Shown: one piece after another, positions 1 to 64,000 of the stretch
Position numbering within the stretch: the stretch's first letter is position 1
Layout of the letters: every line of letters begins with the position of its first letter
IMG/VR virus record: IMGVR_UViG_3300036715_001196
Coordinates: 1-64,000 of that record
DNA: 64,000 nucleotides
Direction: 5' to 3' (one strand)
Source of the DNA: a virus
Lineage: Duplodnaviria; Heunggongvirae; Uroviricota; Caudoviricetes
Notes under the pieces: generated by a model
Databases searched by the model: none
Told to the model about the DNA's origin: nothing
Seen by the model: only the letters and a program-made list of their open reading frames with translations
Translations under genes and position numbers: made by a program

Positions 1-139
1 CAATACCATACACAGATTTTGTATTATTCTCCTGCAAGATTAGATAGCTGCGGTATGCCGTATCTACATGCGCTAGAAAACGAATTAGAAAATTTAAAAA
101 AAGAATTAAACTCGCTATCATGAGTTATGGATTAGATAA

Positions 140-1021
140 ATGAAAACTCCCTTAAAAACACTGAAACCAAATTTATTAGGAAAGGATTATGTTATTGGTG
201 ATCTTCACGGATCATATTCTGTCTTTGAAAATCTACTTGCTAATTTAAATTTTAATCCATTAGTTGATAGGCTCATATCTGTCGGTGATTTAATTGACCG
301 CGGCGCACAAAGTCTTAAATGCTTATCTTTGATACGCGAACCATGGTTTCATTCAGTATTTGCAAATCATGAACAACTAATGCTTGAAAAATTCAATGAT
401 CAATTTTACGGCCAATTCTGGTATCAGAACGGCGGATTTTGGGGTGCTGAAGCATACAATAGTTATAAAAACCCAAGCTTAATAATGGACGAAGCAAGTG
501 CTGAACTTATCGATTTATTGCCATTAGTTGAACAGTTGCCATGGCTTATAACTGTTGACACAAAGAGTGGCAATAAATTTCATATAATACATGCTGAGCT
601 GCCTGAGACTATTGAAATAATTACTGATAAAATGCTATCAGACCCTAACGAGGTACAACGGATAGGAACAATAATTCAAGGCGACGGTGAATCATTTCTT
701 TGGAATAGGTCTTTATACGGTGACTTTTATTCTGCTGATATTTCTAATAAAGATAAAGTAATTAGAACTATGGGGTATAAGAATTATGATGTTTTCAATA
801 AAGACTTGTCACATGTAATATCAGGTCACACAATTCTTAGAACTCCTATGACTATACTTGGACAGACATGTATTGATACAGGTGCATATAAATCTGGACA
901 TAGTACTAATGGGCTTACGTGTGTGGAATTAGATTCTTGGAAATTTTACAAAGCAACTAATGATACATTTGAAGAGGTAAATCCGATTACTATTACAGAA
1001 AAGGATATGTCTGGTGACTGA
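140..1021 (+). CDS. Ser/Thr protein phosphatase, PPP-family metallophosphoesterase (lambda PPase/ApaH-like)
   Basis: Metallophosphoesterase signature motifs in order: GDLHG (GDxHG), GDLIDRG (GDxxDRG), ANHE (GNHE). 293-aa ORF with ATG start. Confidence 0.8.
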   Translation: MKTPLKTLKPNLLGKDYVIGDLHGSYSVFENLLANLNFNPLVDRLISVGDLIDRGAQSLKCLSLIREPWFHSVFANHEQLMLEKFNDQFYGQFWYQNGGFWGAEAYNSYKNPSLIMDEASAELIDLLPLVEQLPWLITVDTKSGNKFHIIHAELPETIEIITDKMLSDPNEVQRIGTIIQGDGESFLWNRSLYGDFYSADISNKDKVIRTMGYKNYDVFNKDLSHVISGHTILRTPMTILGQTCIDTGAYKSGHSTNGLTCVELDSWKFYKATNDTFEEVNPITITEKDMSGD

Positions 1022-1227
1022 TGTCTGATAGAAAACGAGAAGAAGAAGAAATATTACTAGAATATGCTTACACAGGAAAGTATTCTGGTAATATATTCCA
1101 CCCAATATATTATAGAGGTTGTTGGTTCTTGGTTGGACGCCTACCTACCACTCTTAATACTATAAAACGTTATTGTAACCTTTCGGACGAAGATTATTTA
1201 TTTCTTAAATTAAGATATGGCGAATGA
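1021..1227 (+). CDS. small hypothetical protein, LKLRYG-family (C-term DEDYLFLKLRYGE)
   Basis: 68-aa ORF overlapping the upstream stop (ATGA). C-terminus shared with the next ORF and with small ORFs near 14.7 kb. Confidence 0.4.
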   Translation: MSDRKREEEEILLEYAYTGKYSGNIFHPIYYRGCWFLVGRLPTTLNTIKRYCNLSDEDYLFLKLRYGE

Positions 1228-1405
1228 GATAATATTATATGAATACAAATTTATTGGGATTTCGGGGTACGTCTATTATCCTAAATATCGAAACGGTAAA
1301 TGGTGTCCTGATATACACAACGAATGCACCTTAGTCGAGATTGCCTCCATTTTTGACATACCTGAAGACGACTTAATAATTCTAAAATTAAGGTATGGCG
1401 GTTGA
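1217..1405 (+). CDS. small hypothetical protein, LKLRYG-family paralog (C-term EDDLIILKLRYGG)
   Basis: 62-aa ORF overlapping its paralog. Conserved Cys/aromatic positions (RGCWFL vs NGKWCP) and identical C-terminal motif. Confidence 0.4.
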   Translation: MANEIILYEYKFIGISGYVYYPKYRNGKWCPDIHNECTLVEIASIFDIPEDDLIILKLRYGG

Positions 1406-1539
1406 CATTTATGATTGGAAAAATCTTATATGGCGTAATACAAACATTGCAAAATTAGAAGCCTTGTATAATGCGGGATATACTGTTATACTTGTCCTCG
1501 ACGGTGTTAAATATAACTGGAAATCATATAGGATAAGAT

Positions 1540-2496
1540 ATGGATTATTGGACAGATGTTAAGAAAATTGATAGTTCTGAAGGTAATGTGAGTAAATTTA
1601 TATTTACCTCAGCTGATAGCGTAGCAGAGGCAGTTTTATATAAGCACCCTACTTACCAGGATAGAACAGTAGTTTGTTTCTCAGTAATGTCGGGTTGCCC
1701 GATGGGTTGCCGTTTCTGTGGCACCGGCGAATTTTTTATTAGAAACTTAACAGTAGGCGAAATCGTTGAACAGGTAACATATGTATTATCTACTACTGGA
1801 TTGAAGGCACACGAATTTAATAAGATACAGTTAATGTCAATGAGTATGGGCGAGCCTTTATTAAATAAGAACGGATTGACAGATGCATTTCGTACATTGT
1901 ATGCATTATACCCGAATGCTGCATTGCTTATTAGTACATCAGCACCAGCAGTTGATTATAGTTGGGTACGTGATTTATCAATAGAAATTCCTACTATAGG
2001 TTTACAATTTTCTGTACACGAAAGCACTGACGAAGCACGTAACAAACTAATTCCGTTCAAAGCAAAATTGACATTGGCACAAATTGCTGAAGAAGGTGAA
2101 AAGTGGTATAGAGCAACCGGGCGACAGCCATTCTTTAATTATTGCGCACACGATGCAAATGATAAACAAGAAGATGCAGATCGTTTAGAAACATTATTTA
2201 ATCCAACAATTTGGCAATCTACTGTTTCTGTTATCTGTGAACAAGATGAATCTGTTGCAGCGGCTAACGAGCGTCAGCGCAGGTTAGCAACAGATTTTAT
2301 GGAATTACTTATGTTACGTGGATATTCCACTCGTTGCTTTGATCCTGCTGGGCAAGATGACATAGGTGGTGGATGTGGGCAACTTTTTCATGTGCAGATT
2401 TGGGTTAAGTCCCATCCCGAAAATACAAGAAGTTCATGCGGAGCTGGATTACCAAAAGTTCATATGCCCCGTGTTATTGAAATTGTGAAAGTATAA
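1540..2496 (+). CDS. radical SAM methyltransferase, RlmN/Cfr-like (rRNA/tRNA adenine C2/C8 methyltransferase family)
   Basis: VVCFSVMSGCPMGCRFCGTG matches the RlmN/Cfr Cys + CxxxCxFCxTG radical SAM cluster. MSMGEPLLN matches the RlmN MGMGEPL motif. C-terminal GGGCGQL matches the second catalytic Cys (CGQL). 318 aa, lacks the usual N-terminal extension. Confidence 0.7.
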   Translation: MDYWTDVKKIDSSEGNVSKFIFTSADSVAEAVLYKHPTYQDRTVVCFSVMSGCPMGCRFCGTGEFFIRNLTVGEIVEQVTYVLSTTGLKAHEFNKIQLMSMSMGEPLLNKNGLTDAFRTLYALYPNAALLISTSAPAVDYSWVRDLSIEIPTIGLQFSVHESTDEARNKLIPFKAKLTLAQIAEEGEKWYRATGRQPFFNYCAHDANDKQEDADRLETLFNPTIWQSTVSVICEQDESVAAANERQRRLATDFMELLMLRGYSTRCFDPAGQDDIGGGCGQLFHVQIWVKSHPENTRSSCGAGLPKVHMPRVIEIVKV

Positions 2497-2497
2497 T

Positions 2498-2713
2498 ATG
2501 GCAGTAGATATGCTAGATCGTGAAATTAATATTAGTGACTTCGTAATCATGTACAATAACATATACGAAGTGACTAAGATTGATGGACAAAATGCACAGA
2601 TAATTCTTGTTAGTAAATCAAAGACAACGAAAAGTGCATGGCATCGTGGTAGCAAATTATGCTTGTTACATAAAGAAGATATTTTAATGTGGAAACTGAA
2701 GGGTGGATTTTAA
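2498..2713 (+). CDS. hypothetical protein
   Basis: 71-aa ORF, ATG 1 nt after the upstream stop, same strand in an operon-like context. Confidence 0.35.
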   Translation: MAVDMLDREINISDFVIMYNNIYEVTKIDGQNAQIILVSKSKTTKSAWHRGSKLCLLHKEDILMWKLKGGF

Positions 2714-3071
2714 CCTGGGTAAAGAATTAAACCCATTTCTGGCAGGCTTTCAACTTGCTGGTCAACGTAGAGCTAATGGATTATTATATCCGTTTGGCCA
2801 TGGCGGGAATCCGATATCCGAATGACCAAAAGTAGTTAAATTGTATCACAACACTTATACACTCGAATACGTTACTAAAGGTAATAACGGGTATGAATGC
2901 GGGGCATATGTATGAACTCAATACCTTTATTAGATAAAATTTATGACGGCGAGTCAATCTGCGATATATCACGAGATGTACACGAAGCCTTCATTGCGGA
3001 TTTTACACCAAATATTAAAAATATTCCTGTAAACGAAGATTATATTCAGAAGGGCAGTTTTCGTGTACTAA

Positions 3072-3305
3072 TTGTTTGGAATTCAGATGAATAAAAATTT
3101 AAAAAGATTAAAAGACCAGTCAATAGAAACACACACATATTCTGATATTGACGGGGATAATAACAAAGGCCTACGGCTGAACGAAGAAAAATTTGCTGAA
3201 CTCGTGATACAAGAATGTATGAAACTTAATAACATGTATGTAGGGAGCAGAGTCGGCGAAATAGATCTTAACTTAATATATAAAGAGCATTTTGGGCTAA
3301 AATGA
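3072..3305 (+). CDS. hypothetical protein
   Basis: 77-aa ORF. Stop overlaps the next start (ATGA). Confidence 0.35.
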   Translation: MFGIQMNKNLKRLKDQSIETHTYSDIDGDNNKGLRLNEEKFAELVIQECMKLNNMYVGSRVGEIDLNLIYKEHFGLK

Positions 3306-3568
3306 AAGATGGTTTAATCACACTTAGGCTATACCTAGAAGCATATGTAGCAGATCTCGTATTTTGGTTTAGTGAGTATAGAAAAGCCTTAGTTGATCCG
3401 ATGTATCTTCGCGAACGTTTATATAATAATGAATTGTCCCTTATACTAGTTCATATTCTATTAGGGTTTCTTCTTCCTTTTCTTTTACCATTTGCTATTT
3501 TGTTTACAGCATATGGAAGGTACAAGGATGACCAAGATAAAATTTTAAGACGATTACGTGGAACATGA
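3302..3568 (+). CDS. small membrane protein, tandem paralog 1 of 3
   Basis: 88 aa. Hydrophobic segment LILVHILLGFLLPFLLPFAILF. Related N-term (MKDGLITLRLYLEAY) and C-term (ILRRLRGT) to the next two ORFs. ATGA coupling. Confidence 0.45.
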   Translation: MKDGLITLRLYLEAYVADLVFWFSEYRKALVDPMYLRERLYNNELSLILVHILLGFLLPFLLPFAILFTAYGRYKDDQDKILRRLRGT

Positions 3569-3804
3569 GATACCTTAGATATTTTAAACAATCAGTACTA
3601 TTATACCTTTCAAATTTAGTTGGCATAATAACCCTTAAAGGATTATACATTGATCTTCCATTAGTTATTTTCTATATTCTTGTAATTGTGCCGTTTATTA
3701 TTCCAGTGTTTTTAGTATGCTCTATTATTATTGTTCCTATTAATACTTACTATTTTTATAGACACGAACAGGAAGAAATTATAAAAAGGCTACAAGGATT
3801 ATGA
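3565..3804 (+). CDS. small membrane protein, tandem paralog 2 of 3
   Basis: 79 aa with TM segment. C-term IIKRLQGL parallels the neighbours. Translational coupling. Confidence 0.45.
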   Translation: MRYLRYFKQSVLLYLSNLVGIITLKGLYIDLPLVIFYILVIVPFIIPVFLVCSIIIVPINTYYFYRHEQEEIIKRLQGL

Positions 3805-4112
3805 AAGATTATTTAGTAACATGTAAATTATACATTAAGCAAATACCACACTCAACACTTCTAATTATAAAATTAATTGATTCTCTTATATCAATTAAAG
3901 ATAGAGAAAGCACTTCGTCTTGGTTGTTAATATCACTACCAATGGCATCATTGCTCTTTTTATGCTCGCCTGCTATAATTGCCATTACAGCATACAAGTA
4001 TATGCAACGAGACAAAATTAGGATTTGGAATAAATTAAAAACTGGTAGTGATGCAATCTCAGATGTAACATCAAACGGAGAAGAGAATGAACCAAAATTT
4101 AAAAAAGTATAA
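3801..4112 (+). CDS. small membrane protein, tandem paralog 3 of 3
   Basis: 103 aa. N-term MKDYLVTCKLYIKQ similar to paralog 1. TM segment LLISLPMASLLFLCSPAIIAI. Confidence 0.45.
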   Translation: MKDYLVTCKLYIKQIPHSTLLIIKLIDSLISIKDRESTSSWLLISLPMASLLFLCSPAIIAITAYKYMQRDKIRIWNKLKTGSDAISDVTSNGEENEPKFKKV

Positions 4113-4275
4113 ATTTAAGATACAACTGTGGTTTCATAGAAATCGCTTGCAAATCACATGGTTCTTAATCGGCTGGTTAGTAACATCTGGTATCAGTGCA
4201 TTGTTTGCAGGTCAATATCTTAGTGCATTAATTTCTTTCTTGTTTGCAGGTCTTAATTACGTATTGTCTGAATAA
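4087..4275 (+). CDS. small membrane protein
   Basis: 62-aa ORF with two hydrophobic segments. Overlaps the upstream gene end. Confidence 0.35.
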   Translation: MNQNLKKYKFKIQLWFHRNRLQITWFLIGWLVTSGISALFAGQYLSALISFLFAGLNYVLSE

Positions 4276-4282
4276 TAGTCAT

Positions 4283-4702
4283 ATGCCTAATCCATGGGAT
4301 CACTTACCAAATGCTAAACACATTGATGCTATAATTGCATCAGTTAAAGCACACCTAAAAGAATGGGGTGCGGCAAGGGGTGCGGCAAGGGGTGCGGAGC
4401 GGGGTGAGGTGTGGGATGCGGTAAGGGATGCGGCGTGGGATGCGGCGTGGGATGCGGCATGGGATGCGGCGAGGGATGCGGCGAGGGATGGGGCGTGGGA
4501 AGCGGCCTGTAGTGCGGCATATTATGCGGCAAGGGATGCAATCATTGCCCTTATTGCATATGATGATTGCGCATATATGCTCGACTCAGATCCAAGCGAG
4601 TTAGAAATAATTGCTAAATTCGGTGACGAGAGAGCAATACTTTTATTAGCTGCATGTAAGGTATTTGCAGATATTAAGATACATAAACCAGTTATTGCTT
4701 GA
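4283..4702 (+). CDS. HEAT-like repeat protein, hypervariable family A member 1
   Basis: Internal ATG ([28 protein letters not shown]). Centre made of AARGAA/AAWDAA/AARDAA hexapeptide repeats. C-term [47 protein letters not shown]. Stop TGA lies inside the -35 of the next promoter. Confidence 0.75.
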   Translation: MPNPWDHLPNAKHIDAIIASVKAHLKEWGAARGAARGAERGEVWDAVRDAAWDAAWDAAWDAARDAARDGAWEAACSAAYYAARDAIIALIAYDDCAYMLDSDPSELEIIAKFGDERAILLLAACKVFADIKIHKPVIA

Positions 4703-4724
4703 CAAATGATTCCAGCTATCATAT

Positions 4725-4727
<3 letters not shown>
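4699..4727 (+). promoter_or_regulatory. sigma70-type promoter of the family-A cassette (TTGACA-N17-TATTAT), followed by an (ATA)n microsatellite
   Basis: TTGACAAATGATTCCAGCTATCATATTAT. The -35 overlaps the stop of the upstream family-A gene. The -10 is followed by about 19 ATA/TAA repeats before the conserved UTR and RBS. Confidence 0.6.
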
Positions 4728-4787
<60 letters not shown>

Positions 4788-4810
4788 AACAAACACCGTA
4801 GGAGTACAAA

Positions 4811-5200
4811 ATGTCTAATCCATGGGATCACTTACCAAATGCGAAACACATTGATGCATTAATTGCATCAGTTAAAGCACACCCAGAAGAATGGGTTGCG
4901 GCAAGGTATGCGGAGCGGGGTGAGGCGTGGGATGAGGCGTGGGGTGCGGCGTGGGATGCGGCGTGGAATGCGGCGGGGGATGCAGCATATTATGCGGCAA
5001 GGTGTGCGGCGTGGGGTGCAGCCTGGGATGCGGCGTGGGATGCAATCATTGCCCTTATCGCGTATGATGATTGCGCATATATGCTCGACTCAGATCCAAG
5101 CGAGTTAGAAATAATTGCTAAATTCGGTAATGAGAGAGCAATACTTTTATTAGCTGCATGTAATGCATTTTCGATCATTAAGGAAAAAGAACATGTCTAA
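4811..5200 (+). CDS. HEAT-like repeat protein, family A member 2
   Basis: [34 protein letters not shown] repeats, conserved C-term. RBS AGGAGTACAAAATG. Confidence 0.8.
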   Translation: MSNPWDHLPNAKHIDALIASVKAHPEEWVAARYAERGEAWDEAWGAAWDAAWNAAGDAAYYAARCAAWGAAWDAAWDAIIALIAYDDCAYMLDSDPSELEIIAKFGNERAILLLAACNAFSIIKEKEHV

Positions 5201-5723
5201 TAATATAATCACAATTAAAGATTTTATGGCCTGTGTTAATTATTGTATTACTGATAGTTCAGAATACTGTTGGTCATGTTATGGCAATAATGCAAGGTAT
5301 ATGGATTATTGGAACGAAAAACACGGTGACGATAGTGTATCAATGTCTATAATTTTTGATACAAATACTCAAATTGTATATCAGATGGAAGTATGGGATA
5401 GTTCAAGTCATCGAGAATATCGTTGGCTTAATCCTGATTATAAAAAGGTATTTCTAGATGAAGCAAATTCTCGTAACATTAAGCCTAACGAAACAATTGA
5501 TGGGCGAAAGTTTATTGACTTAGATGTTAGGGTTGATATGTTAGAAAAGGCTTCTGCAATCTTTGCCGGTAGAGAATATGATACTCGTGTATCTGTTGAT
5601 ATAGAATTAGACGACAACACTATGTTAGCATTAATGACAATGGCACACGAAGCTGATATGACATTAAATAATTTTGTTACTTACATCATCGAACAGGAAA
5701 TAATAAAACAACCAACGAAATAG
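5193..5723 (+). CDS. hypothetical protein
   Basis: ATG with RBS AAGGAAAAAGAAC. Overlaps the family-A stop. 176 aa. Confidence 0.5.
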   Translation: MSNNIITIKDFMACVNYCITDSSEYCWSCYGNNARYMDYWNEKHGDDSVSMSIIFDTNTQIVYQMEVWDSSSHREYRWLNPDYKKVFLDEANSRNIKPNETIDGRKFIDLDVRVDMLEKASAIFAGREYDTRVSVDIELDDNTMLALMTMAHEADMTLNNFVTYIIEQEIIKQPTK

Positions 5724-5810
5724 CAAACGAACTACCATATAATATTATCAAAGGCGCTATAATAACGCTGTGGTACAAAATTTTTATTAACATTACTAAA
5801 AGGAAATACA

Positions 5811-6173
5811 ATGTCTTCACATCAAACGATTAATACCAAGGTTGCTGAACAACTTGCAGCAATTGCACCGCAGGTAGCGGAAAATATTATTAACCATTTG
5901 GTTACTAAAGAATTGACCCGCCGTTCGGACGCGATTATTCAGGCAATAGCTACGTCTGAAAAACTTTCCAAAGATCTAGCCAAATTGAAACCTGATAATG
6001 TATTGTACAATGAAGATGGCACAGTAGCATCTTCGACATACACTAAGGCAAAGTTGGACGAAAAATCTAAGATTACAACCCAGATCAAAAAAATTGAAGA
6101 CGCAATCGAAAAAGCACTAGCGAACAACGACTATAGCTTGTTGTTCAACTTAGCAAAACCGCAAGAAGCGTAA
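5811..6173 (+). CDS. hypothetical protein (coiled-coil rich)
   Basis: 120-aa ORF preceded by AAAGGAAATACAATG. Confidence 0.5.
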   Translation: MSSHQTINTKVAEQLAAIAPQVAENIINHLVTKELTRRSDAIIQAIATSEKLSKDLAKLKPDNVLYNEDGTVASSTYTKAKLDEKSKITTQIKKIEDAIEKALANNDYSLLFNLAKPQEA

Positions 6174-6174
6174 T

Positions 6175-6426
6175 ATGAACTTAACTTACATCCGTGCTGA
6201 AGTTGATCGGCGCGTAGCAGAACAAATGCCTGTTGTCTTGTTCGAACGAAGCATTTTACTTCATAAAAAAGTCGGCTCAACAAATGGGTGTAAGTGTTCG
6301 TATTGTTGTTTAAAACGTGCATCAACGTCTGCGATCGCAAATGCAGGTTATCACAGACGTGATTCTGTAAAAAGAACATATATGTTTCTGTTGTCTCAAG
6401 AAATGAAAAAGTATCAAGGGGAATAA
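6175..6426 (+). CDS. hypothetical protein
   Basis: 83-aa ORF immediately after the upstream stop. Confidence 0.4.
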   Translation: MNLTYIRAEVDRRVAEQMPVVLFERSILLHKKVGSTNGCKCSYCCLKRASTSAIANAGYHRRDSVKRTYMFLLSQEMKKYQGE

Positions 6427-6498
6427 AATGTTTATGCTATTATTGATTATTTGTGCAATAATCGTTTGCTATAATATTTCCGAAGGCAGAGGTCCAAA

Positions 6499-6753
6499 AT
6501 GATTTTAGAACTATTTACAATCATTGTTGTTGCTGTAGTGGCATACTACATAATATCACAAATTGTTATTCCGACGATTAGTGATACACCGATTCTTCCG
6601 ATGTTTCGGAAGAATGATGTAAACAAGAAAATTAGTCGCTTAAAGCAGGAATTAGAAAAGGTAGCAAATCAAGGGCAGTTAGATGCTTTAAACAATGAAG
6701 TTCAACGCCGAAAGGCAGAATTGGAGAAAAGAAATGCTAAATCTAAACCTTAA
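6499..6753 (+). CDS. small membrane protein with coiled-coil tail
   Basis: N-terminal TM helix ILELFTIIVVAVVAYYIISQIVI. Stop overlaps the downstream SPFH gene start. Confidence 0.45.
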   Translation: MILELFTIIVVAVVAYYIISQIVIPTISDTPILPMFRKNDVNKKISRLKQELEKVANQGQLDALNNEVQRRKAELEKRNAKSKP

Positions 6754-7960
6754 GAAAATAGGTTTACTCGTACTTAGTGCTATTACGTTTTTGATTGCAC
6801 TGATTATTGTTCCACAACTATTCACTAATGTGGATGCGAAACAGATTGTTGTATTGCAAACAATTACAGGTAAGTTGGAATGTTTAACTGCACCTGGGTG
6901 GACTTGGCAAGGTATAGGTAAATTAACACATTACCCACGACGAGATCAGTTTTCGTTTAGTTCTGCTATAGACCAAGGTAAGGCAGTCGACGAGTCAATC
7001 CAAACACGATTCAACGATGGCGGCCATGCGAATATCAGCGGTACTATTAACTGGGCAATGCCATTGTCGTGCGAAAAGATTATTTCATTACATAAAGATT
7101 TTGGCAGCGTAAATGCTATTGAGCAGCAATTGATGCGTACAGCCGTTCAGAAAGTTATTTATAATGTTGGACCTACAATGAGCTCTACTGAAAGTTCAGC
7201 TGAAAAACGGCCCGATATTCCAAAATACATCGATGACCAATTAGTGAACGGTACATACTTAACAAAGACTGTTCAACACACTGAAAAAGACGCAATTACT
7301 GGCCAAGACAAAATTGTAAATGTTGTCACTATTGCAATGGATGAATCCGGTAAAGCTGCTCGTGAAAGTAAGAGCCAATTAACTGAATACGGGTTAGTGT
7401 TGCAACCTGTTGCAATTAATACAATCAAATACAGTGATGATGTTGAAAAACAAATCACTGAACGACAAAAGGCTACCACAGCGGTGCAAATCAGCAAGGC
7501 TAATGCAATTAAGGCAGAGCAAGAAAAATTGACCACAATTAGTCAAGGTGAAGCTAATGCAGCAAAAGCAAAGTGGGAACAGGAAGTTGAAAATGCTAAA
7601 ACTATTGCAACTGCACAGGCTAAAGTTACAATTGCTGATGCAAGTGTGAAAGAAGCAGAAGCATTTAAGAAAGCTGAGATCTTACGTGGTGAAGGTGAAG
7701 CAACTCGCAAGAAATTAGTTATGGAAGCTGATGGCGCCCTTTCTCCTAAACTGGATGCATTAGTAAAGATTAACGAAATGTATGCTAATGCTATTAAAAA
7801 CGCAGCACCTGGTGCTTGGTCTCCGAGTATAGTAATGGGTGGATCTGGTAGTAATGCAGGTCAGGGTGCAAACGCTTTAATCGAAATGATGACCGCTAAA
7901 ACTGCAAAAGATCTTGGTATTGATATGTCAGTAACACGCGGGGCAACTACTAAGAAGTAA
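6734..7960 (+). CDS. SPFH/band-7 (prohibitin/flotillin/HflK-like) membrane protein
   Basis: N-terminal TM helix, then a band-7-like core. C-terminal A/E/K-rich coiled coil (AKAEQEKL...AEILRGEGEATRKKL) typical of HflK/C and YqiK-type SPFH proteins. RBS GGAGAAAAGAAATG. Confidence 0.65.
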   Translation: MLNLNLKKIGLLVLSAITFLIALIIVPQLFTNVDAKQIVVLQTITGKLECLTAPGWTWQGIGKLTHYPRRDQFSFSSAIDQGKAVDESIQTRFNDGGHANISGTINWAMPLSCEKIISLHKDFGSVNAIEQQLMRTAVQKVIYNVGPTMSSTESSAEKRPDIPKYIDDQLVNGTYLTKTVQHTEKDAITGQDKIVNVVTIAMDESGKAARESKSQLTEYGLVLQPVAINTIKYSDDVEKQITERQKATTAVQISKANAIKAEQEKLTTISQGEANAAKAKWEQEVENAKTIATAQAKVTIADASVKEAEAFKKAEILRGEGEATRKKLVMEADGALSPKLDALVKINEMYANAIKNAAPGAWSPSIVMGGSGSNAGQGANALIEMMTAKTAKDLGIDMSVTRGATTKK

Positions 7961-7986
7961 GTAGTAATATCGCTTGCAATTAAGAT

Positions 7987-8020
7987 CCCTACATGTTATA
8001 TTATGCATGTAGGGTTTTTA
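7987..8020 (+). terminator. rho-independent terminator
   Basis: CCCTACATG...CATGTAGGG hairpin followed by TTTTTATT. Confidence 0.6.
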
Positions 8021-8043
8021 TTATCTAAACGAAAGGAGATAAA

Positions 8044-8682
8044 GTGGACGTATTAACAGGGTTTTTAGTTGGTTTTGCTGCGACACAATGGTTCTGGGCG
8101 GTATTAGTTATAGTAATACTCTTGTTGACTACAAGTGCTATCAATGAAGAAGGTTTTTGGGCAGCTACAATGTCATTTATGCTCTTAGCATTAGCATTTA
8201 GTAAATGGCCTGCTATTTGCGCATTTCTAAGCTCGCCAGTCATAGCAGTTACAGCAATCATTGCATATTTTACAATTGGTGCAATGTGGGGTGTATTCAA
8301 ATGGAAATTGTATGTCGATATGGTGTATAATATCTGTGTATCTAATCGTGAAAATTTTCTACGGTACAGAAAATTGCCAAATGATTATTTACAAAATAAT
8401 CCTAAGGCGGATGTAATCGGTTATTACATTGAATATATGCGTAATAATATACCCGGGAAATATGTACCACATGATATAAACACTATCGAAGAATTAAATA
8501 ATTCATTAGTTCCGATTGCATCAAACAATTCGTATTCGATTATTATGTGGATAACTTACTGGCCAATTTCTGCAATATGGTTTGTTGTAAGTGATTTGTT
8601 TACTGAAATTGGAAAAGCAATTTATCGCAATCTTGCACAAATATTTCAATCAGTATCTGATAGCAAATTTAAAAAGTTTTAA
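8044..8682 (+). CDS. integral membrane protein (multi-TM)
   Basis: GTG start after AAAGGAGATAAA. Several hydrophobic helices. Confidence 0.5.
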   Translation: MDVLTGFLVGFAATQWFWAVLVIVILLLTTSAINEEGFWAATMSFMLLALAFSKWPAICAFLSSPVIAVTAIIAYFTIGAMWGVFKWKLYVDMVYNICVSNRENFLRYRKLPNDYLQNNPKADVIGYYIEYMRNNIPGKYVPHDINTIEELNNSLVPIASNNSYSIIMWITYWPISAIWFVVSDLFTEIGKAIYRNLAQIFQSVSDSKFKKF

Positions 8683-8766
8683 TTGAAGTTTTAGTAAGGC
8701 GTCACTTGCAAAAAATCCCTTATATGCTATAATGTGTATAAGGGATTTTTAATTTACAGAGAATAT

Positions 8767-9105
8767 ATGAATAAAAAGATCATAGCAGCACAAATTACTA
8801 CAATATCTCCTTATGATTTTGATAAATCTTTAAAAGATATTAGAACATATATTAACGGGTTAATTGCAGAACACGGAGAAGATGCAGAGATAGATTACGA
8901 TTCTAGTTTCCATCATCCGTATGATCCAAATCCGTCGCCGCAGTATTCATTGGTTATTCGCCGTCAAGAAACTGATGAAGAATATGCGGAAAGAATAAAT
9001 CGTGAAGATCAGAGTAAGCTAAACATCGAAGAGCGAGATAGAAAAGAATTTGCACGTTTGAAAAGTTGTTCGGAGATAAGAAATGACTACCGACACCTTA
9101 AATAA
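8767..9105 (+). CDS. hypothetical protein
   Basis: Preferred ATG (MNKKIIAAQ) downstream of a TTGCAA-N17-TATAAT promoter at 8700-8732. Confidence 0.45.
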   Translation: MNKKIIAAQITTISPYDFDKSLKDIRTYINGLIAEHGEDAEIDYDSSFHHPYDPNPSPQYSLVIRRQETDEEYAERINREDQSKLNIEERDRKEFARLKSCSEIRNDYRHLK

Positions 9106-9153
9106 ATTTAGAATTTTATCAGTTGCTGAAAGTGGTGGAAATGTCGATAGTAT

Positions 9154-9402
9154 GTGTGCGTTGAGCATACAGCATATTACAACCAATCAGCAAGACACTT
9201 AACACAAGTTAAACGAATACCGAATCAGGTTATTACGACACGTATAAGCATAGACATAGCGAGGTCTATGACTGTTACAAGTAACAACTGTAGAATCTTA
9301 GTGCCTAAGATAGACATCGACGGGCTTATACAGTATTTGCAAGAAGTGAAGGTCTTTTTATCAGAAAACGATTTATGCGAAAAATTAGTAGGAAAGGCAT
9401 AA
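9154..9402 (+). CDS. hypothetical protein
   Basis: 82-aa ORF. Weak signals. Confidence 0.3.
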   Translation: MCVEHTAYYNQSARHLTQVKRIPNQVITTRISIDIARSMTVTSNNCRILVPKIDIDGLIQYLQEVKVFLSENDLCEKLVGKA

Positions 9403-9501
9403 GTTATGAACAGCAGCTTCTTTAATTATACAAATTATGTAATGATAAAGATACAGAATTTCTAAATTCTATAATTTTAAAAGCTTAATAAGGAAAGAAA
9501 A

Positions 9502-9969
9502 ATGGAAATTATTAAAGGTAATTTAATTGATCTTGCACAACAAGGCCGATTTAATGTAATCATACATGGTGCGAATTGTTTTAATACCATGTCAAGCGGA
9601 ATTGCGAAAGAAATCAGAGCTCGCTATCCAAAAGCATACGAAGTTGATTGTGAAACAGTGGCCGGCGATCGTGCCAAATTAGGCACATATACAACTATGT
9701 TTGGTTTACGATTTAATATTATAAATGCATATACACAATACGGCTACGGTCGCAAGACTGAAGATGATGACTTATTCGAATACGAAGCATTTGCATTGAT
9801 TCTAGAAAGATTACAAAAGCAATATAAGGGCGTTGGTCGGTTTGGTTTCCCTTTGATAGGTTGCGGATTGGCAGGCGGGGATAAAACTCGCATCGTCGGA
9901 ATGATCGAAGATTTTGCTAAGGCAGTTGAAGCAGATGGCAGTACTGTAACAATAGTAGAATTCGGTTAA
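9502..9969 (+). CDS. macro-domain protein (ADP-ribose binding/processing, Appr-1''-p family)
   Basis: VIIHGANCFNTMSSGIAKEI matches the macro-domain VNAAN...GGGVA signature. GCGLAGGD glycine-rich loop. RBS AAGGAAAGAAAAATG. Confidence 0.75.
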   Translation: MEIIKGNLIDLAQQGRFNVIIHGANCFNTMSSGIAKEIRARYPKAYEVDCETVAGDRAKLGTYTTMFGLRFNIINAYTQYGYGRKTEDDDLFEYEAFALILERLQKQYKGVGRFGFPLIGCGLAGGDKTRIVGMIEDFAKAVEADGSTVTIVEFG

Positions 9970-9973
9970 CTGA

Positions 9974-10002
9974 TTGACACAATCTAACACAAGCAATATA
10001 AT
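9974..10002 (+). promoter_or_regulatory. sigma70-type promoter (TTGACA-N17-TATAAT)
   Basis: TTGACACAATCTAACACAAGCAATATAAT upstream of the AAA+ gene. Confidence 0.55.
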
Positions 10003-10031
10003 ACATACACAACAATATAGGGAGAGTAAAT

Positions 10032-11111
10032 ATGTCGTTTTATTTAAAAGATAGTGATCAATTATGGCCAACTGAAGCCGGTGTTTATGATGTACGTTCT
10101 TCATTGCCAGTCGGTACCTATACTGTAGGTAATCATCCTTTAAAGGGGTGGTATCTGAAAACAATTACTGACTTTGATATCTCAGGTAAAATTTACGGGA
10201 AAACTACGCGGCAGGCCGAGCGTATCTTAAATACATTCAACGTTCGCCCAGAAGCGACTGGTGTATTATTAAGCGGCGAAAAAGGCAGTGGTAAAACAAT
10301 GCTTGCTAAACTAGTATCACAATTGGCTGCAAAGCAAGGCATTCCTACGTTAGTTATTAATACACCGTTTACAGGTGACAGCTTCAATAACTTTATTCAA
10401 AGTATCGACGAAGCCTGCATTATTGTGTTTGATGAATTTGAAAAAGTGTTTGACAGTGAACAACAAGAAGAAATTCTTACATTGCTCGATGGTGTGTATC
10501 CAACAAAGAAATTATTTATCTTGACAGTAAACGATACATATCGGGTTAACAGTCATTTAAAAAATCGACCTGGTCGTATTTTTTATTCTGTCGAATATCA
10601 CGGGGTAGATGCTGATTTTATCAGAGAATATTGTAATGATAATCTCAACGATAAATCGCATATTACCCAACTAGTAAGGGTGGCAATGTTGTTTGAAACA
10701 TTCAACTTCGATATGCTAAAAGCATTAATTGAAGAAATGAATCGGTACAACGAATCTCCAATCGAAGCATTAGATATGTTAAATGCTAAACCGTTATCTG
10801 AAAGTCATTTAAAACACCGTGTTGAAGTAACATATAACGGTGAAAAGATTAATCCAGAAAACATTTGGCCGAACGTGATCCGTGGTAATCCTATGGTGGG
10901 TTCTGAGTTATCTATTGGATTTAATCCGAATCCAACCGACGATAGTGAATCTGTATCATTCTATATGGATCGTAAGTTTTTGAAGAAAGTAGACCCAGAA
11001 CAAGGCACATTTACATATGTCGTAAATGAAGGTAGCACAAATTCAGCCGTGATTGTGTTTACACGCGAAAAAAATTCACGAAGTGACGAAGATTGGATTA
11101 AAGCGTTCTAA
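10032..11111 (+). CDS. AAA+ ATPase
   Basis: Walker A GEKGSGKT, Walker B IIVFDEFEK, sensor NRPGRI. RBS GGGAGAGTAAATATG. Confidence 0.7.
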   Translation: MSFYLKDSDQLWPTEAGVYDVRSSLPVGTYTVGNHPLKGWYLKTITDFDISGKIYGKTTRQAERILNTFNVRPEATGVLLSGEKGSGKTMLAKLVSQLAAKQGIPTLVINTPFTGDSFNNFIQSIDEACIIVFDEFEKVFDSEQQEEILTLLDGVYPTKKLFILTVNDTYRVNSHLKNRPGRIFYSVEYHGVDADFIREYCNDNLNDKSHITQLVRVAMLFETFNFDMLKALIEEMNRYNESPIEALDMLNAKPLSESHLKHRVEVTYNGEKINPENIWPNVIRGNPMVGSELSIGFNPNPTDDSESVSFYMDRKFLKKVDPEQGTFTYVVNEGSTNSAVIVFTREKNSRSDEDWIKAF

Positions 11112-11170
11112 TTAGGTTGACTTATAGGGCAATAATGCCCTATAATTACGGTATGCATAAGGAAAACGTT

Positions 11171-11389
11171 ATGGAAAAATATGAACAGAAATACCCGTCC
11201 GCTTATTATCTATACAGATTTAAAGATGGCGAGAAATTTCATTATGTTACCCATAACGGAATTCGGACACGGCATGCCAGTATGGATAAAGCGTTAGGCG
11301 TCTGTGAGCGTATTAATAAAGAAGCAGGTTTGCCCGACATTAATGTATATAAAAGTAATAAATTTACGCTAAGGAGAACTGATGTTTAA
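11171..11389 (+). CDS. hypothetical protein
   Basis: ATG after AAGGAAAACGTT. Upstream TTGACT-N17-TATAAT promoter. Confidence 0.4.
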   Translation: MEKYEQKYPSAYYLYRFKDGEKFHYVTHNGIRTRHASMDKALGVCERINKEAGLPDINVYKSNKFTLRRTDV

Positions 11390-12623
11390 ACGACTTATCA
11401 TGCTATTTGCACTATTATTATCAATTAGTGCTTTTGCATTTGATTTACCAAAACCGTCTGAAGTGAAGGCAGTATATGCTTCGGGAGATTATGCTCGAGC
11501 AGAAATGTTGTTAAAGCAGGTTATGGTTGAACGACCAACCGCACCAGTACATTATCAATTAGGTCAAGTTTATTCAAAACAAGGTAAACATAAAGATGCT
11601 CTAAACGAGTTTAGGCAGGCACAGGCACTAGATCCTAGCTTAAAATTTGCGTCAAGTGCAGCAGCATTTACACGAGCACTAGCTGATGAGCAGACTATTG
11701 TCGCACCACAGCCAATAACAACTTCACAGCCGCAACACTCGCAGCGACAAGCTAATTCTCCAAATTCTGGCGAAGCCGGACAATTCTTTGTAATTCTATT
11801 TTTGTTACTTATTGCAGGTGCAGCTATTTATGGTATCTACTATCTTGTAACTACTATTAGGCATAAGAAAGCCATAGCACAGCAAGCTGATGACGAGCTT
11901 TCTAAGAAAAATTCTAATTTATTAGATTTATCAAAGCAACTCGACGATGCCTTACTCATTGCAAAAACTGCAAACTATAGCGAAGCAGATAAATTACAAA
12001 TTACACAACGTATTACGAGTCTCCAAGGCCAAGTTCGTAGTATATTAGCTGACCTAAAGGACGGTGAAGATATTTCGGCATATCGTATCTATACAGTTGA
12101 AGCGAATGTGCGTGAAGTTATAGAGCAGGCCACAAACGGTTTACCGGTGCCTGTTAGAGAAGACTCTATTTATAGTCCCAAAGCCCGCCGGAAAAATTCG
12201 AGTAAGAACAGAATGCTACCACCTGCTCCACCGCCCCCACCAGCTCCATGTCAGGTACGTGAAGGTGATAGAGTTGTTCGTCCGGACGCTGCACCAGCAT
12301 ACCAGTCAACACCTGCTCCTGCTTCTGCTCCTGTTATTGTAAATAATACTAGTTCTGGAAGTTCAGATTTATTAACAGGTATGATGATTGGTGAAATGAT
12401 GCACTCACATCGTGACAATGAACGTACAGTATATGTCGAACGTGAAGTATATTTGCCGCCAACAAGGACATCGCGCATTGATACAAACGATGATGACGAT
12501 ACATACACTGCACCAAGTCGGTCGTCAACACTTGATACAGACAATGACCGTAGTGATAGTTATACAACAGATTCATCAAGTATCGATTCGAGCTCTACTA
12601 GTGGCAACGACGATAGCTATTAA
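11382..12623 (+). CDS. membrane protein with N-terminal TPR-like region, central TM helix and Pro/Ser/Asp-rich tail
   Basis: Signal/TM N-terminus. TPR-like HYQLGQVYSKQGKHKDALNEFRQAQALDP. TM FFVILFLLLIAGAAIYGIYYLV. PPAPPPPPAP and S/D/T-rich C-terminus. Confidence 0.5.
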   Translation: MFKRLIMLFALLLSISAFAFDLPKPSEVKAVYASGDYARAEMLLKQVMVERPTAPVHYQLGQVYSKQGKHKDALNEFRQAQALDPSLKFASSAAAFTRALADEQTIVAPQPITTSQPQHSQRQANSPNSGEAGQFFVILFLLLIAGAAIYGIYYLVTTIRHKKAIAQQADDELSKKNSNLLDLSKQLDDALLIAKTANYSEADKLQITQRITSLQGQVRSILADLKDGEDISAYRIYTVEANVREVIEQATNGLPVPVREDSIYSPKARRKNSSKNRMLPPAPPPPPAPCQVREGDRVVRPDAAPAYQSTPAPASAPVIVNNTSSGSSDLLTGMMIGEMMHSHRDNERTVYVEREVYLPPTRTSRIDTNDDDDTYTAPSRSSTLDTDNDRSDSYTTDSSSIDSSSTSGNDDSY

Positions 12624-12654
12624 TTCACAACTCAACTCAACTGAAGGGAATATC

Positions 12655-13308
12655 ATGTCTTTATTACAAAAAATTATGCACACACTTAAAGGTTCTGCAA
12701 ACGACTTAGTCGATGCTCACCAAGACCTAGGTGCAAATGCACGCCAAAGTGTTCGTGATCTAGACGAACAACTTCAAGCAGCAGATAAGGCGTTAATTGA
12801 TGTACGTGCTGAAGCAGAAGTATTGAAGGGTAAAAAGCAAAAAGCAGAAACTGAAGTTGCAAAATGGTTACAGGCTGCATCAAATGCAGCAGGTAAAGAT
12901 GATAACTTAGCTCGCGAATGTTTGGCTAAGAAAGCATCAGCAAAAGCAAACCTAGATGCTCTTACACAATCATTGGATAAATTCCAACCTACTGTGACCG
13001 CATTAGAAACACGCATTACACAATTACGTTCACAGCGTGACGGTTTGTCTAATCAAGCTGACTTGATCGGTGTTCGTAGCGAAGTAGCAGATGTTGAATT
13101 ACGTACAGCTGAAATTCTAGGCAGTACAAACTTAGAAACAAGTTTAGTTGCACAAGAAGATGCACTTGCACGCAAAGAAGCCAGGGCGCATGCATCTAGT
13201 GCGATTTTGCAAGAACGTACCGGTCAAGCTTTGGAAAGCCGTGTTGCTGCATTAACTGCAGGTCCAAGTATTGAAGACGAACTTGCTGCCTTAAAGGCGT
13301 CTAAATAA
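12655..13308 (+). CDS. PspA/IM30 (phage shock protein A / Vipp1) family protein
   Basis: 217-aa all-coiled-coil protein. ATG at 12655 with RBS GAAGGGAATATC. LARECLAKK resembles the PspA LAREAL..K segment. Overall heptad architecture matches PspA. Confidence 0.5.
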   Translation: MSLLQKIMHTLKGSANDLVDAHQDLGANARQSVRDLDEQLQAADKALIDVRAEAEVLKGKKQKAETEVAKWLQAASNAAGKDDNLARECLAKKASAKANLDALTQSLDKFQPTVTALETRITQLRSQRDGLSNQADLIGVRSEVADVELRTAEILGSTNLETSLVAQEDALARKEARAHASSAILQERTGQALESRVAALTAGPSIEDELAALKASK

Positions 13309-13340
13309 TAAATATTGGCTTTGCAGTATTTTAATACCAG

Positions 13341-13369
13341 TTGACAGATAATTACTGTCATTTTATAAT
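13341..13369 (+). promoter_or_regulatory. sigma70-type promoter (TTGACA-N17-TATAAT)
   Basis: TTGACAGATAATTACTGTCATTTTATAAT immediately upstream of a hairpin and ORF 13400. Confidence 0.5.
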
Positions 13370-13399
13370 AAGGCATATTAAACATATGCCTTATTTTAT

Positions 13400-14041
13400 T
13401 TGCGAGTAATAATGAAAATACAAGTTAGAAAATGTCGCTTTACAGGAAAATTGTTTGAGGAGAAAAACCTTAACAAATATAAAAAGCACCTAGAACAGCT
13501 TAGGAATAAAATGGCCTACGAAAGACATCTTGCTCGTACAAAACGCGAATTTAAAGCATGGTTAGAAAAAGAAAAAGAACAAATTATACATGTCTCTGAA
13601 ATTGCGCCATGGTTCTTAAAAAACCAAAGATATATAATGGATGCATTTAATAGCGGTTGCAGGTCAGTCAACAGCTATTACGACAAAGACAAAATATTTA
13701 TGGAAGGTGATAAATTTACTGAATTAGACATAGAAGTGAGATATATTGACAAAGTCTCAAATACACATGTTTGTCCAGATACCGGTGTTACTAATTGGCA
13801 ATGGACCTTGGATTTACCTAGGGGATATGCAGGATTTTCTGGAAGAGTTACAGGATCTATAGTATGTGATAAAAGGCAGAGACATTATCTAAGTACTACA
13901 GATCTACTTAAATTAGTAGGAATAAAAACAGGTAGCGGTAGTGGTGGTGATAGTTCTTGGGGGTATAATGTTAGTATATTCTTAGATGATTGGGCAGGTC
14001 TAAAACACCAAGCTATTGTAAATAAATTAAAAGGGGAATAA
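13400..14041 (+). CDS. hypothetical protein
   Basis: 213-aa ORF. Possible alternative start at 13412. Confidence 0.45.
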   Translation: MRVIMKIQVRKCRFTGKLFEEKNLNKYKKHLEQLRNKMAYERHLARTKREFKAWLEKEKEQIIHVSEIAPWFLKNQRYIMDAFNSGCRSVNSYYDKDKIFMEGDKFTELDIEVRYIDKVSNTHVCPDTGVTNWQWTLDLPRGYAGFSGRVTGSIVCDKRQRHYLSTTDLLKLVGIKTGSGSGGDSSWGYNVSIFLDDWAGLKHQAIVNKLKGE

Positions 14042-14042
14042 A

Positions 14043-14390
14043 ATGACTACTAAATTTGAGTTTGGCTATATCGGCTGGTGCAAAGAAGGCAGCCATGATA
14101 AAATTTGGGGTTATTTTTATCGACCAAGCCCGGAGTATGAAGCAGCGAAAAACACACCGGTTTGGTCTATACCAGTGCGTAATGTATGCGTGTTCTGGGG
14201 AAGGCGCGGCAAAGCCTTACAATTTAAAGCTAATACAACAGGATACGACTTATATAGATTAGAAGAATCGAAGTCCAAAAAAGGTTATACAGAAATTAAT
14301 GAAAAAATCCTTACTGAAATTTGGACCACATTTGCAAGTGAGGCTGAGTTAAAACTCTCGTTTGAAGTTTTGGCAGGGAATGTAAAGTAG
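14043..14390 (+). CDS. WGR-domain protein
   Basis: HDKIWGYFY ... VCVFWGRRGKALQFK matches the W-G-R signature of the WGR domain (PARP/MolR-associated). ATG 1 nt after the upstream stop. Confidence 0.5.
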   Translation: MTTKFEFGYIGWCKEGSHDKIWGYFYRPSPEYEAAKNTPVWSIPVRNVCVFWGRRGKALQFKANTTGYDLYRLEESKSKKGYTEINEKILTEIWTTFASEAELKLSFEVLAGNVK

Positions 14391-14732
14391 TTAAGCCATC
14401 AATGAATAATACACAAACCTATGTAAAAATGAATATAGCCATCAAACGTTTTGACAACTGGTTAAAAATAAACAGAGACATTAATGCATGACATAAAGAA
14501 AATCAACTAAGTTTTCAAATTATGATGCAGGCAATGGACAATTTATTGTATTTCTTAACGTAATTTATACAAAGCCCGGCTCAATAAAGGTATGATAGTT
14601 GAAGTATGTACCTGGGCTGCAGACAATAACATTAACTTCTATCATATGTGGTCATGGAAAGATATAGTTATAGTGTTATTTTTTATAATAGCGAAGATGT
14701 ACTGCTATTTAAATTAAGATTTAACGGATACT

Positions 14733-14933
14733 ATGAAATCACTAATTTTTGAATATAACAGTGCAAATAATCGGAACAACTATTATGATATCAGACATTT
14801 AATGATTCAATGGTGTAAAGAAAATGATATGAGTGTCGATACTAGAGGTACTATCTTTGGTACTATATTTGTATTTAATTTAGATCACGAAGGCTTATTA
14901 TTTAAATTAAATTTTAGTGAATACATATCATGA
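14733..14933 (+). CDS. small hypothetical protein, LKLRYG-family relative (C-term EGLLFKLNFSEYIS)
   Basis: 66-aa ORF. A degenerate paralog fragment (…EDVLLFKLRFNGY…) lies just upstream at about 14654-14752. Confidence 0.3.
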   Translation: MKSLIFEYNSANNRNNYYDIRHLMIQWCKENDMSVDTRGTIFGTIFVFNLDHEGLLFKLNFSEYIS

Positions 14934-15044
14934 CATACTGCTATCAACTTACTTAAACTGTTTGTTTGCCTGACAGACAGGAATTGCGAATTTTCTTTGA
15001 TCTTCCAGTGTTACCAACATTTTTTTCTTCTTCAAATAAGTTGC

Positions 15045-15581
15045 TTATTCAGGCACTGCAAGCAATCGCACTAACATCCTGACACTCTCGGATATGGAAT
15101 GACAATTGGTATCAATTTCTAAATCTGCATTTACAGGTATTTCATATGGCGATGTAATACCCGTGAAATGTTCTATCTGCAGCGCACGCGCTTTTTTATA
15201 CATACCTTTCGGGTCTCGCTGTTCGCAAATCTCAAGAGGCGTTTTAATGTACACCAGGCGAAAATTTTCTTCGCCAATGATGATCTTGGCTATTTGGCGA
15301 TCTGCCTCAAACGGCGCAATTACGGGCACTATCACGACTAAACCTGCATCATTCATCAGACGCGACACTTCCGCAACACGCCGAACGTTTTCTGCGCGAT
15401 CTTCAACACTGAACCCCAGATCTTTATTGAGTCCTCGGCGTAGATGATCGCCATCTAACACGCAACATGGAATTTGCTGGTCGAGTAAACACTTTTCAAA
15501 ATGCTGTGCCAAGGTTGACTTGCCGGATCCACTCAGACCAGTCAGCCAAATTGTCACGGCGGCGTTCTTTCGAAAAATCAT
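15045..15581 (-). CDS. cysC: adenylyl-sulfate (APS) kinase
   Basis: P-loop LTGLSGSGKSTLA and overall length/architecture of CysC-type APS kinase. Confidence 0.8.
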   Translation of the reverse strand: MIFRKNAAVTIWLTGLSGSGKSTLAQHFEKCLLDQQIPCCVLDGDHLRRGLNKDLGFSVEDRAENVRRVAEVSRLMNDAGLVVIVPVIAPFEADRQIAKIIIGEENFRLVYIKTPLEICEQRDPKGMYKKARALQIEHFTGITSPYEIPVNADLEIDTNCHSISESVRMLVRLLAVPE

Positions 15582-15676
15582 GCATCATTCCCCAATCTAT
15601 ATTTAACTATGCTTTAGCATTTACACTTATGCTCGATGATATAACAACTAGGAGATTATTAGGTCTGTGCATATAA

Positions 15677-17227
15677 TTATCCCTTTGTCCAGACATAAAC
15701 AGCATTACCCGAATTCCAATATCTATCAAACCCGTTATTTCGCATATTTTCCCAGGCTGACAAACTACTATCAAATATATTAAGCACATTTTTTAATTTA
15801 TATTTTTGATATTTTATTCTAGATTCTAATGTTTTATAGTTATGTGTATATACATAGGAAGCAGGATTATTTCGTATGTGCTTAAATCCTAATTTTTCAT
15901 AAACCTTTCCGGTTCCCCATCGTAAATCACAAAACGAGACTACATCTGATGCATTTAAACATTGAGTTGCAAAATTAAATAATTTTGAAGCTCCACCTAT
16001 TACATTAATATTTAATTCATTACAAAACCTAATTAATTCATATTGGTGCCTGTTATATCTAGATTTGCCTAAACTTATCGCAGCAACTAATCTTCCTTCA
16101 TAATGCAGGCCTGCATAAAAAGACGCACCGGTGTGGCCTTGTATATGGTTTTCATTAAAAAATCTTGCTGCAATTTTCTTATCGATTATATTAACTGTAG
16201 TCTTCCTTGCATATATTCGAGAGCTAACACCTACAAATGATGCTATCCTAGATTTTACTAAATCTCGCTTATTGTTCCACTCTATATCTATAATATGATA
16301 TAATTTTATACCTACAGATTTTGCAACTGAATCTTTTTCGGTGTGATAATTAATTTTATTTGCCGACTCTTCTGAATGCCAAAAAATACCGTCATATTCA
16401 AAACCAATTCCTAATTCGGGTAAATAGATATCTATTTCTTTACCCGAAAGTGCTTTCCTATCATTGAAGATAATAGGACCACTATATATAGATGTTATGT
16501 AATCAAACATTTGTTGTTGGCCAACTGTTTGATGAATTTCAATACCTAAATTTTTAAATTGTACACAAAGTTGAGTATGCCCTACTTCTAATTTATCGGC
16601 TATCTCTTTTATGGATAATCCGCCGTCATACAATTCACTAAGCTTCTGTTTATCGTATTTGATATTGAACGATTCGTTACTAAGATGTTCTTGATTCTTT
16701 CTTATACGACCGTACCGTTCAATGCATGTATTTGTAATCTTTTCTTTGGTTGAACCAAGCATAGCGATATTAGTTACACCGTGTTCTTCAAACAGTCGGT
16801 CTTTTATTTCTTTTTGAACATTTGCTGACTTAAATGGATTATCGACGCCGAATTTTTCTATCATCTTTTTAGAATAATTTAATTTTGCAGCCTCTGTCAT
16901 TAATATAGTTTTTGAACCATATTTTTTTAAACACGTAGTTTCTATTCTATCTCTAATAGCTGTATCTGATTGTACACATTTAGGTGAACAGAAAATCCTG
17001 TATGAATTATTCTTATAATTCCAGTTAAGTGTATTACCACACTTACAGAATTTTTCTGTAAATTGATCATTTATAACATGCCATAACCGTTGCTTTGTTT
17101 TAGAATCAGGTGGTAGAAATGCAGTTTTTTCCTGAAGTGTTGCCATAAAGGTTTCGTTTGACATGAACGACTTTAATGCCTTAAAATTGCTATCTGCAAC
17201 ACAATAATCTTGTTTTGTAGGTCTCAT
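15677..17227 (-). CDS. large endonuclease-like protein with N-terminal Cys cluster, KYG repeats and a Vsr/PD-(D/E)xK-like core (paralog 1)
   Basis: KFCKCGNT...CSPKC zinc-finger-like N-terminus. Repeated KYG...DNP...K units. Core DIYLPELGIGFEYDGIFWHSE. C-terminal domain IYARK...HIQG...GGASKLF shared with ORF 22377-23864. Confidence 0.55.
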   Translation of the reverse strand: MRPTKQDYCVADSNFKALKSFMSNETFMATLQEKTAFLPPDSKTKQRLWHVINDQFTEKFCKCGNTLNWNYKNNSYRIFCSPKCVQSDTAIRDRIETTCLKKYGSKTILMTEAAKLNYSKKMIEKFGVDNPFKSANVQKEIKDRLFEEHGVTNIAMLGSTKEKITNTCIERYGRIRKNQEHLSNESFNIKYDKQKLSELYDGGLSIKEIADKLEVGHTQLCVQFKNLGIEIHQTVGQQQMFDYITSIYSGPIIFNDRKALSGKEIDIYLPELGIGFEYDGIFWHSEESANKINYHTEKDSVAKSVGIKLYHIIDIEWNNKRDLVKSRIASFVGVSSRIYARKTTVNIIDKKIAARFFNENHIQGHTGASFYAGLHYEGRLVAAISLGKSRYNRHQYELIRFCNELNINVIGGASKLFNFATQCLNASDVVSFCDLRWGTGKVYEKLGFKHIRNNPASYVYTHNYKTLESRIKYQKYKLKNVLNIFDSSLSAWENMRNNGFDRYWNSGNAVYVWTKG

Positions 17228-17374
17228 GTAATATTTATCTTTATTGCCGACGCCGGGTGTTAAAACAGATTATACCACTTGACGCAATAACAGAACTAGT
17301 ACATAATAGACACATACAAGATTTAAACACAAACTAAGTTTTTTCACAGTAGTACTTAAACAGGAGAGTTATAA

Positions 17375-18478
17375 ATGGCAGCTTCAGATGATACAGGTAT
17401 TCGCGCAGAACGCGCTCGTGACGTTCGCACACTTTTGATCCGTTGCATGGAAGTTGGTCGACCTGCAATGATATGGGGTGCACCTGGCGTCGGTAAATCA
17501 GATCTAATTGCTAGCATTGGTAAAGAGATGAATCGCCCAGTGATTGACATGCGTTTGCTCTTGCTGGAACCAACTGACATCAAAGGTATTCCGTATTTTG
17601 ATCCAGACACAAAAACAATGAAGTGGGCGCAACCAAGCGATTTACCAACTGAAACATTTTTGAGCAATGCAATTTTGTTCTTAGATGAAATCAATGCTGC
17701 TCCGCCAAGTGTTCAGGCCGCTGCATATCAGTTGATTTTGAATCGTCGCGTTGGCGAATATCATTTGCCAAAAAATGTGTCAATGTTGTGTGCAGGTAAT
17801 CGCGATAGCGACAAAGGTGTTACATATCGTATGCCGAGTCCGCTGGCAAATCGTCTGGTACACATTGAGATGCGTGCTGACTTCGAAGATTGGCAACAAT
17901 GGGCAATTATGTCCAAAGTTCATCCAGATGTTGTTGGTTTCTTGTCACACCACAAACAACACTTGTTCAACTTTAACCCAAGGTCGCCTGATAAGGCATT
18001 TGCTACACCACGTTCATGGGCGTTTGTATCACAGTTGATCTCCGACAATTTGCCAGAATCAATGAACACTACTTTGGTATCAGGTACGGTCGGGTCAGGC
18101 TTGGCAACTGAATTTACAGCACACCGCAAAGTGTCTGCTAAAATGCCAAAGGCTGAAGATGTGTTGTTGGGCAAAGAAAAATCATTGAACGTCAAAGAAC
18201 TGAGTGCTATGTACTCATTGACAATTTCATTGTGCTACACATTGCAAGAATGGTACCACCGAGCAGCAGATGTGCAAGAAACAGAATTTAGTATTGCTGA
18301 CTGGCACAAATGCGTTGACAACTTCTTTACATTCATGATGGATAATTTCCAAACTGAAATGACTGTATTGGGCGCGAAGGTTGCATTGCGTGATTACAAG
18401 TTGAAGATCAATCACCGTGATTTGAAAACGTTCAAGACATTTCATGACAAATTTGGATCTTATATCTTAGAGGACTAA
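17375..18478 (+). CDS. MoxR-like AAA+ ATPase
   Basis: Walker A GAPGVGKS, Walker B ILFLDEINAAPP, sensor-2-like LCAGNRD. MoxR/RavA-type architecture. Confidence 0.75.
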   Translation: MAASDDTGIRAERARDVRTLLIRCMEVGRPAMIWGAPGVGKSDLIASIGKEMNRPVIDMRLLLLEPTDIKGIPYFDPDTKTMKWAQPSDLPTETFLSNAILFLDEINAAPPSVQAAAYQLILNRRVGEYHLPKNVSMLCAGNRDSDKGVTYRMPSPLANRLVHIEMRADFEDWQQWAIMSKVHPDVVGFLSHHKQHLFNFNPRSPDKAFATPRSWAFVSQLISDNLPESMNTTLVSGTVGSGLATEFTAHRKVSAKMPKAEDVLLGKEKSLNVKELSAMYSLTISLCYTLQEWYHRAADVQETEFSIADWHKCVDNFFTFMMDNFQTEMTVLGAKVALRDYKLKINHRDLKTFKTFHDKFGSYILED

Positions 18479-18510
18479 GTTTCCGTCCAATGAATTTTCT
18501 TTAATTTAAA

Positions 18511-18540
18511 ATAAGCCCGCATAATGCGGGCTTATTTTAT
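18511..18540 (+). terminator. rho-independent terminator
   Basis: AAGCCCGC-ATAAT-GCGGGCTT followed by ATTTTATT. Confidence 0.7.
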
Positions 18541-18960
18541 TCATAATTGTTTAATTTTTGAGACGGATTCTCTACGCTAAATCTTTCTAAACAAGTCTCT
18601 TTATATTTTTCACGATTATTATAATTCTCGGTATCATACCTATCCTCTTTAGTTTTAGCTGCTTTAGCTAATCGAGGTTTTGCATTAGCTGTGTTCTTCT
18701 CTGAAACTGATTTTGCTACCGCTGGTATTTATAATTGATGACTGACTCCATATTTAGTTTGAAATGTTTCTTTCTTTGTATCTTTAACTGATTGGAGAGA
18801 ATTAGTTGCCTCTACTCCGTAATTAACTAAGTTACTTGTCTTTATTTTTGCCTGCACACTAACTGCATTTTTAGCTGATTGTATGCCTATTACATCCTTT
18901 ATAGTTTGTAGTTTAGAGACATTGTCAACCCCGTATAATAACATATTGGTCTCTTTTCTT
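18536..18960 (-). pseudogene. decayed remnant of a third KYG-repeat endonuclease-like paralog
   Basis: Minus-strand ORF 18729-18944 contains KYG-repeat units (YGVDNVSKLQTIKD, NYGVEATNSLQSVKD, KYGVSHQ). A further unit (KYKETCLERFSVENPSQKLNNYE) continues in a different frame below 18728. Frameshifted and truncated. Confidence 0.4.
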
Positions 18961-19245
18961 TTTGCTGTTATAGCAGCAATATCTTTATTTTATATGTATC
19001 TTTATACTTGAGTTTGGTTGAACTAGTTTTACATTCATCGCAGCAATATCTTTTATAATTTCCGTATTTGTCTTTCAAGGATGTGTTTGTGCATGTTCGG
19101 TTTTCGGTTTTCGCATTTGTGTGTTTTTATAATTCTAGACATTATTTCTCCATAATAGAATGTCTTAGTTTATAACATCATTTCTACCTAAGACCAATTA
19201 TTCATCACCTATTGACATATGTTTATAAACATGTAATAATACTAT

Positions 19246-19500
19246 ATGCAAGTTAAAAAGACAGAATTTAGGTTAGTGTTACTAAATGCAGGGACTACTA
19301 GTTCTGTGTGGCGAAACTTTAACACTGATATAATTAATAGTTATGGTAGTTCTTACAATCATTATACATGGAAGAAAACATTAGGATATGAACTTTCAAA
19401 ATATAATGCCGAATACACGTTTATGGATGATGATGCAAAGTTATGTGCATATTTCGAAACTGAAGAAGATATGGCTTTCTTTGTTCTTAAATGGAGTTAG
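19246..19500 (+). CDS. FETEED-family small protein, tandem copy 1 of 6
   Basis: 84 aa ending FETEEDMAFFVLKWS. Confidence 0.5.
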   Translation: MQVKKTEFRLVLLNAGTTSSVWRNFNTDIINSYGSSYNHYTWKKTLGYELSKYNAEYTFMDDDAKLCAYFETEEDMAFFVLKWS

Positions 19501-19501
19501 G

Positions 19502-19723
19502 ATGTATAAACTATTGATAGATATTAGTAACCTTAATGACTGGCGTACTCCGTTATTTGCTAAATTTGTTAATTCAGTCGGTTTAGAATTTGGTGGGCAC
19601 TGTAATTGGGATGATGTGCGTACTGCGCTATCTAGATACCATGCAATACTCGACGATTTTAAATGTAATCTTTTATTTGAAACTGAAGAAGACATGTCTT
19701 TCTTTGTACTCACTTATTCATAA
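19502..19723 (+). CDS. FETEED-family small protein, copy 2
   Basis: MYKLLIDIS..., ends LFETEEDMSFFVLTYS. ATG 1 nt after the upstream stop. Confidence 0.5.
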   Translation: MYKLLIDISNLNDWRTPLFAKFVNSVGLEFGGHCNWDDVRTALSRYHAILDDFKCNLLFETEEDMSFFVLTYS

Positions 19724-19938
19724 TGAAATATATCTTAGATGTTACTGGTATTCACAAAGATGTATGGTATAATTTTATAGGCCATGTAATTGAATTATTT
19801 GTGGACATACACCGACTACCTGATCTTAATACTGTGTTAATTACCGAATTATCAAAATATAAAGGATTAATTAGCAACAAAGGATTAAGCTTTGAAACTG
19901 AAGAGGACGCAACTTATTTTGTACTTAAATGGAATTAA
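19723..19938 (+). CDS. FETEED-family small protein, copy 3
   Basis: Ends FETEEDATYFVLKWN. Confidence 0.5.
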   Translation: MKYILDVTGIHKDVWYNFIGHVIELFVDIHRLPDLNTVLITELSKYKGLISNKGLSFETEEDATYFVLKWN

Positions 19939-19940
19939 TA

Positions 19941-20180
19941 ATGGTTATATTACTTATAGATGACCCGAACAATAAAGACCACTCAGGATGTTGGTGTACT
20001 CCATTATGGTTAAATTTTACAGACTCTATTACAGGAAAACATAGGTCTTTCGATAATAACGACTGGACCAAGATACTTAGAGAATTAAACAGATTAGATA
20101 TATGTGTAGATAACGGTTTAAATTATCTCATATTTAAATCCGAAGTAGACAAATTAGCATTTGCACTTAAGTGGGGTTAG
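19941..20180 (+). CDS. FETEED-family small protein, copy 4 (divergent)
   Basis: Ends FKSEVDKLAFALKWG. Same length class and position in the array. Confidence 0.45.
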   Translation: MVILLIDDPNNKDHSGCWCTPLWLNFTDSITGKHRSFDNNDWTKILRELNRLDICVDNGLNYLIFKSEVDKLAFALKWG

Positions 20181-20181
20181 G

Positions 20182-20406
20182 ATGTATAAATTACTAATAT
20201 TTGATGCTAACGATAATGCCTGTTATACTAAAGTATTTAAGAATTTTCATAAAGAATTATTAGAAGAGTTTGGTTGCAACGTAACATGGACTGATGCAGA
20301 GTCAATACTTAAACCAAGGTACGATGCCTTACTTGATGAATTCTATGATAATATTTTATTTAATTCTGAAGAAGACATGACTTTCTTTGTACTTACTTAT
20401 TCATAA
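20182..20406 (+). CDS. FETEED-family small protein, copy 5
   Basis: MYKLLIFDAN..., ends FNSEEDMTFFVLTYS. Confidence 0.5.
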   Translation: MYKLLIFDANDNACYTKVFKNFHKELLEEFGCNVTWTDAESILKPRYDALLDEFYDNILFNSEEDMTFFVLTYS

Positions 20407-20663
20407 TGGCTCATATTTTAAAAAGTGCAGTTAATAAGGCATATATCTTAAAAACACGACCATTGTCTAACCAGACATCTAATATATGGCGAAATTTTTA
20501 TAATGATACATTTTTTGGCCGGAACTTAGCAGAAGTTGTAAATATAGATGGTTGTCTTGAAATAGAACTTTTAAAATATAATGCTACTATTGATAATTCA
20601 TGGCACGAAATTCTATTTGAAACTGAAGAAGATATGACATTCTTTGTACTTAAGTGGTCTTGA
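20406..20663 (+). CDS. FETEED-family small protein, copy 6
   Basis: Ends FETEEDMTFFVLKWS. Confidence 0.5.
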   Translation: MAHILKSAVNKAYILKTRPLSNQTSNIWRNFYNDTFFGRNLAEVVNIDGCLEIELLKYNATIDNSWHEILFETEEDMTFFVLKWS

Positions 20664-20687
20664 CATCTTACACTGTTATGCTATAAT
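20660..20687 (+). promoter_or_regulatory. sigma70-type promoter (TTGACA-N16-TATAAT)
   Basis: TTGACATCTTACACTGTTATGCTATAAT upstream of ORF 20741. Confidence 0.5.
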
Positions 20688-20740
20688 ATAACTATATACA
20701 GATTAGAAGAATCTGTAGTATTAAAATTAAGAGGCGAATA

Positions 20741-20983
20741 ATGGCACGATATACATTAAAGACATTTTATGGTTCTAAACCAGTTGAAAGATTTGACCAC
20801 AGAAAGCCTGAAAAATTAAGAAGCATTATATCACATCCGCGGTTTTCTAAATTAACAGAAACAGATGCATACGGGGTAGTTGACGAGGTTCCTGATCTTT
20901 TCGAAGTATATGATTCATACATGGAAAAAGTCCATTCTGGTAATTTAACTGATACATGCACATTTATTAAGACATTAAAATAA
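20741..20983 (+). CDS. hypothetical protein
   Basis: 80-aa ORF with GAGGCGAATAATG RBS. Confidence 0.4.
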   Translation: MARYTLKTFYGSKPVERFDHRKPEKLRSIISHPRFSKLTETDAYGVVDEVPDLFEVYDSYMEKVHSGNLTDTCTFIKTLK

Positions 20984-20986
20984 AAT

Positions 20987-21454
20987 ATGTCTAATCTATG
21001 GGATCACTTACCAAATGCAAAACATATTGATGCAATACTTGCATCAGTTAAAGCACACCCGGAAGAATGGAGTGCGGCGTGGGATGCGACAAGTGGTGCG
21101 GCGTGGGGTGCGGCAAGGAATGCGGCAAGGCGCGCGGCGTGGGAGGCGGCAAGGGATGCCGCCTCGGATGCGGCAGGTGGTGCGGCAAGGGTTGCGGCAT
21201 ATTATGCGGCAAGGGATGCGGCGTGGGATGCGGCAAGGGATGCGGCAAGTAGTGCGGCAAGTGGTGCGGCAAGTAGTGCGGCGTGTGATGCAATACTTGC
21301 CCTTATTGCATATGATGATTGCGCATATATGCTCGACTCACATCCGGGTGAACTTGAAATCCTTGCTAAGTTTGGTGATGAAAGAGCAATACTTTTATTA
21401 CCTGCATGTAAGGCATTTGCAGCTATTAAGATACATAAACCAGTTATTGCTTAA
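20987..21454 (+). CDS. HEAT-like repeat protein, family A member 3
   Basis: [28 protein letters not shown]. Long A/R/D/W/S repeat core. Conserved C-term. Stop overlaps the TTAACA -35. Confidence 0.8.
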   Translation: MSNLWDHLPNAKHIDAILASVKAHPEEWSAAWDATSGAAWGAARNAARRAAWEAARDAASDAAGGAARVAAYYAARDAAWDAARDAASSAASGAASSAACDAILALIAYDDCAYMLDSHPGELEILAKFGDERAILLLPACKAFAAIKIHKPVIA

Positions 21455-21479
21455 CAAATGATTCCAAGTATCATATAAT
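21451..21479 (+). promoter_or_regulatory. family-A cassette promoter (TTAACA-N17-TATAAT)
   Basis: TTAACAAATGATTCCAAGTATCATATAAT followed by the conserved UTR ACTACACATTAAACAAGCAGGAGCATAAAATG. Confidence 0.6.
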
Positions 21480-21509
21480 TACTACACATTAAACAAGCAG
21501 GAGCATAAA

Positions 21510-21929
21510 ATGCCTAATCTATGGGATCACTTACCAAATGCGAAACATATTGATGCAATACTTGCATCAGTTAAAGCACACCCAAAAGAATGGGGTGCGG
21601 AGTGGAATGCGGAGTGGGATGCGGCGTGGGATCGGGCAAGGGGTGCGGCGTGGGATGCGGCAAGGGAAGCGGCAAGGGAAGCGGCTAGGGATGCGGCGTG
21701 GGGTGAAGCAAGGGATGCGACATGGGATGCGGCATATTATGCGGCAAGGGTTGCGGCATGGGATGCAATCATTGCCCTTATTGCATATGACGATTGTGCA
21801 TATATGCTTGATTCAGATCTAGGTGAACTTGAAATACTTGCTAAATTCGGTGATGAGAGAGCAATTTTATTATTACCTGCATGTAAGGCATTTGCAGCTA
21901 TTAAGGAAAAAACATATGTCAATAGTTGA
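21510..21929 (+). CDS. HEAT-like repeat protein, family A member 4
   Basis: [28 protein letters not shown]. Repeats. Conserved C-term. Confidence 0.8.
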
Positions 21930-22359
21930 AAATAAAAAAGCATTTTACGATTATGGCATAGAAGAACAATTTGAAGCTGGCCTAATTCTACAAGGTTGGG
22001 AAGTAAAAGCAATTCGTGCGGGTCAGGTACAATTAAAAGAAGCCTATATAATTATCAAAGGCGAAGAATTGTATTTATTTGGGGCACATATAAGGTCACT
22101 TATAACGACCTCAACAACTGTTAATACTGATCCTATACGCTCACGCAAATTACTGTTAAAATCTGCAGAAATTAGTAAGCTCATAGGTAAGGTTACACGA
22201 GCCGGATATACTCTCGTACCGCTCAACCTACATTTTCAAAATGGTAAAATTAAATGTCAAGTTGGATTAGCTAAAGGTAAGAGATTGTATGATAAGCGCC
22301 AAACAGAAAAAGAACGTGATTGGCAACGTGAACAACAAAAAATTTTAAAACAGAGATAA
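21916..22359 (+). CDS. smpB: SsrA-binding protein SmpB
   Basis: Near-collinear match to bacterial SmpB: KKAxxDY.IEE..EAG..L.G.EVK..R.G...L...Y, then DP.R.RKLLL...EI.KL.GKV...GYTLVPL.L.F.NG..K...LAKGK.L.DKR...K.RDWQRE. Start overlaps the end of the family-A gene. Confidence 0.8.
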
Positions 22360-22376
22360 TAACACACAAATAATGT

Positions 22377-23864
22377 ATGATAGGCATATTAAGAAACCTA
22401 TATAACACTACATCTGCAAATATCCTTGCAATTACATTAAAGCATAAACATAAAGAAATTTATGATTGGGTGATCTCTTCTACTGACGATAATTTTTTAA
22501 CATTCAACGAACGTGTTTTTTGGTTATTAAACCCATCTAATATTATCTGTGAAAATAATAAAAGACTAAAATATGTAGCAAAAAGAAAAGAATACGGTTT
22601 TTGTGGCGGACCGAATACATGTGAATGTCACAAGGCAGAAATTAAAGATCGAACCAGTAAAACCACTGTATTCGGCACCGAGGATTTTCTTGAGAAGAGA
22701 AAAGAAACCTGGACTGAAAAATACGGAACTGATAATCCGCAAAAATTACAAGAATACAAAGATTCGGCTACAGAAAGAAATACAGGTAAAGTGCATACTA
22801 AAGGTAAAAGACTCGAATATGTCGCAGATGGATATAATAAAGTCATAGCAAGGTTAAAGGACGAGTTCATACCCTTATTCACTGTAGACGAATACTTAGG
22901 CTCCGATCGTAAAAACGTATATAAATGGCAATGTGTTAAATGCTCTAAGATTGTTGATTCGCACATAGACTACGAAACTGTTCCAAGATGTACAATCTGT
23001 AATCCAAAAGAAGTGTCGACACCCGAACACGAATTAAGAGAGTATCTTGATTCATTTAATATCGCATATGAATGCAATGTTACAAACATTATTCCACCGC
23101 TTGAATTAGACATTTTTGTACCTACATTAAATGTTGCTATAGAGCACAACGGAACCTACTGGCATTCTTCAAAGAAAAAAGATAAAAATTATCATATTAA
23201 CAAATACAATATATGTAAAGAAAAAGGCATACACCTTATTCAGATATTCGGCGACCAATGGAAAAATAAACAAGATATTGTTAAAGCTAGATTAAAAAAT
23301 GTACTAGGTGTTGATACTAAAATTTATGCACGTAAATGCGATATAAAAGTTATAACAGGTAAAGAAAGTAAATTATTTTTAGATGAGCACCACATTCAAG
23401 GATGGGTATCGTCTAGTATAAAGTTAGGATTATTCTTTAACGATAATCTAGTTGCAGTAATGACATTTGGTAAACCTCGGTACGGAAATTTACAATCTTA
23501 CGAACTTTTACGATTTTGTTCTATCAATACCATTGTTGGTGGTGCTGATAAACTTTTCAAATACTTTTTAAGAAACTATAAACCTGATACTGTTGTCTCG
23601 TATGCCGATCGTTGCTGGTCGGCAGGTAATTTATATAAAAAATTAGGATTTAAAGATGTAACTGAGGATAAAAATAATATTGGGTACTTTTATATAAAAA
23701 ACGATACACGGATTAATAGGCTAGCATATACTAAGAAAAAATTAGTTAGTTTAGGTTTTGATTCAGAAAAAACCGCAGAAGAAATATTAGAATCTGAAGG
23801 ATTTCTATTAATCCATACCTGCGGCAATTATAAATTTATCTACGACAATAATCGCTTGACGTAA
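22377..23864 (+). CDS. large endonuclease-like protein with KYG repeats and a Vsr/PD-(D/E)xK-like core (paralog 2)
   Basis: Cys cluster CGGPNTCECH. KYG-type repeats (TEKYGTDNPQKLQEYKD). C-terminal IYARKCDIKVI...HHIQGW...GGADKLF collinear with the minus-strand paralog at 15677-17227. Confidence 0.55.
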   Translation: MIGILRNLYNTTSANILAITLKHKHKEIYDWVISSTDDNFLTFNERVFWLLNPSNIICENNKRLKYVAKRKEYGFCGGPNTCECHKAEIKDRTSKTTVFGTEDFLEKRKETWTEKYGTDNPQKLQEYKDSATERNTGKVHTKGKRLEYVADGYNKVIARLKDEFIPLFTVDEYLGSDRKNVYKWQCVKCSKIVDSHIDYETVPRCTICNPKEVSTPEHELREYLDSFNIAYECNVTNIIPPLELDIFVPTLNVAIEHNGTYWHSSKKKDKNYHINKYNICKEKGIHLIQIFGDQWKNKQDIVKARLKNVLGVDTKIYARKCDIKVITGKESKLFLDEHHIQGWVSSSIKLGLFFNDNLVAVMTFGKPRYGNLQSYELLRFCSINTIVGGADKLFKYFLRNYKPDTVVSYADRCWSAGNLYKKLGFKDVTEDKNNIGYFYIKNDTRINRLAYTKKKLVSLGFDSEKTAEEILESEGFLLIHTCGNYKFIYDNNRLT

Positions 23865-23915
23865 AAACACATATACCGTATAATTTACACACCTACTTAC
23901 TTAACAAGGAAAATC

Positions 23916-25097
23916 ATGGCAAACAACAACTCAAAAGAAGCTGTTTTAGACCAGTTGACACGAGCACGCATCTCCCTTTTATTAAAACAGCCGTTTTGGG
24001 GAACTCTTGCAACTCGGTTGATCTTAAAAGATGCAACCGACGAAGAGTGGTGCAACACTGCTGCTACAGACGGTCGATATTTCTACTACAACCGGGATTT
24101 TATTAGCAAATTAACTAAACCGGAAACAGTGTTTTTGGTAGCTCATGAAGTAGAACATTGCGTCTACGACCACATGAGTCGTCGTGGTAGTCGTAGACCG
24201 CAGATGTGGAATGCTGCTGCTGACTATGTAATTAATTATGAGCTGCACGAATTTGGTGTAGGTGAATTACCTAATCCAAAGACATCTGGTGTTCAGGCAT
24301 GTTTTGATGCAAAATATAAAGGCATGTTTGCTGAAGAAGTTTACGAATTGTTGTTAAAAGCCCCCGATGCAAAATTTCCAGAATTTGACATTCACTTGGA
24401 ACCAGGTGATAGCAAAGGTGAGCCGATGACTGAAGAAGAACGTCGAGTATTAGGTGACGAAATTCGTGGTGCTGTTATGCAAGCTGCTAAGGCTGCTGGT
24501 GCAGGTAATGTTCCTGCAGGTGTGAAACGCATGTTGAAAGACTTAACAAATCCACAAATGGATTGGCGCGAATTACTGAATATGCAGATTCGGTCAATGA
24601 TTAAAAATGATTTTACTTGGCAACGTTGTTCACGTAAGAGCCAAGCAAGTGGTATTTACTTGCCCGGTACAAAAGAAGACACTCGCATCGAAGCAGCAAT
24701 TGCAATCGACACATCTGGTTCAATGAGTGAAGATATGCTTCGTGATTTGTTAAGCGAAACAAAGGGCATTATGGAGCAATTTACAGACTTTAAATTGCGA
24801 GTATGGTGCTTTGATACAAAAGTTTATAATGAAGTTATGTTTACACCAGATAATATCGACGACATCGATACATACGAAATTAAGGGAGGTGGTGGCACAG
24901 ATTTTATTTGTAATTGGAAATACATGAAAGAAAACGACATCATGCCAGAACGCTTCGTTATGTTCACTGATGGTTATAATTGTCAAACATCATGGGGTGA
25001 TCCAGATTATTGTGATACTTTGTTTATTGTACACGGTGATCCGCACCACAAATTGCAAGGTGATTTTGGTACTACTGCCTGGTATCACAACGAGTAA
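23916..25097 (+). CDS. metallopeptidase-domain + VWA-domain protein (DUF2201-type partner of MoxR ATPases)
   Basis: HExxH zinc motif (VAHEVEHCVYDH) in the N-terminal half. MIDAS-type DTSGSMS motif in the C-terminal VWA half. Architecture typical of MoxR-associated VWA proteins. Confidence 0.7.
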   Translation: MANNNSKEAVLDQLTRARISLLLKQPFWGTLATRLILKDATDEEWCNTAATDGRYFYYNRDFISKLTKPETVFLVAHEVEHCVYDHMSRRGSRRPQMWNAAADYVINYELHEFGVGELPNPKTSGVQACFDAKYKGMFAEEVYELLLKAPDAKFPEFDIHLEPGDSKGEPMTEEERRVLGDEIRGAVMQAAKAAGAGNVPAGVKRMLKDLTNPQMDWRELLNMQIRSMIKNDFTWQRCSRKSQASGIYLPGTKEDTRIEAAIAIDTSGSMSEDMLRDLLSETKGIMEQFTDFKLRVWCFDTKVYNEVMFTPDNIDDIDTYEIKGGGGTDFICNWKYMKENDIMPERFVMFTDGYNCQTSWGDPDYCDTLFIVHGDPHHKLQGDFGTTAWYHNE

Positions 25098-25164
25098 CAA
25101 GCAAATGGTCGGTGGATATAGCATTGTCCCACCGACCATAAGTTTAACCCTTAAAGGAATAAAG

Positions 25165-25437
25165 ATGGTAACAGACTACATGATCCCGTGCAACGATGAA
25201 TTTATCGAAGATGTTGCAAAATCCCTTGCAAGGACGCGATTAGAAGAAGATGCAAGTTTGATTGATATGAAAAATTCTATGCCGACTAGTATGTTATCTC
25301 AGGCGTTGGACGATGCTATCGAGAAAATTTGGGCAGGTCTTGCTCCGCAGGACGATGTGTTTCGGCGACTATATAGAAGTGAAGCACAGGCAGCAATTAG
25401 GACGATAAACCTAAAGCTGCTAACACTTATCGAGTAA
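25165..25437 (+). CDS. hypothetical protein
   Basis: ATG with RBS AAAGGAATAAAG. 90 aa. Confidence 0.4.
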   Translation: MVTDYMIPCNDEFIEDVAKSLARTRLEEDASLIDMKNSMPTSMLSQALDDAIEKIWAGLAPQDDVFRRLYRSEAQAAIRTINLKLLTLIE

Positions 25438-25471
25438 GGCGATAAATATCATCAATAAGGTTATAAAACTA

Positions 25472-25747
25472 TTGATGACAAACTCGTTATATTATAAAAT
25501 CAAAGACACTGTAGGTGCTGAAAAACATTATTTGTTAGAGTTATTCTTTAAAGATTGGGTAGACGAATCTTGTAATAATCAAGTTAATTACAAATTCGAA
25601 AGCAGAAGACAAAAGAATGGATCTACATTAGATGAAGAAGTTCTACGTGTCGATTTCGAAACACAAGAAGATGCTGTAATACTTACTTTAAAAGGTATTC
25701 CGGTAGAATTTCAAGATTATTTAGAAATAGTAAAATCCTCTACCTAA
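25472..25747 (+). CDS. hypothetical protein
   Basis: 91-aa ORF. Confidence 0.4.
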   Translation: MMTNSLYYKIKDTVGAEKHYLLELFFKDWVDESCNNQVNYKFESRRQKNGSTLDEEVLRVDFETQEDAVILTLKGIPVEFQDYLEIVKSST

Positions 25748-25779
25748 TCAACTTATGTATTTAACTAAATTGGTGCAAA

Positions 25780-26370
25780 ATGTCCGACGTACTTATACTC
25801 AACGCAAGTGGGGAACCTAAGTCACTAATACCGCTTTCAGTAGTGCCGTGGCAAGATGCTGTACGTCTAGTTTTTCTTGATAAAGCAAGAGTGCTAAAGA
25901 ATTATGACAATTGGGTAGTTAGATCACAATATCTTGATATGCCAGTGCCGTCGATCATTATTATGACAGAGCAAGTTAAGTGGAATAAAACGCTTAAATA
26001 CAGCAGGCAAAACGTGTACTTAAGGGACGACTTTACATGCCAATTGCAAAGTACTCGCAGGTGTAAAGAAGTAAAAGGTAAGGTAAAAATTACCGAATTA
26101 ACAATTGATCACGTATTGCCAAAAAGTTTGGGCGGTAAAACAAACTGGACAAATGTTTGCACATCATGTAAGGATTGCAACAGCGACAAAGGTGCAGATA
26201 AATCAATTGTACCGAAGAAAATCCCGCATCGGCCATCTTACTATGAAATGCTAGCAAAAAGGAAACATTTGCCTATAACTATACGTGATGTTGAATGGAA
26301 GTGCTACATCGACTGGCCTGATGAGTTGATAAAGGTTTTACCACAACCAACAGGATCACCAAATGGCTAA
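25780..26370 (+). CDS. HNH endonuclease
   Basis: C..C ... DHVLPKSLGG..NWTN...CKDCNSDKG: HNH-type His/Asn and Cys-pair arrangement. Confidence 0.6.
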   Translation: MSDVLILNASGEPKSLIPLSVVPWQDAVRLVFLDKARVLKNYDNWVVRSQYLDMPVPSIIIMTEQVKWNKTLKYSRQNVYLRDDFTCQLQSTRRCKEVKGKVKITELTIDHVLPKSLGGKTNWTNVCTSCKDCNSDKGADKSIVPKKIPHRPSYYEMLAKRKHLPITIRDVEWKCYIDWPDELIKVLPQPTGSPNG

Positions 26371-26373
26371 CAG

Positions 26374-26406
26374 TATTACATAAGAAAAGGGGCTCTTAAA
26401 GCCCCT
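26374..26406 (+). terminator. rho-independent terminator
   Basis: AAAAGGGGCTCTTAAAGCCCCTTTTCTT hairpin + T run. Confidence 0.7.
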
Positions 26407-26522
26407 TTTCTTATGTAATACATTAATTTCTACCAATAAAATAGTATTTTCCTGTACGAAAAAGATAAATAAACATAGCATATAATATAATGCTTCATTT
26501 TAAAATTACAGGAGAACATAAA

Positions 26523-26798
26523 ATGGCAAAGAAAAACAACAAAACAGTAGAAACACCACAGGTAGAAACACCACAAGTAACAACACCACCTGTTGCGCCT
26601 ACCGAGCCCCCTCAAATATCTATTCCAGACCTTCAATTATTAGCAAGAGTAGTTGACTTAGCATCTCGCCGCGGAGCTTTCCAGGCGAATGAACTATCAC
26701 AAGTAGGTGACGTTTATAATAAACTTTCAAGCTTCTTAACGTTTATAGAAGATTCTAAGAAAGCCGAAGATGAGGCAAGTAAACAGGCAGCTGCCTAA
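26523..26798 (+). CDS. hypothetical protein (Thr/Pro/Val-rich N-terminus)
   Basis: ATG after CAGGAGAACATAAA. TETPQVETPQVTTPPVAPTEPPQ low-complexity segment. Confidence 0.45.
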   Translation: MAKKNNKTVETPQVETPQVTTPPVAPTEPPQISIPDLQLLARVVDLASRRGAFQANELSQVGDVYNKLSSFLTFIEDSKKAEDEASKQAAA

Positions 26799-26812
26799 TA
26801 AGGAGAAATAAT

Positions 26813-27562
26813 ATGGCTATCGAGAACCTTCGTAAACATGTAGGGCAATTAGTAAATACAGGTATTAGAATCGCAGTTGTATTTAGGAAAATACCAAATG
26901 ATGCAAATAGTTGTTTAATTGTAGAAACAGAGAGATTGCCTGATAGTTATCATGACTATATGCAACAATTACTAAACAGTAAAGAAGCAAAAGAAACAAA
27001 CGACTTCTACGAAGTTCTAAATCGTAGATCATTCCCTGATGGAACAAATTGTCTAACATCTTTACATCAGCGTAATTTTTTAAGAAAGGAACCTGTTTCT
27101 AATGTTACAATGCTTCCTTTACCAGGACAATCAGTGCCGCTTGCACTTATTAACGCAACTATTGACAAAACAGTTGAACAATATAAGGCAGATCAATCAA
27201 AAGAAGCTGTAGTTGAAGAGGTAATACCTGTATCTGACAATGTAATGATTGACCCCATTGCTGTAGCTAAAGGGCTTATTGTACAGGCACAAATGTTAGA
27301 AAAAGAAGCAGCGATTAAACGTGAAGAAGCATATACACTAGATCCTGCGTCTAGACCAGGCAAAGGCCGACCAACACTTGCAGCTGATATCAAGGCGCAG
27401 AAACTTGTAGAACGTAAAATTAAACGCCGTGAAAGAGATCGTGCTAAGGCAGCTGAAGCAAAAGTAGAAAAGAAAGAAGCTGTTCTTGATGCAAAAGTTG
27501 CAGCAAAATTGAAACGAGATGCTAAACGTATTAACACTCCTTCGCTTATTATTCAGGACTAA
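26813..27562 (+). CDS. hypothetical protein with basic K/R/A/E-rich C-terminus
   Basis: 249-aa ORF with RBS AAGGAGAAATAATATG. Confidence 0.45.
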   Translation: MAIENLRKHVGQLVNTGIRIAVVFRKIPNDANSCLIVETERLPDSYHDYMQQLLNSKEAKETNDFYEVLNRRSFPDGTNCLTSLHQRNFLRKEPVSNVTMLPLPGQSVPLALINATIDKTVEQYKADQSKEAVVEEVIPVSDNVMIDPIAVAKGLIVQAQMLEKEAAIKREEAYTLDPASRPGKGRPTLAADIKAQKLVERKIKRRERDRAKAAEAKVEKKEAVLDAKVAAKLKRDAKRINTPSLIIQD

Positions 27563-27633
27563 TTAATTAATAACTGGTCGGTTTACTCTGACCTTTTTTT
27601 AATAAATAATATAGGTACCTGGAGAATGAGTTA

Positions 27634-27966
27634 ATGACTAAGAAAACCACAACGACATTTGATATAGATAGACCTATAGGAAAGATTTCTAAATCAACTA
27701 TTTTTGATAAAATAATTAAAGAAATAGATGCTAAAGAAATTCCATCTAAATATATAGACCATATGTTTGTTAAATATTACGACGGAAATGTAGTAGAATT
27801 AAAAGGCAACGATTTAATTCATCCTGTGTCGTTAATAAAAGAACCCGGCAATAACAAAGGAAGTTCTTTTAACAAAATGAAAGATATAAAAGTTTTTATT
27901 TCTATAGATAAATTAGAAACTGATATAAACTCAATGGTAGAGAAATATCTAGGTAAGCATTGCTAA
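27634..27966 (+). CDS. hypothetical protein
   Basis: 110-aa ORF with RBS GGAGAATGAGTTAATG. Confidence 0.4.
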   Translation: MTKKTTTTFDIDRPIGKISKSTIFDKIIKEIDAKEIPSKYIDHMFVKYYDGNVVELKGNDLIHPVSLIKEPGNNKGSSFNKMKDIKVFISIDKLETDINSMVEKYLGKHC

Positions 27967-27997
27967 TAATAAGGTTGCTATATAGCAACCTTATTCA
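27966..27997. terminator. bidirectional hairpin terminator between convergent genes
   Basis: AATAAGGTTGCTATATAGCAACCTTATT perfect palindrome between + gene 27634-27966 and - gene 27991-29055. Confidence 0.6.
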
Positions 27998-29055
27998 TTA
28001 TTAAACTTAGTTTCTAACCAAGTAAAATCATTAATACACCCGATGTTTTCTGGGTGTGAGATACATTCTCTTCCAAAATCTGTACCGGCTAATGCACCCA
28101 TTATAACAAATTCCCCGAAATCTCTTTCAGCACCTTTATTACACCAATCATATAATCTTATTTCAGTTTCTGAATTAACTTGATTATCTATAACCTTTGA
28201 TGCTAATTTGGCACATTCTCTAAAACCGCTTCTCCATGCTGAAAACGGATCTGTATTAAATCTTGTGATATTGCTCACCGTCGGTATCACTTTAAAACTT
28301 TTTGATACAGATGTAGAGAAGTCAACGGGCGAACCATTATATTCTTGCAATAGTTTAGTAGGAAATAATTTTATGCCACCATATCCATATTCTAAGTCAT
28401 TAACTGGATTTTTAGAATGCCATACATGCACTGATTCTCTATCTAAAGAAATAGGTTGATAATCAAACTCAAACGTAGGTAATATATCTGCGTCTGCATC
28501 AACTACATAAAACATATCAGTTGTTACTATATTTGCAGCTTTCTTATGAGCATTAAAAATACCCCTTTCTCCGTGTACTCTTAAAACCTTTCCGAATCGT
28601 TTTTGTAAATTAGAAAAATTCTCATCTGCATATTCCTCGTCGTAGCTAAGAAACACTATGTCGAATTTAGGATATTGATATATTTTATCTGCAATGTTTT
28701 TTAATTCTACATTACCGTTTGATAGCATTTTATCAGTATAGTTTGCAGGATTAACTGAAACAGATGCTGTGTTATACATCCTTACTGATAAGTCGTTATT
28801 CCATATATGTACATAATCCCTGTTCCATTGCTCAGATACATAACGAAAATCAAAATTTGGAAATAACAACTCTTTATCTGTTTTAATTATATAGAATACA
28901 TCACTTAAACATTTCTTAGATATAGTAAGTAGAATATCTTCAGTTAATTCTTTACCAACCGAATAAAATATTTCATCTACCTTAATGTTATCGCACATCT
29001 TATCTACGACAAACTTATTACTTTCGTCGTATAACATATAAACTTTTTGTCTCAT
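27991..29055 (-). CDS. hypothetical protein, possible GT-A-like glycosyltransferase (DxD-like VVDADADIL)
   Basis: 354-aa minus-strand ORF convergent with neighbours. Acidic DAD motif and alternating beta/alpha composition. Assignment tentative. Confidence 0.4.
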   Translation of the reverse strand: MRQKVYMLYDESNKFVVDKMCDNIKVDEIFYSVGKELTEDILLTISKKCLSDVFYIIKTDKELLFPNFDFRYVSEQWNRDYVHIWNNDLSVRMYNTASVSVNPANYTDKMLSNGNVELKNIADKIYQYPKFDIVFLSYDEEYADENFSNLQKRFGKVLRVHGERGIFNAHKKAANIVTTDMFYVVDADADILPTFEFDYQPISLDRESVHVWHSKNPVNDLEYGYGGIKLFPTKLLQEYNGSPVDFSTSVSKSFKVIPTVSNITRFNTDPFSAWRSGFRECAKLASKVIDNQVNSETEIRLYDWCNKGAERDFGEFVIMGALAGTDFGRECISHPENIGCINDFTWLETKFNNE

Positions 29056-29150
29056 CTTTAACTCATTAAATATATACTTATTTACTTATATACAACCGTT
29101 GACCTACTGTAATTATAACTATATAATACATATAAATACAGGAGAGTTCA

Positions 29151-29675
29151 ATGAAAAACGTGTTTGCATGCCTAATTTTATTTTTTGTCAGTCTTTCAGC
29201 AATGTCTCAAACAACAGAATGGAAGATTAAAGAAGTAAAAGATAGAGACAATTCGACAGTAGGTTATATATATCACACATCAGCTGTTGGTACATTAATT
29301 GGTACTAGAATTGAAAAATATGCAACTGGATTACGACTTGTTTGCTCTACTAAGAATTCTCCAAACTTTGTTGCTGATCCACTTATTGCTATTTATTGGA
29401 ATACAATGAACGGCATATATATGCGTGATGTTGAAGTCTCAGTGGATAATAAAATCCCTGATACGAAATTATCAGGGCAGTGGGAGGCAGATGGTGCCCT
29501 ATTGCTAAGGACTATTCCCGACTCTAAGAATTTAATGCAAGCTTTGAAAACATCACATACTATCAGACTTAGTTGGGTGGGTGAGGATTCATTTAAAAGA
29601 ATTACAGTTTTTGATTTGAAAAGTTTTAATCTTCGGGCGGCTGAATTTAGTTCTCTTTGCAAAACGGAGTTATAA
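29151..29675 (+). CDS. secreted protein (signal peptide)
   Basis: N-terminal MKNVFACLILFFVSLSAMSQ signal peptide. RBS CAGGAGAGTTCAATG. Confidence 0.5.
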   Translation: MKNVFACLILFFVSLSAMSQTTEWKIKEVKDRDNSTVGYIYHTSAVGTLIGTRIEKYATGLRLVCSTKNSPNFVADPLIAIYWNTMNGIYMRDVEVSVDNKIPDTKLSGQWEADGALLLRTIPDSKNLMQALKTSHTIRLSWVGEDSFKRITVFDLKSFNLRAAEFSSLCKTEL

Positions 29676-29683
29676 TAACTACT

Positions 29684-30028
29684 ATGCAAACAATGAAACC
29701 AAATAATGCAATGATCCTACTTGTAACTATTGCAATCAGCCTAGCTGCATTCATGTTTTGGGCAGCAAATACAGAAACATTAACGTCTTACCTTAATACA
29801 AGTAATTTATCTATAAGTAATAGTTCTATCGAAAGTGCAGAATTATTATTTAAAGGCGATGAAATATTCTTAACTGTATATTTAAAAGAAAAAACGGAAT
29901 GTAACGATATAATTAACATGCTAGGTGTTAGAAATTTAGTAATAATGGGCAAGTTATATAATTCTAGTTGCATAGAAACTAAAAGTGAGTTTGTTAGAAT
30001 TGTTTACAGAACACCGGCTAAAATATGA
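29684..30028 (+). CDS. membrane-anchored hypothetical protein
   Basis: N-terminal hydrophobic helix AMILLVTIAISLAAFMFWAA. Confidence 0.4.
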   Translation: MQTMKPNNAMILLVTIAISLAAFMFWAANTETLTSYLNTSNLSISNSSIESAELLFKGDEIFLTVYLKEKTECNDIINMLGVRNLVIMGKLYNSSCIETKSEFVRIVYRTPAKI

Positions 30029-30285
30029 GAGAAAAAGTCTTTGTACAATTTATATTTGAACCGGTATATTCCCAGTCAGCACCGATGTGGTTAGCTGAAT
30101 TAGGCTCAGATTTTAAGGTCATACACTCGAGTAATCATTACAAAAATTATGAGACACATTTCATCATAGAAGGTATTATTGATTCGGTTGCTGCTACCGC
30201 TCTCAAGTTAAGCAACCCTTTCCTAGGTGAAAGAATGAGAATGTCTACTATATCTAACGAGTTAAAGAACAAGTATAGAAAGTAA
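30025..30285 (+). CDS. hypothetical protein
   Basis: 86-aa ORF, ATGA-coupled. Confidence 0.35.
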   Translation: MREKVFVQFIFEPVYSQSAPMWLAELGSDFKVIHSSNHYKNYETHFIIEGIIDSVAATALKLSNPFLGERMRMSTISNELKNKYRK

Positions 30286-30304
30286 TTATCTTCTCGATAA
30301 ATAG

Positions 30305-30691
30305 TTGATGACAACTATTCTTAAAATACAAGCTTTACCTACTAGCCCGTTTGAAGGTAGTGGTTTGGCACCTATTGTGATAACAAACAACATTCCTAGT
30401 TATTTTAAGATAACAGGTGTAGACCTTGATCAAATTAAATCGTTTAACTGGTATCCAGAGCAGGCAGCGAGCGTATCCTTTGAAACTAGGCAATTAATTC
30501 TTTTGAGTAAAACTGAAGGTACATTTATGGTTAAGGTACTAAATAATTATTTAGACACTGACGACAGAGGTGGCCGATTAAGTTTTCAATTAGAAAATGG
30601 AACAACTCTTTGTGTGCCCGTTATTACATATGGGCCAGTGTCAGTAGGTCCGTTGCAGCAATCACCTAATTCAGGGCTTATAACAGGATAA
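30305..30691 (+). CDS. hypothetical protein
   Basis: 128-aa ORF. Confidence 0.4.
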   Translation: MMTTILKIQALPTSPFEGSGLAPIVITNNIPSYFKITGVDLDQIKSFNWYPEQAASVSFETRQLILLSKTEGTFMVKVLNNYLDTDDRGGRLSFQLENGTTLCVPVITYGPVSVGPLQQSPNSGLITG

Positions 30692-30731
30692 ACCTGTTGA
30701 CGTTACTGCACATATGTAGTAAAATGTGTGC

Positions 30732-31508
30732 ATGAAGACTCTAATTATAGCGATGTGTTTATTAGGTTCTGTTAGTTCTCCTACAGAAGCTAAAATACGA
30801 CACCATCACAAAACACACCAAGTACCTGCTTTTAGCGCAAAGAGTTTTGTTGTTGCAGACGAAACAGGCGTTGTTATAAAAGAAAAGGGTGGCGATACTA
30901 TAAGGCCCATTGCCTCTATCTCTAAATTAATGATCGGTTTGATAGCGGCAGACCAAAATCTCAATGAAATACTGAACATACCTCAGATAAGGTTAGTACA
31001 AAGTAAAATACCAAAAGAAACAAAAACAATGACACGCCGTGAATTATTAACATTAGCACTTGTTAAGTCTGATAATTTCGCAGCACAAATCCTGTGCTTA
31101 AATTTAGATAACTGTGTTATGCAAATGAATACAAAGGCTACAGAATTAGGTATGTCTAATACCAAGTATGTAGAACCCACTGGCTTAGATGTTAGAAATG
31201 TTAGTACAGCGAAAGATTTAGTAAAATTAGTGGTGGTTGCTGCATCAAACCCGACAATTACCGAAATATCAAGTATGCCTGATGCCGAAATATACACATC
31301 AAACAAAACAATCAAAATAAGAAATACTAACCCACTTACAGCAAAATTAGATATATTGCTATCTAAAACAGGATTTACTGATCCGGCCGGTGGATGTCTA
31401 GTTATGGTACTTAAATTAAAAATCGGGCATAAGATATTTGTATTATTAGGCAGTAAGAATGCACATACGAGAATACCTGATATGCTTAAATTAATAAAGG
31501 AAGTATGA
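30732..31508 (+). CDS. D-alanyl-D-alanine carboxypeptidase/endopeptidase, peptidase S11 (PBP fold) with signal peptide
   Basis: SxxK (ASISK), SxN (SDN) and KTG (KTGFT) active-site motifs in canonical order and spacing. N-terminal signal peptide. Confidence 0.75.
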   Translation: MKTLIIAMCLLGSVSSPTEAKIRHHHKTHQVPAFSAKSFVVADETGVVIKEKGGDTIRPIASISKLMIGLIAADQNLNEILNIPQIRLVQSKIPKETKTMTRRELLTLALVKSDNFAAQILCLNLDNCVMQMNTKATELGMSNTKYVEPTGLDVRNVSTAKDLVKLVVVAASNPTITEISSMPDAEIYTSNKTIKIRNTNPLTAKLDILLSKTGFTDPAGGCLVMVLKLKIGHKIFVLLGSKNAHTRIPDMLKLIKEV

Positions 31509-31797
31509 GAGCACAAAAACATCGTAAGAAACGCAAAATAATTCGATGTATGTATATATGTTTTGAATACAATGATTATATGGAATGTCGTGCCTTATTT
31601 CGTAAACAATTTAAAGTTGTTAGGGAACATGCTCAAACATACTCTTCTGGACTTAGATTTGTGTTCGTATGTATTAAGTATAGAACAGATGAAGACATGT
31701 GTGCATTAACTTTGGCATACAGCGACCAAAAGATGAGTACATTTGTTATTTTAACTTCTTATAACTTACAACATAAACATAGAATATCAATATACAA

Positions 31798-32016
31798 ATG
31801 AAAAAATACTTTGTAAGAATAGCAGACAATAAAGTAATAGAATTTGAAAATTATGCTAATTCTAAAAATTTAAACTATCTTGCGATGTCATACGACTATT
31901 GCGACGGTGTCGCTACTGTAGCATATAGTATAACGATGGATATATATTCTGCATTAGAATTAAAACTTTCTATGCCGTTAATAGGTTGTATGACATTTAA
32001 AAAAATCAGCGTATAA
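31798..32016 (+). CDS. hypothetical protein
   Basis: 72-aa ORF. Confidence 0.3.
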   Translation: MKKYFVRIADNKVIEFENYANSKNLNYLAMSYDYCDGVATVAYSITMDIYSALELKLSMPLIGCMTFKKISV

Positions 32017-32048
32017 TACAGTATTATAAACACTAACAGGAGCGTAAC

Positions 32049-32375
32049 ATGCCACGATATACATTCACATTCCCATATACAGAAGAAAGAACTTTTCGCG
32101 ATGTAATGAGCCGCTTGGACCCGAGTGAATTTAAGATTATTGAAGATATTAAAATTCTTGATCTAGAACACCCTCGGCTTAGCGATCGCCAAGCAATATT
32201 AGAAATGGACCCTGAAGCAGCACTCACCTTTCGTTTAGGTACAAAGAATGTAAAAATTCGGCGAGATCGTTCTGAAGAAGAACTTGCCGAAGAAAAGCGC
32301 ATTAATGATCAACATACAATTAAGGTAACTATTAAGGTTGATGGATTAGAATTGCCGCCTGTTGGTACACCGTGA
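32049..32375 (+). CDS. hypothetical protein
   Basis: RBS CAGGAGCGTAACATG. 108 aa. Confidence 0.45.
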   Translation: MPRYTFTFPYTEERTFRDVMSRLDPSEFKIIEDIKILDLEHPRLSDRQAILEMDPEAALTFRLGTKNVKIRRDRSEEELAEEKRINDQHTIKVTIKVDGLELPPVGTP

Positions 32376-32617
32376 TGTTGAAAAAGTCGTACCGTATTTT
32401 CATCGCACCAGATGATATAGAAAATATAGAGAATTCATTAAAAATTATGGGCATCAGTGAATTCTCTATAGCTAGACACTTTATCACAAATACAACTTAT
32501 CGACTTAGATACGATATTTCTTTATCTAAATATGAATTGTTATTCTTACGCCTATCTTGCAGTAGTGGGGAATTTAAACAGATAAGTAATGAGAACCCTT
32601 GTACTACTAAGGTATAA
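32372..32617 (+). CDS. hypothetical protein
   Basis: ATGA-coupled 81-aa ORF. Confidence 0.35.
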   Translation: MMLKKSYRIFIAPDDIENIENSLKIMGISEFSIARHFITNTTYRLRYDISLSKYELLFLRLSCSSGEFKQISNENPCTTKV

Positions 32618-32647
32618 GTAAGGAGGGTTTCAACTAGGAGTTATTCT

Positions 32648-33100
32648 ATGTTTTACAAAACCCTTCTACTAATCGGCATTATTTTCATTGCTACTGTTGC
32701 TCTAGGTGCAGATTCAAAATCCTCGTCTATTGTCTGGAAAGAAATCTTCAAATCTAAAAATGATATTTTCAGAGTTTACACAGATGAAAATTCATTCGAT
32801 AATGCTATGGTTGAAAATAATAAGATTTCAACAGGTACTGTATTAGCTGTTCCCACTGATTACATATTATTAGACATCAATGGTAAGAAAACTATAGTTA
32901 AGAGTGTTGCAAGGTTTATGGCTGTTGATTGTGATAACGGCATATCTTTCCCAATGATGGATTTGTATTTCTCTGTTGAAAAGCCTACCACAAGTGATAA
33001 ACCGATAAAGACTATAGAATATAAAGATTATGAAAAGGTTGCTGAACAATTAAAGAAATCATCATATCTTTATACTACTTTTTGTCCTGTATATATCTAA
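32648..33100 (+). CDS. secreted protein, paralog pair member 1
   Basis: Signal peptide MFYKTLLLIGIIFIATVALGA. RBS AGGAGTTATTCTATG. Related to ORF 33203 (MFYK N-terminus, VLAVPTDYILLDINGKKT vs ILIVPTNPITGTNMSG, Cys near the C-terminus). Confidence 0.45.
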   Translation: MFYKTLLLIGIIFIATVALGADSKSSSIVWKEIFKSKNDIFRVYTDENSFDNAMVENNKISTGTVLAVPTDYILLDINGKKTIVKSVARFMAVDCDNGISFPMMDLYFSVEKPTTSDKPIKTIEYKDYEKVAEQLKKSSYLYTTFCPVYI

Positions 33101-33202
33101 ATTTTTACTGATTTTAAAATAGCTCGATAAGTAAAATTATAAGGCTGTAGTACATAGCAATAAGTGCATGTATAACCTAGCCTAATTTTTAGGTATATTA
33201 CT

Positions 33203-33634
33203 ATGTTTTATAAAATCATACTCTCGTTATTTCTCCTATGCACTAGCATTATTTCATTTGCTAATGAAAAATCTAATATGGATTGGCAATTAATCCCGAA
33301 TGTTGTTACAAACGAATACAATGGATTCTTTAGTAGTAATCATACGAGGATTCAGAAGTCCAGTGATATCACGCTTATAAATACCATAATACTAATTGTC
33401 CCGACAAACCCTATCACTGGTACTAACATGTCGGGCACACCTTTTGAAGTAAAGGGCATTGTTAAATTTACTGCAATTGTGTGTAGTAGTCGTTCTATAG
33501 CAACATCTAAAACATTTTACTTTAATATTGCTCAACCTAGTTCAACTGATAAACCTATTTTTGATTCAGACTCGCCTGAAGTAACGGAACTTGATGAGAC
33601 TGACCCTGTTTACCTTATGTTCTGTACTAAATAA
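33203..33634 (+). CDS. secreted protein, paralog pair member 2
   Basis: Signal peptide MFYKIILSLFLLCTSIISFA. Collinear similarity to 32648-33100. Confidence 0.45.
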   Translation: MFYKIILSLFLLCTSIISFANEKSNMDWQLIPNVVTNEYNGFFSSNHTRIQKSSDITLINTIILIVPTNPITGTNMSGTPFEVKGIVKFTAIVCSSRSIATSKTFYFNIAQPSSTDKPIFDSDSPEVTELDETDPVYLMFCTK

Positions 33635-33643
33635 TTATCCTTA

Positions 33644-33672
33644 ATTGACAAAGAGACTGCATTTATGTATAA
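33644..33672 (+). promoter_or_regulatory. sigma70-type promoter (TTGACA-N17-TATAAT)
   Basis: TTGACAAAGAGACTGCATTTATGTATAAT upstream of ORF 33705. Confidence 0.55.
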
Positions 33673-33704
33673 TTACAATATAAATGCAGGTTTAAGCGGA
33701 ATAT

Positions 33705-33932
33705 ATGAGAACTTACAACGAAGCATTAGATGAATTTTTAGACATTAACAAGCCTAATAGGTATAATGATTCTGGTTGCTTGTTTTCTATCTCTTGTACA
33801 TTATTCTCGTCAATTTATAAAAAAGATATAAATGTAGTTGCAGATGAAATGCATGCTATCCTAGCCGCTGAGGAGAAGGCAGATAAGGCTAAGCAGAAAG
33901 AAACAGGGTCTCTAACGAAGAACGATAATTAG
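33705..33932 (+). CDS. hypothetical protein
   Basis: 75-aa ORF. Confidence 0.35.
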   Translation: MRTYNEALDEFLDINKPNRYNDSGCLFSISCTLFSSIYKKDINVVADEMHAILAAEEKADKAKQKETGSLTKNDN

Positions 33933-33956
33933 CAAATATTGCTGCACGGAAATTAA

Positions 33957-34325
33957 ATGAAAAAAATACTACCAACATATAGTGAATTGCAAGAATTTGT
34001 TGACAAACTTGCATTGGATGAAAATTCGACAATATTGATTGTTGAATTACCAGATAATACCGGGTATAGTGTTGAATGGACACAACATAAATTATATACT
34101 AACGAAGAATGCCGACAAGTCCCCGACGAGTTATATATTGGTAACGATAAGATACAATTTGTACAAGACTTATCAGCCGACGAATGTAAAACTATATTAC
34201 GCGAATTGCTAAGAGAAGAACGGTTACGACATACAGCAGGCAGTAAAGAATATAATAACTTCAATGATTTTGATGATTTTGACGGCGAAATAGACAATCT
34301 TTCACCTAAAAGGACATTGCATTAA
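33957..34325 (+). CDS. hypothetical protein
   Basis: 122-aa ORF. Confidence 0.45.
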   Translation: MKKILPTYSELQEFVDKLALDENSTILIVELPDNTGYSVEWTQHKLYTNEECRQVPDELYIGNDKIQFVQDLSADECKTILRELLREERLRHTAGSKEYNNFNDFDDFDGEIDNLSPKRTLH

Positions 34326-34327
34326 TT

Positions 34328-34579
34328 ATGGTCACATTACCGGCAGAATTTGTTGCTATTAAGTATCCTGGTTATTTTTGGAATACAAAAGAATTAACAT
34401 TGTATTCTATAAAGATGTTAGGTGTATTACGCCCAGTGAAAAGGCAAAATGCCACTTTCTTTAATAAATTTAGAGTAGGATATCAAGTGTCACATCATGG
34501 ACGAACGCGATTTATAGATTTTGGCGAATTAATGCATTTACCGTTAAAAAACTCTATAATTCCTGTAAAACAAAACTGA
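34328..34579 (+). CDS. hypothetical protein
   Basis: 83-aa ORF. Confidence 0.4.
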   Translation: MVTLPAEFVAIKYPGYFWNTKELTLYSIKMLGVLRPVKRQNATFFNKFRVGYQVSHHGRTRFIDFGELMHLPLKNSIIPVKQN

Positions 34580-35028
34580 AAGTCTATATAGCATTATTAA
34601 AAATAGATGTAAAGAAGGTTATTGCTGTTATATTAACTAGTAATTATAAATATAATGGCCAACTTGTATCATGCACTAAAACATATTGATCAGTTGCCAC
34701 CGCGGCAAGGTGGCAGCTAAAGACCATTGCAGCTGGTAGATCCCATAAGAAATATACAGGGCCGTTACACTTCGTGAAAATACAGAAAAAATTATACAGA
34801 AGATCTTTACCAATATTTAAGAAACTTTTCGAAGATAAATAAAATATATAGAAAATTGACAAACATAATACATTTATGTACAATAACAAGTAACAACACT
34901 AAGGAATACAATGAAAGAGCTTTTAACAATACTCTATTACGAATTTTATTGCAATTTTGTATTTTCTTTGTTATCTCCTCAATACATACAGGTATATTAT
35001 CCTGTATTACTTAGTTAACTAACATCTC

Positions 35029-35104
35029 CGGCGTTCGTATAGTGGATAATACAGCGTTCTTCTAAAGCGTGAACAGGGATTCGATTTCTCTACGCCGGAC
35101 CACA
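35029..35104 (+). pseudogene. tRNA-like remnant (intact acceptor and D arms, candidate UCU anticodon, broken T arm)
   Basis: CCGGCGT...ACGCCGG-A-CCA: a perfect 7-bp acceptor stem with 3' ACCA. D arm GTAT-AGTGGATA-ATAC. Anticodon loop CTTCTAA. No canonical T stem can be formed. Followed directly by a terminator. Confidence 0.25.
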
Positions 35105-35106
35105 TA

Positions 35107-35140
35107 TAAAAAGCTACTTCTACGAAGTAGCTTTTTTATT
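35107..35140 (+). terminator. rho-independent terminator
   Basis: AAAAAGCTACTTC-TAC-GAAGTAGCTTTTTT. Confidence 0.7.
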
Positions 35141-35617
35141 TCCTATAGGCAATATGTCTATTTGCCTATATTATGCACATACGGTAGAGAAGATATTAGA
35201 AATAAATTTATTACATACGGGGCTATATAATGAGTTATTACCGCACTTTACCATACGGAAATATAGGTATGTTTCATCGTATAGATTTTGCATTAGTTCA
35301 ACGTGGCGTTAATGCAAAAGTGTCGATTTATGGTCGCGGTGGGAGAATTTATTATGTTCCCGATAACGAAATTCATAAACTACCAAAATCAGATGATTAT
35401 CGACCATAGCTGCCTGATGAAAATGGAGAGAATGTAACTGGATATATTTTAAACATAACACGGGATATTGAAACTATACGAGATTCAATGCAAAGTAATG
35501 AGTGGGTAGAAATAAAAGACTTGCCGCTTACTGCTTATTATCTAAAAGCAGATAGTTGACAATTTATTATAATTACCATATAATGCTTATATTAAGATTA
35601 CGCAGAAAGGAAATAAA

Positions 35618-35884
35618 ATGTTACGCACACCTGATACAGTTAAATTTGATGCATCCAACAAAACACACCGCGCTGCTGTTCGCTCATTTTTAAAACGTCG
35701 AGCATGGGGAGATTCTCCTATCCGTTTTTCACATGATCCAGAATACGGCAGTGTTGCTGATCAAGTACAGGCTAAAATGCTGCAATGGTATATGGCACAA
35801 GATGAAGCAAAAGATTCAAAAGCAGCGGCGAAACTGGTTAAGGTTGTTAATAAAACAACAATTCGACAATTAAAAACTGCTTAG
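35618..35884 (+). CDS. hypothetical protein
   Basis: RBS AAAGGAAATAAAATG. Upstream TTGACA...CCATATAAT promoter-like sequence. Confidence 0.45.
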   Translation: MLRTPDTVKFDASNKTHRAAVRSFLKRRAWGDSPIRFSHDPEYGSVADQVQAKMLQWYMAQDEAKDSKAAAKLVKVVNKTTIRQLKTA

Positions 35885-35892
35885 TAAGGTAA

Positions 35893-35921
35893 TTGTAAAT
35901 TTGCTGTAAATGTAGTATAAT
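35893..35921 (+). promoter_or_regulatory. sigma70-type promoter driving the tRNA (TTGTAA-N17-TATAAT)
   Basis: TTGTAAATTTGCTGTAAATGTAGTATAAT, about 25 nt upstream of the tRNA 5' end. Confidence 0.55.
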
Positions 35922-35946
35922 GTTTTATGTTGTAAGAATGTATAGC

Positions 35947-36034
35947 GGGTCAGACGCACTATTGGAGGGATGCCCTGAACTCATAATTCAGTCGCGAAAG
36001 CGCCATGTCGGTTCGAACCCGACCTGACCTACCA
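35947..36034 (+). tRNA. tRNA, anticodon CAU (Met/Ile2-type) with an unusually long variable arm, encoded CCA
   Basis: Acceptor GGGTCAG/CTGACCT (G1-U72). D arm GCA-CTATTGGAGGGA-TGC. Anticodon arm CTGAA-CTCATAA-TTCAG (U33, CAU, A37). Extra arm CGCG-AAA-GCGC. T arm GTCGG-TTCGAAC-CCGAC. Discriminator A + CCA. 88 nt. Confidence 0.6.
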
Positions 36035-36106
36035 CTATACACTCTTTAATTTTTCGTACTCATCTACTATTTTACTAGGTCTTCATATTGTTAAAGAAAA
36101 CAATTT

Positions 36107-36328
36107 ATGATCAATAATATTAAACCAAAATTGCCATTCTGTGTACATATAGTAGAATACGAACGCAGTTGGGGTAATAAAGTTGACGAAATATTAGATT
36201 TTAGTACATATGCTGAAGCGGAAACCTATGTCAAAGAATATAACGATAAACATAATCCGCCATTACTACTAAATGCTGTACCTGATTGGTGCATGGTTGC
36301 ACAAGACCCGTATACTAGAAAAACATAA
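36107..36328 (+). CDS. hypothetical protein
   Basis: 73-aa ORF. Confidence 0.4.
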   Translation: MINNIKPKLPFCVHIVEYERSWGNKVDEILDFSTYAEAETYVKEYNDKHNPPLLLNAVPDWCMVAQDPYTRKT

Positions 36329-36330
36329 TT

Positions 36331-36561
36331 ATGTCTACTAACATATCAAGAGAAGAATGGAACAAACTTTTCAAAATCTTTAAAGTCAAAATGTTAGTAA
36401 GAATAAAAGGTTCGGGTGTTGGGGCAGGTAAAATAGCATATGGTTCAACAAGACCAAACGGAAGGATATATCTGTCTGCCACTGCAAATGAAGACTTAAC
36501 AGCTATGGGTAAAGTGTTTTCCACTGATGCAATCGAAGGAATAGACTTTATAATTTTATAA
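36331..36561 (+). CDS. hypothetical protein
   Basis: 76-aa ORF starting 3 nt after the upstream stop. Confidence 0.4.
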   Translation: MSTNISREEWNKLFKIFKVKMLVRIKGSGVGAGKIAYGSTRPNGRIYLSATANEDLTAMGKVFSTDAIEGIDFIIL

Positions 36562-36731
36562 TAGTTTAAAATTGTTTCGGAGATCTGCAAAAAAGATTCC
36601 ATTCTTACTATTTAAGTATATACCTAGAAAGGTAAGCAGAATTATGATATATGTCCGGAACAAAGGTGATGCAATTGTCAAGAGCATTACAGGCAATGGA
36701 TGTATATTGGGTTAGATAAAGAACTACTACT

Positions 36732-36971
36732 TTGCGATTGCCGATAATTATGAGCCTATTTGATGTAATCAGATATCCGATAAGTATGCCACCTACCGAG
36801 GCAGAAATACTTGCATTACCTAATAGCCTTTTTAAAAGATGGACAGAATCTTCCAAAGAATGGTCTGATAGCCCGACACAATCATTCGTAGCATATTGGT
36901 ACAGCGCAGTACGAAACGAGACGCAAATCCAAGACATTAAACTATTAAGACAAATGATTAAAGATTATTAA
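36732..36971 (+). CDS. SLFD-family small protein (isolated copy)
   Basis: MSLFDVIRYPISMPPTEAEILALP...LLRQMIKDY: same family as the tandem array at 55561-58612. Confidence 0.5.
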   Translation: MRLPIIMSLFDVIRYPISMPPTEAEILALPNSLFKRWTESSKEWSDSPTQSFVAYWYSAVRNETQIQDIKLLRQMIKDY

Positions 36972-37029
36972 TTTCCACGTCTTTAAATTTCCTATTGACT
37001 AATATTCCTGTTAGTAATATAATTAAGTC

Positions 37030-37575
37030 ATGAGATACTTAATTATATTACTTGCTCTAATTCCTACGTTAATGCACACAGAGACTGTGCCATTACAGCA
37101 ACCAATCAAAAAACAAATCCTAGTCAATACAAAAGAAGAAAAGTGTTTAGCAGTAATGATATACGGTGAAGCCAGGGGAGAACCTATTAAAGGTAAAATC
37201 GCAGTTGCATATACTGCCTTAAACAGGGCAGTAAAAAAGACTGTATGTAAAGTAGTATTAGCAAGGAGGCAGTATAGCATATTCGATAATAATCCGTCTC
37301 TTAGAGCTGCTGCATTAAGTTCTGACCTAGAACCACATAAAAAAGATAACCTAGTAGATATTAAAAGTTGGGAAGAATCTATAAAGGTTGCTCAATTAGT
37401 TATGCGCAAAGTGGTTGAAGACCCTACAATGGGCTCAACGAATTATCTGGCTCCGAAACTTATGAAAACAAGGGGTTATCGATACCCTAAGTGGTCAAAG
37501 GTTTATAAATTAATGGTCACTATTGAACATCATAAATTTTATAAACTCGTTGACAAGAAGGTAGCAAAGTTATAA
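37030..37575 (+). CDS. SleB-like cell-wall hydrolase (Hydrolase_2 family) with signal peptide
   Basis: CLAVMIYGEARGEPIKGKIAVAYTALNR matches the SleB/CwlJ core motif (A..IYGEARGE...A.V..NR). N-terminal signal peptide. Confidence 0.7.
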   Translation: MRYLIILLALIPTLMHTETVPLQQPIKKQILVNTKEEKCLAVMIYGEARGEPIKGKIAVAYTALNRAVKKTVCKVVLARRQYSIFDNNPSLRAAALSSDLEPHKKDNLVDIKSWEESIKVAQLVMRKVVEDPTMGSTNYLAPKLMKTRGYRYPKWSKVYKLMVTIEHHKFYKLVDKKVAKL

Positions 37576-37622
37576 AATTACAGTGTGACAAATTTTAAAC
37601 ACAACCAAAGAAAGGCAATACA

Positions 37623-37976
37623 ATGAACACAATTAAAACTCAATACATGCACTATCGCGCAACTTCTGCTGCTTTGGCAGTCCTATCTACACCACGCAAC
37701 CACAATGATGCACCAATGTATCGTGGTGCAACTATTGCGATTGCACCGACTAATGAAAATACCGTTGCGGTAACTGTTGCCTTTTGTGGCCAGAAAGATA
37801 TTTTCAGCAAGAAATTGGGTCGCACAATTGCGGAAGGTCGTATGCAGGCATATTTAAACGGTAACCGCAAACTGAAAACTCTAGTTCGTTTGGTTACTGT
37901 AACTGATATGAACAACCTGAAAGACGAAGTTGCCGTAGCAATTGCAGGCGATATGTCGGCGGTAGGTCTGGAATAA
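37623..37976 (+). CDS. hypothetical protein
   Basis: RBS AAAGGCAATACAATG. 117 aa. Confidence 0.4.
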   Translation: MNTIKTQYMHYRATSAALAVLSTPRNHNDAPMYRGATIAIAPTNENTVAVTVAFCGQKDIFSKKLGRTIAEGRMQAYLNGNRKLKTLVRLVTVTDMNNLKDEVAVAIAGDMSAVGLE

Positions 37977-38022
37977 CAACTAGCAGGTAATGATTGGGCG
38001 AATATTCGCCCAATCAACTTTT

Positions 38023-38214
38023 ATGAAAAAAATAAAAATCAAAGTAGGCGAACCAGTTCCTAGCCCGTGTGTTGATATATGTACAATCAACAATAAGAAC
38101 GGCATGTGTGACGGTTGTTATCGAACAATACACGAAATTACAGATTGGTCTGTAATGTCAGATAATGAAAAGATTATAGTTTTAGATCAATTAGAAGATA
38201 GGATGTTTAAATAA
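38023..38214 (+). CDS. DUF1289-type Fe-S/zinc-binding protein (YdhL-like)
   Basis: SPCVDICTINNKNGMCDGCYRTIHEITDWSVMSDNEK matches the DUF1289 pattern SPC.G.C.....G.C.GC.RT..EI..W..M. Confidence 0.55.
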   Translation: MKKIKIKVGEPVPSPCVDICTINNKNGMCDGCYRTIHEITDWSVMSDNEKIIVLDQLEDRMFK

Positions 38215-38694
38215 ATGTCTAATGCATGGGCTCACTTACCAAATTCTAAACATATTGATGCTATAATTGCATCAATTAAAGCACACCCAAAAGAATGGGG
38301 TGCGGTCTGGGAAGCGGCAGGGAATGCGGCAGGGAATGCGGCAAGGGTTGCGGCGCGGGATGCGGCATATTATACGGCAAGGGATGCGGCAAGTAGTGCG
38401 GCATATTATGTGGCAAGGGTTGCGGCGTGGGTTGCGGCAAGGGAAGCGGCGTGGGATGCGGCAAGGGAAGCGGCGTGGGATGCGGCAAGGGGCGCGGCAA
38501 GGGATGCAGCATATTATACGGCAAGGGATGCAATCATTGCCCTTATTGCATATGATGATTGCGCATATATGCTCGACTCAAATCCAGGTGAGCTTGAAAT
38601 CCTTGCTAAGTTCGGTGACGAAAGAGCAATACTTTTATTATCTGCATGTGATGCATTTGCAGCTATTAAGGAAAAAGAACAATGCAAAAATTGA
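38215..38694 (+). CDS. HEAT-like repeat protein, family A member 5
   Basis: MSNAWAHLPNSKHIDAIIASIKAHPKEW. Repeats. Conserved C-term. ATG 1 nt after the upstream stop. Confidence 0.8.
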   Translation: MSNAWAHLPNSKHIDAIIASIKAHPKEWGAVWEAAGNAAGNAARVAARDAAYYTARDAASSAAYYVARVAAWVAAREAAWDAAREAAWDAARGAARDAAYYTARDAIIALIAYDDCAYMLDSNPGELEILAKFGDERAILLLSACDAFAAIKEKEQCKN

Positions 38695-38885
38695 TGACAA
38701 AATTTGACTTTTCAATTAGTAACGACAAAGGGTGCTATATTACAGTAACAAGATTAATCGATAATGCTATTAAGGTTTTTTATTTGGTTGGTAGTCGTGA
38801 TAAAATTGTAATGACAGACTTCATGAATAATATTACAGATGAGCAAGCAGACGGCTATTTTCCAAAAGAAAGAAAAAAGAAATGA
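38682..38885 (+). CDS. hypothetical protein
   Basis: 67-aa ORF overlapping the family-A gene end. Confidence 0.35.
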   Translation: MQKLMTKFDFSISNDKGCYITVTRLIDNAIKVFYLVGSRDKIVMTDFMNNITDEQADGYFPKERKKK

Positions 38886-39265
38886 GTAATGAATGGGACG
38901 ATCTGCCAAATGCAAGATATATTGATGCTATATTAAAATGTTGTGCTGCATTTCCTGTTAAATGGAAAAACATGAAACAACATACAGAGTCTGATAGCAC
39001 ATTTAACAGGCTGCATGATGTTATAAGTAAGAACGATGATGTTAAATATAATCTTGCACTAAGTAGGATAACACACGGTACTCAAGGTGTGCCAATCTGG
39101 GACGTTAGTCTTGCACTTTTAATTTTTGATGATTCAGCGCATTTGTTGCATTCTCCAGTAGACGAAGTAGAAATGCTTGCTGCCTTAGGCGACGAACGTG
39201 CTATACTTATGATAGGAGCATGCAAAATATTAGATGCCACATGCCCTATTGACTTATATCTATAA
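38882..39265 (+). CDS. divergent family A member 6 (no AAWDAA repeats)
   Basis: MSNEWDDLPNARYIDAILKC... and C-term LLIFDDSAHLLHSPVDEVEMLAALGDERAILMIGACKILDA retain the family frame. Confidence 0.6.
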   Translation: MSNEWDDLPNARYIDAILKCCAAFPVKWKNMKQHTESDSTFNRLHDVISKNDDVKYNLALSRITHGTQGVPIWDVSLALLIFDDSAHLLHSPVDEVEMLAALGDERAILMIGACKILDATCPIDLYL

Positions 39266-39283
39266 CTAACATATAATACAAAT

Positions 39284-39727
39284 ATGGCTACTTTAACTAA
39301 TGAACAGAAAGAACAACGTGCGGCAACAAGAAAGCTCAATCGCGAAATTGCAAAAGCTGCATATGAAAAACAACTCGAAGAACAAGCAAAACAAGAAGAA
39401 GAGTTTCGTAAGTCAGTTCCTGCTAAACTAACTGAACTTAAGGAATTAGCGAAGACTCTTGGAGTAGCTACAGTTATAGATTTAACACCTACTGGCCCTG
39501 AGATTTCTTTTGAGTACGAAAGTACTGTAGAAGACATCTATATTAATGATACATTGACCTATGATTCAGACGAATACTGGATTAGACAGATGGAGTCAAA
39601 CTTAAATAATATCAATGTTAAGCGAGAAGCACTTGAGATAAGAAAGGCACTTGCTAGAGAAGCATGGAATAAATTGTCTAAGGAAGAGCAAGACGCAATA
39701 AAAGAATTTAGATGGTCAATTTTATAG
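39284..39727 (+). CDS. hypothetical coiled-coil protein
   Basis: 147-aa ORF. Confidence 0.45.
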   Translation: MATLTNEQKEQRAATRKLNREIAKAAYEKQLEEQAKQEEEFRKSVPAKLTELKELAKTLGVATVIDLTPTGPEISFEYESTVEDIYINDTLTYDSDEYWIRQMESNLNNINVKREALEIRKALAREAWNKLSKEEQDAIKEFRWSIL

Positions 39728-39988
39728 TACACAACTGATGATAGAAACTTAATTCTTGAAACGACAAGGCTAGGGGCCTGCTTGTGTTTACAGCAATTTT
39801 CGCCTTGTACGTATTGTGTTAAATTAAAAAGCGGGTTTGCCTGCCTAAGGAGATATATCCAAAGATCACTAACCTACCCCAATATAGAGAAATTAGTAGG
39901 GTTCGAAACCCAAGCCACTTTTGTTCTGACTATAAGGATAAAATGCAATAGATAGTAGTAATTGCGATTATACGCAATGTAGCATAAA

Positions 39989-40020
39989 AGAGCTCGCATA
40001 GTCAGCGAGCCTTTTTATTT
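39989..40020 (+). terminator. rho-independent terminator
   Basis: GCTCGC-ATAGTCA-GCGAGC followed by CTTTTTATTT. Confidence 0.7.
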
Positions 40021-40027
40021 GTGCCTA

Positions 40028-40056
40028 TTGACAATATTTTAAAATAAGTCTATAAT
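40028..40056 (+). promoter_or_regulatory. sigma70-type promoter (TTGACA-N17-TATAAT)
   Basis: TTGACAATATTTTAAAATAAGTCTATAAT then AAGGAGCATAATATG. Confidence 0.6.
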
Positions 40057-40081
40057 GTTATTAATTAATAAGGAGCATAAT

Positions 40082-40282
40082 ATGGCTGGTAAATTAATTT
40101 CGAACAAAACAACATACGAATTTTCATTAGCTGATATAAAAACACTTATTGCTGACGAATTAGGTGTTATTGCAGTAAAAGTTCATGTAGAATATGTCAT
40201 AGAAGAATGTGGTGGCGATCCGATGGACCGTTTTCCAGGTGTTGACACTGTAACTAAAATTCGTGTAATCGTAGATCAATGA
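40082..40282 (+). CDS. hypothetical protein
   Basis: ATG after AAGGAGCATAAT. 66 aa. Confidence 0.45.
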   Translation: MAGKLISNKTTYEFSLADIKTLIADELGVIAVKVHVEYVIEECGGDPMDRFPGVDTVTKIRVIVDQ

Positions 40283-40498
40283 TATGTACTCTTACAGAAA
40301 AGTCGTAACATCAAAAAAATGCTTGTGGTTTAGCATTAATACTGTCTTTTTCGAATTACTCTTTGAAGATACAGTAGTTAAGACATTTCGTAATTACGCC
40401 TTATCTGACATACAAAATCTAACCCATTTATTAAATGTAGCCAGGACATTAGGATATAGTACCGGCTACATTCGTGGCTCACAACAAAGAAGGAATCC

Positions 40499-40888
40499 AT
40501 GAAAACAAATATTATAACTCATACAGACGGCAAAGGTAAGTCAACTGAAGAAATTGCAACAGTTATTATCGGTCGACTTGCAATAGGGTTTTCTAGCCTA
40601 ATATACTATCCCGAAGATCCTTTTAACGGTGAACTACGTGCCTATTTCGACGGAAGTGGTTTCGGCGACGGTGCGTGGTGTGTAGAAGCATACGACCATG
40701 TCTGTGGTGATAGACTCTGGTTGAGAGAATTTAAACAAGGTCTTCTCGAACTCGGCCTTAGTATCAAAGCAGTTCAGAATATTAAATACAACGAACTAAG
40801 TAAACAAGGTAAGGACTATGTATCTTTAATAATTGGTCCTACATTTTATGCATCGTGGAAACGAGTTAATAACAAAAAGGGTCTATAA
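40499..40888 (+). CDS. hypothetical protein
   Basis: 129-aa ORF. Confidence 0.45.
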   Translation: MKTNIITHTDGKGKSTEEIATVIIGRLAIGFSSLIYYPEDPFNGELRAYFDGSGFGDGAWCVEAYDHVCGDRLWLREFKQGLLELGLSIKAVQNIKYNELSKQGKDYVSLIIGPTFYASWKRVNNKKGL

Positions 40889-41157
40889 TGAAAAAACTTA
40901 CATTAATGCTGTTGATAGCGTCTAGCTTAATGCTATCTGGTTGCAAACAAGAAAAAGTAATCAATGGCACAAAATATGAAGCATACGGATTGGCTAATGA
41001 AGATGCAAAGAAAGACCCAAATGTTGTCTACGAAATTAGTGCGGAATCCGTAATCGTTGCTATTATACTATCCGAGACAATTGTTGTACCAATTTATGTT
41101 CTAGGTTGGGATCTGTACAAACCGGTTAAACTTAAAGTACTACCAGCTAAAGGGTAA
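40888..41157 (+). CDS. lipoprotein
   Basis: MKKLTLMLLIASSLMLSGC: signal peptide with an LSGC lipobox. Confidence 0.5.
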   Translation: MKKLTLMLLIASSLMLSGCKQEKVINGTKYEAYGLANEDAKKDPNVVYEISAESVIVAIILSETIVVPIYVLGWDLYKPVKLKVLPAKG

Positions 41158-41201
41158 TCATAGGTATTCCTACACACTTTACCATTAAATGTCAGCAACC
41201 A

Positions 41202-41531
41202 TTGCCACAACATGCTAGAATACCAGTCATAAAGGCAATTCGGTATCTGACTGGGATTGGTTTACGTGAAGCTAAAGAAGCATCAGAAAGTGATAAGAAA
41301 ACCACATATGCAATATCCCCGTGCTATATATCAAACCATTTATCACCAATGACAGAAATATTATCAAATTTTGCTATCTTAAAACAAAACAATGTAGAAG
41401 TGTTCTGTGTTGCAGATTTGTTAGATAAAATGCGCAGTTTTGCAAAAGATGCATTAGATTTAGGTGAGGATGAATTAGGTAATGAAATACTACAACTAAT
41501 CCTAGCTGAAAAATTGCGAAGAGGTATTTGA
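41202..41531 (+). CDS. hypothetical protein with ribosomal L7/L12 C-terminal-domain-like segment
   Basis: ARIPVIKAIRYLTGIGLREAKEASE resembles the L7/L12 CTD core (K.AVIKAVR..TGLGLKEAKDLVE). TTG start in the ORF track, so uncertain. Confidence 0.3.
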   Translation: MPQHARIPVIKAIRYLTGIGLREAKEASESDKKTTYAISPCYISNHLSPMTEILSNFAILKQNNVEVFCVADLLDKMRSFAKDALDLGEDELGNEILQLILAEKLRRGI

Positions 41532-41542
41532 TATTTTTGTCG

Positions 41543-41571
41543 ATTGACAAAAATGTTTATCATTGTTATAA
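41543..41571 (+). promoter_or_regulatory. sigma70-type promoter (TTGACA-N17-TATAAT)
   Basis: TTGACAAAAATGTTTATCATTGTTATAAT then AGAGAGGCAAAAATG. Confidence 0.6.
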
Positions 41572-41596
41572 TCTTATATACATAAGAGAGGCAAAA

Positions 41597-41797
41597 ATGA
41601 GTCGCACTAAAGCTATAAATGATAAATGTCGTGACTGTATTTACGACCCAAAGTCCGTCGGTACCTGGAGAGAACAGGTGCAGGCGTGTCCTAGTGAAAA
41701 ATCGTGTGCCCTGTGGCCATATCGACCAGTTGCTATTGCAACAGTAAATGCTAACCGCAAACCCAGAGCCGAAAAAGACGAACAAGTAGATGAATGA
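41597..41797 (+). CDS. small Cys-rich (zinc-ribbon-like) protein
   Basis: CRDC...ACPSEKSC: four Cys in two pairs. 66 aa. Confidence 0.45.
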   Translation: MSRTKAINDKCRDCIYDPKSVGTWREQVQACPSEKSCALWPYRPVAIATVNANRKPRAEKDEQVDE

Positions 41798-42021
41798 CAT
41801 CAAGGCATCTAAGTAACACAATATTAGCTGAGAACCTAATGCATAAGATTAAAATTGGTAGTAAAGTAAAGATTTTACGCAAAGATATATTTCATTTACA
41901 GCACAGAGAGAACCGAAACGGTACTGTAACTCGCATAAATGGTGCATATGTTACTATTCGCCCAACCTGGGTGGTATGGGAAATTGAATTATTAATAAAT
42001 GAAATTGCATTTAGGAAATAA
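41794..42021 (+). CDS. hypothetical protein
   Basis: 75-aa ORF, ATGA-coupled. Confidence 0.35.
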   Translation: MTSRHLSNTILAENLMHKIKIGSKVKILRKDIFHLQHRENRNGTVTRINGAYVTIRPTWVVWEIELLINEIAFRK

Positions 42022-42022
42022 C

Positions 42023-42256
42023 ATGTCAATGTTAGGTAAACAGATATTTTTAAAAGGTATTTCTCAGAAAGGCAAGAACAGAATACGAGAACTCGGTGAT
42101 CGTTGGATAGTCCTTGCTGAAACCGATTATGTTTTATTTCAACCTAATGTTAAAGGCCCTTGGCTTTTCATTTCTCCGATCGGGTGTGACCAAAACCATA
42201 AAGGCTCGAGATGGATTAAATCATCCGGCGACACCGATTTTTCAATAACCGACTAG
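42023..42256 (+). CDS. hypothetical protein
   Basis: Internal ATG (MSMLGKQIFL) preferred over the ORF-track start. Confidence 0.35.
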   Translation: MSMLGKQIFLKGISQKGKNRIRELGDRWIVLAETDYVLFQPNVKGPWLFISPIGCDQNHKGSRWIKSSGDTDFSITD

Positions 42257-42351
42257 GGTGGTTGACTTCTAATACAAAGTACTTTACAATGTAAATAAGG
42301 TGGGAGGAATAATCCGTCCATCTTTTACATACACACTTACAGGAGCATACC

Positions 42352-42723
42352 ATGTCAAAAATTGAAAATACAGCAGTAACAGAAACTATATCTGTCGCAA
42401 AAGCACCAAGCAAAAAATCCTTAGCACAAGCAATCTTCGCTACAAAAGTTGCCGAATTTGCTCAAAAGTTGTACGGCTCAAACAAAGACTTCCGCAATGC
42501 TGTATTGACTACTATCGAAACTGATCTCAGCGTATCGCGTGCATCTGCTGCGACATTGTACAATAGCTTCAAGAAAGATGCTGAGCAAGCTGGCACAGTA
42601 AAATTGGGTCGCGATCCAAAAAAAGTTAAAGCACAATCAACCGGTGTTCGCGGTCGCCCAGTCGGCAGCGGCAAGAAAAAAGTTATTGAAACAACAGAAA
42701 CTGTTGCAGAAGCTACAGTTTAA
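42352..42723 (+). CDS. small basic protein, family C (FRxAV...AATxYN), AT-hook-like GRPVGSGKK tail
   Basis: FRNAVLTTIETDLSVSRASAATLYNSFKK shared with ORFs 51054 and 52391. RBS CAGGAGCATACCATG. Confidence 0.5.
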   Translation: MSKIENTAVTETISVAKAPSKKSLAQAIFATKVAEFAQKLYGSNKDFRNAVLTTIETDLSVSRASAATLYNSFKKDAEQAGTVKLGRDPKKVKAQSTGVRGRPVGSGKKKVIETTETVAEATV

Positions 42724-42744
42724 TCCAGCGCGTAATATGCGACA

Positions 42745-42776
42745 AAAGAAAGGGGTATATTAACCCCTTTCTTTTT
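42745..42776 (+). terminator. rho-independent terminator
   Basis: AAAGAAAGGGGTATATTAACCCCTTTCTTTTT. Confidence 0.7.
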
Positions 42777-42837
42777 GGCTCATTAAGCCTGTTGACGACT
42801 AGTCTATCTATTGCTATAATGTATGTAAGGAGTTGCT

Positions 42838-42981
42838 ATGATTGAAAATACGCCACAATATCGAATAGTTATAAAAACTGACTACACTGGAAAAATAGTT
42901 TCTACTGAAGTAATTAATATGCAAAAAGAAGATTTAACATTAGCAAGAGAAGCAATAAAGAAAATTATGGATATGAAATGA
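42838..42981 (+). CDS. very small hypothetical protein (47 aa)
   Basis: TTGACG-N17-TATAAT promoter and AAGGAGTTGCTATG RBS directly upstream. Below the ORF-track cutoff. Confidence 0.3.
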   Translation: MIENTPQYRIVIKTDYTGKIVSTEVINMQKEDLTLAREAIKKIMDMK

Positions 42982-43043
42982 GAAATGAATAGTAATTGCT
43001 AGTTATTTGTTAATTCTAAGTATATTATTAATAAGGAAAGAAA

Positions 43044-43487
43044 ATGTCTAATGCATGGGCTCACTTACCAAATGCGAAACACATTGATGCAATAATTGCA
43101 TCAGTTGAAGCACACCCAAAAGAATGGGGTGCGGGGCGGGATGCGGCGGGGGATGCAGCATATTATGCGGCAAGGTGTGCGGCGTGGGGTGCAGCCTGGG
43201 ATGCGGCAAGGGGTGCGGCAAGTAGTGCGGCAAGTAGTGCAGCATATAATGCGGCGCGGGTTGCGGCAGGGGGTACGGCGTGGGATGCAGCCTGTAGTGC
43301 GGCAAGTGGTGCGGCATGGGATGCAATACTTGCCCTTATTGCATATGATGATTGCGCATATATGCTCAACTCAAATCCAGGTGAGTTAGAAATACTTGCT
43401 AAATTCGGTAATGAAAAAGCAATTTTATTATTACCTGCATGTAATGCATTTGCAGCTATTAGGATACATACACCAGTTATTGCTTGA
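43044..43487 (+). CDS. HEAT-like repeat protein, family A member 7
   Basis: [28 protein letters not shown]. Repeats. Conserved C-term. Stop inside the next -35. Confidence 0.8.
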   Translation: MSNAWAHLPNAKHIDAIIASVEAHPKEWGAGRDAAGDAAYYAARCAAWGAAWDAARGAASSAASSAAYNAARVAAGGTAWDAACSAASGAAWDAILALIAYDDCAYMLNSNPGELEILAKFGNEKAILLLPACNAFAAIRIHTPVIA

Positions 43488-43511
43488 CAAATAATTCCGT
43501 TTGTCATATAA
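43483..43511 (+). promoter_or_regulatory. family-A cassette promoter (TTGACA-N17-TATAAT)
   Basis: TTGACAAATAATTCCGTTTGTCATATAAT + ACTACACATTAAACAAACAGGAGTACAAAATG. Confidence 0.65.
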
Positions 43512-43542
43512 TTACTACACATTAAACAAACAGGAGTACAAA

Positions 43543-44013
43543 ATGTCTAATACGTGGGATTACTTACCAAATGCGAAACATATTGATGCGATACTTGCAT
43601 CATTTAAAGCACACCCAAAAGAATGGAGTGCGGCAAGGTATGCGGCAAGGGATGCGGCGTGGGATGCGGCAAGGGATGCGGCATGGAGTGCGGCCTGTAG
43701 TGCGGCATATTATGCGGCAAGGGATGCGGCATATTATGCGGCAAGGGATGAGGTAAGGGATGCGGCATGGAGTGTGGCATATTATGCGGCAAGGGATGCG
43801 GCATATTATGCGGCGTGTGATGCGGCAAGTAGTGCGGCATGGGATGCAATACTTGCCCTTATTGCGTATGATGATTGCGCATATATGCTCGACTCAGATC
43901 CAGGTGAACTTGAAATACTTGCTAAATTAGGCGATGAAAGAGCAATACTTTTATTACCTGCATGTAAGGCATTTGCAGCTATTAATAAGATACATAAACC
44001 AGTTATTGCTTGA
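43543..44013 (+). CDS. HEAT-like repeat protein, family A member 8
   Basis: [65 protein letters not shown]... repeats. Conserved C-term. Confidence 0.8.
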   Translation: MSNTWDYLPNAKHIDAILASFKAHPKEWSAARYAARDAAWDAARDAAWSAACSAAYYAARDAAYYAARDEVRDAAWSVAYYAARDAAYYAACDAASSAAWDAILALIAYDDCAYMLDSDPGELEILAKLGDERAILLLPACKAFAAINKIHKPVIA

Positions 44014-44038
44014 CAAATGATTCCAGCTGTCATATAAT
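44010..44038 (+). promoter_or_regulatory. family-A cassette promoter (TTGACA-N17-TATAAT)
   Basis: TTGACAAATGATTCCAGCTGTCATATAAT. Confidence 0.65.
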
Positions 44039-44068
44039 TACTACATACAAACACCGCAGGAGTACAAA

Positions 44069-44464
44069 ATGTCTAATACGTGGGATTACTTACCAAATGC
44101 GAAACATATTGATGATATAATTGCATCAATTAAAGCACACCCAAAAGAATGGAGTGCGGCAAGGGATGCGGCGTGGGATGCGGCGTGGCAGACGGCGGGG
44201 GATCGGGCAAGTGGTGCGGCAAGGGATGCGGCGTGGGGTGCGGCAAGGGATGCGGTCTGGGATGCGGCGCGGGGTGCGGCATATTATGCGGCGTGGGTTG
44301 CAATCATTGCCCTTATCGCGTATGATGATTGCGCATATATGCTCAACTCCGATCCGGGCGAGTTAGAAATACTTGCTAAATTCGGTGATGAAAGAGCAAT
44401 TTTATTATTATCTGCATGTAAGGCATTTGCAGCTATTAAGACACATACACCAGTTATTGCTTGA
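44069..44464 (+). CDS. HEAT-like repeat protein, family A member 9
   Basis: [28 protein letters not shown]. Repeats. Conserved C-term. Confidence 0.8.
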   Translation: MSNTWDYLPNAKHIDDIIASIKAHPKEWSAARDAAWDAAWQTAGDRASGAARDAAWGAARDAVWDAARGAAYYAAWVAIIALIAYDDCAYMLNSDPGELEILAKFGDERAILLLSACKAFAAIKTHTPVIA

Positions 44465-44489
44465 CAAATGATTCCGGCTATCATATAAT
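44461..44489 (+). promoter_or_regulatory. family-A cassette promoter (TTGACA-N17-TATAAT)
   Basis: TTGACAAATGATTCCGGCTATCATATAAT. Confidence 0.65.
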
Positions 44490-44525
44490 AATAATTACTA
44501 CATACAAACACAACAGGAGCATAAA

Positions 44526-45014
44526 ATGCCTAATCCATGGGATTGCTTACCAAATGCTAAACATGTTGATGCAATACTTGTATCAATTAAAGCACACCCA
44601 AAAGAATGGGGTGCGGCCTGGTATGCGGTGTGGGATGCGGCAAGGGATGTGGCAAGGGATGCAGCATATTATGCGGCAAGGGATGCAGCATATTATGCGG
44701 CAAGGGATGCGGCATATTATGCGGCAAGGGATGAGGTAAGGGATGCGGCGTGGGTTGCGGTAAGGGATGCGGCGTGGGATGCGGCGTGGGAAGCGGCATG
44801 GGAAGCGGCATGGGATGCGGCAAGGAATGCGGCGTGGGGTGCAACCATTGCCCTTATTGCATATGACGATTGTGCATATATGCTCGACTCCGATCTAGGT
44901 GAATTAGAAATAATTGCTAAATTCGGCGATGAGAGAGCAATTTTATTATTGTCTGCATGTAAGGCATTTGCAGATATTAAGGAAAAAGAACATGAAGAAA
45001 GTTACAGTAAATAA
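44526..45014 (+). CDS. HEAT-like repeat protein, family A member 10
   Basis: MPNPWDCLPNAKHVDAILVSIKAHPKEW. Long repeat core. Conserved C-term. Confidence 0.8.
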   Translation: MPNPWDCLPNAKHVDAILVSIKAHPKEWGAAWYAVWDAARDVARDAAYYAARDAAYYAARDAAYYAARDEVRDAAWVAVRDAAWDAAWEAAWEAAWDAARNAAWGATIALIAYDDCAYMLDSDLGELEIIAKFGDERAILLLSACKAFADIKEKEHEESYSK

Positions 45015-45462
45015 TAGACGCAATGATTCTAGGTTTGTAGTAGACAAAGTTGAAGCAAAATATAATGCTACCTTTGTTGGACAACTACCTATACTGTTAC
45101 CTAAAGGGGTTTGGTCCTGCGGGTTTGCTGATATATTTTACCAAGCAATTCCCACTGTGGACGGCTATTCTAATTATTTTGTACTGTATATGGATGTAGA
45201 CGATCTTATAAAAATCATGTCTGGCGAAAGTGCAGTGCAAGGTATTATTAGAGCTGTTAGGGCCAATGACGGTGAAATAATATATTCTCGTGGTCGACAT
45301 GATTTTGTATATAGTAGCGATAACTCTTGTTTCATAGGCGGTGATCGAGATTATATAAAGTCTGATAGGCAAATAATTGGATTAAAAATAATTGATGGTG
45401 AATTTTACGAACTTGAAGGTGAAGACTACGTCTTTATGAAATTAAAAGGTGAGATAGAATAG
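44992..45462 (+). CDS. hypothetical protein
   Basis: ATG (MKKVTVNNRR) with RBS GGAAAAAGAACATG overlapping the family-A gene end. Confidence 0.45.
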   Translation: MKKVTVNNRRNDSRFVVDKVEAKYNATFVGQLPILLPKGVWSCGFADIFYQAIPTVDGYSNYFVLYMDVDDLIKIMSGESAVQGIIRAVRANDGEIIYSRGRHDFVYSSDNSCFIGGDRDYIKSDRQIIGLKIIDGEFYELEGEDYVFMKLKGEIE

Positions 45463-45509
45463 CTCACACTAAATGGCACCAATTACCAAATTCAGGTTAT
45501 ATTAAAAAG

Positions 45510-45845
45510 TTGCGTTCTATAGATACATCAGTATATAGCGAAGATGCATTTTGCTATCATAGAAATGATGAATATTATCTTCAATGGAATGCTGCATGGG
45601 ATACAGCAAGGGATTCTTGTCTGGGTAAGTACCCGTATCTCGGGATACAAGACGCAATGACATATAGTCATTGGGCGATTAAGAGTGCAATACTTGCACT
45701 TGTAGCATACCCCGATTGTGCATATATGCTTGATTCAGACCCAAGTGAATTAGAATTACTTGTTAAACTTAGCAACGACGATACAATATTATTGATGTTG
45801 CCGGCTTGTAGATTACTAAACGATATTAAAAAAGAAGAAAAATGA
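45510..45845 (+). CDS. divergent family A member 11 (C-terminal module only)
   Basis: ...[53 protein letters not shown]-terminus unrelated. Start codon uncertain. Confidence 0.5.
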   Translation: MRSIDTSVYSEDAFCYHRNDEYYLQWNAAWDTARDSCLGKYPYLGIQDAMTYSHWAIKSAILALVAYPDCAYMLDSDPSELELLVKLSNDDTILLMLPACRLLNDIKKEEK

Positions 45846-46105
45846 AAAAGACAGAATACAAAATATATTGGACACTAAGTAACGAAATATTCAGTGTAAC
45901 AGAAACTGACCTCACTGTAGCATTAGGTGTAACAGAAACATTACGTACACGCAGAAGAAGCGGAGAGGATATTTCTTTTGTTACAATGGTTAGCGAAAAT
46001 GTAGATCATATCGGTGAAACAGGTGTGAACTCAGTTAAAAACGGAGAGTTACCTGACGGTGGAAAATATACATGGGTAAAACGCAGACCTCCTACTACCA
46101 CTTGA
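45842..46105 (+). CDS. hypothetical protein
   Basis: 87-aa ORF, ATGA-coupled. Confidence 0.4.
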   Translation: MKKTEYKIYWTLSNEIFSVTETDLTVALGVTETLRTRRRSGEDISFVTMVSENVDHIGETGVNSVKNGELPDGGKYTWVKRRPPTTT

Positions 46106-46469
46106 CACAATTAATTTTAACATGTAGTATATGTTAAGACTAAATTTTAAGGAATTATAATGAAAGAACATAATGTTGATTGATTTGAAGTCACAGCACT
46201 AGATAGTAGCGGAACTAATGATACTCGTGTTGCCTATGTTTCAACTGAAGCATTAGCAACACGAGTATCATTACCGCATTGGCTTGCAATTGATATTTTT
46301 ATTATGTATGTGTATTTTAGCAGGGCTTTTAGCCTGTAACATAGCCGATAGATTTTCAGATCATTGAATTTAGTCAGGATGTTAAATCAGATTTGGGATT
46401 TAAAATCCAAATCTTAGATTTAGAAGTTGGATTTATAATCTAAAATAAGATTTTAAATTAGGAAACATA

Positions 46470-46778
46470 ATGCATAGCATAACAGCAGATCTATCAACAC
46501 CTATCCAATCGTTAGATATTTATATTATATCGTTTAGTGTAAATGAAGTAAACCAATTCTCCTCTGTTTTGTTCGGTGTGTTTGGTACTAGAGATATACC
46601 AAAAGATAGACAAATAACCCACAATGAGACAGCTATCACGTCTCGTAAATCAGTTGCATGTGTGATGTTTTTAAGGCAAGATGAATTAGTGCTTATGAAA
46701 CTTTCCCTAAATGCTCGATTCGACAAATATAAAGGGGAGTTAAGATATATATGGTTTACAATGAACGGATTATTATGA
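46470..46778 (+). CDS. hypothetical protein
   Basis: 102-aa ORF with RBS TTAGGAAACATAATG. Confidence 0.3.
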   Translation: MHSITADLSTPIQSLDIYIISFSVNEVNQFSSVLFGVFGTRDIPKDRQITHNETAITSRKSVACVMFLRQDELVLMKLSLNARFDKYKGELRYIWFTMNGLL

Positions 46779-46976
46779 AAAACATTTAATAAGTTTTAAT
46801 CCTATACCTCTGTCTGAACCTACACTCAGCTAACAAAGAAATATCATCATTGTTAGACATGTAGTATCACTAAAAGCCGTAAACATATTATATGTGAAAA
46901 ATCGAGTATATAACTGCGGATACAAACCGGCTAGTATGATTTCTTCTGTTGAAGTAATAAATTTAAAAGAAGAAGA

Positions 46977-47135
46977 TATAACTTATATCAAATTAAAATA
47001 TGCAGCCGACATAACAGGCATGACAAATTTATGAATAATTGAAAATGAAGGTATGACTTATATCAAATTAAAATATGAACTCGATATAACAAGCATGACA
47101 AATTTACGAATAATTGAAAATGAAGGTATAACAAA
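46977..47135. repeat. about 62-bp tandem direct repeat (2 copies + partial)
   Basis: CTTATATCAAATTAAAATATG[C/A]A...ATAACA[G/A]GCATGACAAATTTA[T/C]GAATAATTGAAAATGAAGGTAT occurs twice in tandem. AATTGAAAATGAAGGTATAACA recurs a third time. Confidence 0.7.
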
Positions 47136-47296
47136 GTGAAATTGTTTAATTTAAGAATTTCTAAGAATTTCAAGATGCATTGGTCAAAAATATTTGGTCG
47201 GGCGGAGAAATCCTGGATTTCACTTAAAATGAAATATACATTGAAAGTATTACTTCGACCAGGGAGTTGGACAAGAAGCCGTGCAACTAACCACGA

Positions 47297-47578
47297 GTGG
47301 ATAAGCTATTGTGGGGAATGTTAGAGAATAGTGAAATAGAATATCTAAATTCATATAAAGCATTCATAGGCGGGTATGTTGTTTGGATTGAAAACCTCCC
47401 GTATGCTAGCGGGTCTCTAGAAACTAAAGGATTACATAGTGAGTCTACATTACTATCCTGTAGTAGGAAAACTGCATTATTCTTAAATGATAGCCTAGAA
47501 TCGGTACGCCTGGTGCAAGAACTTCGTGATCCACATAATAGGCACGAAGTTTATGAAAAAACGGGCTTCTATTTATAA
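47297..47578 (+). CDS. hypothetical protein
   Basis: 93-aa ORF. Confidence 0.3.
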   Translation: MDKLLWGMLENSEIEYLNSYKAFIGGYVVWIENLPYASGSLETKGLHSESTLLSCSRKTALFLNDSLESVRLVQELRDPHNRHEVYEKTGFYL

Positions 47579-47643
47579 TTGACAAATTTCCTAATCTGTA
47601 ATACACTCTTTACATCATAGACAAAAAGATGTAGGAGTACAAA

Positions 47644-48048
47644 ATGTCTAATACGTGGGATTACTTACCAAATGCGAAACATATTGATGCGATACTTGCA
47701 TCATTTAAAGCACACCCAAAAGAATGGGTTGCGGCAAGGGAAGCGGCGTGGGAAGCGGAGTGGAATGCGGCGTGGAATGCGGCGGGGGATGCAGCATATT
47801 ATGCGGCAAGGTGTGCGGCGTGGGGTGCAGCCTGTAGTGCGGCGTGGGTTGCGGCAAGGGATGCGGCGTGGGATGCGGCAAGGGATGCAATACTTGCCCT
47901 TATTGCATATGATGATTGTGCATATATGCTCGACTCAGATCCAAGTGAACTTGAAATACTTGCTAAATTAGGCGATGAAAGAGCAATACTTTTATTACCT
48001 GCATGTAAAGCATTTGCAGCTATTAAGGAAAAAGGAAATAATCTATGA
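47644..48048 (+). CDS. HEAT-like repeat protein, family A member 12
   Basis: [28 protein letters not shown]. Repeats. Conserved C-term. Divergent upstream promoter (TTGACAAATTTCC...). Confidence 0.8.
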   Translation: MSNTWDYLPNAKHIDAILASFKAHPKEWVAAREAAWEAEWNAAWNAAGDAAYYAARCAAWGAACSAAWVAARDAAWDAARDAILALIAYDDCAYMLDSDPSELEILAKLGDERAILLLPACKAFAAIKEKGNNL

Positions 48049-48296
48049 AAACAATAACACAGACAACGCTAATGTCTTTTCACGAAGCATTGACAAAATT
48101 AGTAAATGGAGAATGTGTAGGCATTCAACCCGAAGGTGTCCACGGATATCTAGAATTATTCAATCCGTTTTGGATGACTAAAGTCAATGCACCTAAAGAA
48201 ATGTTACGATGGGCAGGTACTTCTAACCTCGCACATATTCGTACCAATGAATACCTAGGTAAATGGTTTATTGTAACTGAAGATGTAACTACCTAA
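48045..48296 (+). CDS. hypothetical protein
   Basis: 83-aa ORF, ATGA-coupled. Confidence 0.4.
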   Translation: MKTITQTTLMSFHEALTKLVNGECVGIQPEGVHGYLELFNPFWMTKVNAPKEMLRWAGTSNLAHIRTNEYLGKWFIVTEDVTT

Positions 48297-48522
48297 TTTC
48301 AGCACAGGTTGCTAAAGGCACCATTAGGATATATACTCTTTATACACATTAACAAATAGGGGTATAAAATGAATGATAACGCAGCAGCTAAGGCAGGTCA
48401 GCCATTGGTAGATTTACTTAACCTTAAGAAAGATACGGTTACTAATCGCTATAAAACACAATGGGGAGAAAAGACTGTCGTTGGTTTAGGTCGTGTCATT
48501 GCCCGAATTGTTCGTGAGAGCA

Positions 48523-48936
48523 ATGATGTCTAACCAGTGGGATCACTTACCAAATGCTAAACATATTGATACAATACTTGCATCAATTAAAGCACACCCA
48601 AAAGAATGGGGTGCGGTATATTATACGGCAATTCGTGCGGCAAAGGGTGCGGCAAGGGAAGCGGCAAAGGGTGCGGCAAGGGAAGCGGCAAAGGGTGCGG
48701 CAAGAGATGCGGAGTGGAGTGCGGCATATTATGCGGTAAAGGGTGCGGCATATTATGCGGCAAGGGGTGCAGCGTGGTATTCAATCATTGCCCTTATTGC
48801 ATATGACGATTGCGCATATATGATTGGCTCAGAACCAAGTGAATTAGAAATAATTGCTAAATTCGGTGATGAGAGAGCAATTTTATTATTGCCTGCATGT
48901 AAAGCATTTGCAGCTATATTCAACAGAAAGGTGTAA
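48523..48936 (+). CDS. HEAT-like repeat protein, family A member 13 (AAKGAAREAA repeat variant)
   Basis: [29 protein letters not shown]. Centre uses AAKGAA/AAREAA units. Conserved C-term. Confidence 0.75.
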   Translation: MMSNQWDHLPNAKHIDTILASIKAHPKEWGAVYYTAIRAAKGAAREAAKGAAREAAKGAARDAEWSAAYYAVKGAAYYAARGAAWYSIIALIAYDDCAYMIGSEPSELEIIAKFGDERAILLLPACKAFAAIFNRKV

Positions 48937-49289
48937 TCATGAAATATCTAAAAGAAACTATAGTTTTTTATTTCAAAAAAATTAAAAAATATTTATTAGG
49001 CGCGGTAGAAAACTATCTGACTTAGAAAAAACCTGCAACTTATTACGTGAAATTGGTGTAAAGTATTATACACAAAGTACACTAGTCAATGATTACAATA
49101 AAACTACTCAAAATACAATGAATACTATGTAATAGAATTACATATATTGTTGTTCGGCGGTATATTAATTTTTAACAAAGACGGCAAAATAACAGATACT
49201 TGACCAAATGTTCGGTCTTATTAAGACCCTGCAGTTGACCAAAACTAAGTTTGGCCGTATAATTACTACATACAAACAGAAAGGACAAT

Positions 49290-50432
49290 ATGTCACTCCA
49301 GGTTAAAATTATCAAAGGTTTTTATCGTAACGAAGTTGTTATAGGTACATTCGAACTTATCAAAAACTATCAAGAAGGTGCGCGGGGCGGGTTTGTTACA
49401 ATCAGAAACCCTAATCCTGCAAAAATTGCACCACCGATTCAACGTATTATAGTCCAAAAAGGAGACTTTGTTATTTTGAATGAACAAGGTGTTGAGCTTG
49501 ATGATCACGAAACTGTTACTGTTTGTGACAAAACAGGTAAAACTGAAGTCGGGACAAATTACGAAGAAGCATTTATTTCTACAGAGACAGAAGAAGATGC
49601 GTTACTCAGAATTTCCAAAACTTTTGCAATGCTTGATCGCATTACGGCAGGCTGTGCCAACGGTAATATTCGCGGGCTTGTTGTATCAGGCCCACCAGGT
49701 ATTGGTAAATCGTGTGGAGTAGAAAAACAGCTAGCCGCTGAAAATATGTTCCTTACTATTGCCGGCAAAGATCCAAAGTACGAAATTGTTAGTGGTGCTG
49801 TATCGAGCATTGGTCTATACCAAAAATTATACCATAACCGGGCTGCGAAACAAGTTATTGTATTTGATGATTCTGATAGTGTATTTTTCGATGAAGAAGC
49901 ACTTTCTCTGTTAAAGGCAGCGTTGAACAGTGGTGACCGCAGACGTATTTGTTGGAACAAGGAAAGTCGTGTATTAATAGCCGACAACATTCCAGAAGCA
50001 TTTGATTTTGAAGGTAGTGTGATCTTTCTTTCAAACATCGACTTTGAAAAAACGATTGAACGTGGATCACGTATATCAGATCATTTAGCTGCAATTATGT
50101 CACGTTGCCATTATCTGGATCTTGAAATAAATTCAACTCGTGATAAGCTTTTGCGTATCAAACAAGTTGTTAGAGACGGTATGCTTACGCCATATACATT
50201 CGACGAACAACAGATTACTGATTTGCTAAATTTTATCAATAACAATGCCGACTACTTACGTGAAATATCATTGCGCATGGTAAAGAAAATTGCTGACTTT
50301 GTTCAATCAGATCCGCTTTGTTGGCAAGAATTGGCAGAAGCCACTTGTTTGCAGAAAGAAGCACGGTTCCGTAGATTGTTAGCAAAGAAAAAAGAAGATG
50401 AAAAGAGTGGATTAGTTCTTATTGAAGGCTAA
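49290..50432 (+). CDS. AAA+ ATPase
   Basis: Walker A GPPGIGKS, Walker B VIVFDDSDSVFFDE. TTGACC-N17-TATAAT promoter and AAAGGACAATATG RBS upstream. Confidence 0.65.
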   Translation: MSLQVKIIKGFYRNEVVIGTFELIKNYQEGARGGFVTIRNPNPAKIAPPIQRIIVQKGDFVILNEQGVELDDHETVTVCDKTGKTEVGTNYEEAFISTETEEDALLRISKTFAMLDRITAGCANGNIRGLVVSGPPGIGKSCGVEKQLAAENMFLTIAGKDPKYEIVSGAVSSIGLYQKLYHNRAAKQVIVFDDSDSVFFDEEALSLLKAALNSGDRRRICWNKESRVLIADNIPEAFDFEGSVIFLSNIDFEKTIERGSRISDHLAAIMSRCHYLDLEINSTRDKLLRIKQVVRDGMLTPYTFDEQQITDLLNFINNNADYLREISLRMVKKIADFVQSDPLCWQELAEATCLQKEARFRRLLAKKKEDEKSGLVLIEG

Positions 50433-50583
50433 TTCACTAAAAAAAATAAGTAATCATAGAAACTACTTTGTTATTACCCTGTGTGTACTAAGTTTACTGT
50501 ACATAAGGCTTAGTTTACTTTCCGCACTAGGACAAAAAGGTTACAACTACTTAACCGAATATTTAAAAGATGTTCGGTTTTTC

Positions 50584-50612
50584 TTGACAAATAGAAAAAC
50601 TTCTGTTATAAT
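50584..50612 (+). promoter_or_regulatory. sigma70-type promoter (TTGACA-N17-TATAAT)
   Basis: TTGACAAATAGAAAAACTTCTGTTATAAT + ACAGGAGATTAAAGATTATG. Confidence 0.6.
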
Positions 50613-50643
50613 TCACACATTAACTAACAGGAGATTAAAGATT

Positions 50644-50892
50644 ATGTCTTTTACCAAATTAACAAAAACACAAAACAATTTCTTAGAAACATACCTACGC
50701 GGCACTAACAAATCTTTGACAGAAGCTCAAGCAAAATCTTTGTTTGGAATAAAAAATTTGTCTGCACGTCTTAGCGAGTTACGTGCTATGGGTTTAAATG
50801 TATCCCGTGTACCTACTAAAACTACAGGCAAGTCTGCATACAAGATTTCTCGTAGAGATATGGCGGGCAATCAATTTAAATATCACGTTTAA
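50644..50892 (+). CDS. small basic protein, possible winged-helix DNA-binding
   Basis: 82-aa ORF. LSELRAMGLNV segment helix-turn-helix-like. Confidence 0.45.
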   Translation: MSFTKLTKTQNNFLETYLRGTNKSLTEAQAKSLFGIKNLSARLSELRAMGLNVSRVPTKTTGKSAYKISRRDMAGNQFKYHV

Positions 50893-50910
50893 TAAAGTTT
50901 CTACAATTAC

Positions 50911-50937
50911 AAACCCGCTTCGGCGGGTTTTCTTTTG
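50911..50937 (+). terminator. rho-independent terminator
   Basis: AAACCCGC-TTCG-GCGGGTTT followed by TCTTTTG. Confidence 0.75.
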
Positions 50938-51053
50938 ATAAAATAGTTTAAAATCCTATTGACAGCTTTCCTTCCTGACTACATAATACTTACATGGATT
51001 GCAGCACTGCACCATAAAGTTAGTTTACTTTCAATCAACTTAAAGGAAATATC

Positions 51054-51449
51054 ATGTCAAAAGGAATCCGCCCATTCGTAAATGCCTCATTTGCTAAACA
51101 TTTAGTAAATTTAGCAGAACTTGGTAATACAGGTTTTCGTCGTGCAGTTATGCAAGAAACTATGCAAGAATTTAATATCTCTGCATTAACTGCTGCAACC
51201 CACTATAACTTTTCATTGAAGCAACAACGCGCCAATAACCCTGCATCAGTTATTGGCGTAGGCCGGCCTGAAAACAAAAAAGGTGGACGAAAAGTAATTC
51301 ACGGTGTTACTGTTGTGAAGGCAAAAACTGGTGAAGTTGTTGCAGAAGGTGTTTCGTCTGCAACAGCCCAAACAATGATTGCCACCGCAGTTTCTAAGAA
51401 GAAAGCTAAATTGATGATCTTGACTGCCGTTTCAGAAGAAGTTGCATAA
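51054..51449 (+). CDS. small basic protein, family C (FRxAV...AATxYN)
   Basis: FRRAVMQETMQEFNISALTAATHYNFSLKQ. RBS AAAGGAAATATCATG. Confidence 0.5.
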   Translation: MSKGIRPFVNASFAKHLVNLAELGNTGFRRAVMQETMQEFNISALTAATHYNFSLKQQRANNPASVIGVGRPENKKGGRKVIHGVTVVKAKTGEVVAEGVSSATAQTMIATAVSKKKAKLMILTAVSEEVA

Positions 51450-51515
51450 GATTTAAAAAGATCCTATAATGAGCTTAATAGCTTAATAGCTAAACTCATT
51501 ATAGGAGAACTTTAA

Positions 51516-51668
51516 ATGTCAACAGCATTAATAGCCTTAATAGTACTCTCAATACCTGTAGCAATTGTAGAATGTGTTATTATACTTGTAATTGGCTCTG
51601 CCATTGCATTCACAATACAGCATCGTCGAAAAAACAAACAAGCTGCAGAAGCAACGAAGCGTGGATAA
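51516..51668 (+). CDS. very small membrane protein (50 aa)
   Basis: RBS GGAGAACTTTAAATG. Single TM LIALIVLSIPVAIVECVIILVIGSAIAF. The ORF-track minus ORF here is the likely artefact. Confidence 0.3.
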   Translation: MSTALIALIVLSIPVAIVECVIILVIGSAIAFTIQHRRKNKQAAEATKRG

Positions 51669-51702
51669 CAATACACAGCACAGCAATATCTCTGAAGAGG
51701 AG

Positions 51703-51894
51703 ATGGGTCAATTACATAGCTTGCATTTATCAATGAATGCTATTGCTGCGGTTCGTCGTAATATGCCTGTAGGCGATAGCCGCTTAGATTGTGCAGATTG
51801 TGGCGAATCTATACCCTTAGCACGTAGAATCGCTGCTAAGGGTTGTATAAGATGCATGACCTGCCAAACACTATATGAGGTTACCAATGCCTAA
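51703..51894 (+). CDS. TraR/DksA-family C4 zinc-finger protein
   Basis: CADCGESIPLARRIAAKGCIRCMTC = Cx2C-x17-Cx2C. RBS GAGGAGATG. Confidence 0.5.
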   Translation: MGQLHSLHLSMNAIAAVRRNMPVGDSRLDCADCGESIPLARRIAAKGCIRCMTCQTLYEVTNA

Positions 51895-52297
51895 TGCCTG
51901 GGATCACTTACCAAATGCTAAACATATTGACTTAGTATTACATATATTAAAACAATACCGAAAGTATTGGCGTACGAAAAATAAAGATATAAGCTCTACT
52001 TCACTAGATAAGGCATGGAAAATTACATACGATTGTATGACTATTAAAAACAGAATACCCGAATGGAATTACCTATACAATGCAACATATGGCACAGATA
52101 GCAGGGCATGGCAGGCGGATTGTAGGACAAGTGCTGCATGGCTTGCCATAATGGCACTTATTGTATATGATGATTGCGCATACATGCTCGATTCAGATCC
52201 ATGTGAACTTGAAATACTTGCTAAATTCGGTGATGAAAGAGCAATACTTTTATTACCTGCATGTAAGGCATTTGCAGCTATAAAGGAAAATGTATAA
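51887..52297 (+). CDS. divergent family A member 14 (no repeat core)
   Basis: [23 protein letters not shown]... and C-term [50 protein letters not shown]. Confidence 0.65.
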   Translation: MPNAWDHLPNAKHIDLVLHILKQYRKYWRTKNKDISSTSLDKAWKITYDCMTIKNRIPEWNYLYNATYGTDSRAWQADCRTSAAWLAIMALIVYDDCAYMLDSDPCELEILAKFGDERAILLLPACKAFAAIKENV

Positions 52298-52390
52298 GTT
52301 TACAGATAAGCCAGCAACCCAATAAGTCATTGACAAGTAGGCTTCATTACTGCATAATATATACATCGTAAACAAACAAAGGAGCAAAAA

Positions 52391-52876
52391 ATGAGCAGCA
52401 TGAAAGATCGATCTATGGAAATCTATCAACAATATATTGCACTAGCACCTGTCGATGGACGATTATTTCGCCGTAAGGTTCTTGATCAATTGATGGAAGA
52501 ATTCAAGTGCTCAGTTGCATCTGCTGCAACCTATTACAATAATTGCAAAAAATCGCTGCCGCCTGTGGAAGGGCTTGGACGAGTACCGGCGCCTAAAGGT
52601 CTTCGTAAACCTAATAGTAAAGGTAAGGTGATTGAAGATTTACAGGAAGACAATGATTGTTTCTCTGTCATTGAACTCAACGGAAATAATTCCGTTGGTC
52701 GATACCATTCATTTTTAATGCAGGGCGATGCAAGTGAATACTTTGATGAAAAGATTGCAGCATGGCCAAACAGTGTGTGGGTATTGATACGCGGCCTGGG
52801 GCCTAATCCAGGGGACGATTTCAAGCTCGAGCAAGGTGAAGAAGAAATAAAACGTTACTCCTTGGCAAAAGAATAG
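52391..52876 (+). CDS. small protein, family C (FRxKV...AATYYN)
   Basis: FRRKVLDQLMEEFKCSVASAATYYNNCKKS. RBS AAAGGAGCAAAAAATG. Confidence 0.5.
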   Translation: MSSMKDRSMEIYQQYIALAPVDGRLFRRKVLDQLMEEFKCSVASAATYYNNCKKSLPPVEGLGRVPAPKGLRKPNSKGKVIEDLQEDNDCFSVIELNGNNSVGRYHSFLMQGDASEYFDEKIAAWPNSVWVLIRGLGPNPGDDFKLEQGEEEIKRYSLAKE

Positions 52877-52885
52877 GAGAGGAGA

Positions 52886-53257
52886 GTGTCTAATGCGTGG
52901 GATCACTTACCAAATGCGAAACATATTGATGCTACAATTGCATCGGCTAAGGCACACCCAAAAGAATGGAGTGCGGCATATTATGCGGTAAGGAACGCGT
53001 CAAGTGATGCGGGGTGGGTTGCGGCAAGGTGTGCGGCGTGGGATGCGGCAGTGGGTGCGGCGCGGGATGCGGCAGTGGGTGCGACATATTATGCGGCGTG
53101 GGATGCGGTATCAGCTTTAGTGGCATATGATGATTGCGCATATATGCTCGACTCAGCCCCAAGTGAACTTGAAATACTTGCTAAATTCGGTGACGAGAGA
53201 GCAATACTTTTATTATCTGCATGTAAGGCATTTGCAGCTATTAAGGAAACTACTTGA
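52886..53257 (+). CDS. HEAT-like repeat protein, family A member 15
   Basis: GTG start after [38 protein letters not shown]. Short repeat core. Conserved C-term. Confidence 0.7.
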   Translation: MSNAWDHLPNAKHIDATIASAKAHPKEWSAAYYAVRNASSDAGWVAARCAAWDAAVGAARDAAVGATYYAAWDAVSALVAYDDCAYMLDSAPSELEILAKFGDERAILLLSACKAFAAIKETT

Positions 53258-53339
53258 CAGATTGTTATTTATTATATATAATAAAATACTCTGGTCAAGC
53301 AGACACCAGTTTAAGTCTGCTAATTTAAAAAGGAATATT

Positions 53340-53594
53340 ATGGAAAGCCGAGCATTTATACGCCAATCCTCCACGTTAGTAAGAAAAATTTATGAATCGC
53401 AAAATACAATCGGTACAGCCGAACAATTACGAATTCAGCGTGAAAACCTGCAAACAGAAATACGCCAATTGTTCGCAGGTTTACAAAACCCTACACTGCC
53501 ATCAGCATATCGCCTGCGTGACACAGCTATGCGATACGGTTTCGTAGTTGATGCAAAAATCCTACACCGACTTGCACAATTAGAAAGCGTGTAA
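53340..53594 (+). CDS. hypothetical protein
   Basis: ATG after AAAAAGGAATATT. 84 aa. Confidence 0.4.
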   Translation: MESRAFIRQSSTLVRKIYESQNTIGTAEQLRIQRENLQTEIRQLFAGLQNPTLPSAYRLRDTAMRYGFVVDAKILHRLAQLESV

Positions 53595-53595
53595 T

Positions 53596-53781
53596 ATGTT
53601 TTCGATAATCTTTCTTATTGTTTTTATGTATTTCAGTATTAAGATCTTTGACAAGATGTTTGACTGGATGATAGGCGTAATGGACAGACACCCGTCTATT
53701 CGTAACATATTAGGTATGTTTGTTGCGTATTCAGCCTACAAAGGTATAAAGCGATATTTCGAAGATCTTAAAAACAAATAA
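53596..53781 (+). CDS. small membrane protein
   Basis: 61 aa with N-terminal TM helix. Confidence 0.35.
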   Translation: MFSIIFLIVFMYFSIKIFDKMFDWMIGVMDRHPSIRNILGMFVAYSAYKGIKRYFEDLKNK

Positions 53782-53800
53782 AGTGATTACCTAGCAATTA

Positions 53801-53842
53801 AAAAAGCCCTACGTGCTATATGTTCGTAGGGCTTTTTATTTG
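53801..53842 (+). terminator. rho-independent terminator
   Basis: AAAAAGCCCTACG...CGTAGGGCTTTTTATTT. Confidence 0.7.
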
Positions 53843-53954
53843 TTGCTACAAGACATTATTACAATCGTAAACCTTAAACTTTCACATATGCATTGACACA
53901 TAAATTATCTTCCTATACAATAATTACATATTAAAAGAGTTTATAGGAAATATT

Positions 53955-54467
53955 ATGTACATAGTAAAACGTATAAAATCATTATGCAACAGCTTTGGTG
54001 ATAATAACATATATTATATCAATCAAGGCGGATGTTGTGTTTTTGCTAATTTACTCGTAAAAGCCTTAATGAAACATAACATTGAAGCCGGTGGCATTGT
54101 TCTTTCTTGGGAAGCTAAATATTTCAATGAAAATAATAACAGCTTTGATCAAATTCGAAATTCGTCTAGAAAAAATGATCCTACAGAATGGAATAGTAAC
54201 GGTGTTAGGTTTTGGCATGTGGCTGTTGAATTTAAACATAAAGGTAAAACGTATCGTGCAGATTCCGACGGCATCGAAGAAGTACGTATCAAGACTAAGA
54301 GCGAATTTAGAAATGCACCTGTGTACAATGGGTACCTAACACCCGAAGAATTGAATGATTTTTCATCTAACAAGCACAGGCATTGCTGGAATAGTATATT
54401 TGATCGCGATGATATTCCGAGGATACAGCGATTAGTCGAGCAGCACTTGTCGGTTGACCTTAACTAA
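53955..54467 (+). CDS. hypothetical protein
   Basis: 170-aa ORF. Upstream TTGACA...TACAAT promoter-like sequence. Confidence 0.45.
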   Translation: MYIVKRIKSLCNSFGDNNIYYINQGGCCVFANLLVKALMKHNIEAGGIVLSWEAKYFNENNNSFDQIRNSSRKNDPTEWNSNGVRFWHVAVEFKHKGKTYRADSDGIEEVRIKTKSEFRNAPVYNGYLTPEELNDFSSNKHRHCWNSIFDRDDIPRIQRLVEQHLSVDLN

Positions 54468-54667
54468 CATATGTATTAAAATTAATTACTTAAAGAGGAT
54501 TTATAACTGTTTCACTTGTTTGTATTCTACTTAACTTAATTTGTATTCCAGTTTGCCTCGATAAGTCTCGTTTAGCACGTATTGGTTTATTTTTTAATGT
54601 AATTGGAATATGTTTTAATACTTTTGCTATACTTGCAAATTTGCATTATATTTGAATTAAGGATAAT

Positions 54668-54970
54668 ATGTTTATCATTCTAGGTCTATTGTGGCAACTC
54701 GTGGTTCGTTCTTCTATTGTTGCATCTGCATTTGTAACTCAAGGATTGGTATTATCTAAATTATGGGATTGGTTTATTGTACCGTTAAATAAAAACATTC
54801 CCACACTAACAGTAGTTTCTGCAATAGGTGTTACCATTGTTATTGGCTATCTTACAAGTGGGCGCATTATTAGCCGTACTAACGACGAAGAGGACGACTT
54901 CTTTGATAGTGCGATTATGCACCCTTTAATAGTATTATTCGTAGGATGGTGTTTAAGGTTCTTTATGTAA
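54668..54970 (+). CDS. membrane protein
   Basis: 100 aa, several hydrophobic helices. Confidence 0.4.
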   Translation: MFIILGLLWQLVVRSSIVASAFVTQGLVLSKLWDWFIVPLNKNIPTLTVVSAIGVTIVIGYLTSGRIISRTNDEEDDFFDSAIMHPLIVLFVGWCLRFFM

Positions 54971-55045
54971 TTCAAATACTAGTTGACTTATATCCTAGAC
55001 TACAATATAATACATACATCGCAAACAAACATAGAAGGAACTATC

Positions 55046-55354
55046 ATGTATGTAGTCTACAATAAAGAAACAACACGTTATTTGAAAAATCACGTAGGTG
55101 TTAAATCTGATAAGACACATTTCGAAACCACAGGTGCTGCTAAGGCTGCATTGACGCGTGCTGTTAAACAAACCGCATTAAACCCACAGCCAATTAATGC
55201 TGATGATTTTGCAATTGCAGATTCATTAGATTTTCACAAAAATATCGAAAAACAAGTTCCTGTACAAAACTTAATGAGTGGCGGCACCGTTATGCAATCT
55301 GCGAACACTCCACGTTGCTGTGACGTCTCTTCCGAAGCATATTGGTCGATGTAG
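55046..55354 (+). CDS. hypothetical protein
   Basis: ATG after GAAGGAACTATC. TTGACT-N17-TATAAT upstream. Confidence 0.45.
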   Translation: MYVVYNKETTRYLKNHVGVKSDKTHFETTGAAKAALTRAVKQTALNPQPINADDFAIADSLDFHKNIEKQVPVQNLMSGGTVMQSANTPRCCDVSSEAYWSM

Positions 55355-55375
55355 TCCTAATAGAAAGGTAATATT

Positions 55376-55564
55376 ATGTCTTTACATTTATTTCTAATAT
55401 GTTGTATGGTAATATTACCTTTCTATGGTGCATTTCTCACTGTTGTGTTTTCTGTTGTAAAATTTTATAGACCGCACCTAAATAATGCTTTCTTTTTGAT
55501 TCCTGCAATATGTTTTATCCTAACATTAATTATACCATTATCGTGTCAATTTAAAGTATTATGA
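55376..55564 (+). CDS. small membrane protein
   Basis: 62 aa, two TM helices. Stop overlaps the first SLFD gene (ATGA). Confidence 0.35.
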   Translation: MSLHLFLICCMVILPFYGAFLTVVFSVVKFYRPHLNNAFFLIPAICFILTLIIPLSCQFKVL

Positions 55565-55839
55565 CTATTTTTGATACACTACGATATCCGATTAGCTGGC
55601 CGCCAACTGAGGCTGAGATTGCAAATATACCATATCCGCTGTTAGAAAAATGGGCAAGGTACACTCTTTGGAAAAGTGGTATGGATATATCCTCACATGA
55701 ATTTCCTACAGATATTATTTATAGTTTATGTAAATTTTATAAGTCTGCAAGCCTTGCTAGCGATAGTAACCTAGGTATCTGTCGTACCTCTATATACGAA
55801 GTCGAATTACTTAGAAAAATGATAAGAGATTTAGAATGA
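55561..55839 (+). CDS. SLFD-family small protein, tandem copy 1
   Basis: MTIFDTLRYPISWPPTEAEIANIP...LLRKMIRDLE. Confidence 0.5.
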   Translation: MTIFDTLRYPISWPPTEAEIANIPYPLLEKWARYTLWKSGMDISSHEFPTDIIYSLCKFYKSASLASDSNLGICRTSIYEVELLRKMIRDLE

Positions 55840-56132
55840 GCTTATTTGATGCGTTAAGATATGTAGTTAGCTATCCGCCACTTTCAGAAGAGTTATTAGT
55901 GCTGCCTCGAGATTTATTATCAAGATGGGCTAAAGAAACTAATTGGCAAATAGGCCCTGCACTTATTTCTACGTATTCTGAGACCGAGTATATTATTTTA
56001 ATTACAAATTTATGCAATTACTATGCCTCTTATAAGAATGAGGATAGCCAAAGTGACAAGCATAAAATAGCTCGACACAAAGAAGAAATTAGTATTCTTA
56101 GAAGATTAATTAAAGAATATGATAGTGATTAA
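55836..56132 (+). CDS. SLFD-family small protein, copy 2
   Basis: MSLFDALRYVVSYPPLSEELLVLP...ILRRLIKEYDSD. Confidence 0.5.
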   Translation: MSLFDALRYVVSYPPLSEELLVLPRDLLSRWAKETNWQIGPALISTYSETEYIILITNLCNYYASYKNEDSQSDKHKIARHKEEISILRRLIKEYDSD

Positions 56133-56205
56133 AAGTAGTCGATAACCAAACAAGCCTAATTTAAAGACTTACACAAAGCCCTACCTTTATAACAAGGAAT
56201 AACTT

Positions 56206-56376
56206 ATGATACCGCTGCTGCTGTTATATTATGTGTTGTTTAGTGTTTTGTTTGGCATAATAACATTATTTCTTTCTGTGATTAAACCAGGAATTGTAAA
56301 TGAATGTGTATATCAAATTGCAATTGTTTTGATATTATCAGTCCTTTTATTATTCTACATACTTATTATTAGGTAG
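56206..56376 (+). CDS. very small membrane protein (56 aa) inserted in the SLFD array
   Basis: ATG at 56206. Two hydrophobic helices. Ends 2 nt before the next SLFD start. Confidence 0.3.
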   Translation: MIPLLLLYYVLFSVLFGIITLFLSVIKPGIVNECVYQIAIVLILSVLLLFYILIIR

Positions 56377-56378
56377 AC

Positions 56379-56669
56379 ATGAGCCTATTTGATGTAATAA
56401 AATACCCGATTAGTACACCAGTAACTCTAGAGGAGTTGTATGCTATTCCAGAGCAGATTACGGTAGACTTATTAAACACTATATTAAAAATAGTATTTAA
56501 TACAGATAGACCAAAGAGGTGCTTCAGCAACCACACTGATTTATGTGAAGGTTTGCACTCGTGGTTTACCATACACGAAGGCAATGAATGGGAAGCCGCA
56601 GATGCTATGATACCAGAATTTTATATTTTACTTAGAAAAGCAATAAAGGATTACAATGAGCCTATTTGA
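56379..56669 (+). CDS. SLFD-family small protein, copy 3
   Basis: MSLFDVIKYPISTPVTLEELYAIP...LLRKAIKDYNEPI. Stop shares ATGAGCCTATTTGA with the next start. Confidence 0.55.
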   Translation: MSLFDVIKYPISTPVTLEELYAIPEQITVDLLNTILKIVFNTDRPKRCFSNHTDLCEGLHSWFTIHEGNEWEAADAMIPEFYILLRKAIKDYNEPI

Positions 56670-56895
56670 TGTGCTAAGATACCCGATTAGTGAACCACCA
56701 ACTAAGGAAGAACTTGAGGCACTACCTAACGATATATGGGATAAGTGGATAGCATATTCTCAGTGGCCAGAAAGTGCATCGAAGACACTAATAGTCGAAT
56801 GGTATGGGGGCATAGACTACATGAATTTACCGTCTGTTGAGAGGGAAATTATTAAATTAAAACAGATAATAAAGGATTACAATGGGCCTATTTGA
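56656..56895 (+). CDS. SLFD-family small protein, copy 4
   Basis: MSLFDVLRYPISEPPTKEELEALP...KQIIKDYNGPI. Confidence 0.55.
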   Translation: MSLFDVLRYPISEPPTKEELEALPNDIWDKWIAYSQWPESASKTLIVEWYGGIDYMNLPSVEREIIKLKQIIKDYNGPI

Positions 56896-57121
56896 TATGC
56901 TAAGATATCCGATAAGCGATAAGCCCACTAAAGAAGAAATAGAAGCAATTCCTGATGATATATTTAATAAATGGGTAGAAACGAGTTTTGTTTATCTGCG
57001 TAGTCGTGAAGAAGTTATTGTGTTTTTTAACAGCCACTGTAGTTTCATTAAATATATAGGTGCTCAGACCTGTATTGATGATTATCGTAAATTAATAAAG
57101 GAGTATGATGAACTTATTTGA
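56882..57121 (+). CDS. SLFD-family small protein, copy 5
   Basis: MGLFDMLRYPISDKPTKEEIEAIP...KLIKEYDELI. Confidence 0.55.
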   Translation: MGLFDMLRYPISDKPTKEEIEAIPDDIFNKWVETSFVYLRSREEVIVFFNSHCSFIKYIGAQTCIDDYRKLIKEYDELI

Positions 57122-57353
57122 TGTTCTTAAATACCCAATTAGTGTGCCTCCAACTATGGAAGAATTAGAAGCACTACCTGCTGATTTATTAATTAATTGG
57201 ATGCTAGCAGTAAATTTCGATGCTGACATGATTCGACTTAACAGTTCTGAACTTACTAATGCGGAATGGGCCTTTAGTGTTTACAATGGTGACCACGAGA
57301 GTGAAGACCTTATCATATTGGGACAAATGATAAAAGAATATGAGCCTATTTGA
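57108..57353 (+). CDS. SLFD-family small protein, copy 6
   Basis: MNLFDVLKYPISVPPTMEELEALP...GQMIKEYEPI. Confidence 0.55.
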   Translation: MNLFDVLKYPISVPPTMEELEALPADLLINWMLAVNFDADMIRLNSSELTNAEWAFSVYNGDHESEDLIILGQMIKEYEPI

Positions 57354-57597
57354 TGTTATTAAGTACCCAATAAGCGATATACCTACAGTAGAAGAATTAG
57401 AAGCCTTACCTAAAGATATATGGGATAAATGGATTGATGAATCATCGTGGGGAGGACCAGATTATAAAAACGGTAGATTAAAAATATTACTATGGTTTAA
57501 ACTTGTCGCATCAATTGTAGATCATAACATACCAGAATTGCAACAAGATGTGAGGTTATTAAGAAAGATAATAAAGGATTACAATGAGCCTATTTGA
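57340..57597 (+). CDS. SLFD-family small protein, copy 7
   Basis: MSLFDVIKYPISDIPTVEELEALP...LRKIIKDYNEPI. Confidence 0.55.
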   Translation: MSLFDVIKYPISDIPTVEELEALPKDIWDKWIDESSWGGPDYKNGRLKILLWFKLVASIVDHNIPELQQDVRLLRKIIKDYNEPI

Positions 57598-57848
57598 TGT
57601 GATTAGATATCCGATTAGTGACAGACCTACAGCAGAGGAGCTCGGGTCTCTACCGCACAACTTATTTGAGGAATGGCGAAATAAATCATTTTGGGGTTTA
57701 AAGTCCGGTCGCTTAAACAACACAACAACACAACAAGCATTGGTCAGTGGTACACAACTGCTGAACTAAACACCTGTATCCAGAACACCACATTAGCATT
57801 GATGTAAAACTACTAAGGCAACTGATTAAAGAATACCAACAGATATAG
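57584..57848 (+). pseudogene. SLFD-family copy 8, frameshifted
   Basis: N-terminal MSLFDVIRYPISDRPTAEELGSLP intact. The family C-terminus (…IDVKLLRQLIKEYQQI) reappears in a different frame at about 57790-57848. Confidence 0.5.
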
Positions 57849-57913
57849 ACAACGTGTATTAAGTATAGTATAATTAAGGCTTGTAATTAAAATTATTTTA
57901 AACATATAAACAT

Positions 57914-58162
57914 ATGAGTATATTTGATGTAATTAAGTATCCAATAAGTATTCCTCCGAAGCGTGAAGAACTCGAAGCACTCCCTGTTGATTTATTAGTA
58001 GAATGGATGTCAGCTGCTGGTTTCGCCGATCCCGACTATAGTGACCCTTCTTTATTAATATCTAGAGCATTAGCATATTATAACTGTTGGGTTAATTCAA
58101 AAAATACTATTCCTATAAATGGACCTATGTTATTAAGAAAAATGATACGAGACCTACCATGA
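57914..58162 (+). CDS. SLFD-family small protein, copy 9
   Basis: MSIFDVIKYPISIPPKREELEALP...LLRKMIRDLP. Confidence 0.55.
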   Translation: MSIFDVIKYPISIPPKREELEALPVDLLVEWMSAAGFADPDYSDPSLLISRALAYYNCWVNSKNTIPINGPMLLRKMIRDLP

Positions 58163-58383
58163 GTATCTTTGATGTAATTAAGTATCCAATAAGTGAACCA
58201 CCTACTAAGGAAGAGCTAGAAGCATTACCCGATGATTTATACAACTACTGGTGTGTGCGCGAATTCGGGTATTCCTATAGCAGAAATACTATCCATCGTT
58301 ATCTTTCTGGCTATAATCCTTCGAATGTTATTATGATAAAACAGTTAAGACAAATGATTGAGGATTACGATGAGCCTATTTGA
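58159..58383 (+). CDS. SLFD-family small protein, copy 10
   Basis: MSIFDVIKYPISEPPTKEELEALP...LRQMIEDYDEPI. Confidence 0.55.
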   Translation: MSIFDVIKYPISEPPTKEELEALPDDLYNYWCVREFGYSYSRNTIHRYLSGYNPSNVIMIKQLRQMIEDYDEPI

Positions 58384-58612
58384 TGTTATTAGGTATCCAA
58401 TTAGTGATCTTCCTACAATAAGTGAATTAGCTGCACTCCCTGAAGAAGTTTATAATATGCTACGCAAACACGATAATTATGTAAGTGTATTAAGTACATC
58501 AAGTACATCAAGTATCAAATATTTTCTTACTACACAATATGCTAGTAAACATATGCCTATCCACCAACTTAATACTCTAACAACCCTAAGAGAAGTTATA
58601 TACAATCTATAA
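58370..58612 (+). CDS. SLFD-family small protein, copy 11 (divergent C-term)
   Basis: MSLFDVIRYPISDLPTISELAALP... Confidence 0.5.
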   Translation: MSLFDVIRYPISDLPTISELAALPEEVYNMLRKHDNYVSVLSTSSTSSIKYFLTTQYASKHMPIHQLNTLTTLREVIYNL

Positions 58613-58699
58613 ATCATACCTCTTTTACTCTACACCCCCCATCAGATATTCGAACATATTATCGTACAAATAACTGCAATAGGTGTACGATAAGAAATG

Positions 58700-59040
58700 C
58701 AAAAAGAACTAAGACTTACCAAAAATACCAAAAATACACATAGAAGAATTCAAATTTAGAATATGAGAATGAGTACGAAATAAAAAAGATTATGAATATG
58801 TAATATAGAAATAGTAGTATAAAGTATAAGAAATATAAAAAGAAGAAGATAGAAACAAAGAGATTATGAATTGCTTTGTAGACTTAATAAACAAAGAGAT
58901 TATGAAGAATGAACTACGAGTGGAATATATAGTAGTATATAGTAGTATATAGAGTAGTATAGCATAATAAGAGAATATTCATAGAGAGTGTAGAAGAATA
59001 TAGATTTGTAAATTTTTGTGTACGTAGTGAAAATGAATGA
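58700..59040. other. non-coding purine-rich, cytosine-depleted tract with AGTAGTATATAG-type short repeats
   Basis: From about 58790 to 59040 the plus strand is almost entirely A/G/T (a handful of C in about 250 nt). No ORF. Multiple stops in all frames. Confidence 0.7.
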
Positions 59041-59160
59041 AGATGGATCCATCTCTCGAACGAATGGTCAAGGCCAAAAAAAGATCCCACCCTAGGTCCT
59101 AGAGCCAATTTTCCCACCTAGATTTCTAGACCAGATTTGGATTCTAAAATTGGAATCCTG

Positions 59161-59215
59161 TGTGCGTCTTTGGGTGCAGGTGCGCGAGCGCGCGTGCGTG
59201 TGCGTGCGTGCCCAC
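59161..59215. repeat. GC-rich alternating purine-pyrimidine (Z-DNA-prone) island
   Basis: GCGCGCGTGCGTGTGCGTGCGTGC: 24 nt of perfect RY alternation (59188-59211) inside a local GC spike in AT-rich DNA. Confidence 0.7.
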
Positions 59216-59227
59216 AGAAGACCACAG

Positions 59228-60290
59228 TAGAGAATCGATTGAAAAAATCACAGCAGAGAATCAATGAGAAAAGACCAAGACTTCCTATCGAAAAGACCTT
59301 GAGAAGACATTGAGTGCATTTTAGGGTCTTCAAACGCAATTCTCGATGTTCTACACCAATGCGATCGCCCACAGCAGCGAGATTTTCACAGTAGAGAATC
59401 AATGATCGAACTTCAATCTTGAAAATCCACAGTAGAGAATCAATGATTCGAAGATTTTCACAGTAGAGAATCAATGAGAAGACAATTACTGAGCACCTGT
59501 GATTCAATTTGATTCGATGTGATTCGATGTGATTCGACTGCGAATTGCATTTAAACGCCACTGCACGCCACTGTACCTAAGTAAATGAAATTCTAAGCAG
59601 CTTAGGCCTTAATAGAACATTACACTAAACAATACTCTATGTGCAATACCATGTGAAATTCTTGAAAATCCACAGTAGAGAACCAATGATTCTAAGATTT
59701 TCACAGTAGAGAACCAATGATTCTAAGATTTTCACAGTAGAGAACCAATGATTCTAAGATTTTCACAGTAGAGAATCAATGATTCGAAGATTTCCGCAGT
59801 AGAGAACCAATGATTGAAGCTCATTCTTGAAAATCCACAGTGTGCATTTCGATGATTCTTGAAAATCCACAGTGTACATTTCGATGATCGAAGCTCATTC
59901 TTGAAAATCCACAGTGTGCATTTCGATGATTCTTGAAAATCCACAGTAGAGAACCAATGATCGAAGCTCATTCTTGAAAATCCACAGTGTGCATTTCGAT
60001 GATTCTAAGATTTTCACAGTAGAGAATCAATGATTCTTGAAAATCCACAGTGTGCATTTCGATGATTCTTGAAAATCCACAGTGTACATTTCGATGATCG
60101 AAGCTCATTCTTGAAAATCCACAGTGTACATTTCGATGATTCTAAGATTTTCACAGTAGAGAATCAATGATTCTTGAAAATCCACAGTGTACATTTCGAT
60201 GATCGAAGCTCATTCTTGAAAATCCACAGTAGAGAATCAATGATTCTTGAAAATCCACAGTGTACATTTCGATGATCGAAACTCATTGTA
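59228..60290. repeat. modular iteron-like direct-repeat array (about 24 units of about 31 or 42 bp)
   Basis: Units built combinatorially: [CTTGAAAATCCACAG | CTAAGATTTTCACAG] + [TAGAGAA(C/T)CAATGAT | TGT(A/G)CATTTCGATGAT] + [T | CGAAGCTCATT]. The TGAAAATC and GATTTTCA half-sites are reverse complements. No unique spacers. Confidence 0.8.
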
Positions 60291-60427
60291 GGGTTTCATT
60301 ATTGAAATGTGTTGCTTTTATGTTAATGGGTTTCATTATTGAAATGTGTTGCTATTGTGTATAGCTATTATGTTAATGGTTTTCATTGTTGAAATGTGTT
60401 GCTATTGTGTATAGCTATTATGTTAAT
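60291..60427. repeat. about 50-bp direct repeat (2 full copies + 1 short copy)
   Basis: GG(G/T)TTTCATT(A/G)TTGAAATGTGTTGCTATTGTGTATAGCTATTATGTTAAT. Confidence 0.8.
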
Positions 60428-60476
60428 GGTTCTCGGAGTGCGAGGTTTCTATTAAGGTATCGAATTTAACTCTCGC

Positions 60477-60580
60477 GTGAGGTTAGAGCCTCGGTGGTTG
60501 ATTTGTCTACTGTGGTTTTTTACTGTGAGGTTAGAGCCTCGGTGGTTGATTTGTCTACTGTGGTTTTTTACTGTGAGGTG
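60477..60580. repeat. 48-bp direct repeat (2 copies + partial)
   Basis: GTGAGGTTAGAGCCTCGGTGGTTGATTTGTCTACTGTGGTTTTTTACT repeated twice, then GTGAGGTG. Confidence 0.85.
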
Positions 60581-60714
60581 CATTGATGCTCTGATACATT
60601 TGTTTTTGAGTACTTGGTGTAAAAGGATTCGGGTATTTGTTTGATCTTCACATAGTCATTGACAAAGAGTGGGATAACAGGTACACTGTAGGTAAGATAA
60701 CAAAGGAGTTTAAT

Positions 60715-61047
60715 ATGACAATTTCTCGTAAAGAATATGCAGAAGCGTTCAAAGCTGCTAAGAAGTATCTATCGTATGGTCAGCTGTATAATATCATTGA
60801 TTCTGATGATGCTAAAACAACATGTATCTGTTGGGCATTAGACGATAGTATTAGAGAGCATAATACTCCAAGGCATGTTGTTAGGGCAGCACAGGCACTT
60901 ATTAATGAACGCTTAGGTGGGCATCATAGTGTTTGTGACTACTTATCTTGTGGTCTAGGTATTTCACATACATCACTAACACTTAAAGCAGTACAAACAT
61001 TTCGACATGAATGGCTTGATCAGCTCATTAGTGAATTCTCGAAATGA
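60715..61047 (+). CDS. family D protein (variable body, conserved C-term TFRHEWLDQLISEFSK), module copy 1
   Basis: ATG after AAAGGAGTTTAAT. TTGACA-N17-TACACT upstream. Stop overlaps the next start (ATGA). Confidence 0.5.
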   Translation: MTISRKEYAEAFKAAKKYLSYGQLYNIIDSDDAKTTCICWALDDSIREHNTPRHVVRAAQALINERLGGHHSVCDYLSCGLGISHTSLTLKAVQTFRHEWLDQLISEFSK

Positions 61048-61424
61048 TTCTCCCTAATGGTCTGCGTAATCGAGAACACATTATTAGACTACTCGATCAT
61101 GCTAAAGCAAACCCCGAAGCTTGGTCAGCGATACGTAATGAACCCCCGACTATGTTGTTTAGTAGATTGCGGAGTGGGATCGGAATAACATTATCTCAAC
61201 TAATAAGCCGTATAGGTCAAGAATTGACAGGCATCAATGTAGTCCCAGATTGTATATTAGCACTTGTCTTATATGATTGTGCATATATGCTTGATTCACA
61301 TCCGGGTGAGCTTGAAATACTTGCTAAGTTCGGTAATGATGAAGCTTATTTGATGCTTAATGCATGTAGATTACTTCATGGTCTAGAACTTGCGTTTCAA
61401 TGTAGTGTTTCAGACAATGATTGA
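61044..61424 (+). CDS. divergent family A member 16, module copy 1
   Basis: MILPNGLRNREHIIRLLDHAKANPEAW parallels [21 protein letters not shown]-term [39 protein letters not shown]. Stop inside the next -35. Confidence 0.6.
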   Translation: MILPNGLRNREHIIRLLDHAKANPEAWSAIRNEPPTMLFSRLRSGIGITLSQLISRIGQELTGINVVPDCILALVLYDCAYMLDSHPGELEILAKFGNDEAYLMLNACRLLHGLELAFQCSVSDND

Positions 61425-61449
61425 CAAATGATTCCGTTTGTCATATAAT
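61421..61449 (+). promoter_or_regulatory. family-A-type promoter cassette upstream of a family D gene
   Basis: TTGACAAATGATTCCGTTTGTCATATAAT + ACTACACATTAAACAAACAGGAGTAGAAAATG. Confidence 0.65.
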
Positions 61450-61479
61450 TACTACACATTAAACAAACAGGAGTAGAAA

Positions 61480-61821
61480 ATGTCTTATACTAAACAAAAC
61501 CGCAAAACTATTCACTCACAGTTGGTTGCTGCAAAGAAACATTTGTGGACTGGTGTTGGTAAAAAGTATCTAACTGAATATATTTGTATAGCTGTAATTA
61601 AAGGGTTGGTCGCATCGCGTAGTGATCTGAACTGGAGCATAACTACGGATATGATTGAAAGTCGATTAAGAGAGCGCACCGGCAAATGTATTGATCTCAG
61701 AACTGTGAGGGACTGGCTCATTGAGTATGCTAAAATCCCAGTAGCTGACATAACAAATGAATCATTGCAAACATATCGACATGAATGGCTTGATCAGCTC
61801 ATTAGTGAATTCTCGGAATGA
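61480..61821 (+). CDS. family D protein, module copy 2
   Basis: MSYTKQNRKTIHSQLVAAKKHLW... ends LQTYRHEWLDQLISEFSE. Confidence 0.55.
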   Translation: MSYTKQNRKTIHSQLVAAKKHLWTGVGKKYLTEYICIAVIKGLVASRSDLNWSITTDMIESRLRERTGKCIDLRTVRDWLIEYAKIPVADITNESLQTYRHEWLDQLISEFSE

Positions 61822-61979
61822 TTCTCCCTAATGATTTGCGTAATGAACCCTCAACTATGTTGTTTAGTAGATTGTGGAGTGAGCTTGAAATACTTGCTAA
61901 GTTAGGTAATCTATATGCTTGCTTGTTATACAATGCATGTAAGGTAATTCACGGTATTCAACTAGAGTTTGACAAATGA
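61818..61979 (+). pseudogene. internally deleted remnant of a family-A gene (module copy 2)
   Basis: MILPNDLRNEPSTMLFSRLWSELEILAKLGNLYACLLYNACKVIHGIQLEFDK: N-terminus and C-terminus of copy 1 are fused, with two internal deletions. Stop lies inside the next -35. Confidence 0.55.
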
Positions 61980-61997
61980 TTCCATTTGTCATATAAT
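61969..61997 (+). promoter_or_regulatory. family-A-type promoter cassette
   Basis: TTGACAAATGATTCCATTTGTCATATAAT + ACTACACATTAAACAAACAGGAGTTGGTATG. Confidence 0.65.
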
Positions 61998-62026
61998 TAC
62001 TACACATTAAACAAACAGGAGTTGGT

Positions 62027-62368
62027 ATGTCTTATACTAAACAAAACCGCAAAACTATTCACTCACAGTTGGTTGCTGCAAAGAAACATTTGTGGGCTGG
62101 TGTTGGTAAAAGGTATCTAACTAGATATATTTGCGTGGCTGTAGTTGACGGGGTGCTTGCATCGCGTAGTGATCTGGACTGGAGCATGACTACGGGTATG
62201 ATTGAAAGTCGGTTAGGAAAGTGCATCGATGGACATATTAGTGCCAGAACTGTAAGAGGATGGCTCATTGAGTATGCTAAAATCCCAGTAGCTGACATAA
62301 CAGATGAATCATTGCAAACATTTCGACATGAATGGCTTGATGAATTGATTAAGGAGTTTTCAAAGTGA
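62027..62368 (+). CDS. family D protein, module copy 3
   Basis: Near-identical N-terminus to 61480. Ends LQTFRHEWLDELIKEFSK. Confidence 0.55.
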   Translation: MSYTKQNRKTIHSQLVAAKKHLWAGVGKRYLTRYICVAVVDGVLASRSDLDWSMTTGMIESRLGKCIDGHISARTVRGWLIEYAKIPVADITDESLQTFRHEWLDELIKEFSK

Positions 62369-62778
62369 CTATAGTAGTACCTAAATATGTTTGCAACCGT
62401 GAACATATCTTAAGGCTCATTGAGCATTCTCGCAAGAACCCATTGTTGTGGAAACAGCTATCAGACGAGCGCAGTCATACTCACTTCTTTGATGCTAGAG
62501 ATAAAACTATTCTTAGATACGAAGATCAACTATCTTGGGATGGAAAAATTCTACTAGACATAAGCAATATTATTACAACTAATGCATATACTGTTTTGGA
62601 TTGTATAGTATGCTTATTTGCATATGATGATTGTGCATATATGCTTGATTCACATCCGGGTGAGCTTGAAATACTTGCTAAGTTTGATAATCCATATGCT
62701 TGCTTGTTATACAATGCATGTAGAATACTTCATGGTCTAGAACCTATGTTTCAATGTAGTGTTTCAGACAATGATTGA
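62365..62778 (+). CDS. divergent family A member 17, module copy 3
   Basis: C-term [55 protein letters not shown]. Confidence 0.6.
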   Translation: MTIVVPKYVCNREHILRLIEHSRKNPLLWKQLSDERSHTHFFDARDKTILRYEDQLSWDGKILLDISNIITTNAYTVLDCIVCLFAYDDCAYMLDSHPGELEILAKFDNPYACLLYNACRILHGLEPMFQCSVSDND

Positions 62779-62803
62779 CATGTGATTCCATTTGTCGTAT
62801 AAT
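62775..62803 (+). promoter_or_regulatory. family-A-type promoter cassette variant
   Basis: TTGACATGTGATTCCATTTGTCGTATAAT + ACTACATACACAAACAAAACAGGAGTTGGATATG. Confidence 0.6.
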
Positions 62804-62829
62804 TACTACATACACAAACAAAACAGGAG

Positions 62830-63252
62830 TTGGATATGAGTACTTCCTCAACAATCGGTTACGCAGATAAGAGTGGTAATATCTTTTCAATACGCTGTAA
62901 CTGGGGTGGAAATATCTATGAAGCTAGTAAGTTGCTTAATACTCACTACACCCAACGTGATAAGGTCGTACAATTAGTTTCATTGGGTAACTTATGTGTA
63001 CTCAAAGCTCGTATAGAGGCGTACAACCCTACAAAGCATAGCTATACTACACCCGAGCAAGGGGTTTGCGTGTTCTATGGGCGTGATAGAGGTGAACCAT
63101 GCCATGAAACAAATATGCATCGTAATGTTGAAACTTTTCTTGAAGACTCCCCAGATGATACATACACGTTCTTATTCGATAGCGGGCACTGGTATGTATC
63201 AGACGGTGGTGCTTTTGTATTGTTGGCTGAATTACTTTTAACATACAACTAA
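62830..63252 (+). CDS. hypothetical protein
   Basis: 140-aa ORF driven by the cassette promoter. Confidence 0.45.
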   Translation: MDMSTSSTIGYADKSGNIFSIRCNWGGNIYEASKLLNTHYTQRDKVVQLVSLGNLCVLKARIEAYNPTKHSYTTPEQGVCVFYGRDRGEPCHETNMHRNVETFLEDSPDDTYTFLFDSGHWYVSDGGAFVLLAELLLTYN

Positions 63253-63253
63253 T

Positions 63254-63652
63254 ATGGATAAGATCAAAGACATTGCGAAAGCTACTCGCATTTGGGCTGA
63301 AGACTATGCTCATACACATAATATGGCAGCAGACTTATGCGGTATGTGTGCTATAGCCTCGGCAGAACTCTTTACTAATTTGATTTTTGCAGGATTTAAG
63401 CCCGAGATAAGAATTTCAAACAGTTTTAGTGGCAATCATGTTTACTGTGTGGTAGATGATCATGTTGTTGATGTTACTGCAACACAATTTCATCCTTTTG
63501 AAGAAGAAACAGTTGTTATACTTCATGAGTGTGAAGCTGCTGCATATAATTTCTATGTTGATGATATTCACTATATTGAAAGTATAAAGGCACTCGTTAA
63601 ATATCAAAAGAAGTATGATTGGCCGAAGAAACAACGGGTATCTATTGCTTGA
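63254..63652 (+). CDS. hypothetical protein
   Basis: 132-aa ORF, 1 nt after the upstream stop. Confidence 0.45.
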   Translation: MDKIKDIAKATRIWAEDYAHTHNMAADLCGMCAIASAELFTNLIFAGFKPEIRISNSFSGNHVYCVVDDHVVDVTATQFHPFEEETVVILHECEAAAYNFYVDDIHYIESIKALVKYQKKYDWPKKQRVSIA

Positions 63653-63677
63653 CAAATGATCCCATCTGTCATATAAT
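63649..63677 (+). promoter_or_regulatory. family-A cassette promoter
   Basis: TTGACAAATGATCCCATCTGTCATATAAT + ACTACACATTAAACAAACAGGGGTACAAAATG. Confidence 0.65.
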
Positions 63678-63707
63678 TACTACACATTAAACAAACAGGG
63701 GTACAAA

Positions 63708-64000
63708 ATGTCTAATGCATGGGATCACTTACCAAATGCGAAACACATTGATGCAATACTTGCATCAGTTAAAGCACACCCAAAAGAATGGGGTGCGGCG
63801 CGGGCTGCGGCGCGGATTGCGGTAAGTGATGCGGCATGGGGTGCAGCATGGGGTGCAGCACGAGGTGCAGCATGGGGTGCAGCACGGGGTGCATCGTGGG
63901 ATGCGGCAAGGGGTGCGGAATGGGATGCGGCAAGTAGTGCGGCATATTATACAGCAAAGGGCGCAGCGGGGGATGCAATCGTCGCCCTTATTGTATATGA
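63708..64000 (+). CDS. HEAT-like repeat protein, family A member 18 (3' end beyond the window)
   Basis: [28 protein letters not shown] followed by AARAAA/AAWGAA repeats. Truncated by the window edge. Confidence 0.7.
   Translation, partial: MSNAWDHLPNAKHIDAILASVKAHPKEWGAARAAARIAVSDAAWGAAWGAARGAAWGAARGASWDAARGAEWDAASSAAYYTAKGAAGDAIVALIVY

Follow-up and report, generated by a model that had tools for sequence, protein, structure and literature searches.

A long-armed, probably tRNA-Ile2-like tRNA(CAU) in an AT-rich jumbo phage belongs to a phage-restricted tRNA family

In bacteria, a long extra arm is a hallmark of the tRNAs for Leu, Ser, Tyr and Sec and part of their identity. A tRNA gene in the window, by which we mean the whole stretch of 64,000 nucleotides analysed here (positions 1 to 64,000 of IMG/VR record IMGVR_UViG_3300036715_001196, an AT-rich jumbo phage), joins such an arm to the anticodon CAU. 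Is this a real tRNA and, if it is, which amino acid does it carry and which codon does it read?

The tRNA(CAU) gene and its surroundings

ARAGORN called an 88-nt tRNA with anticodon CAT, labelled Met, at exactly 35947-36034 on the plus strand, and an Rfam search of the small region matched 35947-36031 to RF00005 with 34.5 bits (gathering threshold 29, E = 7.9e-6). Both programs accepted the tRNA, ARAGORN with the same anticodon as the preliminary description, made from the sequence alone, which had also recognized U33 and A37. The acceptor stem GGGUCAG/CUGACCU, with G1-U72, U4-A69 and C5-G68, is followed by A73 and an encoded CCA, and the anticodon stem CUGAA/UUCAG closes the loop CUCAUAA (U33, A37, A38). 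In the core, the D stem has 3 bp, and A8 and U14 replace U8 and A14. The variable region of 15 nt (U-CGC-GAAA-GCG-CCAU) forms a 3-bp stem, CGC/GCG, capped by a GAAA tetraloop; its class II length had been seen correctly, whereas the pairing first proposed, CGCG-AAA-GCGC, fails since its strands are not complementary. The molecule thus has both the cloverleaf of RF00005 and class II architecture, that is, a variable region longer than 10 nt with a covarying stem-loop, and it is a genuine tRNA.

A second tRNA gene lies upstream at 35028-35102 on the plus strand. It was initially taken for a relic without a T stem; it is in fact a complete tRNA-Arg(UCU), reading AGA, which was called by ARAGORN, scored 51 bits against RF00005, contains the T stem AGGGA/UCUCU in its minimum free energy fold and is identical in six near-identical contigs. 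Directly 3' of it stands an intrinsic-terminator-like hairpin with a 13-bp stem followed by a T run (35108-35136, plus strand), in agreement with the terminator described before. The consensus scan placed three sigma-70-like sites on the plus strand. A putative promoter (TTGACA-17-TACAAT, 11/12 matches) at 34856-34884 precedes tRNA-Arg by about 140 nt, and a perfect one (TTGACA-17-TATAAT, 12/12) at 35556-35584 lies upstream of an 88-aa ORF between the two tRNAs (35618-35884, plus strand), which had no Pfam match. The third, TTGTAA-17-TATAAT at 35893-35921, ends 25 nt before the 5' end of tRNA(CAU). The tRNA therefore does have a promoter-like site of its own, as proposed, only not a consensus one (10/12), the perfect site being that in front of the 88-aa ORF. 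Transcription from the perfect site could read through into tRNA(CAU); the only terminator-like call between the two was a weak 5-bp hairpin at 35706-35719, inside the 88-aa ORF.

The interval also holds a 59-aa ORF on the plus strand at 35230-35409, first placed at 35221-35400, which ends with a TAG at 35407-35409 and, as had been noticed, continues in frame beyond it for 49 codons to a TGA at 35557-35559 (35410-35559, plus strand). An intact 109-aa protein (P0001) is 98% identical and has Tyr, encoded by TAT, at the position of the TAG. Among contigs that share over 99.7% identity with the window, four carry TAT (L194, L197, L198 and L200), in which the continuation is coding, and two carry TAG (L195 and L196). 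The TAG is a single-base TAT-to-TAG polymorphism that segregates among near-identical metagenome contigs, a strain-level nonsense mutation, and the ORF is a truncated allele of the 109-aa gene. The suggestion of a pseudogene or a readthrough site is not upheld, because the TAG is not conserved and the gene is intact in four contigs. Programmed readthrough or recoding was rejected on the same ground, together with the absence of a suppressor tRNA among the ARAGORN calls in the window and the fit of the standard code. A genetic code with TAG, TGA or TAA as sense was rejected because plus-strand ORFs did not gain selectively from it.

None of the small ORFs beside the tRNAs matched Pfam, and scans of IMG/VR with the neighbouring proteins (the 88-aa ORF and a SleB-like hydrolase) returned no relatives. 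Megablast and blastn searches of 50,697 GenBank phages returned no match for the region, for the tRNA and its flanking sequence, or for 50 kb of the window.

A phage-restricted family of long-armed tRNA(CAU)

Rather than being an isolated oddity, tRNA(CAU) belongs to a conserved, covarying phage family. We found at least 36 long homologues from unrelated phages among the IMG/VR viral contigs, the closest being those in L123, L166, L165 and L146; the default filters of Rfam missed these relatives as well as the window copy, which was absent from the whole-window run. The pattern that recovered at least 36 viral members hit no tRNA in 185,579 bacterial and archaeal species genomes, which bears out the earlier statement that CAU on a class II body is nonstandard for bacterial tRNA-Met or tRNA-Ile2. 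The exact anticodon-arm pattern had no matches in IMG/VR, and our literature search found no description of a long-armed CAU tRNA in phages. The family is previously unnoticed and found in phage contigs only. When the carrier loci were compared with the window by tblastx, they shared only the tRNAs and one short match at about 26,100 of the window, which we take to be an HNH-type motif.

Alignment A1 comprises 26 distinct family sequences; the counts of identity determinants given below refer to 30 family sequences, and those of loci to about 39. In A1, 99.5% of the stem cells were paired, compared with only 27-48% in slid controls. Compensatory changes occurred at 20 of 23 pairs and in every helix, including all three pairs of the extra arm, two of which appeared as four different pair types. 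The tertiary (Levitt) pair 15-48 also covaries, being A-U in 24 sequences and G-C in two. Pair 1-72 is G-C in 16 sequences, A-U in seven and G-U in three, so that G1-U72, correctly observed in the window copy, is no oddity but one tolerated state of a varying pair. A8, U14, G18G19, U33, the loop CUCAUAA with A37, the T loop, A73 and CCA are invariant. The alignment shows that the family is conserved with compensatory changes, and the genome searches show that it is restricted to phages. L179 contains a paralogue with an AAU anticodon that is visibly decayed; with its extra arm and T stem broken, it was discounted as support for an Ile identity.

Decoding identity of the window tRNA

The tRNA(CAU) of the window is most likely of the tRNA-Ile2 type, a lysidine-dependent decoder of AUA; its amino acid, its codon and the purpose of its extra arm are what we infer. 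On this reading, C34 would be converted to lysidine by the host's TilS or by one that the phage encodes in another part of its genome, after which the tRNA would be charged by IleRS and read AUA, while an unmodified fraction would be charged by MetRS, read AUG and do no harm. Searches for TilS in the 64-kb window found no SGGxDS motif and no PP-loop gene. With two separately promoted tRNA genes the phage would furnish decoders for A-ending codons that it uses heavily, tRNA-Arg(UCU) being its supply for AGA. AUA accounts for 26.4 per 1000 codons and 35% of Ile codons in the window, and AGA is the top Arg codon.

CAU, A37, A38 and A73, all features of tRNA-Ile2, are present in the window copy and invariant in the family. 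According to an identity review, Ile is specified by A73 and C4-G69 and Met by U4-A69 and A5-U68 (PMC9976931). Read by these rules, which are those of E. coli, the family mostly has C5-G68 (26/30) and C4-G69 (19/30), and the window copy combines C5-G68 with the Met-type U4-A69. C4-G69 and C5-G68 reportedly emerged as TilS determinants in the work of Ikeuchi in 2005. Among class I CAU tRNAs with U32, A5-U68 was found in seven of ten. The CAU tRNAs of T4-like phages are regarded as lysidine-containing tRNA-Ile (PMC1524935).

The company kept by the family members points the same way. tRNA-Arg(UCU) is their commonest partner (14 of 39 loci), and the minimal sets consist of Arg(UCU) and a family member, with or without Leu(UAA); the window is of this type. 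The fullest arrays (L141 and L145/L150/L163) hold three CAU tRNAs, one initiator-like, one of class I and one belonging to the family. The class I CAU tRNA of L141 has a U32...C38 loop, which we assume, partly from plastid and Bacillus sequences, to be that of elongator tRNA-Met. Against an Ile2 role, the family member of L007 occurs with a class I CAU tRNA that has C5-G68. A long tRNA(UAU), possibly an AUA reader, is present in four family loci (L135, L146, L159 and L165), where an Ile2 role would be redundant.

One family member is linked to a phage gene whose product matches the N-terminal domain of TilS (TIGR02432, 125.5 bits against a cutoff of 93.6; PF01171, 4e-35); contig IMGVR_UViG_3300042402_007381 carries a phage TilS-N. 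In this locus, L204, tilS comes first, then a class I CAU tRNA of which a 30-nt 5' remnant is left, next a nuclease-like ORF and the class II family tRNA; Leu(UAA) follows, and later Arg(UCU). In the related tilS loci L228 and L205, the slot of the family member is held by a class I CAU tRNA with the loop CUCAUAA, C4-G69 and C5-G68, which likewise precedes Leu(UAA) and Arg(UCU); the CAU tRNA of the U32 type in L228 is not the one adjacent to tilS. The linkage concerns one family locus in about 39, and since 22 of 26 phage tilS-N loci have no tRNA within 10 kb, the association rests on L204, L205 and L228.

The main rival, possible yet doubtful, is an extra elongator tRNA-Met on a class II body, charged by MetRS and reading AUG with C34 free of lysidine. 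The window copy's U4-A69 and the ARAGORN label would suit it, AUA could be covered by tRNA(UAU) in the four loci that have one, and CAU with A73, the dominant determinants, suffices for MetRS, which charges unmodified tRNA-Ile2 (PMC9976931). Against it, A5-U68 is lacking and C5-G68 stands in its place in most of the family, the fuller arrays already hold a separate class I elongator-type CAU tRNA besides an initiator-type tRNA, the L204 member occupies the tilS-adjacent slot, and the partners Arg(UCU) and Leu(UAA) suit a set for rare codons. An initiator role was rejected: tRNA-fMet has a mismatch at 1-72 and, in its anticodon stem, three consecutive G-C pairs (29-41, 30-40 and 31-39), whereas the window copy has a G1-U72 wobble (G-C or A-U in other family members) and the anticodon stem given above. 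It is very improbable that the molecule is a tRNA-Leu derivative which LeuRS charges regardless of the anticodon, inserting Leu at AUG or AUA as missense recoding. The class II body, A73 and the Leu-like D arm (AUUGG motif, 3-bp stem, 13-22 mismatch) resemble tRNA-Leu, which is also the nearest non-CAU class II relative in the HMM ranking, and among GenBank phages it is the tRNA-Leu(UAG) of Ralstonia phage RsoM2USA that matches the family consensus best. LeuRS, however, relies on A14 and the tertiary pair U8:A14 (PMC9976931), which the family invariantly replaces with U14 and A8; Leu identity was rejected for lack of A14 and U8; further points against it are the non-Leu anticodon, an extra-arm stem of only 3 bp and, in the window, nothing that would indicate a non-standard code. 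A decaying pseudogene or a false positive of the tRNA finders is barely credible, in spite of the miss in the whole-window Rfam gathering run, a fold z-score of only -0.62 and the decayed AAU paralogue in L179. The covariation in every helix across the family effectively refutes it; the local Rfam score and the identity of the sequence in eight near-identical contigs from different samples also speak against it.

It is improbable that the RNA serves outside translation or in defence, be it as a decoy or nuclease-resistant substitute directed at a host system that attacks tRNAs, or as a replacement allele that travels with a homing endonuclease and is immune to the cleavage suffered by the class I gene. 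In favour of this reading, the remnant of the class I CAU tRNA in L204 is followed in a row by a PD-(D/E)XK-like ORF (10716-11498 of L204) and the family tRNA, members of this ORF family lie 70-100 nt upstream of the family tRNA in L001/L145/L150/L163/L180 (with a fragment in L178), and the carriers are unrelated phages, a hint at mobility. Phages are known to have tRNAs that escape anticodon nucleases (PMC10264068). The window, though, has no homologue of the PD-(D/E)XK-like ORF, and the features relevant to translation (U33, CAU, A37, G18G19, the T loop, A73 and CCA) are all invariant. The defence reading is largely compatible with a tRNA-Ile2-type decoder, since it explains the shape of the body and does not replace the decoding role. 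We consider it rather unlikely that the two combine in a private phage tRNA-Ile2 of class II shape that has spread among unrelated lineages, in some of them as a cassette with a PD-(D/E)XK homing-type nuclease. A Leu-like body with U8-A14 swapped would yield a CAU tRNA that LeuRS no longer charges; either its gene could resist the nuclease by which the class I tRNA-Ile2 gene is destroyed, or its RNA could escape a host defence that targets tRNAs. It would remain open to lysidinylation, possibly through a minimal TilS of phage origin that has no acceptor-reading domains.

Significance and relation to known tRNAs

The family indicates a greater plasticity of tRNA shape in viruses than textbooks admit. 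The phage of the window supplies its own decoder for AGA and probably also one for AUA. Standard annotation pipelines under-call such long-armed tRNA(CAU) genes or label them 'Met'. The family offers a natural test case for shape-based discrimination of tRNAs by TilS, IleRS, MetRS and LeuRS. A private tRNA-Ile2, if true, would be the first natural class II tRNA for isoleucine and one case of a wider habit of phages to place class I anticodons (Asn, Lys, Cys, Glu, Asp, Thr, His and UAU-Ile) on long-armed bodies. A true link to nucleases or defence would explain why phages re-engineer tRNA bodies and would provide orthogonal tRNA scaffolds for genetic-code engineering.

Among known tRNAs, tRNA-Ile2 (E. 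coli ileX, T4 tRNA-Ile and Stx phage ileZ) shares with the family CAU, the loop CUCAUAA, A73 and C5-G68 (with C4-G69 in most members), co-encoding with tRNA-Arg(UCU) in an AT-rich phage and, in one case, a place downstream of a phage tilS where related loci hold a class I tRNA-Ile2-like gene. The family differs from it in its class II shape, with the 15-nt variable region, the GAAA-capped stem, A8/U14 and the 3-bp D stem, in the U4-A69 of the window copy and in its absence from bacterial genomes. Bacterial tRNA-Leu has the long extra arm, A73, the 3-bp D stem with the 13-22 mismatch and the AUUGG motif in the D loop in common with the family, which departs from it in the CAU anticodon, the swapped A14/U8 and a shorter extra-arm stem. 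With elongator tRNA-Met it shares CAU, A73 and the U4-A69 of the window copy, but has a class II body and C5-G68 for A5-U68, and coexists with elongator-type CAU tRNAs in arrays. Mukai et al. described allo-tRNAs with 8/4 or 9/3 acceptor/T branches, Sec-like D arms and G73 or U73 (PMC5389517). These likewise join a long extra arm to a normally class I anticodon, and some lie in phage tRNA clusters; the family, with A73 and a 7/5 branch in which both the 7-bp acceptor and the 5-bp T stem covary, does not belong to them.

The tRNA genes of the window and their surroundings

Exactly two tRNAs were found by ARAGORN in the 64-kb window, a tRNA-Arg(TCT) (35028-35102) and one whose anticodon reads CAT (35947-36034). 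At its gathering threshold, Rfam reported the tRNA-Arg alone in the window (51 bits), and a local search with laxer filters over 281 bases around the CAU tRNA matched the full RF00005 model with 34.5 bits (E=7.9e-6; gathering value 29). The acceptor stem of the CAU tRNA is GGGUCAG/CUGACCU with G1-U72, followed by A8 and C9. Its 3-bp D stem (GCA/UGC) has a C13-A22 mismatch and encloses the loop UAUUGGAGGG, while the anticodon stem CUGAA/UUCAG carries the loop CUCAUAA. The variable region spans 15 nt (U-CGC-GAAA-GCG-CCAU), the T arm is GUCGG-UUCGAAC-CCGAC, and the 3' end consists of A73 with an encoded CCA. Both searches and this reading of the structure thus uphold the core of the preliminary description, a tRNA(CAU) with a long arm and G1-U72; the extra arm, given there as CGCG-AAA-GCGC, is CGC-GAAA-GCG.

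The upstream element at 35029-35104, earlier taken for a relic without a T stem, is a normal tRNA-Arg, as indicated by the ARAGORN call and the Rfam score. Its acceptor, D and T stems comprise 7, 4 and 5 bp, respectively; the anticodon loop is CUUCUAA, and the T stem (AGGGA/UCUCU, recovered in the MFE fold) encloses the T loop UUCGAUU. The terminator proposed behind it is present as a 13-bp hairpin at 35108-35136. A promoter-like TTGACA-17-TACAAT lies upstream of the tRNA-Arg (34856-34884), and another, TTGTAA-17-TATAAT (35893-35921), stands just 5' of the CAU tRNA. The latter matches only 10/12 consensus positions, so that the CAU tRNA does have a promoter-like site but not the consensus promoter ascribed to it; the perfect one (35556-35584) precedes an 88-aa ORF at 35618-35884.

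Between the two tRNAs, a 59-aa ORF ends in a TAG at 35407-35409, beyond which the frame stays open for 49 sense codons, much as first described except that the ORF lies at 35230-35409 rather than 35221-35400. A protein search found an uninterrupted 109-aa homologue (P0001), 98% identical to the joined product, with Tyr where the TAG stands. The contig encoding it, L194, matches window 29342-35885 with 99.85% identity and has T at position 35409 where the window has G, the codon being TAT in L194 and TAG in the window. In further contigs of this phage, drawn from multiple JGI and SRA samples, TAT also occurs in L197, L198 and L200, and TAG in L195 and L196. The TAG is therefore a nonsense polymorphism segregating in a small accessory gene, which replaces the earlier choice between a pseudogene and a readthrough site. 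ARAGORN found no suppressor tRNA in the 64-kb window, and the standard genetic code fits it.

The window (GC about 36%, with numerous small plus-strand ORFs) had no nucleotide match among GenBank phages. A neighbouring pair at 22377-25097, encoding a homing-endonuclease-like DUF7487 protein and a DUF2201 metallopeptidase/VWA protein, shows 44-49% amino acid identity to genes adjacent in the same order in PA5oct-type Pseudomonas jumbo phages. The most plausible reading of the window is a segment of a novel jumbo phage with a distant relationship to these phages. On the minus strand, 15677-17227 encodes a second DUF7487 protein. Multi-copy paralogous genes (N-terminus MSNxWxxLPNxxxIDAI..., about 78-90% nucleotide identity) are dispersed in the window; for the paralogue at 38215-38694, similar DNA lies near 4416, 4929, 20981, 21508, 21635, 43042, 43541, 44067, 44524, 48526, 52970 and 63706.

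A phage family of long-armed CAU tRNAs

A loose IMG/VR scan (CTCATAA, 18-30 nt, then GGTTCGAANCC) returned at least 120 loci, and in the loci listed from it ARAGORN called at least 83 CAU tRNAs of 82 nt or longer, some with the unusual A8 and D loop of the window tRNA. A second scan with TATTGG-N6-GC-N6-CTCATAA yielded 72 loci containing at least 36 long family members. The closest ones (viral loci L123, L166, L165 and L146) have the D arm GCAC-UAUUGG-xGGGA-UGC and the anticodon arm in common with the window. In the family alignment A1 (26 distinct sequences, gathered through ARAGORN calls and so biased to foldable ones), 99.5% of cloverleaf cells are standard pairs, with 27-48% for slid partners; the compensatory changes are real nonetheless. 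Two-sided changes occur at 20 of the 23 pairs, including all seven in the acceptor, all five in the anticodon stem and all three in the extra arm, and covariation as strong as this appeared in none of the shuffles. Covariation extends to the tertiary Levitt pair 15-48 (A-U in 24, G-C in two). A8, U14, G18G19, CUCAUAA, A73 and CCA are invariant; G1-U72, noted earlier as an oddity and indeed present in the window copy, is one of three states of this pair across the family.

Across 185,579 bacterial and archaeal species, with one genome each, the pattern extended to the T loop matched three places, none a tRNA. No member was found among GenBank phages by blastn with the family consensus, whose best match was a tRNA-Leu(UAG) of the Ralstonia jumbo phage RsoM2USA. 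Carrier loci range from 33 to 62% GC, and apart from the tRNAs and a single short stretch near 26,100 they have no genes in common with the window. Based on these negatives and the varied, unrelated carriers, the family, judged by sequence, is phage-restricted and patchily distributed. Rfam default filters at the gathering threshold miss the window-type members at 35947-36034, in L165 (2669-2756) and in L123 (1283-1368), which exceed the threshold in local search; such tRNAs are probably under-annotated.

Other unusual tRNAs were seen in these loci. An 88-nt tRNA in L179, called Ile(aat), is a family paralogue with anticodon AAU and a disrupted extra arm and T stem; it is therefore probably a decaying duplicate. 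A second type with anticodon UAU, 90-95 nt and an extra arm (L135, L159, L083, L046, L075, L025, also L146 and L165) has a covarying extra-arm stem (CGC/GCG, CAA/UUG, CGA/UCG, GGC/GCC) and a conserved loop CAGAUAA, which resembles the tRNA-Ile(GAU) anticodon loop. In the arrays of L001-L120, a sample biased by its selection for long CAU tRNAs, class-II-shaped tRNAs of 82-97 nt carry anticodons that are normally class I (Asn 21/69, Cys 11/56, Lys 6, Glu 4, Thr 4, Asp 3, His 3), often adjoining a tRNA of normal length and identical anticodon. Unrelated long-armed CAU tRNAs (e.g. L006, L043, L057, L069) begin with YGCGGG and end with CCCGCaAC, an initiator-like acceptor whose pair 1-72 is weak or mismatched; phage CAU tRNAs have therefore acquired long arms on more than one occasion.

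Isoleucine or methionine

MetRS charges tRNAs with C34, while TilS converts tRNA-Ile2 to the lysidine form, which IleRS charges and which reads AUA (PMC9976931). A CAU tRNA with A73 may thus meet either fate, and we predict, with moderate confidence, an Ile2-like function for the window tRNA; that it acts as a long-armed elongator tRNA-Met seems less likely. Six lines favour the Ile2 fate. The locus L058/L204 (IMGVR_UViG_3300042402_007381) encodes a phage TilS consisting of the N-terminal domain alone, a 213-aa protein (TIGR02432, 125.5 bits, cutoff 93.6; PF01171, 4e-35). Downstream follow a class I CAU tRNA cut off after its 5' 30 nt (about 10672-10701), a 261-aa ORF (10716-11498) and the family tRNA, all within 10001-11700; Leu(UAA), Gln, Cys and Arg(UCU) come next. 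The phage tilS loci L228 and L205 keep this order with a class I CAU tRNA in the slot (loop CUCAUAA, C4-G69, C5-G68), intact in L228 and split by a group I intron in L205 (RF00028, 54 bits), so the family tRNA of L204 holds the tRNA-Ile2 position. The split tRNA (L205 10769-11053) is broken after the anticodon by an intron of about 208 nt (10798-11006) and received no ARAGORN call. Three CAU tRNAs, initiator-like, class I and family, occur in the most complete family-bearing arrays (L141; L145/L150/L163); the class I copy of L141 has a U32...C38 loop, and in L228 a CAU tRNA of the U32 type is found in another part of the array, not beside tilS. Of 30 family sequences, 26 have C5-G68, and of ten U32 class I CAU tRNAs seven have A5-U68, in agreement with the Ile and Met determinant lists (PMC9976931).

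The family member is most often accompanied by Arg(UCU), at 14 of 39 loci, and the smallest sets comprise these two tRNAs, sometimes joined by Leu(UAA). AUA accounts for 35% of the window's Ile codons (26.4 per 1000 codons), and Arg is most often encoded by AGA. Arg(UCU) and CAU, with or without Leu(UAA), form a classic rare-codon set also present in T4 and Stx phages. CAU tRNAs of T4-like phages were earlier judged to be lysidine tRNA-Ile (PMC1524935). Against an Ile2-like role, the tRNA of the window shows U4-A69, a long tRNA(UAU) is also encoded at four family loci, a possible class I Ile2 accompanies the family member in L007, and no PP-loop gene was found in the 64-kb window.

The 261-aa ORF of L204 has a PD...EVK nuclease-like motif and sits exactly at the truncation of the class I CAU tRNA gene. 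Another lineage (L001/L145/L150/L163/L180) has homologues with 57% identity, situated 70-100 nt 5' of its family tRNA, and a fragment is left in L178; the window has no such ORF. This recurrence and the position in L204 suggest that a homing nuclease and a replacement tRNA may form a mobile cassette, a possible lead to the reason for the long arm. L204 also encodes a permuted two-piece tmRNA of alphaproteobacterial type (18880-19272; RF04321 89 bits, RF01849 60.6 bits), which hints at an alphaproteobacterial host. Proteins of 300-435 aa with a PP-loop SGGxDS motif occur in several family-bearing loci, namely L058, L091, L150/L163, L152/L176 and L156; with no Pfam match, or sub-threshold matches to QueC or the MnmA-type HUP domain (tRNA_Me_trans), they may represent an uncharacterised phage family of RNA- or nucleotide-modifying ATPases.

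Relation to known tRNAs

The searchable literature contains no description of such a long-armed CAU tRNA, which is absence of evidence only. By family HMM ranking, the nearest non-CAU class-II relative is tRNA-Leu, which the family resembles in its 3-bp D stem with a 13-22 mismatch, AUUGG motif, A73 and GAAA-capped extra arm. However, the Leu determinants A14 and the U8:A14 pair (PMC9976931) are invariantly replaced by U14 and A8, and we infer a body of Leu type whose Leu identity has been lost. Neither an initiator tRNA nor an allo-tRNA fits. The family tRNA probably works most like tRNA-Ile2 and is built like tRNA-Leu, and neither definition covers it.

Follow-up and report, generated by a model that had tools for sequence, protein, structure and literature searches.

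The inner-body paralogues of phiKZ and the multigene families of giant viruses consist, like the locus described here, of many diverged and clustered paralogues of one small protein in a large viral genome, and we know of no report of a strict head-to-tail register with overlapping junctions in either of them. In T4 the internal proteins are made late, are packaged and are cut by the prohead protease, and the capsid-targeting sequence of internal proteins comprises about 10 residues. As in the array studied here, the T-even internal proteins (IPI, IPII, IPIII and the polymorphic IP loci) are small and diverse, with a conserved N-terminal segment and plastic loci; at least one of them, IPI*, acts against restriction by the host (PMC3012670). 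Genomic accordions of counter-defence genes, such as those of T4/T6 (dmd-tifA; SegB-promoted amplification) and of poxviruses, are likewise arranged head-to-tail and formed and removed by short-homology recombination, and their link to host-defence pressure is established (PMC9391042; PMC13096335). In T4, tandem amplifications and deletions occur via microhomologies of 6–10 bp (PMC9391042). Finally, stop/start overlaps of the ATGA and TGATG types, with termination-reinitiation coupling, share nucleotides between consecutive genes of one strand and have the Shine-Dalgarno sequence within the upstream coding sequence, as was also found here; the usual overlaps are of 4, 1 or 8 nt, those longer than 8 nt are rare, and reinitiation is strongly distance dependent (PMC10666635).

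The window, that is, the whole stretch of viral DNA analysed, has 64,000 nt (IMGVR_UViG_3300036715_001196:1-64000). Searching its six frames with the family HMM identified 12 family copies, all on the + strand, the N-terminal halves of which gave E-values of 1e-17 to 1e-31. Eleven lie head-to-tail at positions 55561–58612 and the twelfth is isolated at 36750–36971 (73 aa, MSLFDVIRYPIS...LLRQMIKDY; HMM E-value 3.8e-26), confirming the eleven-copy tandem array with one stray copy that had been proposed in a previous reading of the sequence without database searches (the sequence-only reading). The start assigned to the isolated copy in that reading, 36732, was not sustained since it corresponds to an upstream TTG extension, the family start being the ATG at 36750. 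Each array unit has about 240 nt and encodes a protein of 70–98 residues. A repeat search of the window showed a 59-nt unit present in 11 copies in register, and the 17-mer AATGAGCCTATTTGATG appeared 10 times at up to 3 mismatches, versus 0.33 expected. The order of the 11 copies was identical in L004–L008, with 98.8–99.9% identity; as these are independent assemblies from five other metagenomes, the array is not an assembly artefact.

All the elements of the array region are on the + strand. A sigma70-consensus promoter-like site (54983–55011; TTGACT-N17-TATAAT, 11/12 matches) is followed by a 103-aa ORF (55046–55354) and by a 62-aa hydrophobic, 2-TM-like ORF (55376–55564) that has an ATGA overlap with copy 1. 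The 103-aa ORF, without Pfam or PHROG match, is a conserved neighbour, with ORFs of 50% amino acid identity close to the arrays in L015 and L019. Small TM ORFs like that of 62 aa are also upstream of the arrays in L009, L015, L016, L017, L020 and L022. Copy 1 (55561–55839; 92 aa, MTIFD...LLRKMIRDLE) overlaps copy 2 (55836–56132; 98 aa) by the 4 nt ATGA. After a spacer of 73 nt, the gap between copies 2 and 3 contains the 56-aa membrane ORF already noticed from the sequence, a hydrophobic ORF at 56206–56376 that has no Pfam match. Copies 3 (56379–56669; 96 aa), 4 (56656–56895; 79 aa), 5 (56882–57121; 79 aa, MGLFD), 6 (57108–57353; 81 aa, MNLFD) and 7 (57340–57597; 85 aa) each overlap the following one by 14 nt. 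For copy 6, an additional in-frame ATG is found at 57105. Copy 8 (57584–57848), recognised by the HMM, is a frameshifted pseudogene. The spacer between copies 8 and 9 harbours a second sigma70-consensus promoter-like site (57846–57874; TAGACA-N17-TATAAT, 11/12 matches), 40 nt before copy 9 (57914–58162; 82 aa, MSIFD...LLRKMIRDLP), which overlaps copy 10 (58159–58383; 74 aa) by ATGA (4 nt). Copy 10 overlaps by 14 nt the last one, copy 11 (58370–58612; 80 aa from the ATG at 58370). The 2-kb tandem-repeat region located 3' of the array was not conserved as a neighbour among relatives.

The frameshift that had been read from the sequence in copy 8 was also upheld, and this copy is in decay, with two frameshifts in the window sequence and disruption of this copy in all five related strains. 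Its N-terminal half remains in frame 0 up to a stop at 57767–57769, and the C-terminal remnant, ...VKLLRQLIKEYQQI and stop, is in a different frame. An AC-rich microsatellite (57715–57737, + strand) lies at the frameshift site and has 24 additional nt in strains L004 and L006, and the second lesion, a loss of 1 nt near 57771–57773, is present in the window and L005 only.

Six of the ten array junctions (copies 3/4, 4/5, 5/6, 6/7, 7/8 and 10/11) have the 14-nt overlap ATGAGCCTATTTGA, two (1/2 and 9/10) the 4-nt ATGA overlap, and two (2–3, with the 56-aa ORF, and 8–9) are gaps. This dual-frame junction recurs in distant relatives: among 72 family-to-family junctions from 13 phages, 49 were 14-nt overlaps, 15 were 4-nt overlaps and eight were gaps. 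In the overlap, the last four codons (NEPI) and stop of the upstream gene coincide with codons 1–5 of the downstream gene. Therefore, the proposal that the same nucleotides encode both conserved protein ends holds for the NEPI tail but not for the conserved LLRKMIKDY helix, which is upstream of the overlap and outside it. Read in either of the two other frames, the conserved M-S/T-L/I-F-D codons include a TGA (A-TGA and TT-TGA-T), so an upstream copy extends 4 or 14 nt into the following one before it stops. For this reason the dominant overlap here is of 14 nt, with up to 25 in a row, in contrast to the usual lengths mentioned above. A neighbouring unit placed in frame gives a two-domain fusion, and P0012 is one such in-frame fusion of two units. 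The 14-nt overlap was found only where Phe4 is encoded by TTT, whereas phages using TTC have ATGA overlaps. The possibility that TTT is specially kept at Phe4 for its TGA was rejected, as the third-position entropy (0.77) was similar to that of Tyr9 (0.63).

The NEPI tail is absent where no family gene is downstream, as in the isolated copy, which ends in ...KDY because no family gene follows it, in copy 2 (...EYDSD, with its own TAA) and in copy 11 (...REVIYNL). In addition, the tail changes (EPI, ESI, EPL, DNI, DDI) with the synonymous codons of the downstream MSLFD. Both observations mark this tail as a passive by-product.

At the conserved C-terminus, the K-D/E-Y codons double as the Shine-Dalgarno of the copy that follows. 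The values for internal copies (−4.1 and −4.9 kcal/mol) were like those of other window genes (−4.4), and for copies without a family gene directly before them the value was −2.35, near the random one (−2.0). Junction RNA was less structured than gene interiors. Translational coupling across the junctions, proposed in the sequence-only reading, is plausible; independent initiation is also possible, since each internal start has its own Shine-Dalgarno, of typical strength, and relatively little structure around it. Compared with the characterised reinitiation range (−8 to about +10 nt; PMC10666635), two of the ten junctions are at −4 and six are at −14, outside it. The predominance of the 14-nt overlap may stem from inheritance of the duplicated unit alone, without selection for coupling.

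The number of copies among related phages ranged from one to at least 27, and recombination inside the junction would explain this range. L018 and L019, about 94% identical at nucleotide level, have three and seven copies, respectively. Two indel breakpoints between them (GATGA and GATGACxATCTTTGATGTTAT) fall within the junction and the initial conserved codons, and one recombination product has a chimeric N-terminus. This comparison supports the gain and loss of whole units by recombination within the repeated junction, for which the sequence-only reading had considered it an ideal substrate. Accordions and the array are alike in that copy number differs between close relatives and breakpoints lie in short homologies. 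Nevertheless, accordions consist of recent, near-identical copies of arbitrary segments joined at chance microhomologies of 6–10 bp, whereas the array copies are old and individually diversified, and every unit carries the recombination site within its own conserved coding sequence. Paralogues inside one phage share only 30–55% protein identity, which points to an old family and not to a recent accordion; the junction blocks share 63–78% nucleotide identity. The nearest neighbour of a member was in the same phage 35 times and in another phage 58 times, which did not tell lineage-specific expansion apart from ancient paralogy.

Profile searches against Pfam-A, PHROGs v4, NCBIfam 20, PADLOC 2.0 and PDB sequences gave no family above threshold, and none of the weak matches was recurrent among 68 members, in agreement with the initial impression that the family resembled nothing recognised. 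No homologue was found in 50,697 GenBank phages by megablast of the array and tblastn of two members, nor was any family member detected on scanning the GTDB species genomes. Metagenomes, in turn, yielded about 710 family cluster representatives at 50% identity. The contigs that carry them belong to jumbo phages and reach about 369 kb; among cultured phages, those most closely related to them are PA5oct-like. The window itself comes from a jumbo phage that is uncultivated and a distant relative of PA5oct. An exact scan of IMG/VR with the 17-mer retrieved seven loci, of which L027 alone has the family, the rest being chance matches.

The family protein is soluble and mildly acidic (median pI 5.2), and for this reason a strongly acidic DNA mimic was discarded. 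Its highly conserved N-terminal arm, MSLFDVIKYPISxPPTxEELxALP, is predicted to be extended and to be followed by a short helix and three longer ones; conservation is also seen in the last helix (LLRKMIKDY), and the middle of the protein is hypervariable. The AF2 models of copies 3 and 7 (pLDDT 80 and 80.1) agreed in topology, although residues 1–10, the most conserved, had a pLDDT of about 50. The conserved N-terminal residues have free third-codon positions (1.5–1.9 bits), indicating constraint at protein level. This freedom and the weaker structure of junction RNA led us to reject a nucleic-acid element at the conserved 5' end. Strain SNPs within the family genes (17 nonsynonymous and 15 synonymous) and codon differences between L018/L019 orthologues (15 nonsynonymous and eight synonymous) are small numbers that gave no demonstration of positive selection, and the divergence of these orthologues (94–98% nucleotide identity) was not above that of the flanks.

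With respect to expression, 37 promoter sites matching sigma70 in at least 11 of 12 positions were found on the + strand and one on the − strand (1.8 expected), most of the 37 ending about 30–35 nt upstream of an ORF, and this strand bias recurs in relatives. There are no structural genes near the array. A motif common to two promoter-like sites, GTATAATTAAG, was not enriched. Early expression of the array is likely, given its location among these 37 near-consensus promoters, and in its favour PA5oct uses the RNA polymerase of its host with TTGAC/TATAATA promoters (PMC7318152). Nevertheless, sigma70-type promoters need not imply early expression if the phage uses the host polymerase throughout its cycle. 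The transcript covering the 103-aa ORF, the TM ORF and copies 1–8 likely begins at the 54983 site, and host sigma70 RNA polymerase would produce polycistronic early mRNA from 54983 and 57846.

From this context, the array probably represents a lineage-specific family of a PA5oct-distant jumbo phage, amplified in tandem and long diversified, whose products would be early host-interaction or counter-defence effectors. The shared N-terminal arm could be the handle for one partner, and the variable surface could be directed to differing targets. A more specific proposal, which we consider rather unlikely, is that the family plays in phages the part that contingency or variant-repertoire families play in pathogens, i.e., diversified binders or decoys with a common docking arm and a repertoire recombined at the junctions. 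Under it, the same arm would dock one phage or host machine while the target surface differs in each copy, and the off-frame stops would let in-register recombination expand, contract and shuffle the array without breaking the downstream genes.

It is unlikely that these are virion-packaged internal or ejection proteins with the arm as capsid-targeting signal and the variable body as injected inhibitor of host defence, even though the N-terminal 10–16 residues, the most conserved and predicted as extended with low confidence, are as expected for a docking peptide, and sizes of about 70–95 aa are similar. T-even internal proteins are indeed a diverse defence set, but they share only the capsid-targeting sequence and are otherwise unrelated (PMC3012670), whereas the homology of array members extends from end to end, with the conserved C-terminal helix as part of it, and these members form in-register overlapping copies. 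No conserved prohead-protease site (L/I-x-E, or S/A/G-x-E as in phiKZ-like phages) was found after the arm: Glu19 is the commonest residue at its position (51 of 83 copies), but P3 is variable or Thr, position 17 being variable and position 16 mostly Thr. Moreover, the array is in an early-looking block of sigma70 promoters without structural genes, and packaged proteins are normally late.

That the paralogues are subunits of a single hetero-oligomer, with overlaps coupling their translation and fixing the stoichiometry, seems quite improbable. Short same-strand overlaps are enriched in genes of heteromeric complexes (PMC10666635), and the closest structural neighbours, although weak, were helical bundles of the death fold (pyrin/CARD), which form filaments; no six-helix bundle with significant structural similarity to this fold was obtained. 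Lastly, a DNA or RNA element (recombination site or regulatory RNA) or neutral junk with incidental ORFs is very improbable, for although the junction is the longest exact repeat and one copy is decaying with a microsatellite, amino acids are kept while third-codon positions vary, ORFs are intact in 10 of the 11 array copies and in nearly all copies across the 13 phages, where they form one length class, the models of two members are confident and concordant, and junction RNA is less structured than gene interiors.

The junction is a design in which the coding sequence itself makes a tandem array robust to recombination, by means of off-frame stops in the conserved start codons and a Shine-Dalgarno in the conserved C-terminal codons. 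One relative devotes more than 6 kb to at least 27 diverged copies even though phage genomes are limited in size; this number, together with the difference of four copies between near-identical phages, indicates a rapidly adjustable repertoire, probably early, and early adjustable gene sets are the typical home of counter-defence and host-takeover functions. With about 710 clusters, unannotated and restricted to uncultivated jumbo phages, the family therefore offers a defined entry point into the 'dark' early genes of jumbo phages.

Eleven head-to-tail ORFs of 61–98 codons were found on the + strand of the region 55300-58900 by ORF listing and direct reading. Each of them starts with M-(S/T/G/N)-(L/I)-F-D...YPIS, and most end with ...L(L)RxxI(K/R)(D/E)Y.... 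Scanning the six frames of the window with a profile of the copies recovered exactly 12 of them, none on the minus strand, in agreement with the sequence-only reading, which had described a tandem array of paralogs (c1 to c11) plus one isolated member of this SLFD family. The isolated copy, identified by ORF reading and by the family profile, lies at 36750-36971 (+), with tRNA-Arg(TCT) and tRNA-Met(CAT) upstream (35028-35102 and 35947-36034) and a cell-wall hydrolase gene (PF07486, 37030-37575) after it, the latter having its own consensus promoter (36995-37023). Repeat analysis gave a 59-nt unit with 11 copies in register, and the 17-mer noticed at the junctions occurred 10 times at ≤3 mismatches (0.33 expected). 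The same array, with its copy order, was present in independent assemblies from five other JGI metagenomes (L004-L008, near-identical strains, 98.8–99.9% identity) and, therefore, an assembly artefact was ruled out.

The window has a G+C content of 32–42% and dense small genes on the + strand, and it encodes two tRNAs as well as several homing endonucleases. Among cultured phages, the PA5oct-like Pseudomonas jumbo phages are its closest relatives (56% identity for an ATPase and 44% for an endonuclease), and no DNA-level match was found in GenBank phages. As had been claimed, the family matches nothing known: searches against Pfam, PHROGs, NCBIfam, PADLOC and PDB sequences gave zero matches, and neither the 50,697 GenBank phage records nor the GTDB species genomes contained a member. 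Among 5.8 billion proteins, a word-indexed search yielded 64 members, and profile searching carried out exhaustively over 1.84 billion representatives gave 710 matches at E≤1e-3 (351 at E≤1e-10); among the 150 matches listed, all were single-domain proteins of ~72–96 residues. Members were located on contigs of 359, 365 and 369 kb and, therefore, the family is one of an uncultivated jumbo-phage clade. Across this clade, synteny around the arrays is loose, and window ORFs 52391, 53127, 53955, 54668 and 54983 have recurring homologues nearby. The feature was filed as a new, undescribed protein family in a large-virus tandem multigene array.

Several other genes accompany these arrays. A 100-aa membrane protein gene (phrog_2169, 54668-54970) is homologous to 6000-6302 of locus L009 and 4215-4514 of locus L019, and tiny hydrophobic ORFs lie just before the array (55376-55564) and inside it (56206-56376, 56 codons); in at least seven phages, the arrays have small TM ORFs ahead of them. 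A 109-aa ORF that matches the ribosomal protein L7/L12 C-terminal domain (41202-41531; PF00542, 27.6 bits against a cut-off of 25.9) has homologues in L001, L002, L019, L022 and L024, in each case upstream of the array.

At 6 of the 10 junctions of the window, consecutive genes overlap by 14 nt (ATG AGC CTA TTT GA), which are read as ..N-E-P-I-stop by the upstream gene and as M-S-L-F-D by the downstream one. Two further junctions (c1/c2 and c9/c10) are ATGA overlaps, and the remaining two are gaps, one holding the 56-codon hydrophobic ORF and the other being a 65-nt spacer after a pseudogene. The dual-frame junction proposed from the sequence also recurred in related genomes: in a census of 72 family-to-family junctions from 13 distinct phages, 49 had the 14-nt overlap, 15 the ATGA overlap and 8 a gap, with a median start-to-start period of 238 nt. 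The 14-nt overlap was found only when Phe4 of the downstream copy was encoded by TTT, which creates TT-TGA-T, while the 12 junctions with TTC, mainly from L015, L016 and L020, were of the ATGA (9) or gap (3) type. Therefore, either off-frame reading of the conserved first five codons runs into a TGA. An upstream copy that arrives in one of these frames terminates after 4 or 14 nt of the next copy; arrival in frame gives a fusion, of which P0012 (160 aa, two units) is one example.

The NEPI tail is passive. It is missing where no family gene comes next (the isolated copy, c2, c8 and c11), and its other readings (EPI, ESI, EPL, ELV, DNI and DDI) are set exactly by synonymous or S/T and L/I codon choice downstream. 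The proposal that both conserved protein ends are the same nucleotides thus stood for the overlapped tail and start but was overstated, since the C-terminal motif lies outside the overlap. Third-codon positions of P10, I7, L23 and P24 gave 1.7–1.9 bits, and conservation of the N-terminus acts at the protein level. We found no evidence of selection for the 14-nt overlap as such, because the TTT/TTC position was not constrained above the comparable Tyr9 codon. The simplest explanation for the predominance of this overlap is that it was inherited with the duplicated unit.

The C-terminal motif plays a further part: its K-D/E-Y codons (AAGGAT, AAGGAG) pair with the anti-Shine-Dalgarno sequence. 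Duplex energies were −4.1 and −4.9 kcal/mol for copies after a family gene, against −4.4 for other window genes, and −2.35 kcal/mol, near the random value of −2.0, for copies without a directly preceding family gene. Junction windows were also less structured than gene interiors (MFE −6.5 vs −8.8, p = 9e-5). These ordinary energies and the low structure indicate that each copy has a normal, open initiation site. The translational coupling proposed from the sequence may occur by termination-reinitiation at the junctions; in published data, few overlaps exceed 8 nt, and reinitiation drops steeply with distance (PMC10666635).

AlphaFold2 models of copy 7 and of the divergent copy 3, based on an alignment of 68 sequences, reached a pLDDT of 80 in both cases and agreed in a single topology. 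After the extended residues 1–16 come a short helix with the sequence EELEA, one with the conserved Trp, a variable helix and a conserved C-terminal helix. The N-terminal peptide MSLFDVIKYPISDPPT is conserved, and conservation within the family is highest in the first ten residues, with M1, F4 and Y9 invariant and D5, P10 and S12 conserved at >90%. Since this stretch had a pLDDT of only ~50 despite its conservation, the models suggest that it is a docking peptide and not a core element. Members are soluble and mildly acidic (median pI 5.2), and no significant structural neighbours were found in PDB or BFVD.

Array length differs widely between related phages: one copy in L021, two in L001, three in L003, L018 and L024, four in L016, five in L017 and L020, six in L022, seven in L013, L019 and L027, 8–9 in L015, 11 in the window and at least 27 in L009, where the array reaches the contig end. 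The junction had been proposed as a site of crossing-over, and comparison of L018 (3 copies) with L019 (7 copies), ~94% identical over >15 kb, bore this out. Both of their indels (230 and 653 nt) have start and end points inside the junction, at GATGA and at GATGACxATCTTTGATGTTAT, and copy 3 of L018 is a chimera that starts with MTIFDVIKC... where its orthologue has MSLFDVIKC.... In T4, microhomologies of 6–10 bp suffice for tandem amplification and deletion (PMC9391042), so the 14–30 nt of homology at the junctions are ample. Copy number was constant within the strain set of the window. In L004, the family genes carried 14 SNPs over 2.6 kb and the upstream genes 5 over 5.6 kb, a density ~6 times higher in the former, and the changes across all strains were 17 nonsynonymous and 15 synonymous, which is suggestive, although not proof, of relaxed or diversifying evolution. 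Copy 8 (57584-57848), already noted as frameshifted, is broken at an AC-rich microsatellite (57715-57737) that has 24 additional nt in L004 and L006; a further loss of 1 nt near 57772 is shared by the window and L005, and none of the window strains compared has an intact copy. We consider the genetic architecture and turnover proposed here highly probable.

In the segmental amplification of counter-defence loci in T4 and T6 (PMC9391042; PMC13096335), tandem copies are gained and lost by the same mechanism as in this array, but the amplified T4/T6 copies are recent and identical whereas those of the array are 30–55% identical. In the second of these papers, from 2026, a homing endonuclease encoded by a phage is reported to promote the tandem amplification of anti-defence loci (PMC13096335). 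Three large homing or HNH endonuclease genes of the window lie at 15677-17227 (−), 22377-23864 (+) and 23916-25097 (+) (phrog_3339, phrog_559 and phrog_1314, respectively). With overlapping ATGA gene pairs the array shares the principle of stop/start sharing, and differs in the 14-nt length and the serial repetition. A second tandem family of ~62–70 aa (MKYKLY...EEEAxxLKLKYPxLxLY), absent from the window, was observed in L013 (4216-8600, with 21 HMM hits), L001 (10661-13403), L022 and L024, and has its own serial 10-nt overlap, ATGAAGTATAA (..NEV* / MKYK). The SLFD copies of L003 are directly followed by yet another family of small tandem genes, the third (MDxxELExFxxLKYFP..., 1420-3120), likewise with overlapping junctions.

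Directly 3' of the array, ~2 kb (58612-60600) lack convincing ORFs and are full of tandem repeats: a 31-nt unit ×4.7 (59671-59815), related units of 74, 63 and 42 nt (59810-60287), 50 nt ×2.4 (60314-60431) and 48 nt ×2.1 (60477-60579). This region may serve as an origin, as iterons or in regulation, and it is not conserved beside the arrays of relatives. Further local duplication is seen at 60637-62778, where a phrog_8421-like ORF (60637-61047) is followed by two paralogous phrog_8421-like ORFs, MSYTKQNRKTIHSQLVAAKKHLW... (61480-61821 and 62027-62368), both of which have a partner ORF, the two partners also being related (61044-61424 and 62365-62778). Perfect consensus promoters lie ahead of 61480 and 62027, and another (62775-62803) ahead of ORF 62836. 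At the window edge, a 12-nt repeat, TGCAGCATGGGG ×8.6 (63828-63945), reads on the minus strand as an HP-rich repetitive ORF.

A scan for TTGACA-N16-18-TATAAT at ≥11/12 identified 37 near-perfect sigma70 sites on the + strand of the window, sixteen of them perfect, and one on the minus strand (about 1.8 expected); most + strand sites end 30–35 nt before an ORF. The same strand bias appeared in L019 (19 vs 0) and L017 (14 vs 0). As a whole, the + strand of positions 1-64000 resembles a host-polymerase (early-type) region. Putative array promoters were located at 54983-55011 (+), ahead of orf 55046 (103 aa), the 62-codon membrane ORF (55376-55564) and c1 onward, and at 57846-57874 (+), ahead of c9-c11, and the + strand of 54500-60000 showed no terminator-like site. 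PA5oct depends on the host RNA polymerase and has TTGAC/TATAATA promoters (PMC7318152). We infer that the array would be transcribed by unmodified host polymerase, i.e., with early-type expression. The nearest functional analogy is with the T-even internal proteins, diverse small defence inhibitors with a common N-terminal signal (PMC3012670), but identity with them fails on the full-length homology of the family, the lack of a protease motif and the early-type context. Such expression would favour a role in host interaction or counter-defence in the cytoplasm over that of a packaged late protein, a function that we propose tentatively, as one that these small proteins may well not have.

Follow-up and report, generated by a model that had tools for sequence, protein, structure and literature searches.

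In phage T5, the end of the terminal repeat is spanned by repeat region 3, 1.2 kb of untranslated sequence with nested repeats and palindromes, which is better conserved than the adjacent ORFs (bioRxiv 10.1101/866236). The untranslated repeats of T5, with nine DRD copies and inverted repeats, are thought to act in cis via a bound protein (bioRxiv 10.1101/866236). The 39-kb terminal repeat of PA5oct is full of early genes read by the host polymerase, and ncRNAs are abundant in its gene-free gaps, one of them being followed by a tandem repeat (PMC7318152). PA5oct is the closest cultured relative of the phage studied here (56% identity in the ATPase), and both boundaries of its terminal repeat were found to lie in gene-free gaps, the left one between two paralog arrays, where a C-poor, repeat-rich arm abuts the end. 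Its ncRNA001 locus (7966-9166) is a 1.2-kb gene-free block with a long palindrome, an abundant ncRNA, a 42-nt tandem repeat in three copies and promoters. Among plasmids, sopC of F consists of 12 repeats of 43 bp, and parC of R1 is a comparable tandem centromere. Giant phages whose genomes end in long terminal repeats are widespread, and to our knowledge end recognition, replication start and early-region control in such phages are essentially undescribed.

The window analysed here (64,000 nt) belongs to an uncultured jumbo phage, which is distant kin of PA5oct and Rak2-type phages and whose gene content points to a virulent lifestyle. It carries small genes and two tRNA genes, and near-consensus sigma-70 promoters number 37 on the + strand versus 1 on the minus strand. 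Positions 58613-60714 form a gene-free block of about 2.1 kb with no credible ORF inside, since the ORFs overlapping it are all short and without conservation. The block had been called the only large gene-free region, and the next gap above 500 nt in the window is indeed only 0.7 kb (34890-35617, beside the tRNA genes). On recomputation, all five features that the original prediction listed in it were found where they had been placed. In our best reading the block lies in the early part of the genome, transcribed by host RNA polymerase, and is built of putative binding sites rather than being a gene. We consider, with a probability of about 0.8, that it is a clade-conserved DNA control region to which proteins would bind. 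Its elements and flanks are as follows.

55561-58612, + strand: left flank, 12 tandem small paralogous genes of the 'MSLFDVIKYPIS...' ('MSLFD') family (from ORFs, family alignment and synteny).
58613-59045, + strand: C-poor arm, AT-rich and purine-rich, with short repeats of 9-12 nt (TACCAAAAA at 58717-58737, TATATAGTAG at 58926-58962).
59022-59061, + strand: clade-wide core, ACGTA (59022-59026), about 25 nt, then CATCTCTCGA (59050-59059), from a 12-locus alignment.
59099-59211, + strand: GC-rich conserved element 'b123', with CCAGATTTGGATTCTAAAATTGGAATCCTG at 59131-59160 (GGATTC/GAATCC hairpin or palindrome), TTTGGGTGCAGG, a GCGCG-AG-CGCGC hairpin and an alternating tract (59188-59211).
59213-59480, + strand: proximal cluster of CACAG units, four of them degenerate and three well formed (59382-59469), with unique sequence between.
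59498-59537, + strand: four copies of TGTGATTCGA with a 10-nt period.
59660-60287, + strand: main array, 18 modular units with spacings of 31, 32, 41 or 42 nt.
60291-60434, + strand: 50-nt repeat, three copies in loose register, with a GG(G/T)TTTCAT-TGAAAT hairpin in each.
60477-60572, + strand: 48-nt duplicate, two exact copies, with GAGCCTCGGTGG in each.
60659-60714, + strand: right edge, a TTGACA-17-TACACT promoter-like site and the AAGGAG ribosome-binding site of gene 60715-61047.
60715-63652, + strand: right flank, small paralogous gene cassettes with perfect TTGACA-17-TATAAT promoters at 61421, 61969, 62775 and 63649.

The block resembles T5 repeat region 3 with its injection stop signal in several respects: it is gene-free over at least 1.2 kb within small early genes read by host RNA polymerase, its repeats are nested, and the order of its elements is conserved among relatives. 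It differs from the T5 region in that there is no sequence similarity and that the paired consensus DnaA boxes in the large inverted repeats of T5 are absent here, whereas T5 is without an 18-unit phased array. In addition, the T5 region is known to span a terminal-repeat end, while for this phage such a position is a proposal. In common with the PA5oct terminal repeat it has an arm that is C-poor and rich in repeats, and a setting of small early genes behind TTGAC/TATAAT promoters. However, the core showed no significant homology to the PA5oct end junction (profile search and local alignment) or to the ncRNA001 region, and the similarity is thus one of architecture alone. PA5oct does not have the flanking gene families either, and, unlike the ncRNA001 locus, the block is without a recognisable RNA gene.

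With these precedents from the repeat ends of PA5oct and repeat region 3 of T5, we tentatively favor the reading that the block is a T5 repeat region 3-like control region of a terminal-repeat boundary, located at or beside the physical genome end, although this is still possible rather than probable. The window looks like terminal-repeat content (small genes, tRNA genes and + strand promoters), so a repeat boundary inside it is likely a priori. A large untranslated repeat nest in an early-gene region, with its element order kept among relatives, is consistent with such a boundary, and so is an oriented, conserved core that is present once in the window and recurs at 12 loci. On the other hand, a scan of 40 window proteins, in which most of the larger ORFs were represented, detected no terminase gene, and strong promoters flank the block on both sides. 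Moreover, one relative (L014) has the same flanking genes and lacks the block altogether, which also counts against this reading. The contigs L011 and L077 run through the block mid-contig, which neither supports nor excludes a genome end; colinear contigs through the block are expected with or without an end there.

With regard to the left arm, the original description of a nearly C-free top-strand segment with short repeats proved accurate. Only 11 C occur in the 306 nt of 58740-59045, which hold the lowest-C and lowest-GC (23%) 300-nt stretch of the 64 kb as well as the TATATAGTAG repeats, and the longest C-free run of the window (79 nt) is also in the C-poor arm. This low-GC stretch, 300-440 nt long, sits 0.2-0.9 kb left of the CACAG units and about 600 nt from the main array. 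The C-poor bias left of the core was found in 13 of 13 loci, six of which, this window included, also have repeats of 10-nt period there.

The core reads ACGTA-N25-CTCTCTCG in this window, and a profile search found it as a single copy there. The alignment of 12 loci gave the clade consensus ACG(TA)-N25-(TGA)ACCTCTCTCGG(T)A, in which the C, the G and CTCTC are invariant, and at all 12 loci the core, ACG(TA)-N25-CCTCTCTCGG, is oriented along the strand of the genes. A 15-mer of the core gave 47 matches in viral contigs, and the real ones were only three contigs already known. An 18-mer gave 14 matches in bacterial genomes, none of them with the full element. To the right of the core follow, in this order, a cluster of CAGATTTGG/GGAATCCT sites and the GC hairpin; the GC-rich 'b123' element there was matched by an nhmmer profile built from relatives (E=4e-6), is covered by the 12-locus alignment and gave no consensus RNA structure. 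The GC spike with 24 nt of perfect purine-pyrimidine alternation, as predicted, is located at 59188-59211 (GCGCGCGTGCGTGTGCGTGCGTGC), and it is the longest such run in the window. Alternating tracts of 14-24 nt occupy the same relative position in 7 of 12 loci.

It is suggested from sequence comparison that the core behaves as a DNA signal and not as RNA, because it is kept even where the flanking proteins of the phages have diverged to 30-60% identity, RNAalifold predicted no consensus fold for it (0 pairs), and Rfam covariance models gave no above-noise match in 55-64 kb of the window or in relatives. Single-sequence RNA folds reached z values of only about -3, on the + strand. If the block does mark a terminal-repeat boundary, the invariant core and the GC element may be recognised by a conserved packaging or end-processing machinery, flanked by an arm that would be easily melted and that is strand-asymmetric with short phased repeats, and by a putative GC hairpin adjoined by a Z-DNA-prone tract. 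The phased repeats may then load a phage-specific protein that organises the DNA end and thereby serves packaging or a staged entry of the DNA; the lineage-specific CACAG sites would have been expanded here into the 18-unit phased array plus two inverted copies before the next promoter. A more specific form of this idea, which we regard as rather speculative, is that the core, the GGAATCCT cluster, the GC hairpin and the Z-DNA-prone tract together make up an undescribed end-recognition or initiation signal of this uncultured jumbo-phage clade, and that the CACAG array serves as a nucleoprotein scaffold for staged entry or end processing, in two steps like T5.

The repeat array has 25 CACAG/CGCAG anchors. 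Its unit pattern is matched by 21 sites on the + strand, of which one contains a mismatch and 18 form an uninterrupted series at 59660-60287. Two further copies are inverted inside the 48-nt repeats, giving 23 unit sites versus 0.47 expected by chance and 0 elsewhere in the window. Each unit of the main array is composed of a 5' arm (TTCTTGAAAATC or TTCTAAGATTTT), the CACAG anchor and a 3' arm (TAGAGAAYCAATGA or TGTRCATTTCGATGA), with an optional insert TCGAAGCTCA of exactly 10 nt. The 18 anchors are in helical phase (resultant 0.92 at 10.45 bp), and they accordingly face one side of the helix. The earlier count of about 24 units of 31/42-bp combinatorial repeats holds approximately, with 23 sites and spacings of 31, 32, 41 and 42 nt, but the modules are not freely combinatorial, because no unit combines the 5' arm TTCTAAGATTTT with the 3' arm TGTRCATTTCGATGA. 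Its reverse-complementary half-sites, TGAAAATC and GATTTTCA, turned out to be alternative versions of one arm in different units; the palindromic half-sites and the dimeric binder deduced from them were therefore a misreading. The exact repeat core had no match in viral contigs, and the DNA of the block resembled none of the cultured phages compared. A CRISPR array or anti-CRISPR repeat RNA was rejected, as the units abut without spacers and no repeat hairpin was seen on reading them, and so was a CsrA-type sponge RNA, as the units on inspection are without GGA motifs.

Such an array calls to mind the iteron origins (lambda ori, P1 oriR/incA, F, R6K and pSC101), which likewise have direct repeats on one helix face, inverted partial copies near a promoter and lineage-specific sequence. 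The AT-rich stretch that adjoins the repeats in those origins may have its counterpart in the C-poor arm, although this arm is long (300-440 nt) and about 600 nt removed from the main array. As a replication origin, the block would bind a phage-specific initiator at the phased CACAG iterons, the AT-rich arm would melt or, if transcription from upstream yields a purine-rich RNA, form a persistent R-loop, the GC cluster would bound the unwinding and the inverted copies would give feedback. This is rather unlikely in our estimation, despite several points in its favor: the direct repeats are in helical phase, the 300 nt with the highest AT content and the strongest strand skew in the window adjoin the GC cluster, two inverted units lie 90-150 nt upstream of the 60659 promoter, the repeats are lineage-specific within a conserved layout, and transcription enters the block from upstream. 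However, the units are 31-42 nt long, compared with about 17-22 nt in the iteron origins, and the adjacent initiator gene, DnaA boxes and skew signal of an origin are missing. Exact DnaA boxes (TTWTNCACA) number 0 in the block and 9 in the whole window, which is no more than chance, and the unit arms are one or two mismatches off. Cumulative GC skew, a check proposed with the original prediction, rises monotonically through the block with no inflection or sign change, although with every gene pointing the same way this test has little power. The 40 scanned window proteins (most of the larger ORFs included) yielded neither a replication initiator nor a helicase, primase or polymerase, and relatives have only a few dispersed sites. 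Moreover, with a genome size of about 300 kb, the prior for a single origin to fall within any given 64 kb is only about 1 in 5.

The protein p110, encoded next to the block, was considered as a candidate repeat binder. It is predicted to be a 5-helix bundle (AlphaFold model, pLDDT 79.5), occurs as three paralogs and has a shallow family of 5 homologues. It was rejected: a Foldseek search of the PDB returned no hit with E below 1, and no match to a known DNA-binding fold emerged; its paralogs and lack of a fold match also count against an origin with an initiator gene next to it. The flanking gene families are absent from cultured phages, and sequence searches of the PDB with the three flanking families gave nothing.

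The many tandem, phased units of 31-42 nt are also similar in size to those of F sopC and R1 parC, and a centromere-like partition site loading a ParB- or ParR-type protein could be imagined. We consider this very improbable. Unlike sopC and parC, the array is accompanied by no partition genes in the window (no ParA-, ParB- or ParR-like gene among the 40 scanned proteins), the block DNA is similar to none of the plasmids compared, the gene content is that of a seemingly virulent jumbo phage, and relatives are without arrays. The original proposal of a candidate origin, packaging or partition locus is retained as to a cis-acting, repeat-built DNA locus that is neither junk nor an artefact, on account of its conserved position and sub-elements and its phased anchors, but no evidence separates the three functions.

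A smaller version of the block is recognisable by sequence at the equivalent position in at least 12 related contigs. Gene-free blocks of 1.1-1.4 kb are found in the same place, between the MSLFD array and promoter-driven small genes, in five relatives (L010, L011, L012, L013 and L015), and the core was found in 7 more metagenome loci, always on the same strand. On its left side the block adjoins the MSLFD family in every related contig. Features common to the relatives are the C-poor left arm with 10-nt repeats, the core, a CAGATTTGG/GGAATCCT repeat cluster and the GC hairpin, while the large array is specific to this lineage. In the blocks of L077, L011 and L010, sites with the CAC(A/T)GTR core are dispersed and show a 3.5-9-fold enrichment, and reading of the sequences revealed that L010/L012 and L011 each have a short repeated motif of their own. 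Such differences of the repeats between relatives are as expected of sites co-evolving with a binding protein.

The repeats themselves raised the question of an assembly artefact, that is, a repeat collapsed or wrongly joined where contigs meet; the original prediction had named a terminal redundancy junction of the assembly as what would refute it. Several short metagenome contigs do begin or stop within the array. However, a contig assembled independently from another sample (L103) is colinear over the entire block with 7 SNPs and the same 18 units, and the same architecture stands in the same place in many relatives, so an artefact is hardly credible. A strain with about 99% identical flanks (L003) has 10 units versus 18, and its alternating tract is 32 nt.

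This variation in copy number between near-identical strains bears on another explanation, namely that the block is a transcribed regulatory spacer: an untranslated stretch of the early unit with sites for a regulator or nucleoid protein, which in relatives holds a structured RNA gene of about 300 nt, and in which the array is a neutral or nearly neutral minisatellite, enlarged through unequal recombination at the place of the lost RNA gene. In addition, the low C content at the start of the block may simply prevent host Rho from terminating the untranslated transcript. We regard this explanation as possible, though on the doubtful side. In relatives an element of about 300 nt in mid-block is near-identical between otherwise diverged phages and has hairpins with 2 compensatory pairs, and abundant ncRNAs occupy gene-free gaps of the PA5oct terminal repeat (PMC7318152). 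The other relatives are without large arrays, and no strong terminator was found between the upstream operon and the block. Moreover, relatives have partial copies of the CAGATTTGG/GGAATCCT cluster just in front of promoters, which are clearly of sigma-70 type at L010 18970 and L099 2945, with none clear at L096 738; their position before ordinary promoters suits a transcription-factor site better than a terminase site, which also weakens the reading as a terminal-repeat boundary. But the 300-nt element is absent from this window, no promoter and terminator framing an RNA gene can be seen within the block, and the conserved core is without RNA structure. Furthermore, the sites are confined to one locus, and neutral slippage alone would not give helical phasing together with an insert of 10 nt. 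A role of the block as an early/late boundary, by contrast, is ruled out by the strong promoters on either side of it.

If the block marks a genome end or an origin, sequence alone would suffice to orient complete genomes of this clade and to predict their ends, and the marker would lead on to the proteins reading it. Even as a regulatory spacer only, it would still be a synteny marker and a warning that metagenome assemblies break here. The block is a concrete target: a short conserved DNA signal in at least a dozen uncultured phages, beside lineage-variable repeats.

Finally, the right-hand part of the block contains the two long repeats that had been predicted. The 50-nt repeat, described as two full copies and one short copy, spans 60314-60431 in strict register with 2.4 copies of 95% identity, and the 48-nt repeat is an exact duplicate at 60477-60572. 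Each 48-nt copy carries one CACAG unit on the minus strand (60504-60519 and 60552-60567), and these are the only long-range inverted copies in the block. In the corresponding right arm of relatives there are GGGTTTC(G/A) repeats, a resemblance that we claim at the motif level, since pairwise alignment of the right arms is weak (p 0.0-0.12). The relative L077 carries a segment resembling the 48-nt repeat.

The gene-free block at 58613-60714 is, at a probability of roughly 0.8, a conserved cis-acting and putatively protein-binding DNA control region that carries a lineage-specific, length-variable and helically phased array. It is outside every described family and is kin to the "untranslated repeat region of large virulent phages". 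The features of the locus are as follows.

58740-59045, + strand: C-poor arm
59022-59061, gene strand: conserved core, ACG(TA)-N25-CTCTC
59099-59211, gene strand: GC element with hairpin and alternating tract
59188-59211: purine-pyrimidine alternation of 24 nt
59660-60287, + strand: main array of CACAG-anchored units
60715-61047: gene of protein p110, directly right of the block

The layout named in the original prediction was largely borne out. The open reading frames in the block are all short and unconserved, the C-poor arm (11 C in 306 nt, with short repeats of TATATAGTAG type) holds the 300 nt with the least C and the lowest GC content in the whole 64 kb, the 24-nt alternation is the longest in the window, and the repeats of 50 and 48 nt were confirmed. 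The modular array of about 24 units stands as a repeat array of 23 sites (0.47 expected; none outside the block within the window), but not as a free interchange of modules, since one arm pair never occurs. It contains 25 CACAG anchors, and 21 sites on the + strand fit the unit pattern, one of them with a mismatch; 18 of the 21 form the contiguous main array, at spacings of 31, 32, 41 or 42 nt; the exact 48-nt duplicate encloses two more unit copies, inverted. The supposed palindromic half-sites, TGAAAATC and GATTTTCA, turned out to be alternative versions of one arm, found in different units. With a resultant of 0.92 at a period of 10.45 bp, the 18 anchors share one face of B-DNA, and the optional module measures exactly 10 nt, which argues that unit spacing is constrained, as expected of putative cooperative protein binding. 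Moreover, every unit with the TTCTTGAAAATC arm (13 of the 18) contains TTGAAA-17/18-(A/G)ATGAT, a 9/12 match to sigma-70 promoters, and the array may also offer a series of weak sites for polymerase binding, as predicted from these matches.

An assembly artefact was rejected, being the most improbable reading of all, because an independent contig from another sample (L103) is colinear over the whole block, differs from it by 7 SNPs and likewise contains these 18 units. In L003, a strain whose flanks match at about 99% identity, the unit count is 10 and the alternating tract is 32 nt long, and the two comparisons together indicate genuine length polymorphisms of array and tract. Six of the seven SNPs between the window and L103 are clustered in 45 nt (58995-59039), overlapping the ACGTA of the core and stopping about 10 nt before CATCTCTCGA; the array is identical in both. 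Short contigs with identical or 99%-identical pieces of the window occur in several JGI metagenomes and Logan assemblies.

The left flank (55561-58612) consists of 12 small-protein paralogs in tandem (MSLFDVIKYPIS..PPT.EELEALP...LRK.IKDY.EPI), often with overlaps of a few codons. This 'MSLFD' family is widespread in uncultured jumbo-phage contigs, was not found in cultured phages, and has no Pfam, PHROG or PDB match. With its alignment (A2), related loci were fetched from 6 viral and 37 metagenome contigs. A gene-free block of 1.1-1.4 kb lies 3' of the paralog array in five relatives (L010, L011, L012, L013 and L015), followed on the right by a sigma-70-type promoter and homologues of the window's right-flank small genes; another relative, L014, has the same flanks and lacks the block. 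A profile of three relatives, used to search the window and other loci for the GC element, matched the GC spike at 59099-59211 (E=4e-6) as well as L013, L015, L077, L080, L082, L084, L091 and L094-L097, on the gene strand every time. The 12-locus alignment (A4) resolves these elements:

Element 1: ACG(TA), about 25 nt, then (TGA)ACCTCTCTCGG(T)A, with central CTCTC invariant
Element 2: GGTCAGATTYGGAATCCT, then 2-4 GGAATCCTRYR repeats of about 13 nt
Element 3: short GC-rich hairpin of variable sequence
Element 4: alternating purine-pyrimidine tract of 14-24 nt, at 7 of 12 loci

In most of these seven loci the tract is the longest of the whole locus. To the left of the core, 150-300 nt are poor in C and rich in purines at 13 of 13 loci, and six of these (window included) have repeats of 10-nt period there, with a different sequence in each. 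RNAalifold gave zero consensus pairs on the core, and Rfam gave no match in the window from 55 to 64 kb or in relatives; judging from sequence, the conserved element thus acts like a signal in the DNA rather than a structured RNA. A host-derived motif was rejected: of 14 exact 18-mer matches in bacterial genomes, none had the full element.

In the middle of the block, five relatives have an element of about 300 nt (L010 11347-11663, L012 11823-12139, L011 11804-12125, L013 12210-12495, L015 12071-12349), almost identical between L010/L012 and L011, phages that are otherwise diverged, and recognisably related in L013 and L015. It begins GATAAATARCATTGTAG, includes GGTATTGAGTCC, and closes with a hairpin and a T-rich sequence after it; its hairpins show two pairs with compensatory changes and it has no Rfam match. 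It is a candidate new phage non-coding RNA. Short lineage-specific motifs, seen by reading the sequences, flank it (GATACTCTATC in L010/L012, CTATGC/GCATAG in L011). This element was not found in the window, where CACAG units occupy its place. The unit core CAC(A/T)GTR is enriched in the blocks of L077 (9-fold), L011 (8-fold) and L010 (3.5-fold), dispersed and in both orientations, and L077 carries a segment resembling the 48-nt repeat. Only this phage and PA5oct, a Pseudomonas jumbo phage, have large tandem arrays, and the two are unrelated in sequence. The picture is of an old set of putative binding sites, expanded to an array in this lineage by unequal recombination.

As to the process that the control region may serve, we rank the readings, approximately and from the likeliest down, as terminal-repeat boundary, regulatory spacer, origin, partition site and artefact. 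The second, a transcribed regulatory spacer with a neutral minisatellite, is possible: in relatives, partial CAGATTTGG/GGAATCCT cluster copies lie 40-120 nt upstream of ordinary promoters, which suggests that at least this cluster is a putative binding site of a transcription or nucleoid factor. These partial second copies (CAGATTTGG/GGAATCCTGCG) are at L010 18970-19035, L096 738-809 and L099 2945-2998, with a sigma-70-type promoter clear beside those of L010 and L099 and not clear in L096.

The boundary of a terminal repeat, where the block would serve end recognition, packaging or staged entry, is tentatively placed first. The window (about 36% GC) carries nearly all genes on the + strand, and consensus host-type promoters are unusually dense across 1-64000: 37 near-consensus sigma-70 promoters (>=11/12; 16 perfect, 12/12) on the + strand versus 1 on the - strand, from which the whole window is taken as host-polymerase 'early-type' DNA. 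Such terminal-repeat-like early DNA of 64 kb likely includes a repeat boundary, the core is a unique, oriented and deeply conserved signal, and in PA5oct and T5 the repeat boundaries are located in gene-free blocks of repeats. The direct terminal repeat of PA5oct is 39 kb long and contains 105 genes, most of them early, together with host-type promoters and abundant non-coding RNAs (PMC7318152), and both its boundaries are in gene-free gaps. The left boundary lies between two paralog arrays and has a C-poor arm, rich in repeats, up against the end, in the order seen in the window; the 1.2-kb gene-free block at 7966-9166 combines ncRNA001 with a long palindrome, promoters and a tandem repeat of 42 nt x3. 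Sequence homology with the conserved core is not significant at either locus, which makes the parallel one of architecture only. The 'extensin-like protein' CDS of PA5oct (8503-8724), wholly on the 42-nt repeat and directly 3' of the ncRNA001 terminator, is probably not a gene. The closest described analogue is T5 repeat region 3, 1.2 kb of untranslated DNA with nested repeats and palindromes, which straddles the terminal-repeat end and is better conserved than adjoining ORFs (bioRxiv 10.1101/866236), though its hallmark paired DnaA boxes are missing from the block.

A replication origin, as originally proposed, is placed slightly below the spacer. Its layout is matched by phased direct repeats, a GC cluster, inverted unit copies ahead of the next promoter and the window's most meltable DNA, but GC skew across the window does not turn at the block, DnaA boxes are absent from it, no replication gene was found among 40 window proteins scanned, and the adjoining p110 is modelled as a 5-helix bundle (pLDDT 79.5) without a fold match in PDB. 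The partition locus also proposed is very unlikely, as no par genes among the 40 window proteins scanned and no plasmid similarity were found and the gene content looks virulent.

The window encodes two tRNAs and accessory proteins typical of phages, among them a NinI-like phosphatase, a MoxR-type ATPase and its VWA partner, endonucleases of the HNH and homing types, and an endolysin-like protein. The ATPase shares 56% identity with its PA5oct counterpart and is a more distant relative of those of Rak2-type and other giant phages; cultured phages gave no DNA-level match. Right of the block (60715-62778), a two-gene cassette occurs three times (p110/p126, p113 plus a 53-aa remnant, p113/p137), copies 2 and 3 preceded by a perfect TTGACA-17-TATAAT promoter and copy 1 by TTGACA-17-TACACT. 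DNA continuing beyond position 64000 (contigs L004-L007) is about 80% identical to 43041-44678, a diverged duplication of phrog_8332-type genes of about 140 aa, and the GC spikes near 21090 and 44150 (74-76% GC per 100 nt) fall within or close to two ORFs of that type (20987-21454 and 43501-44013).
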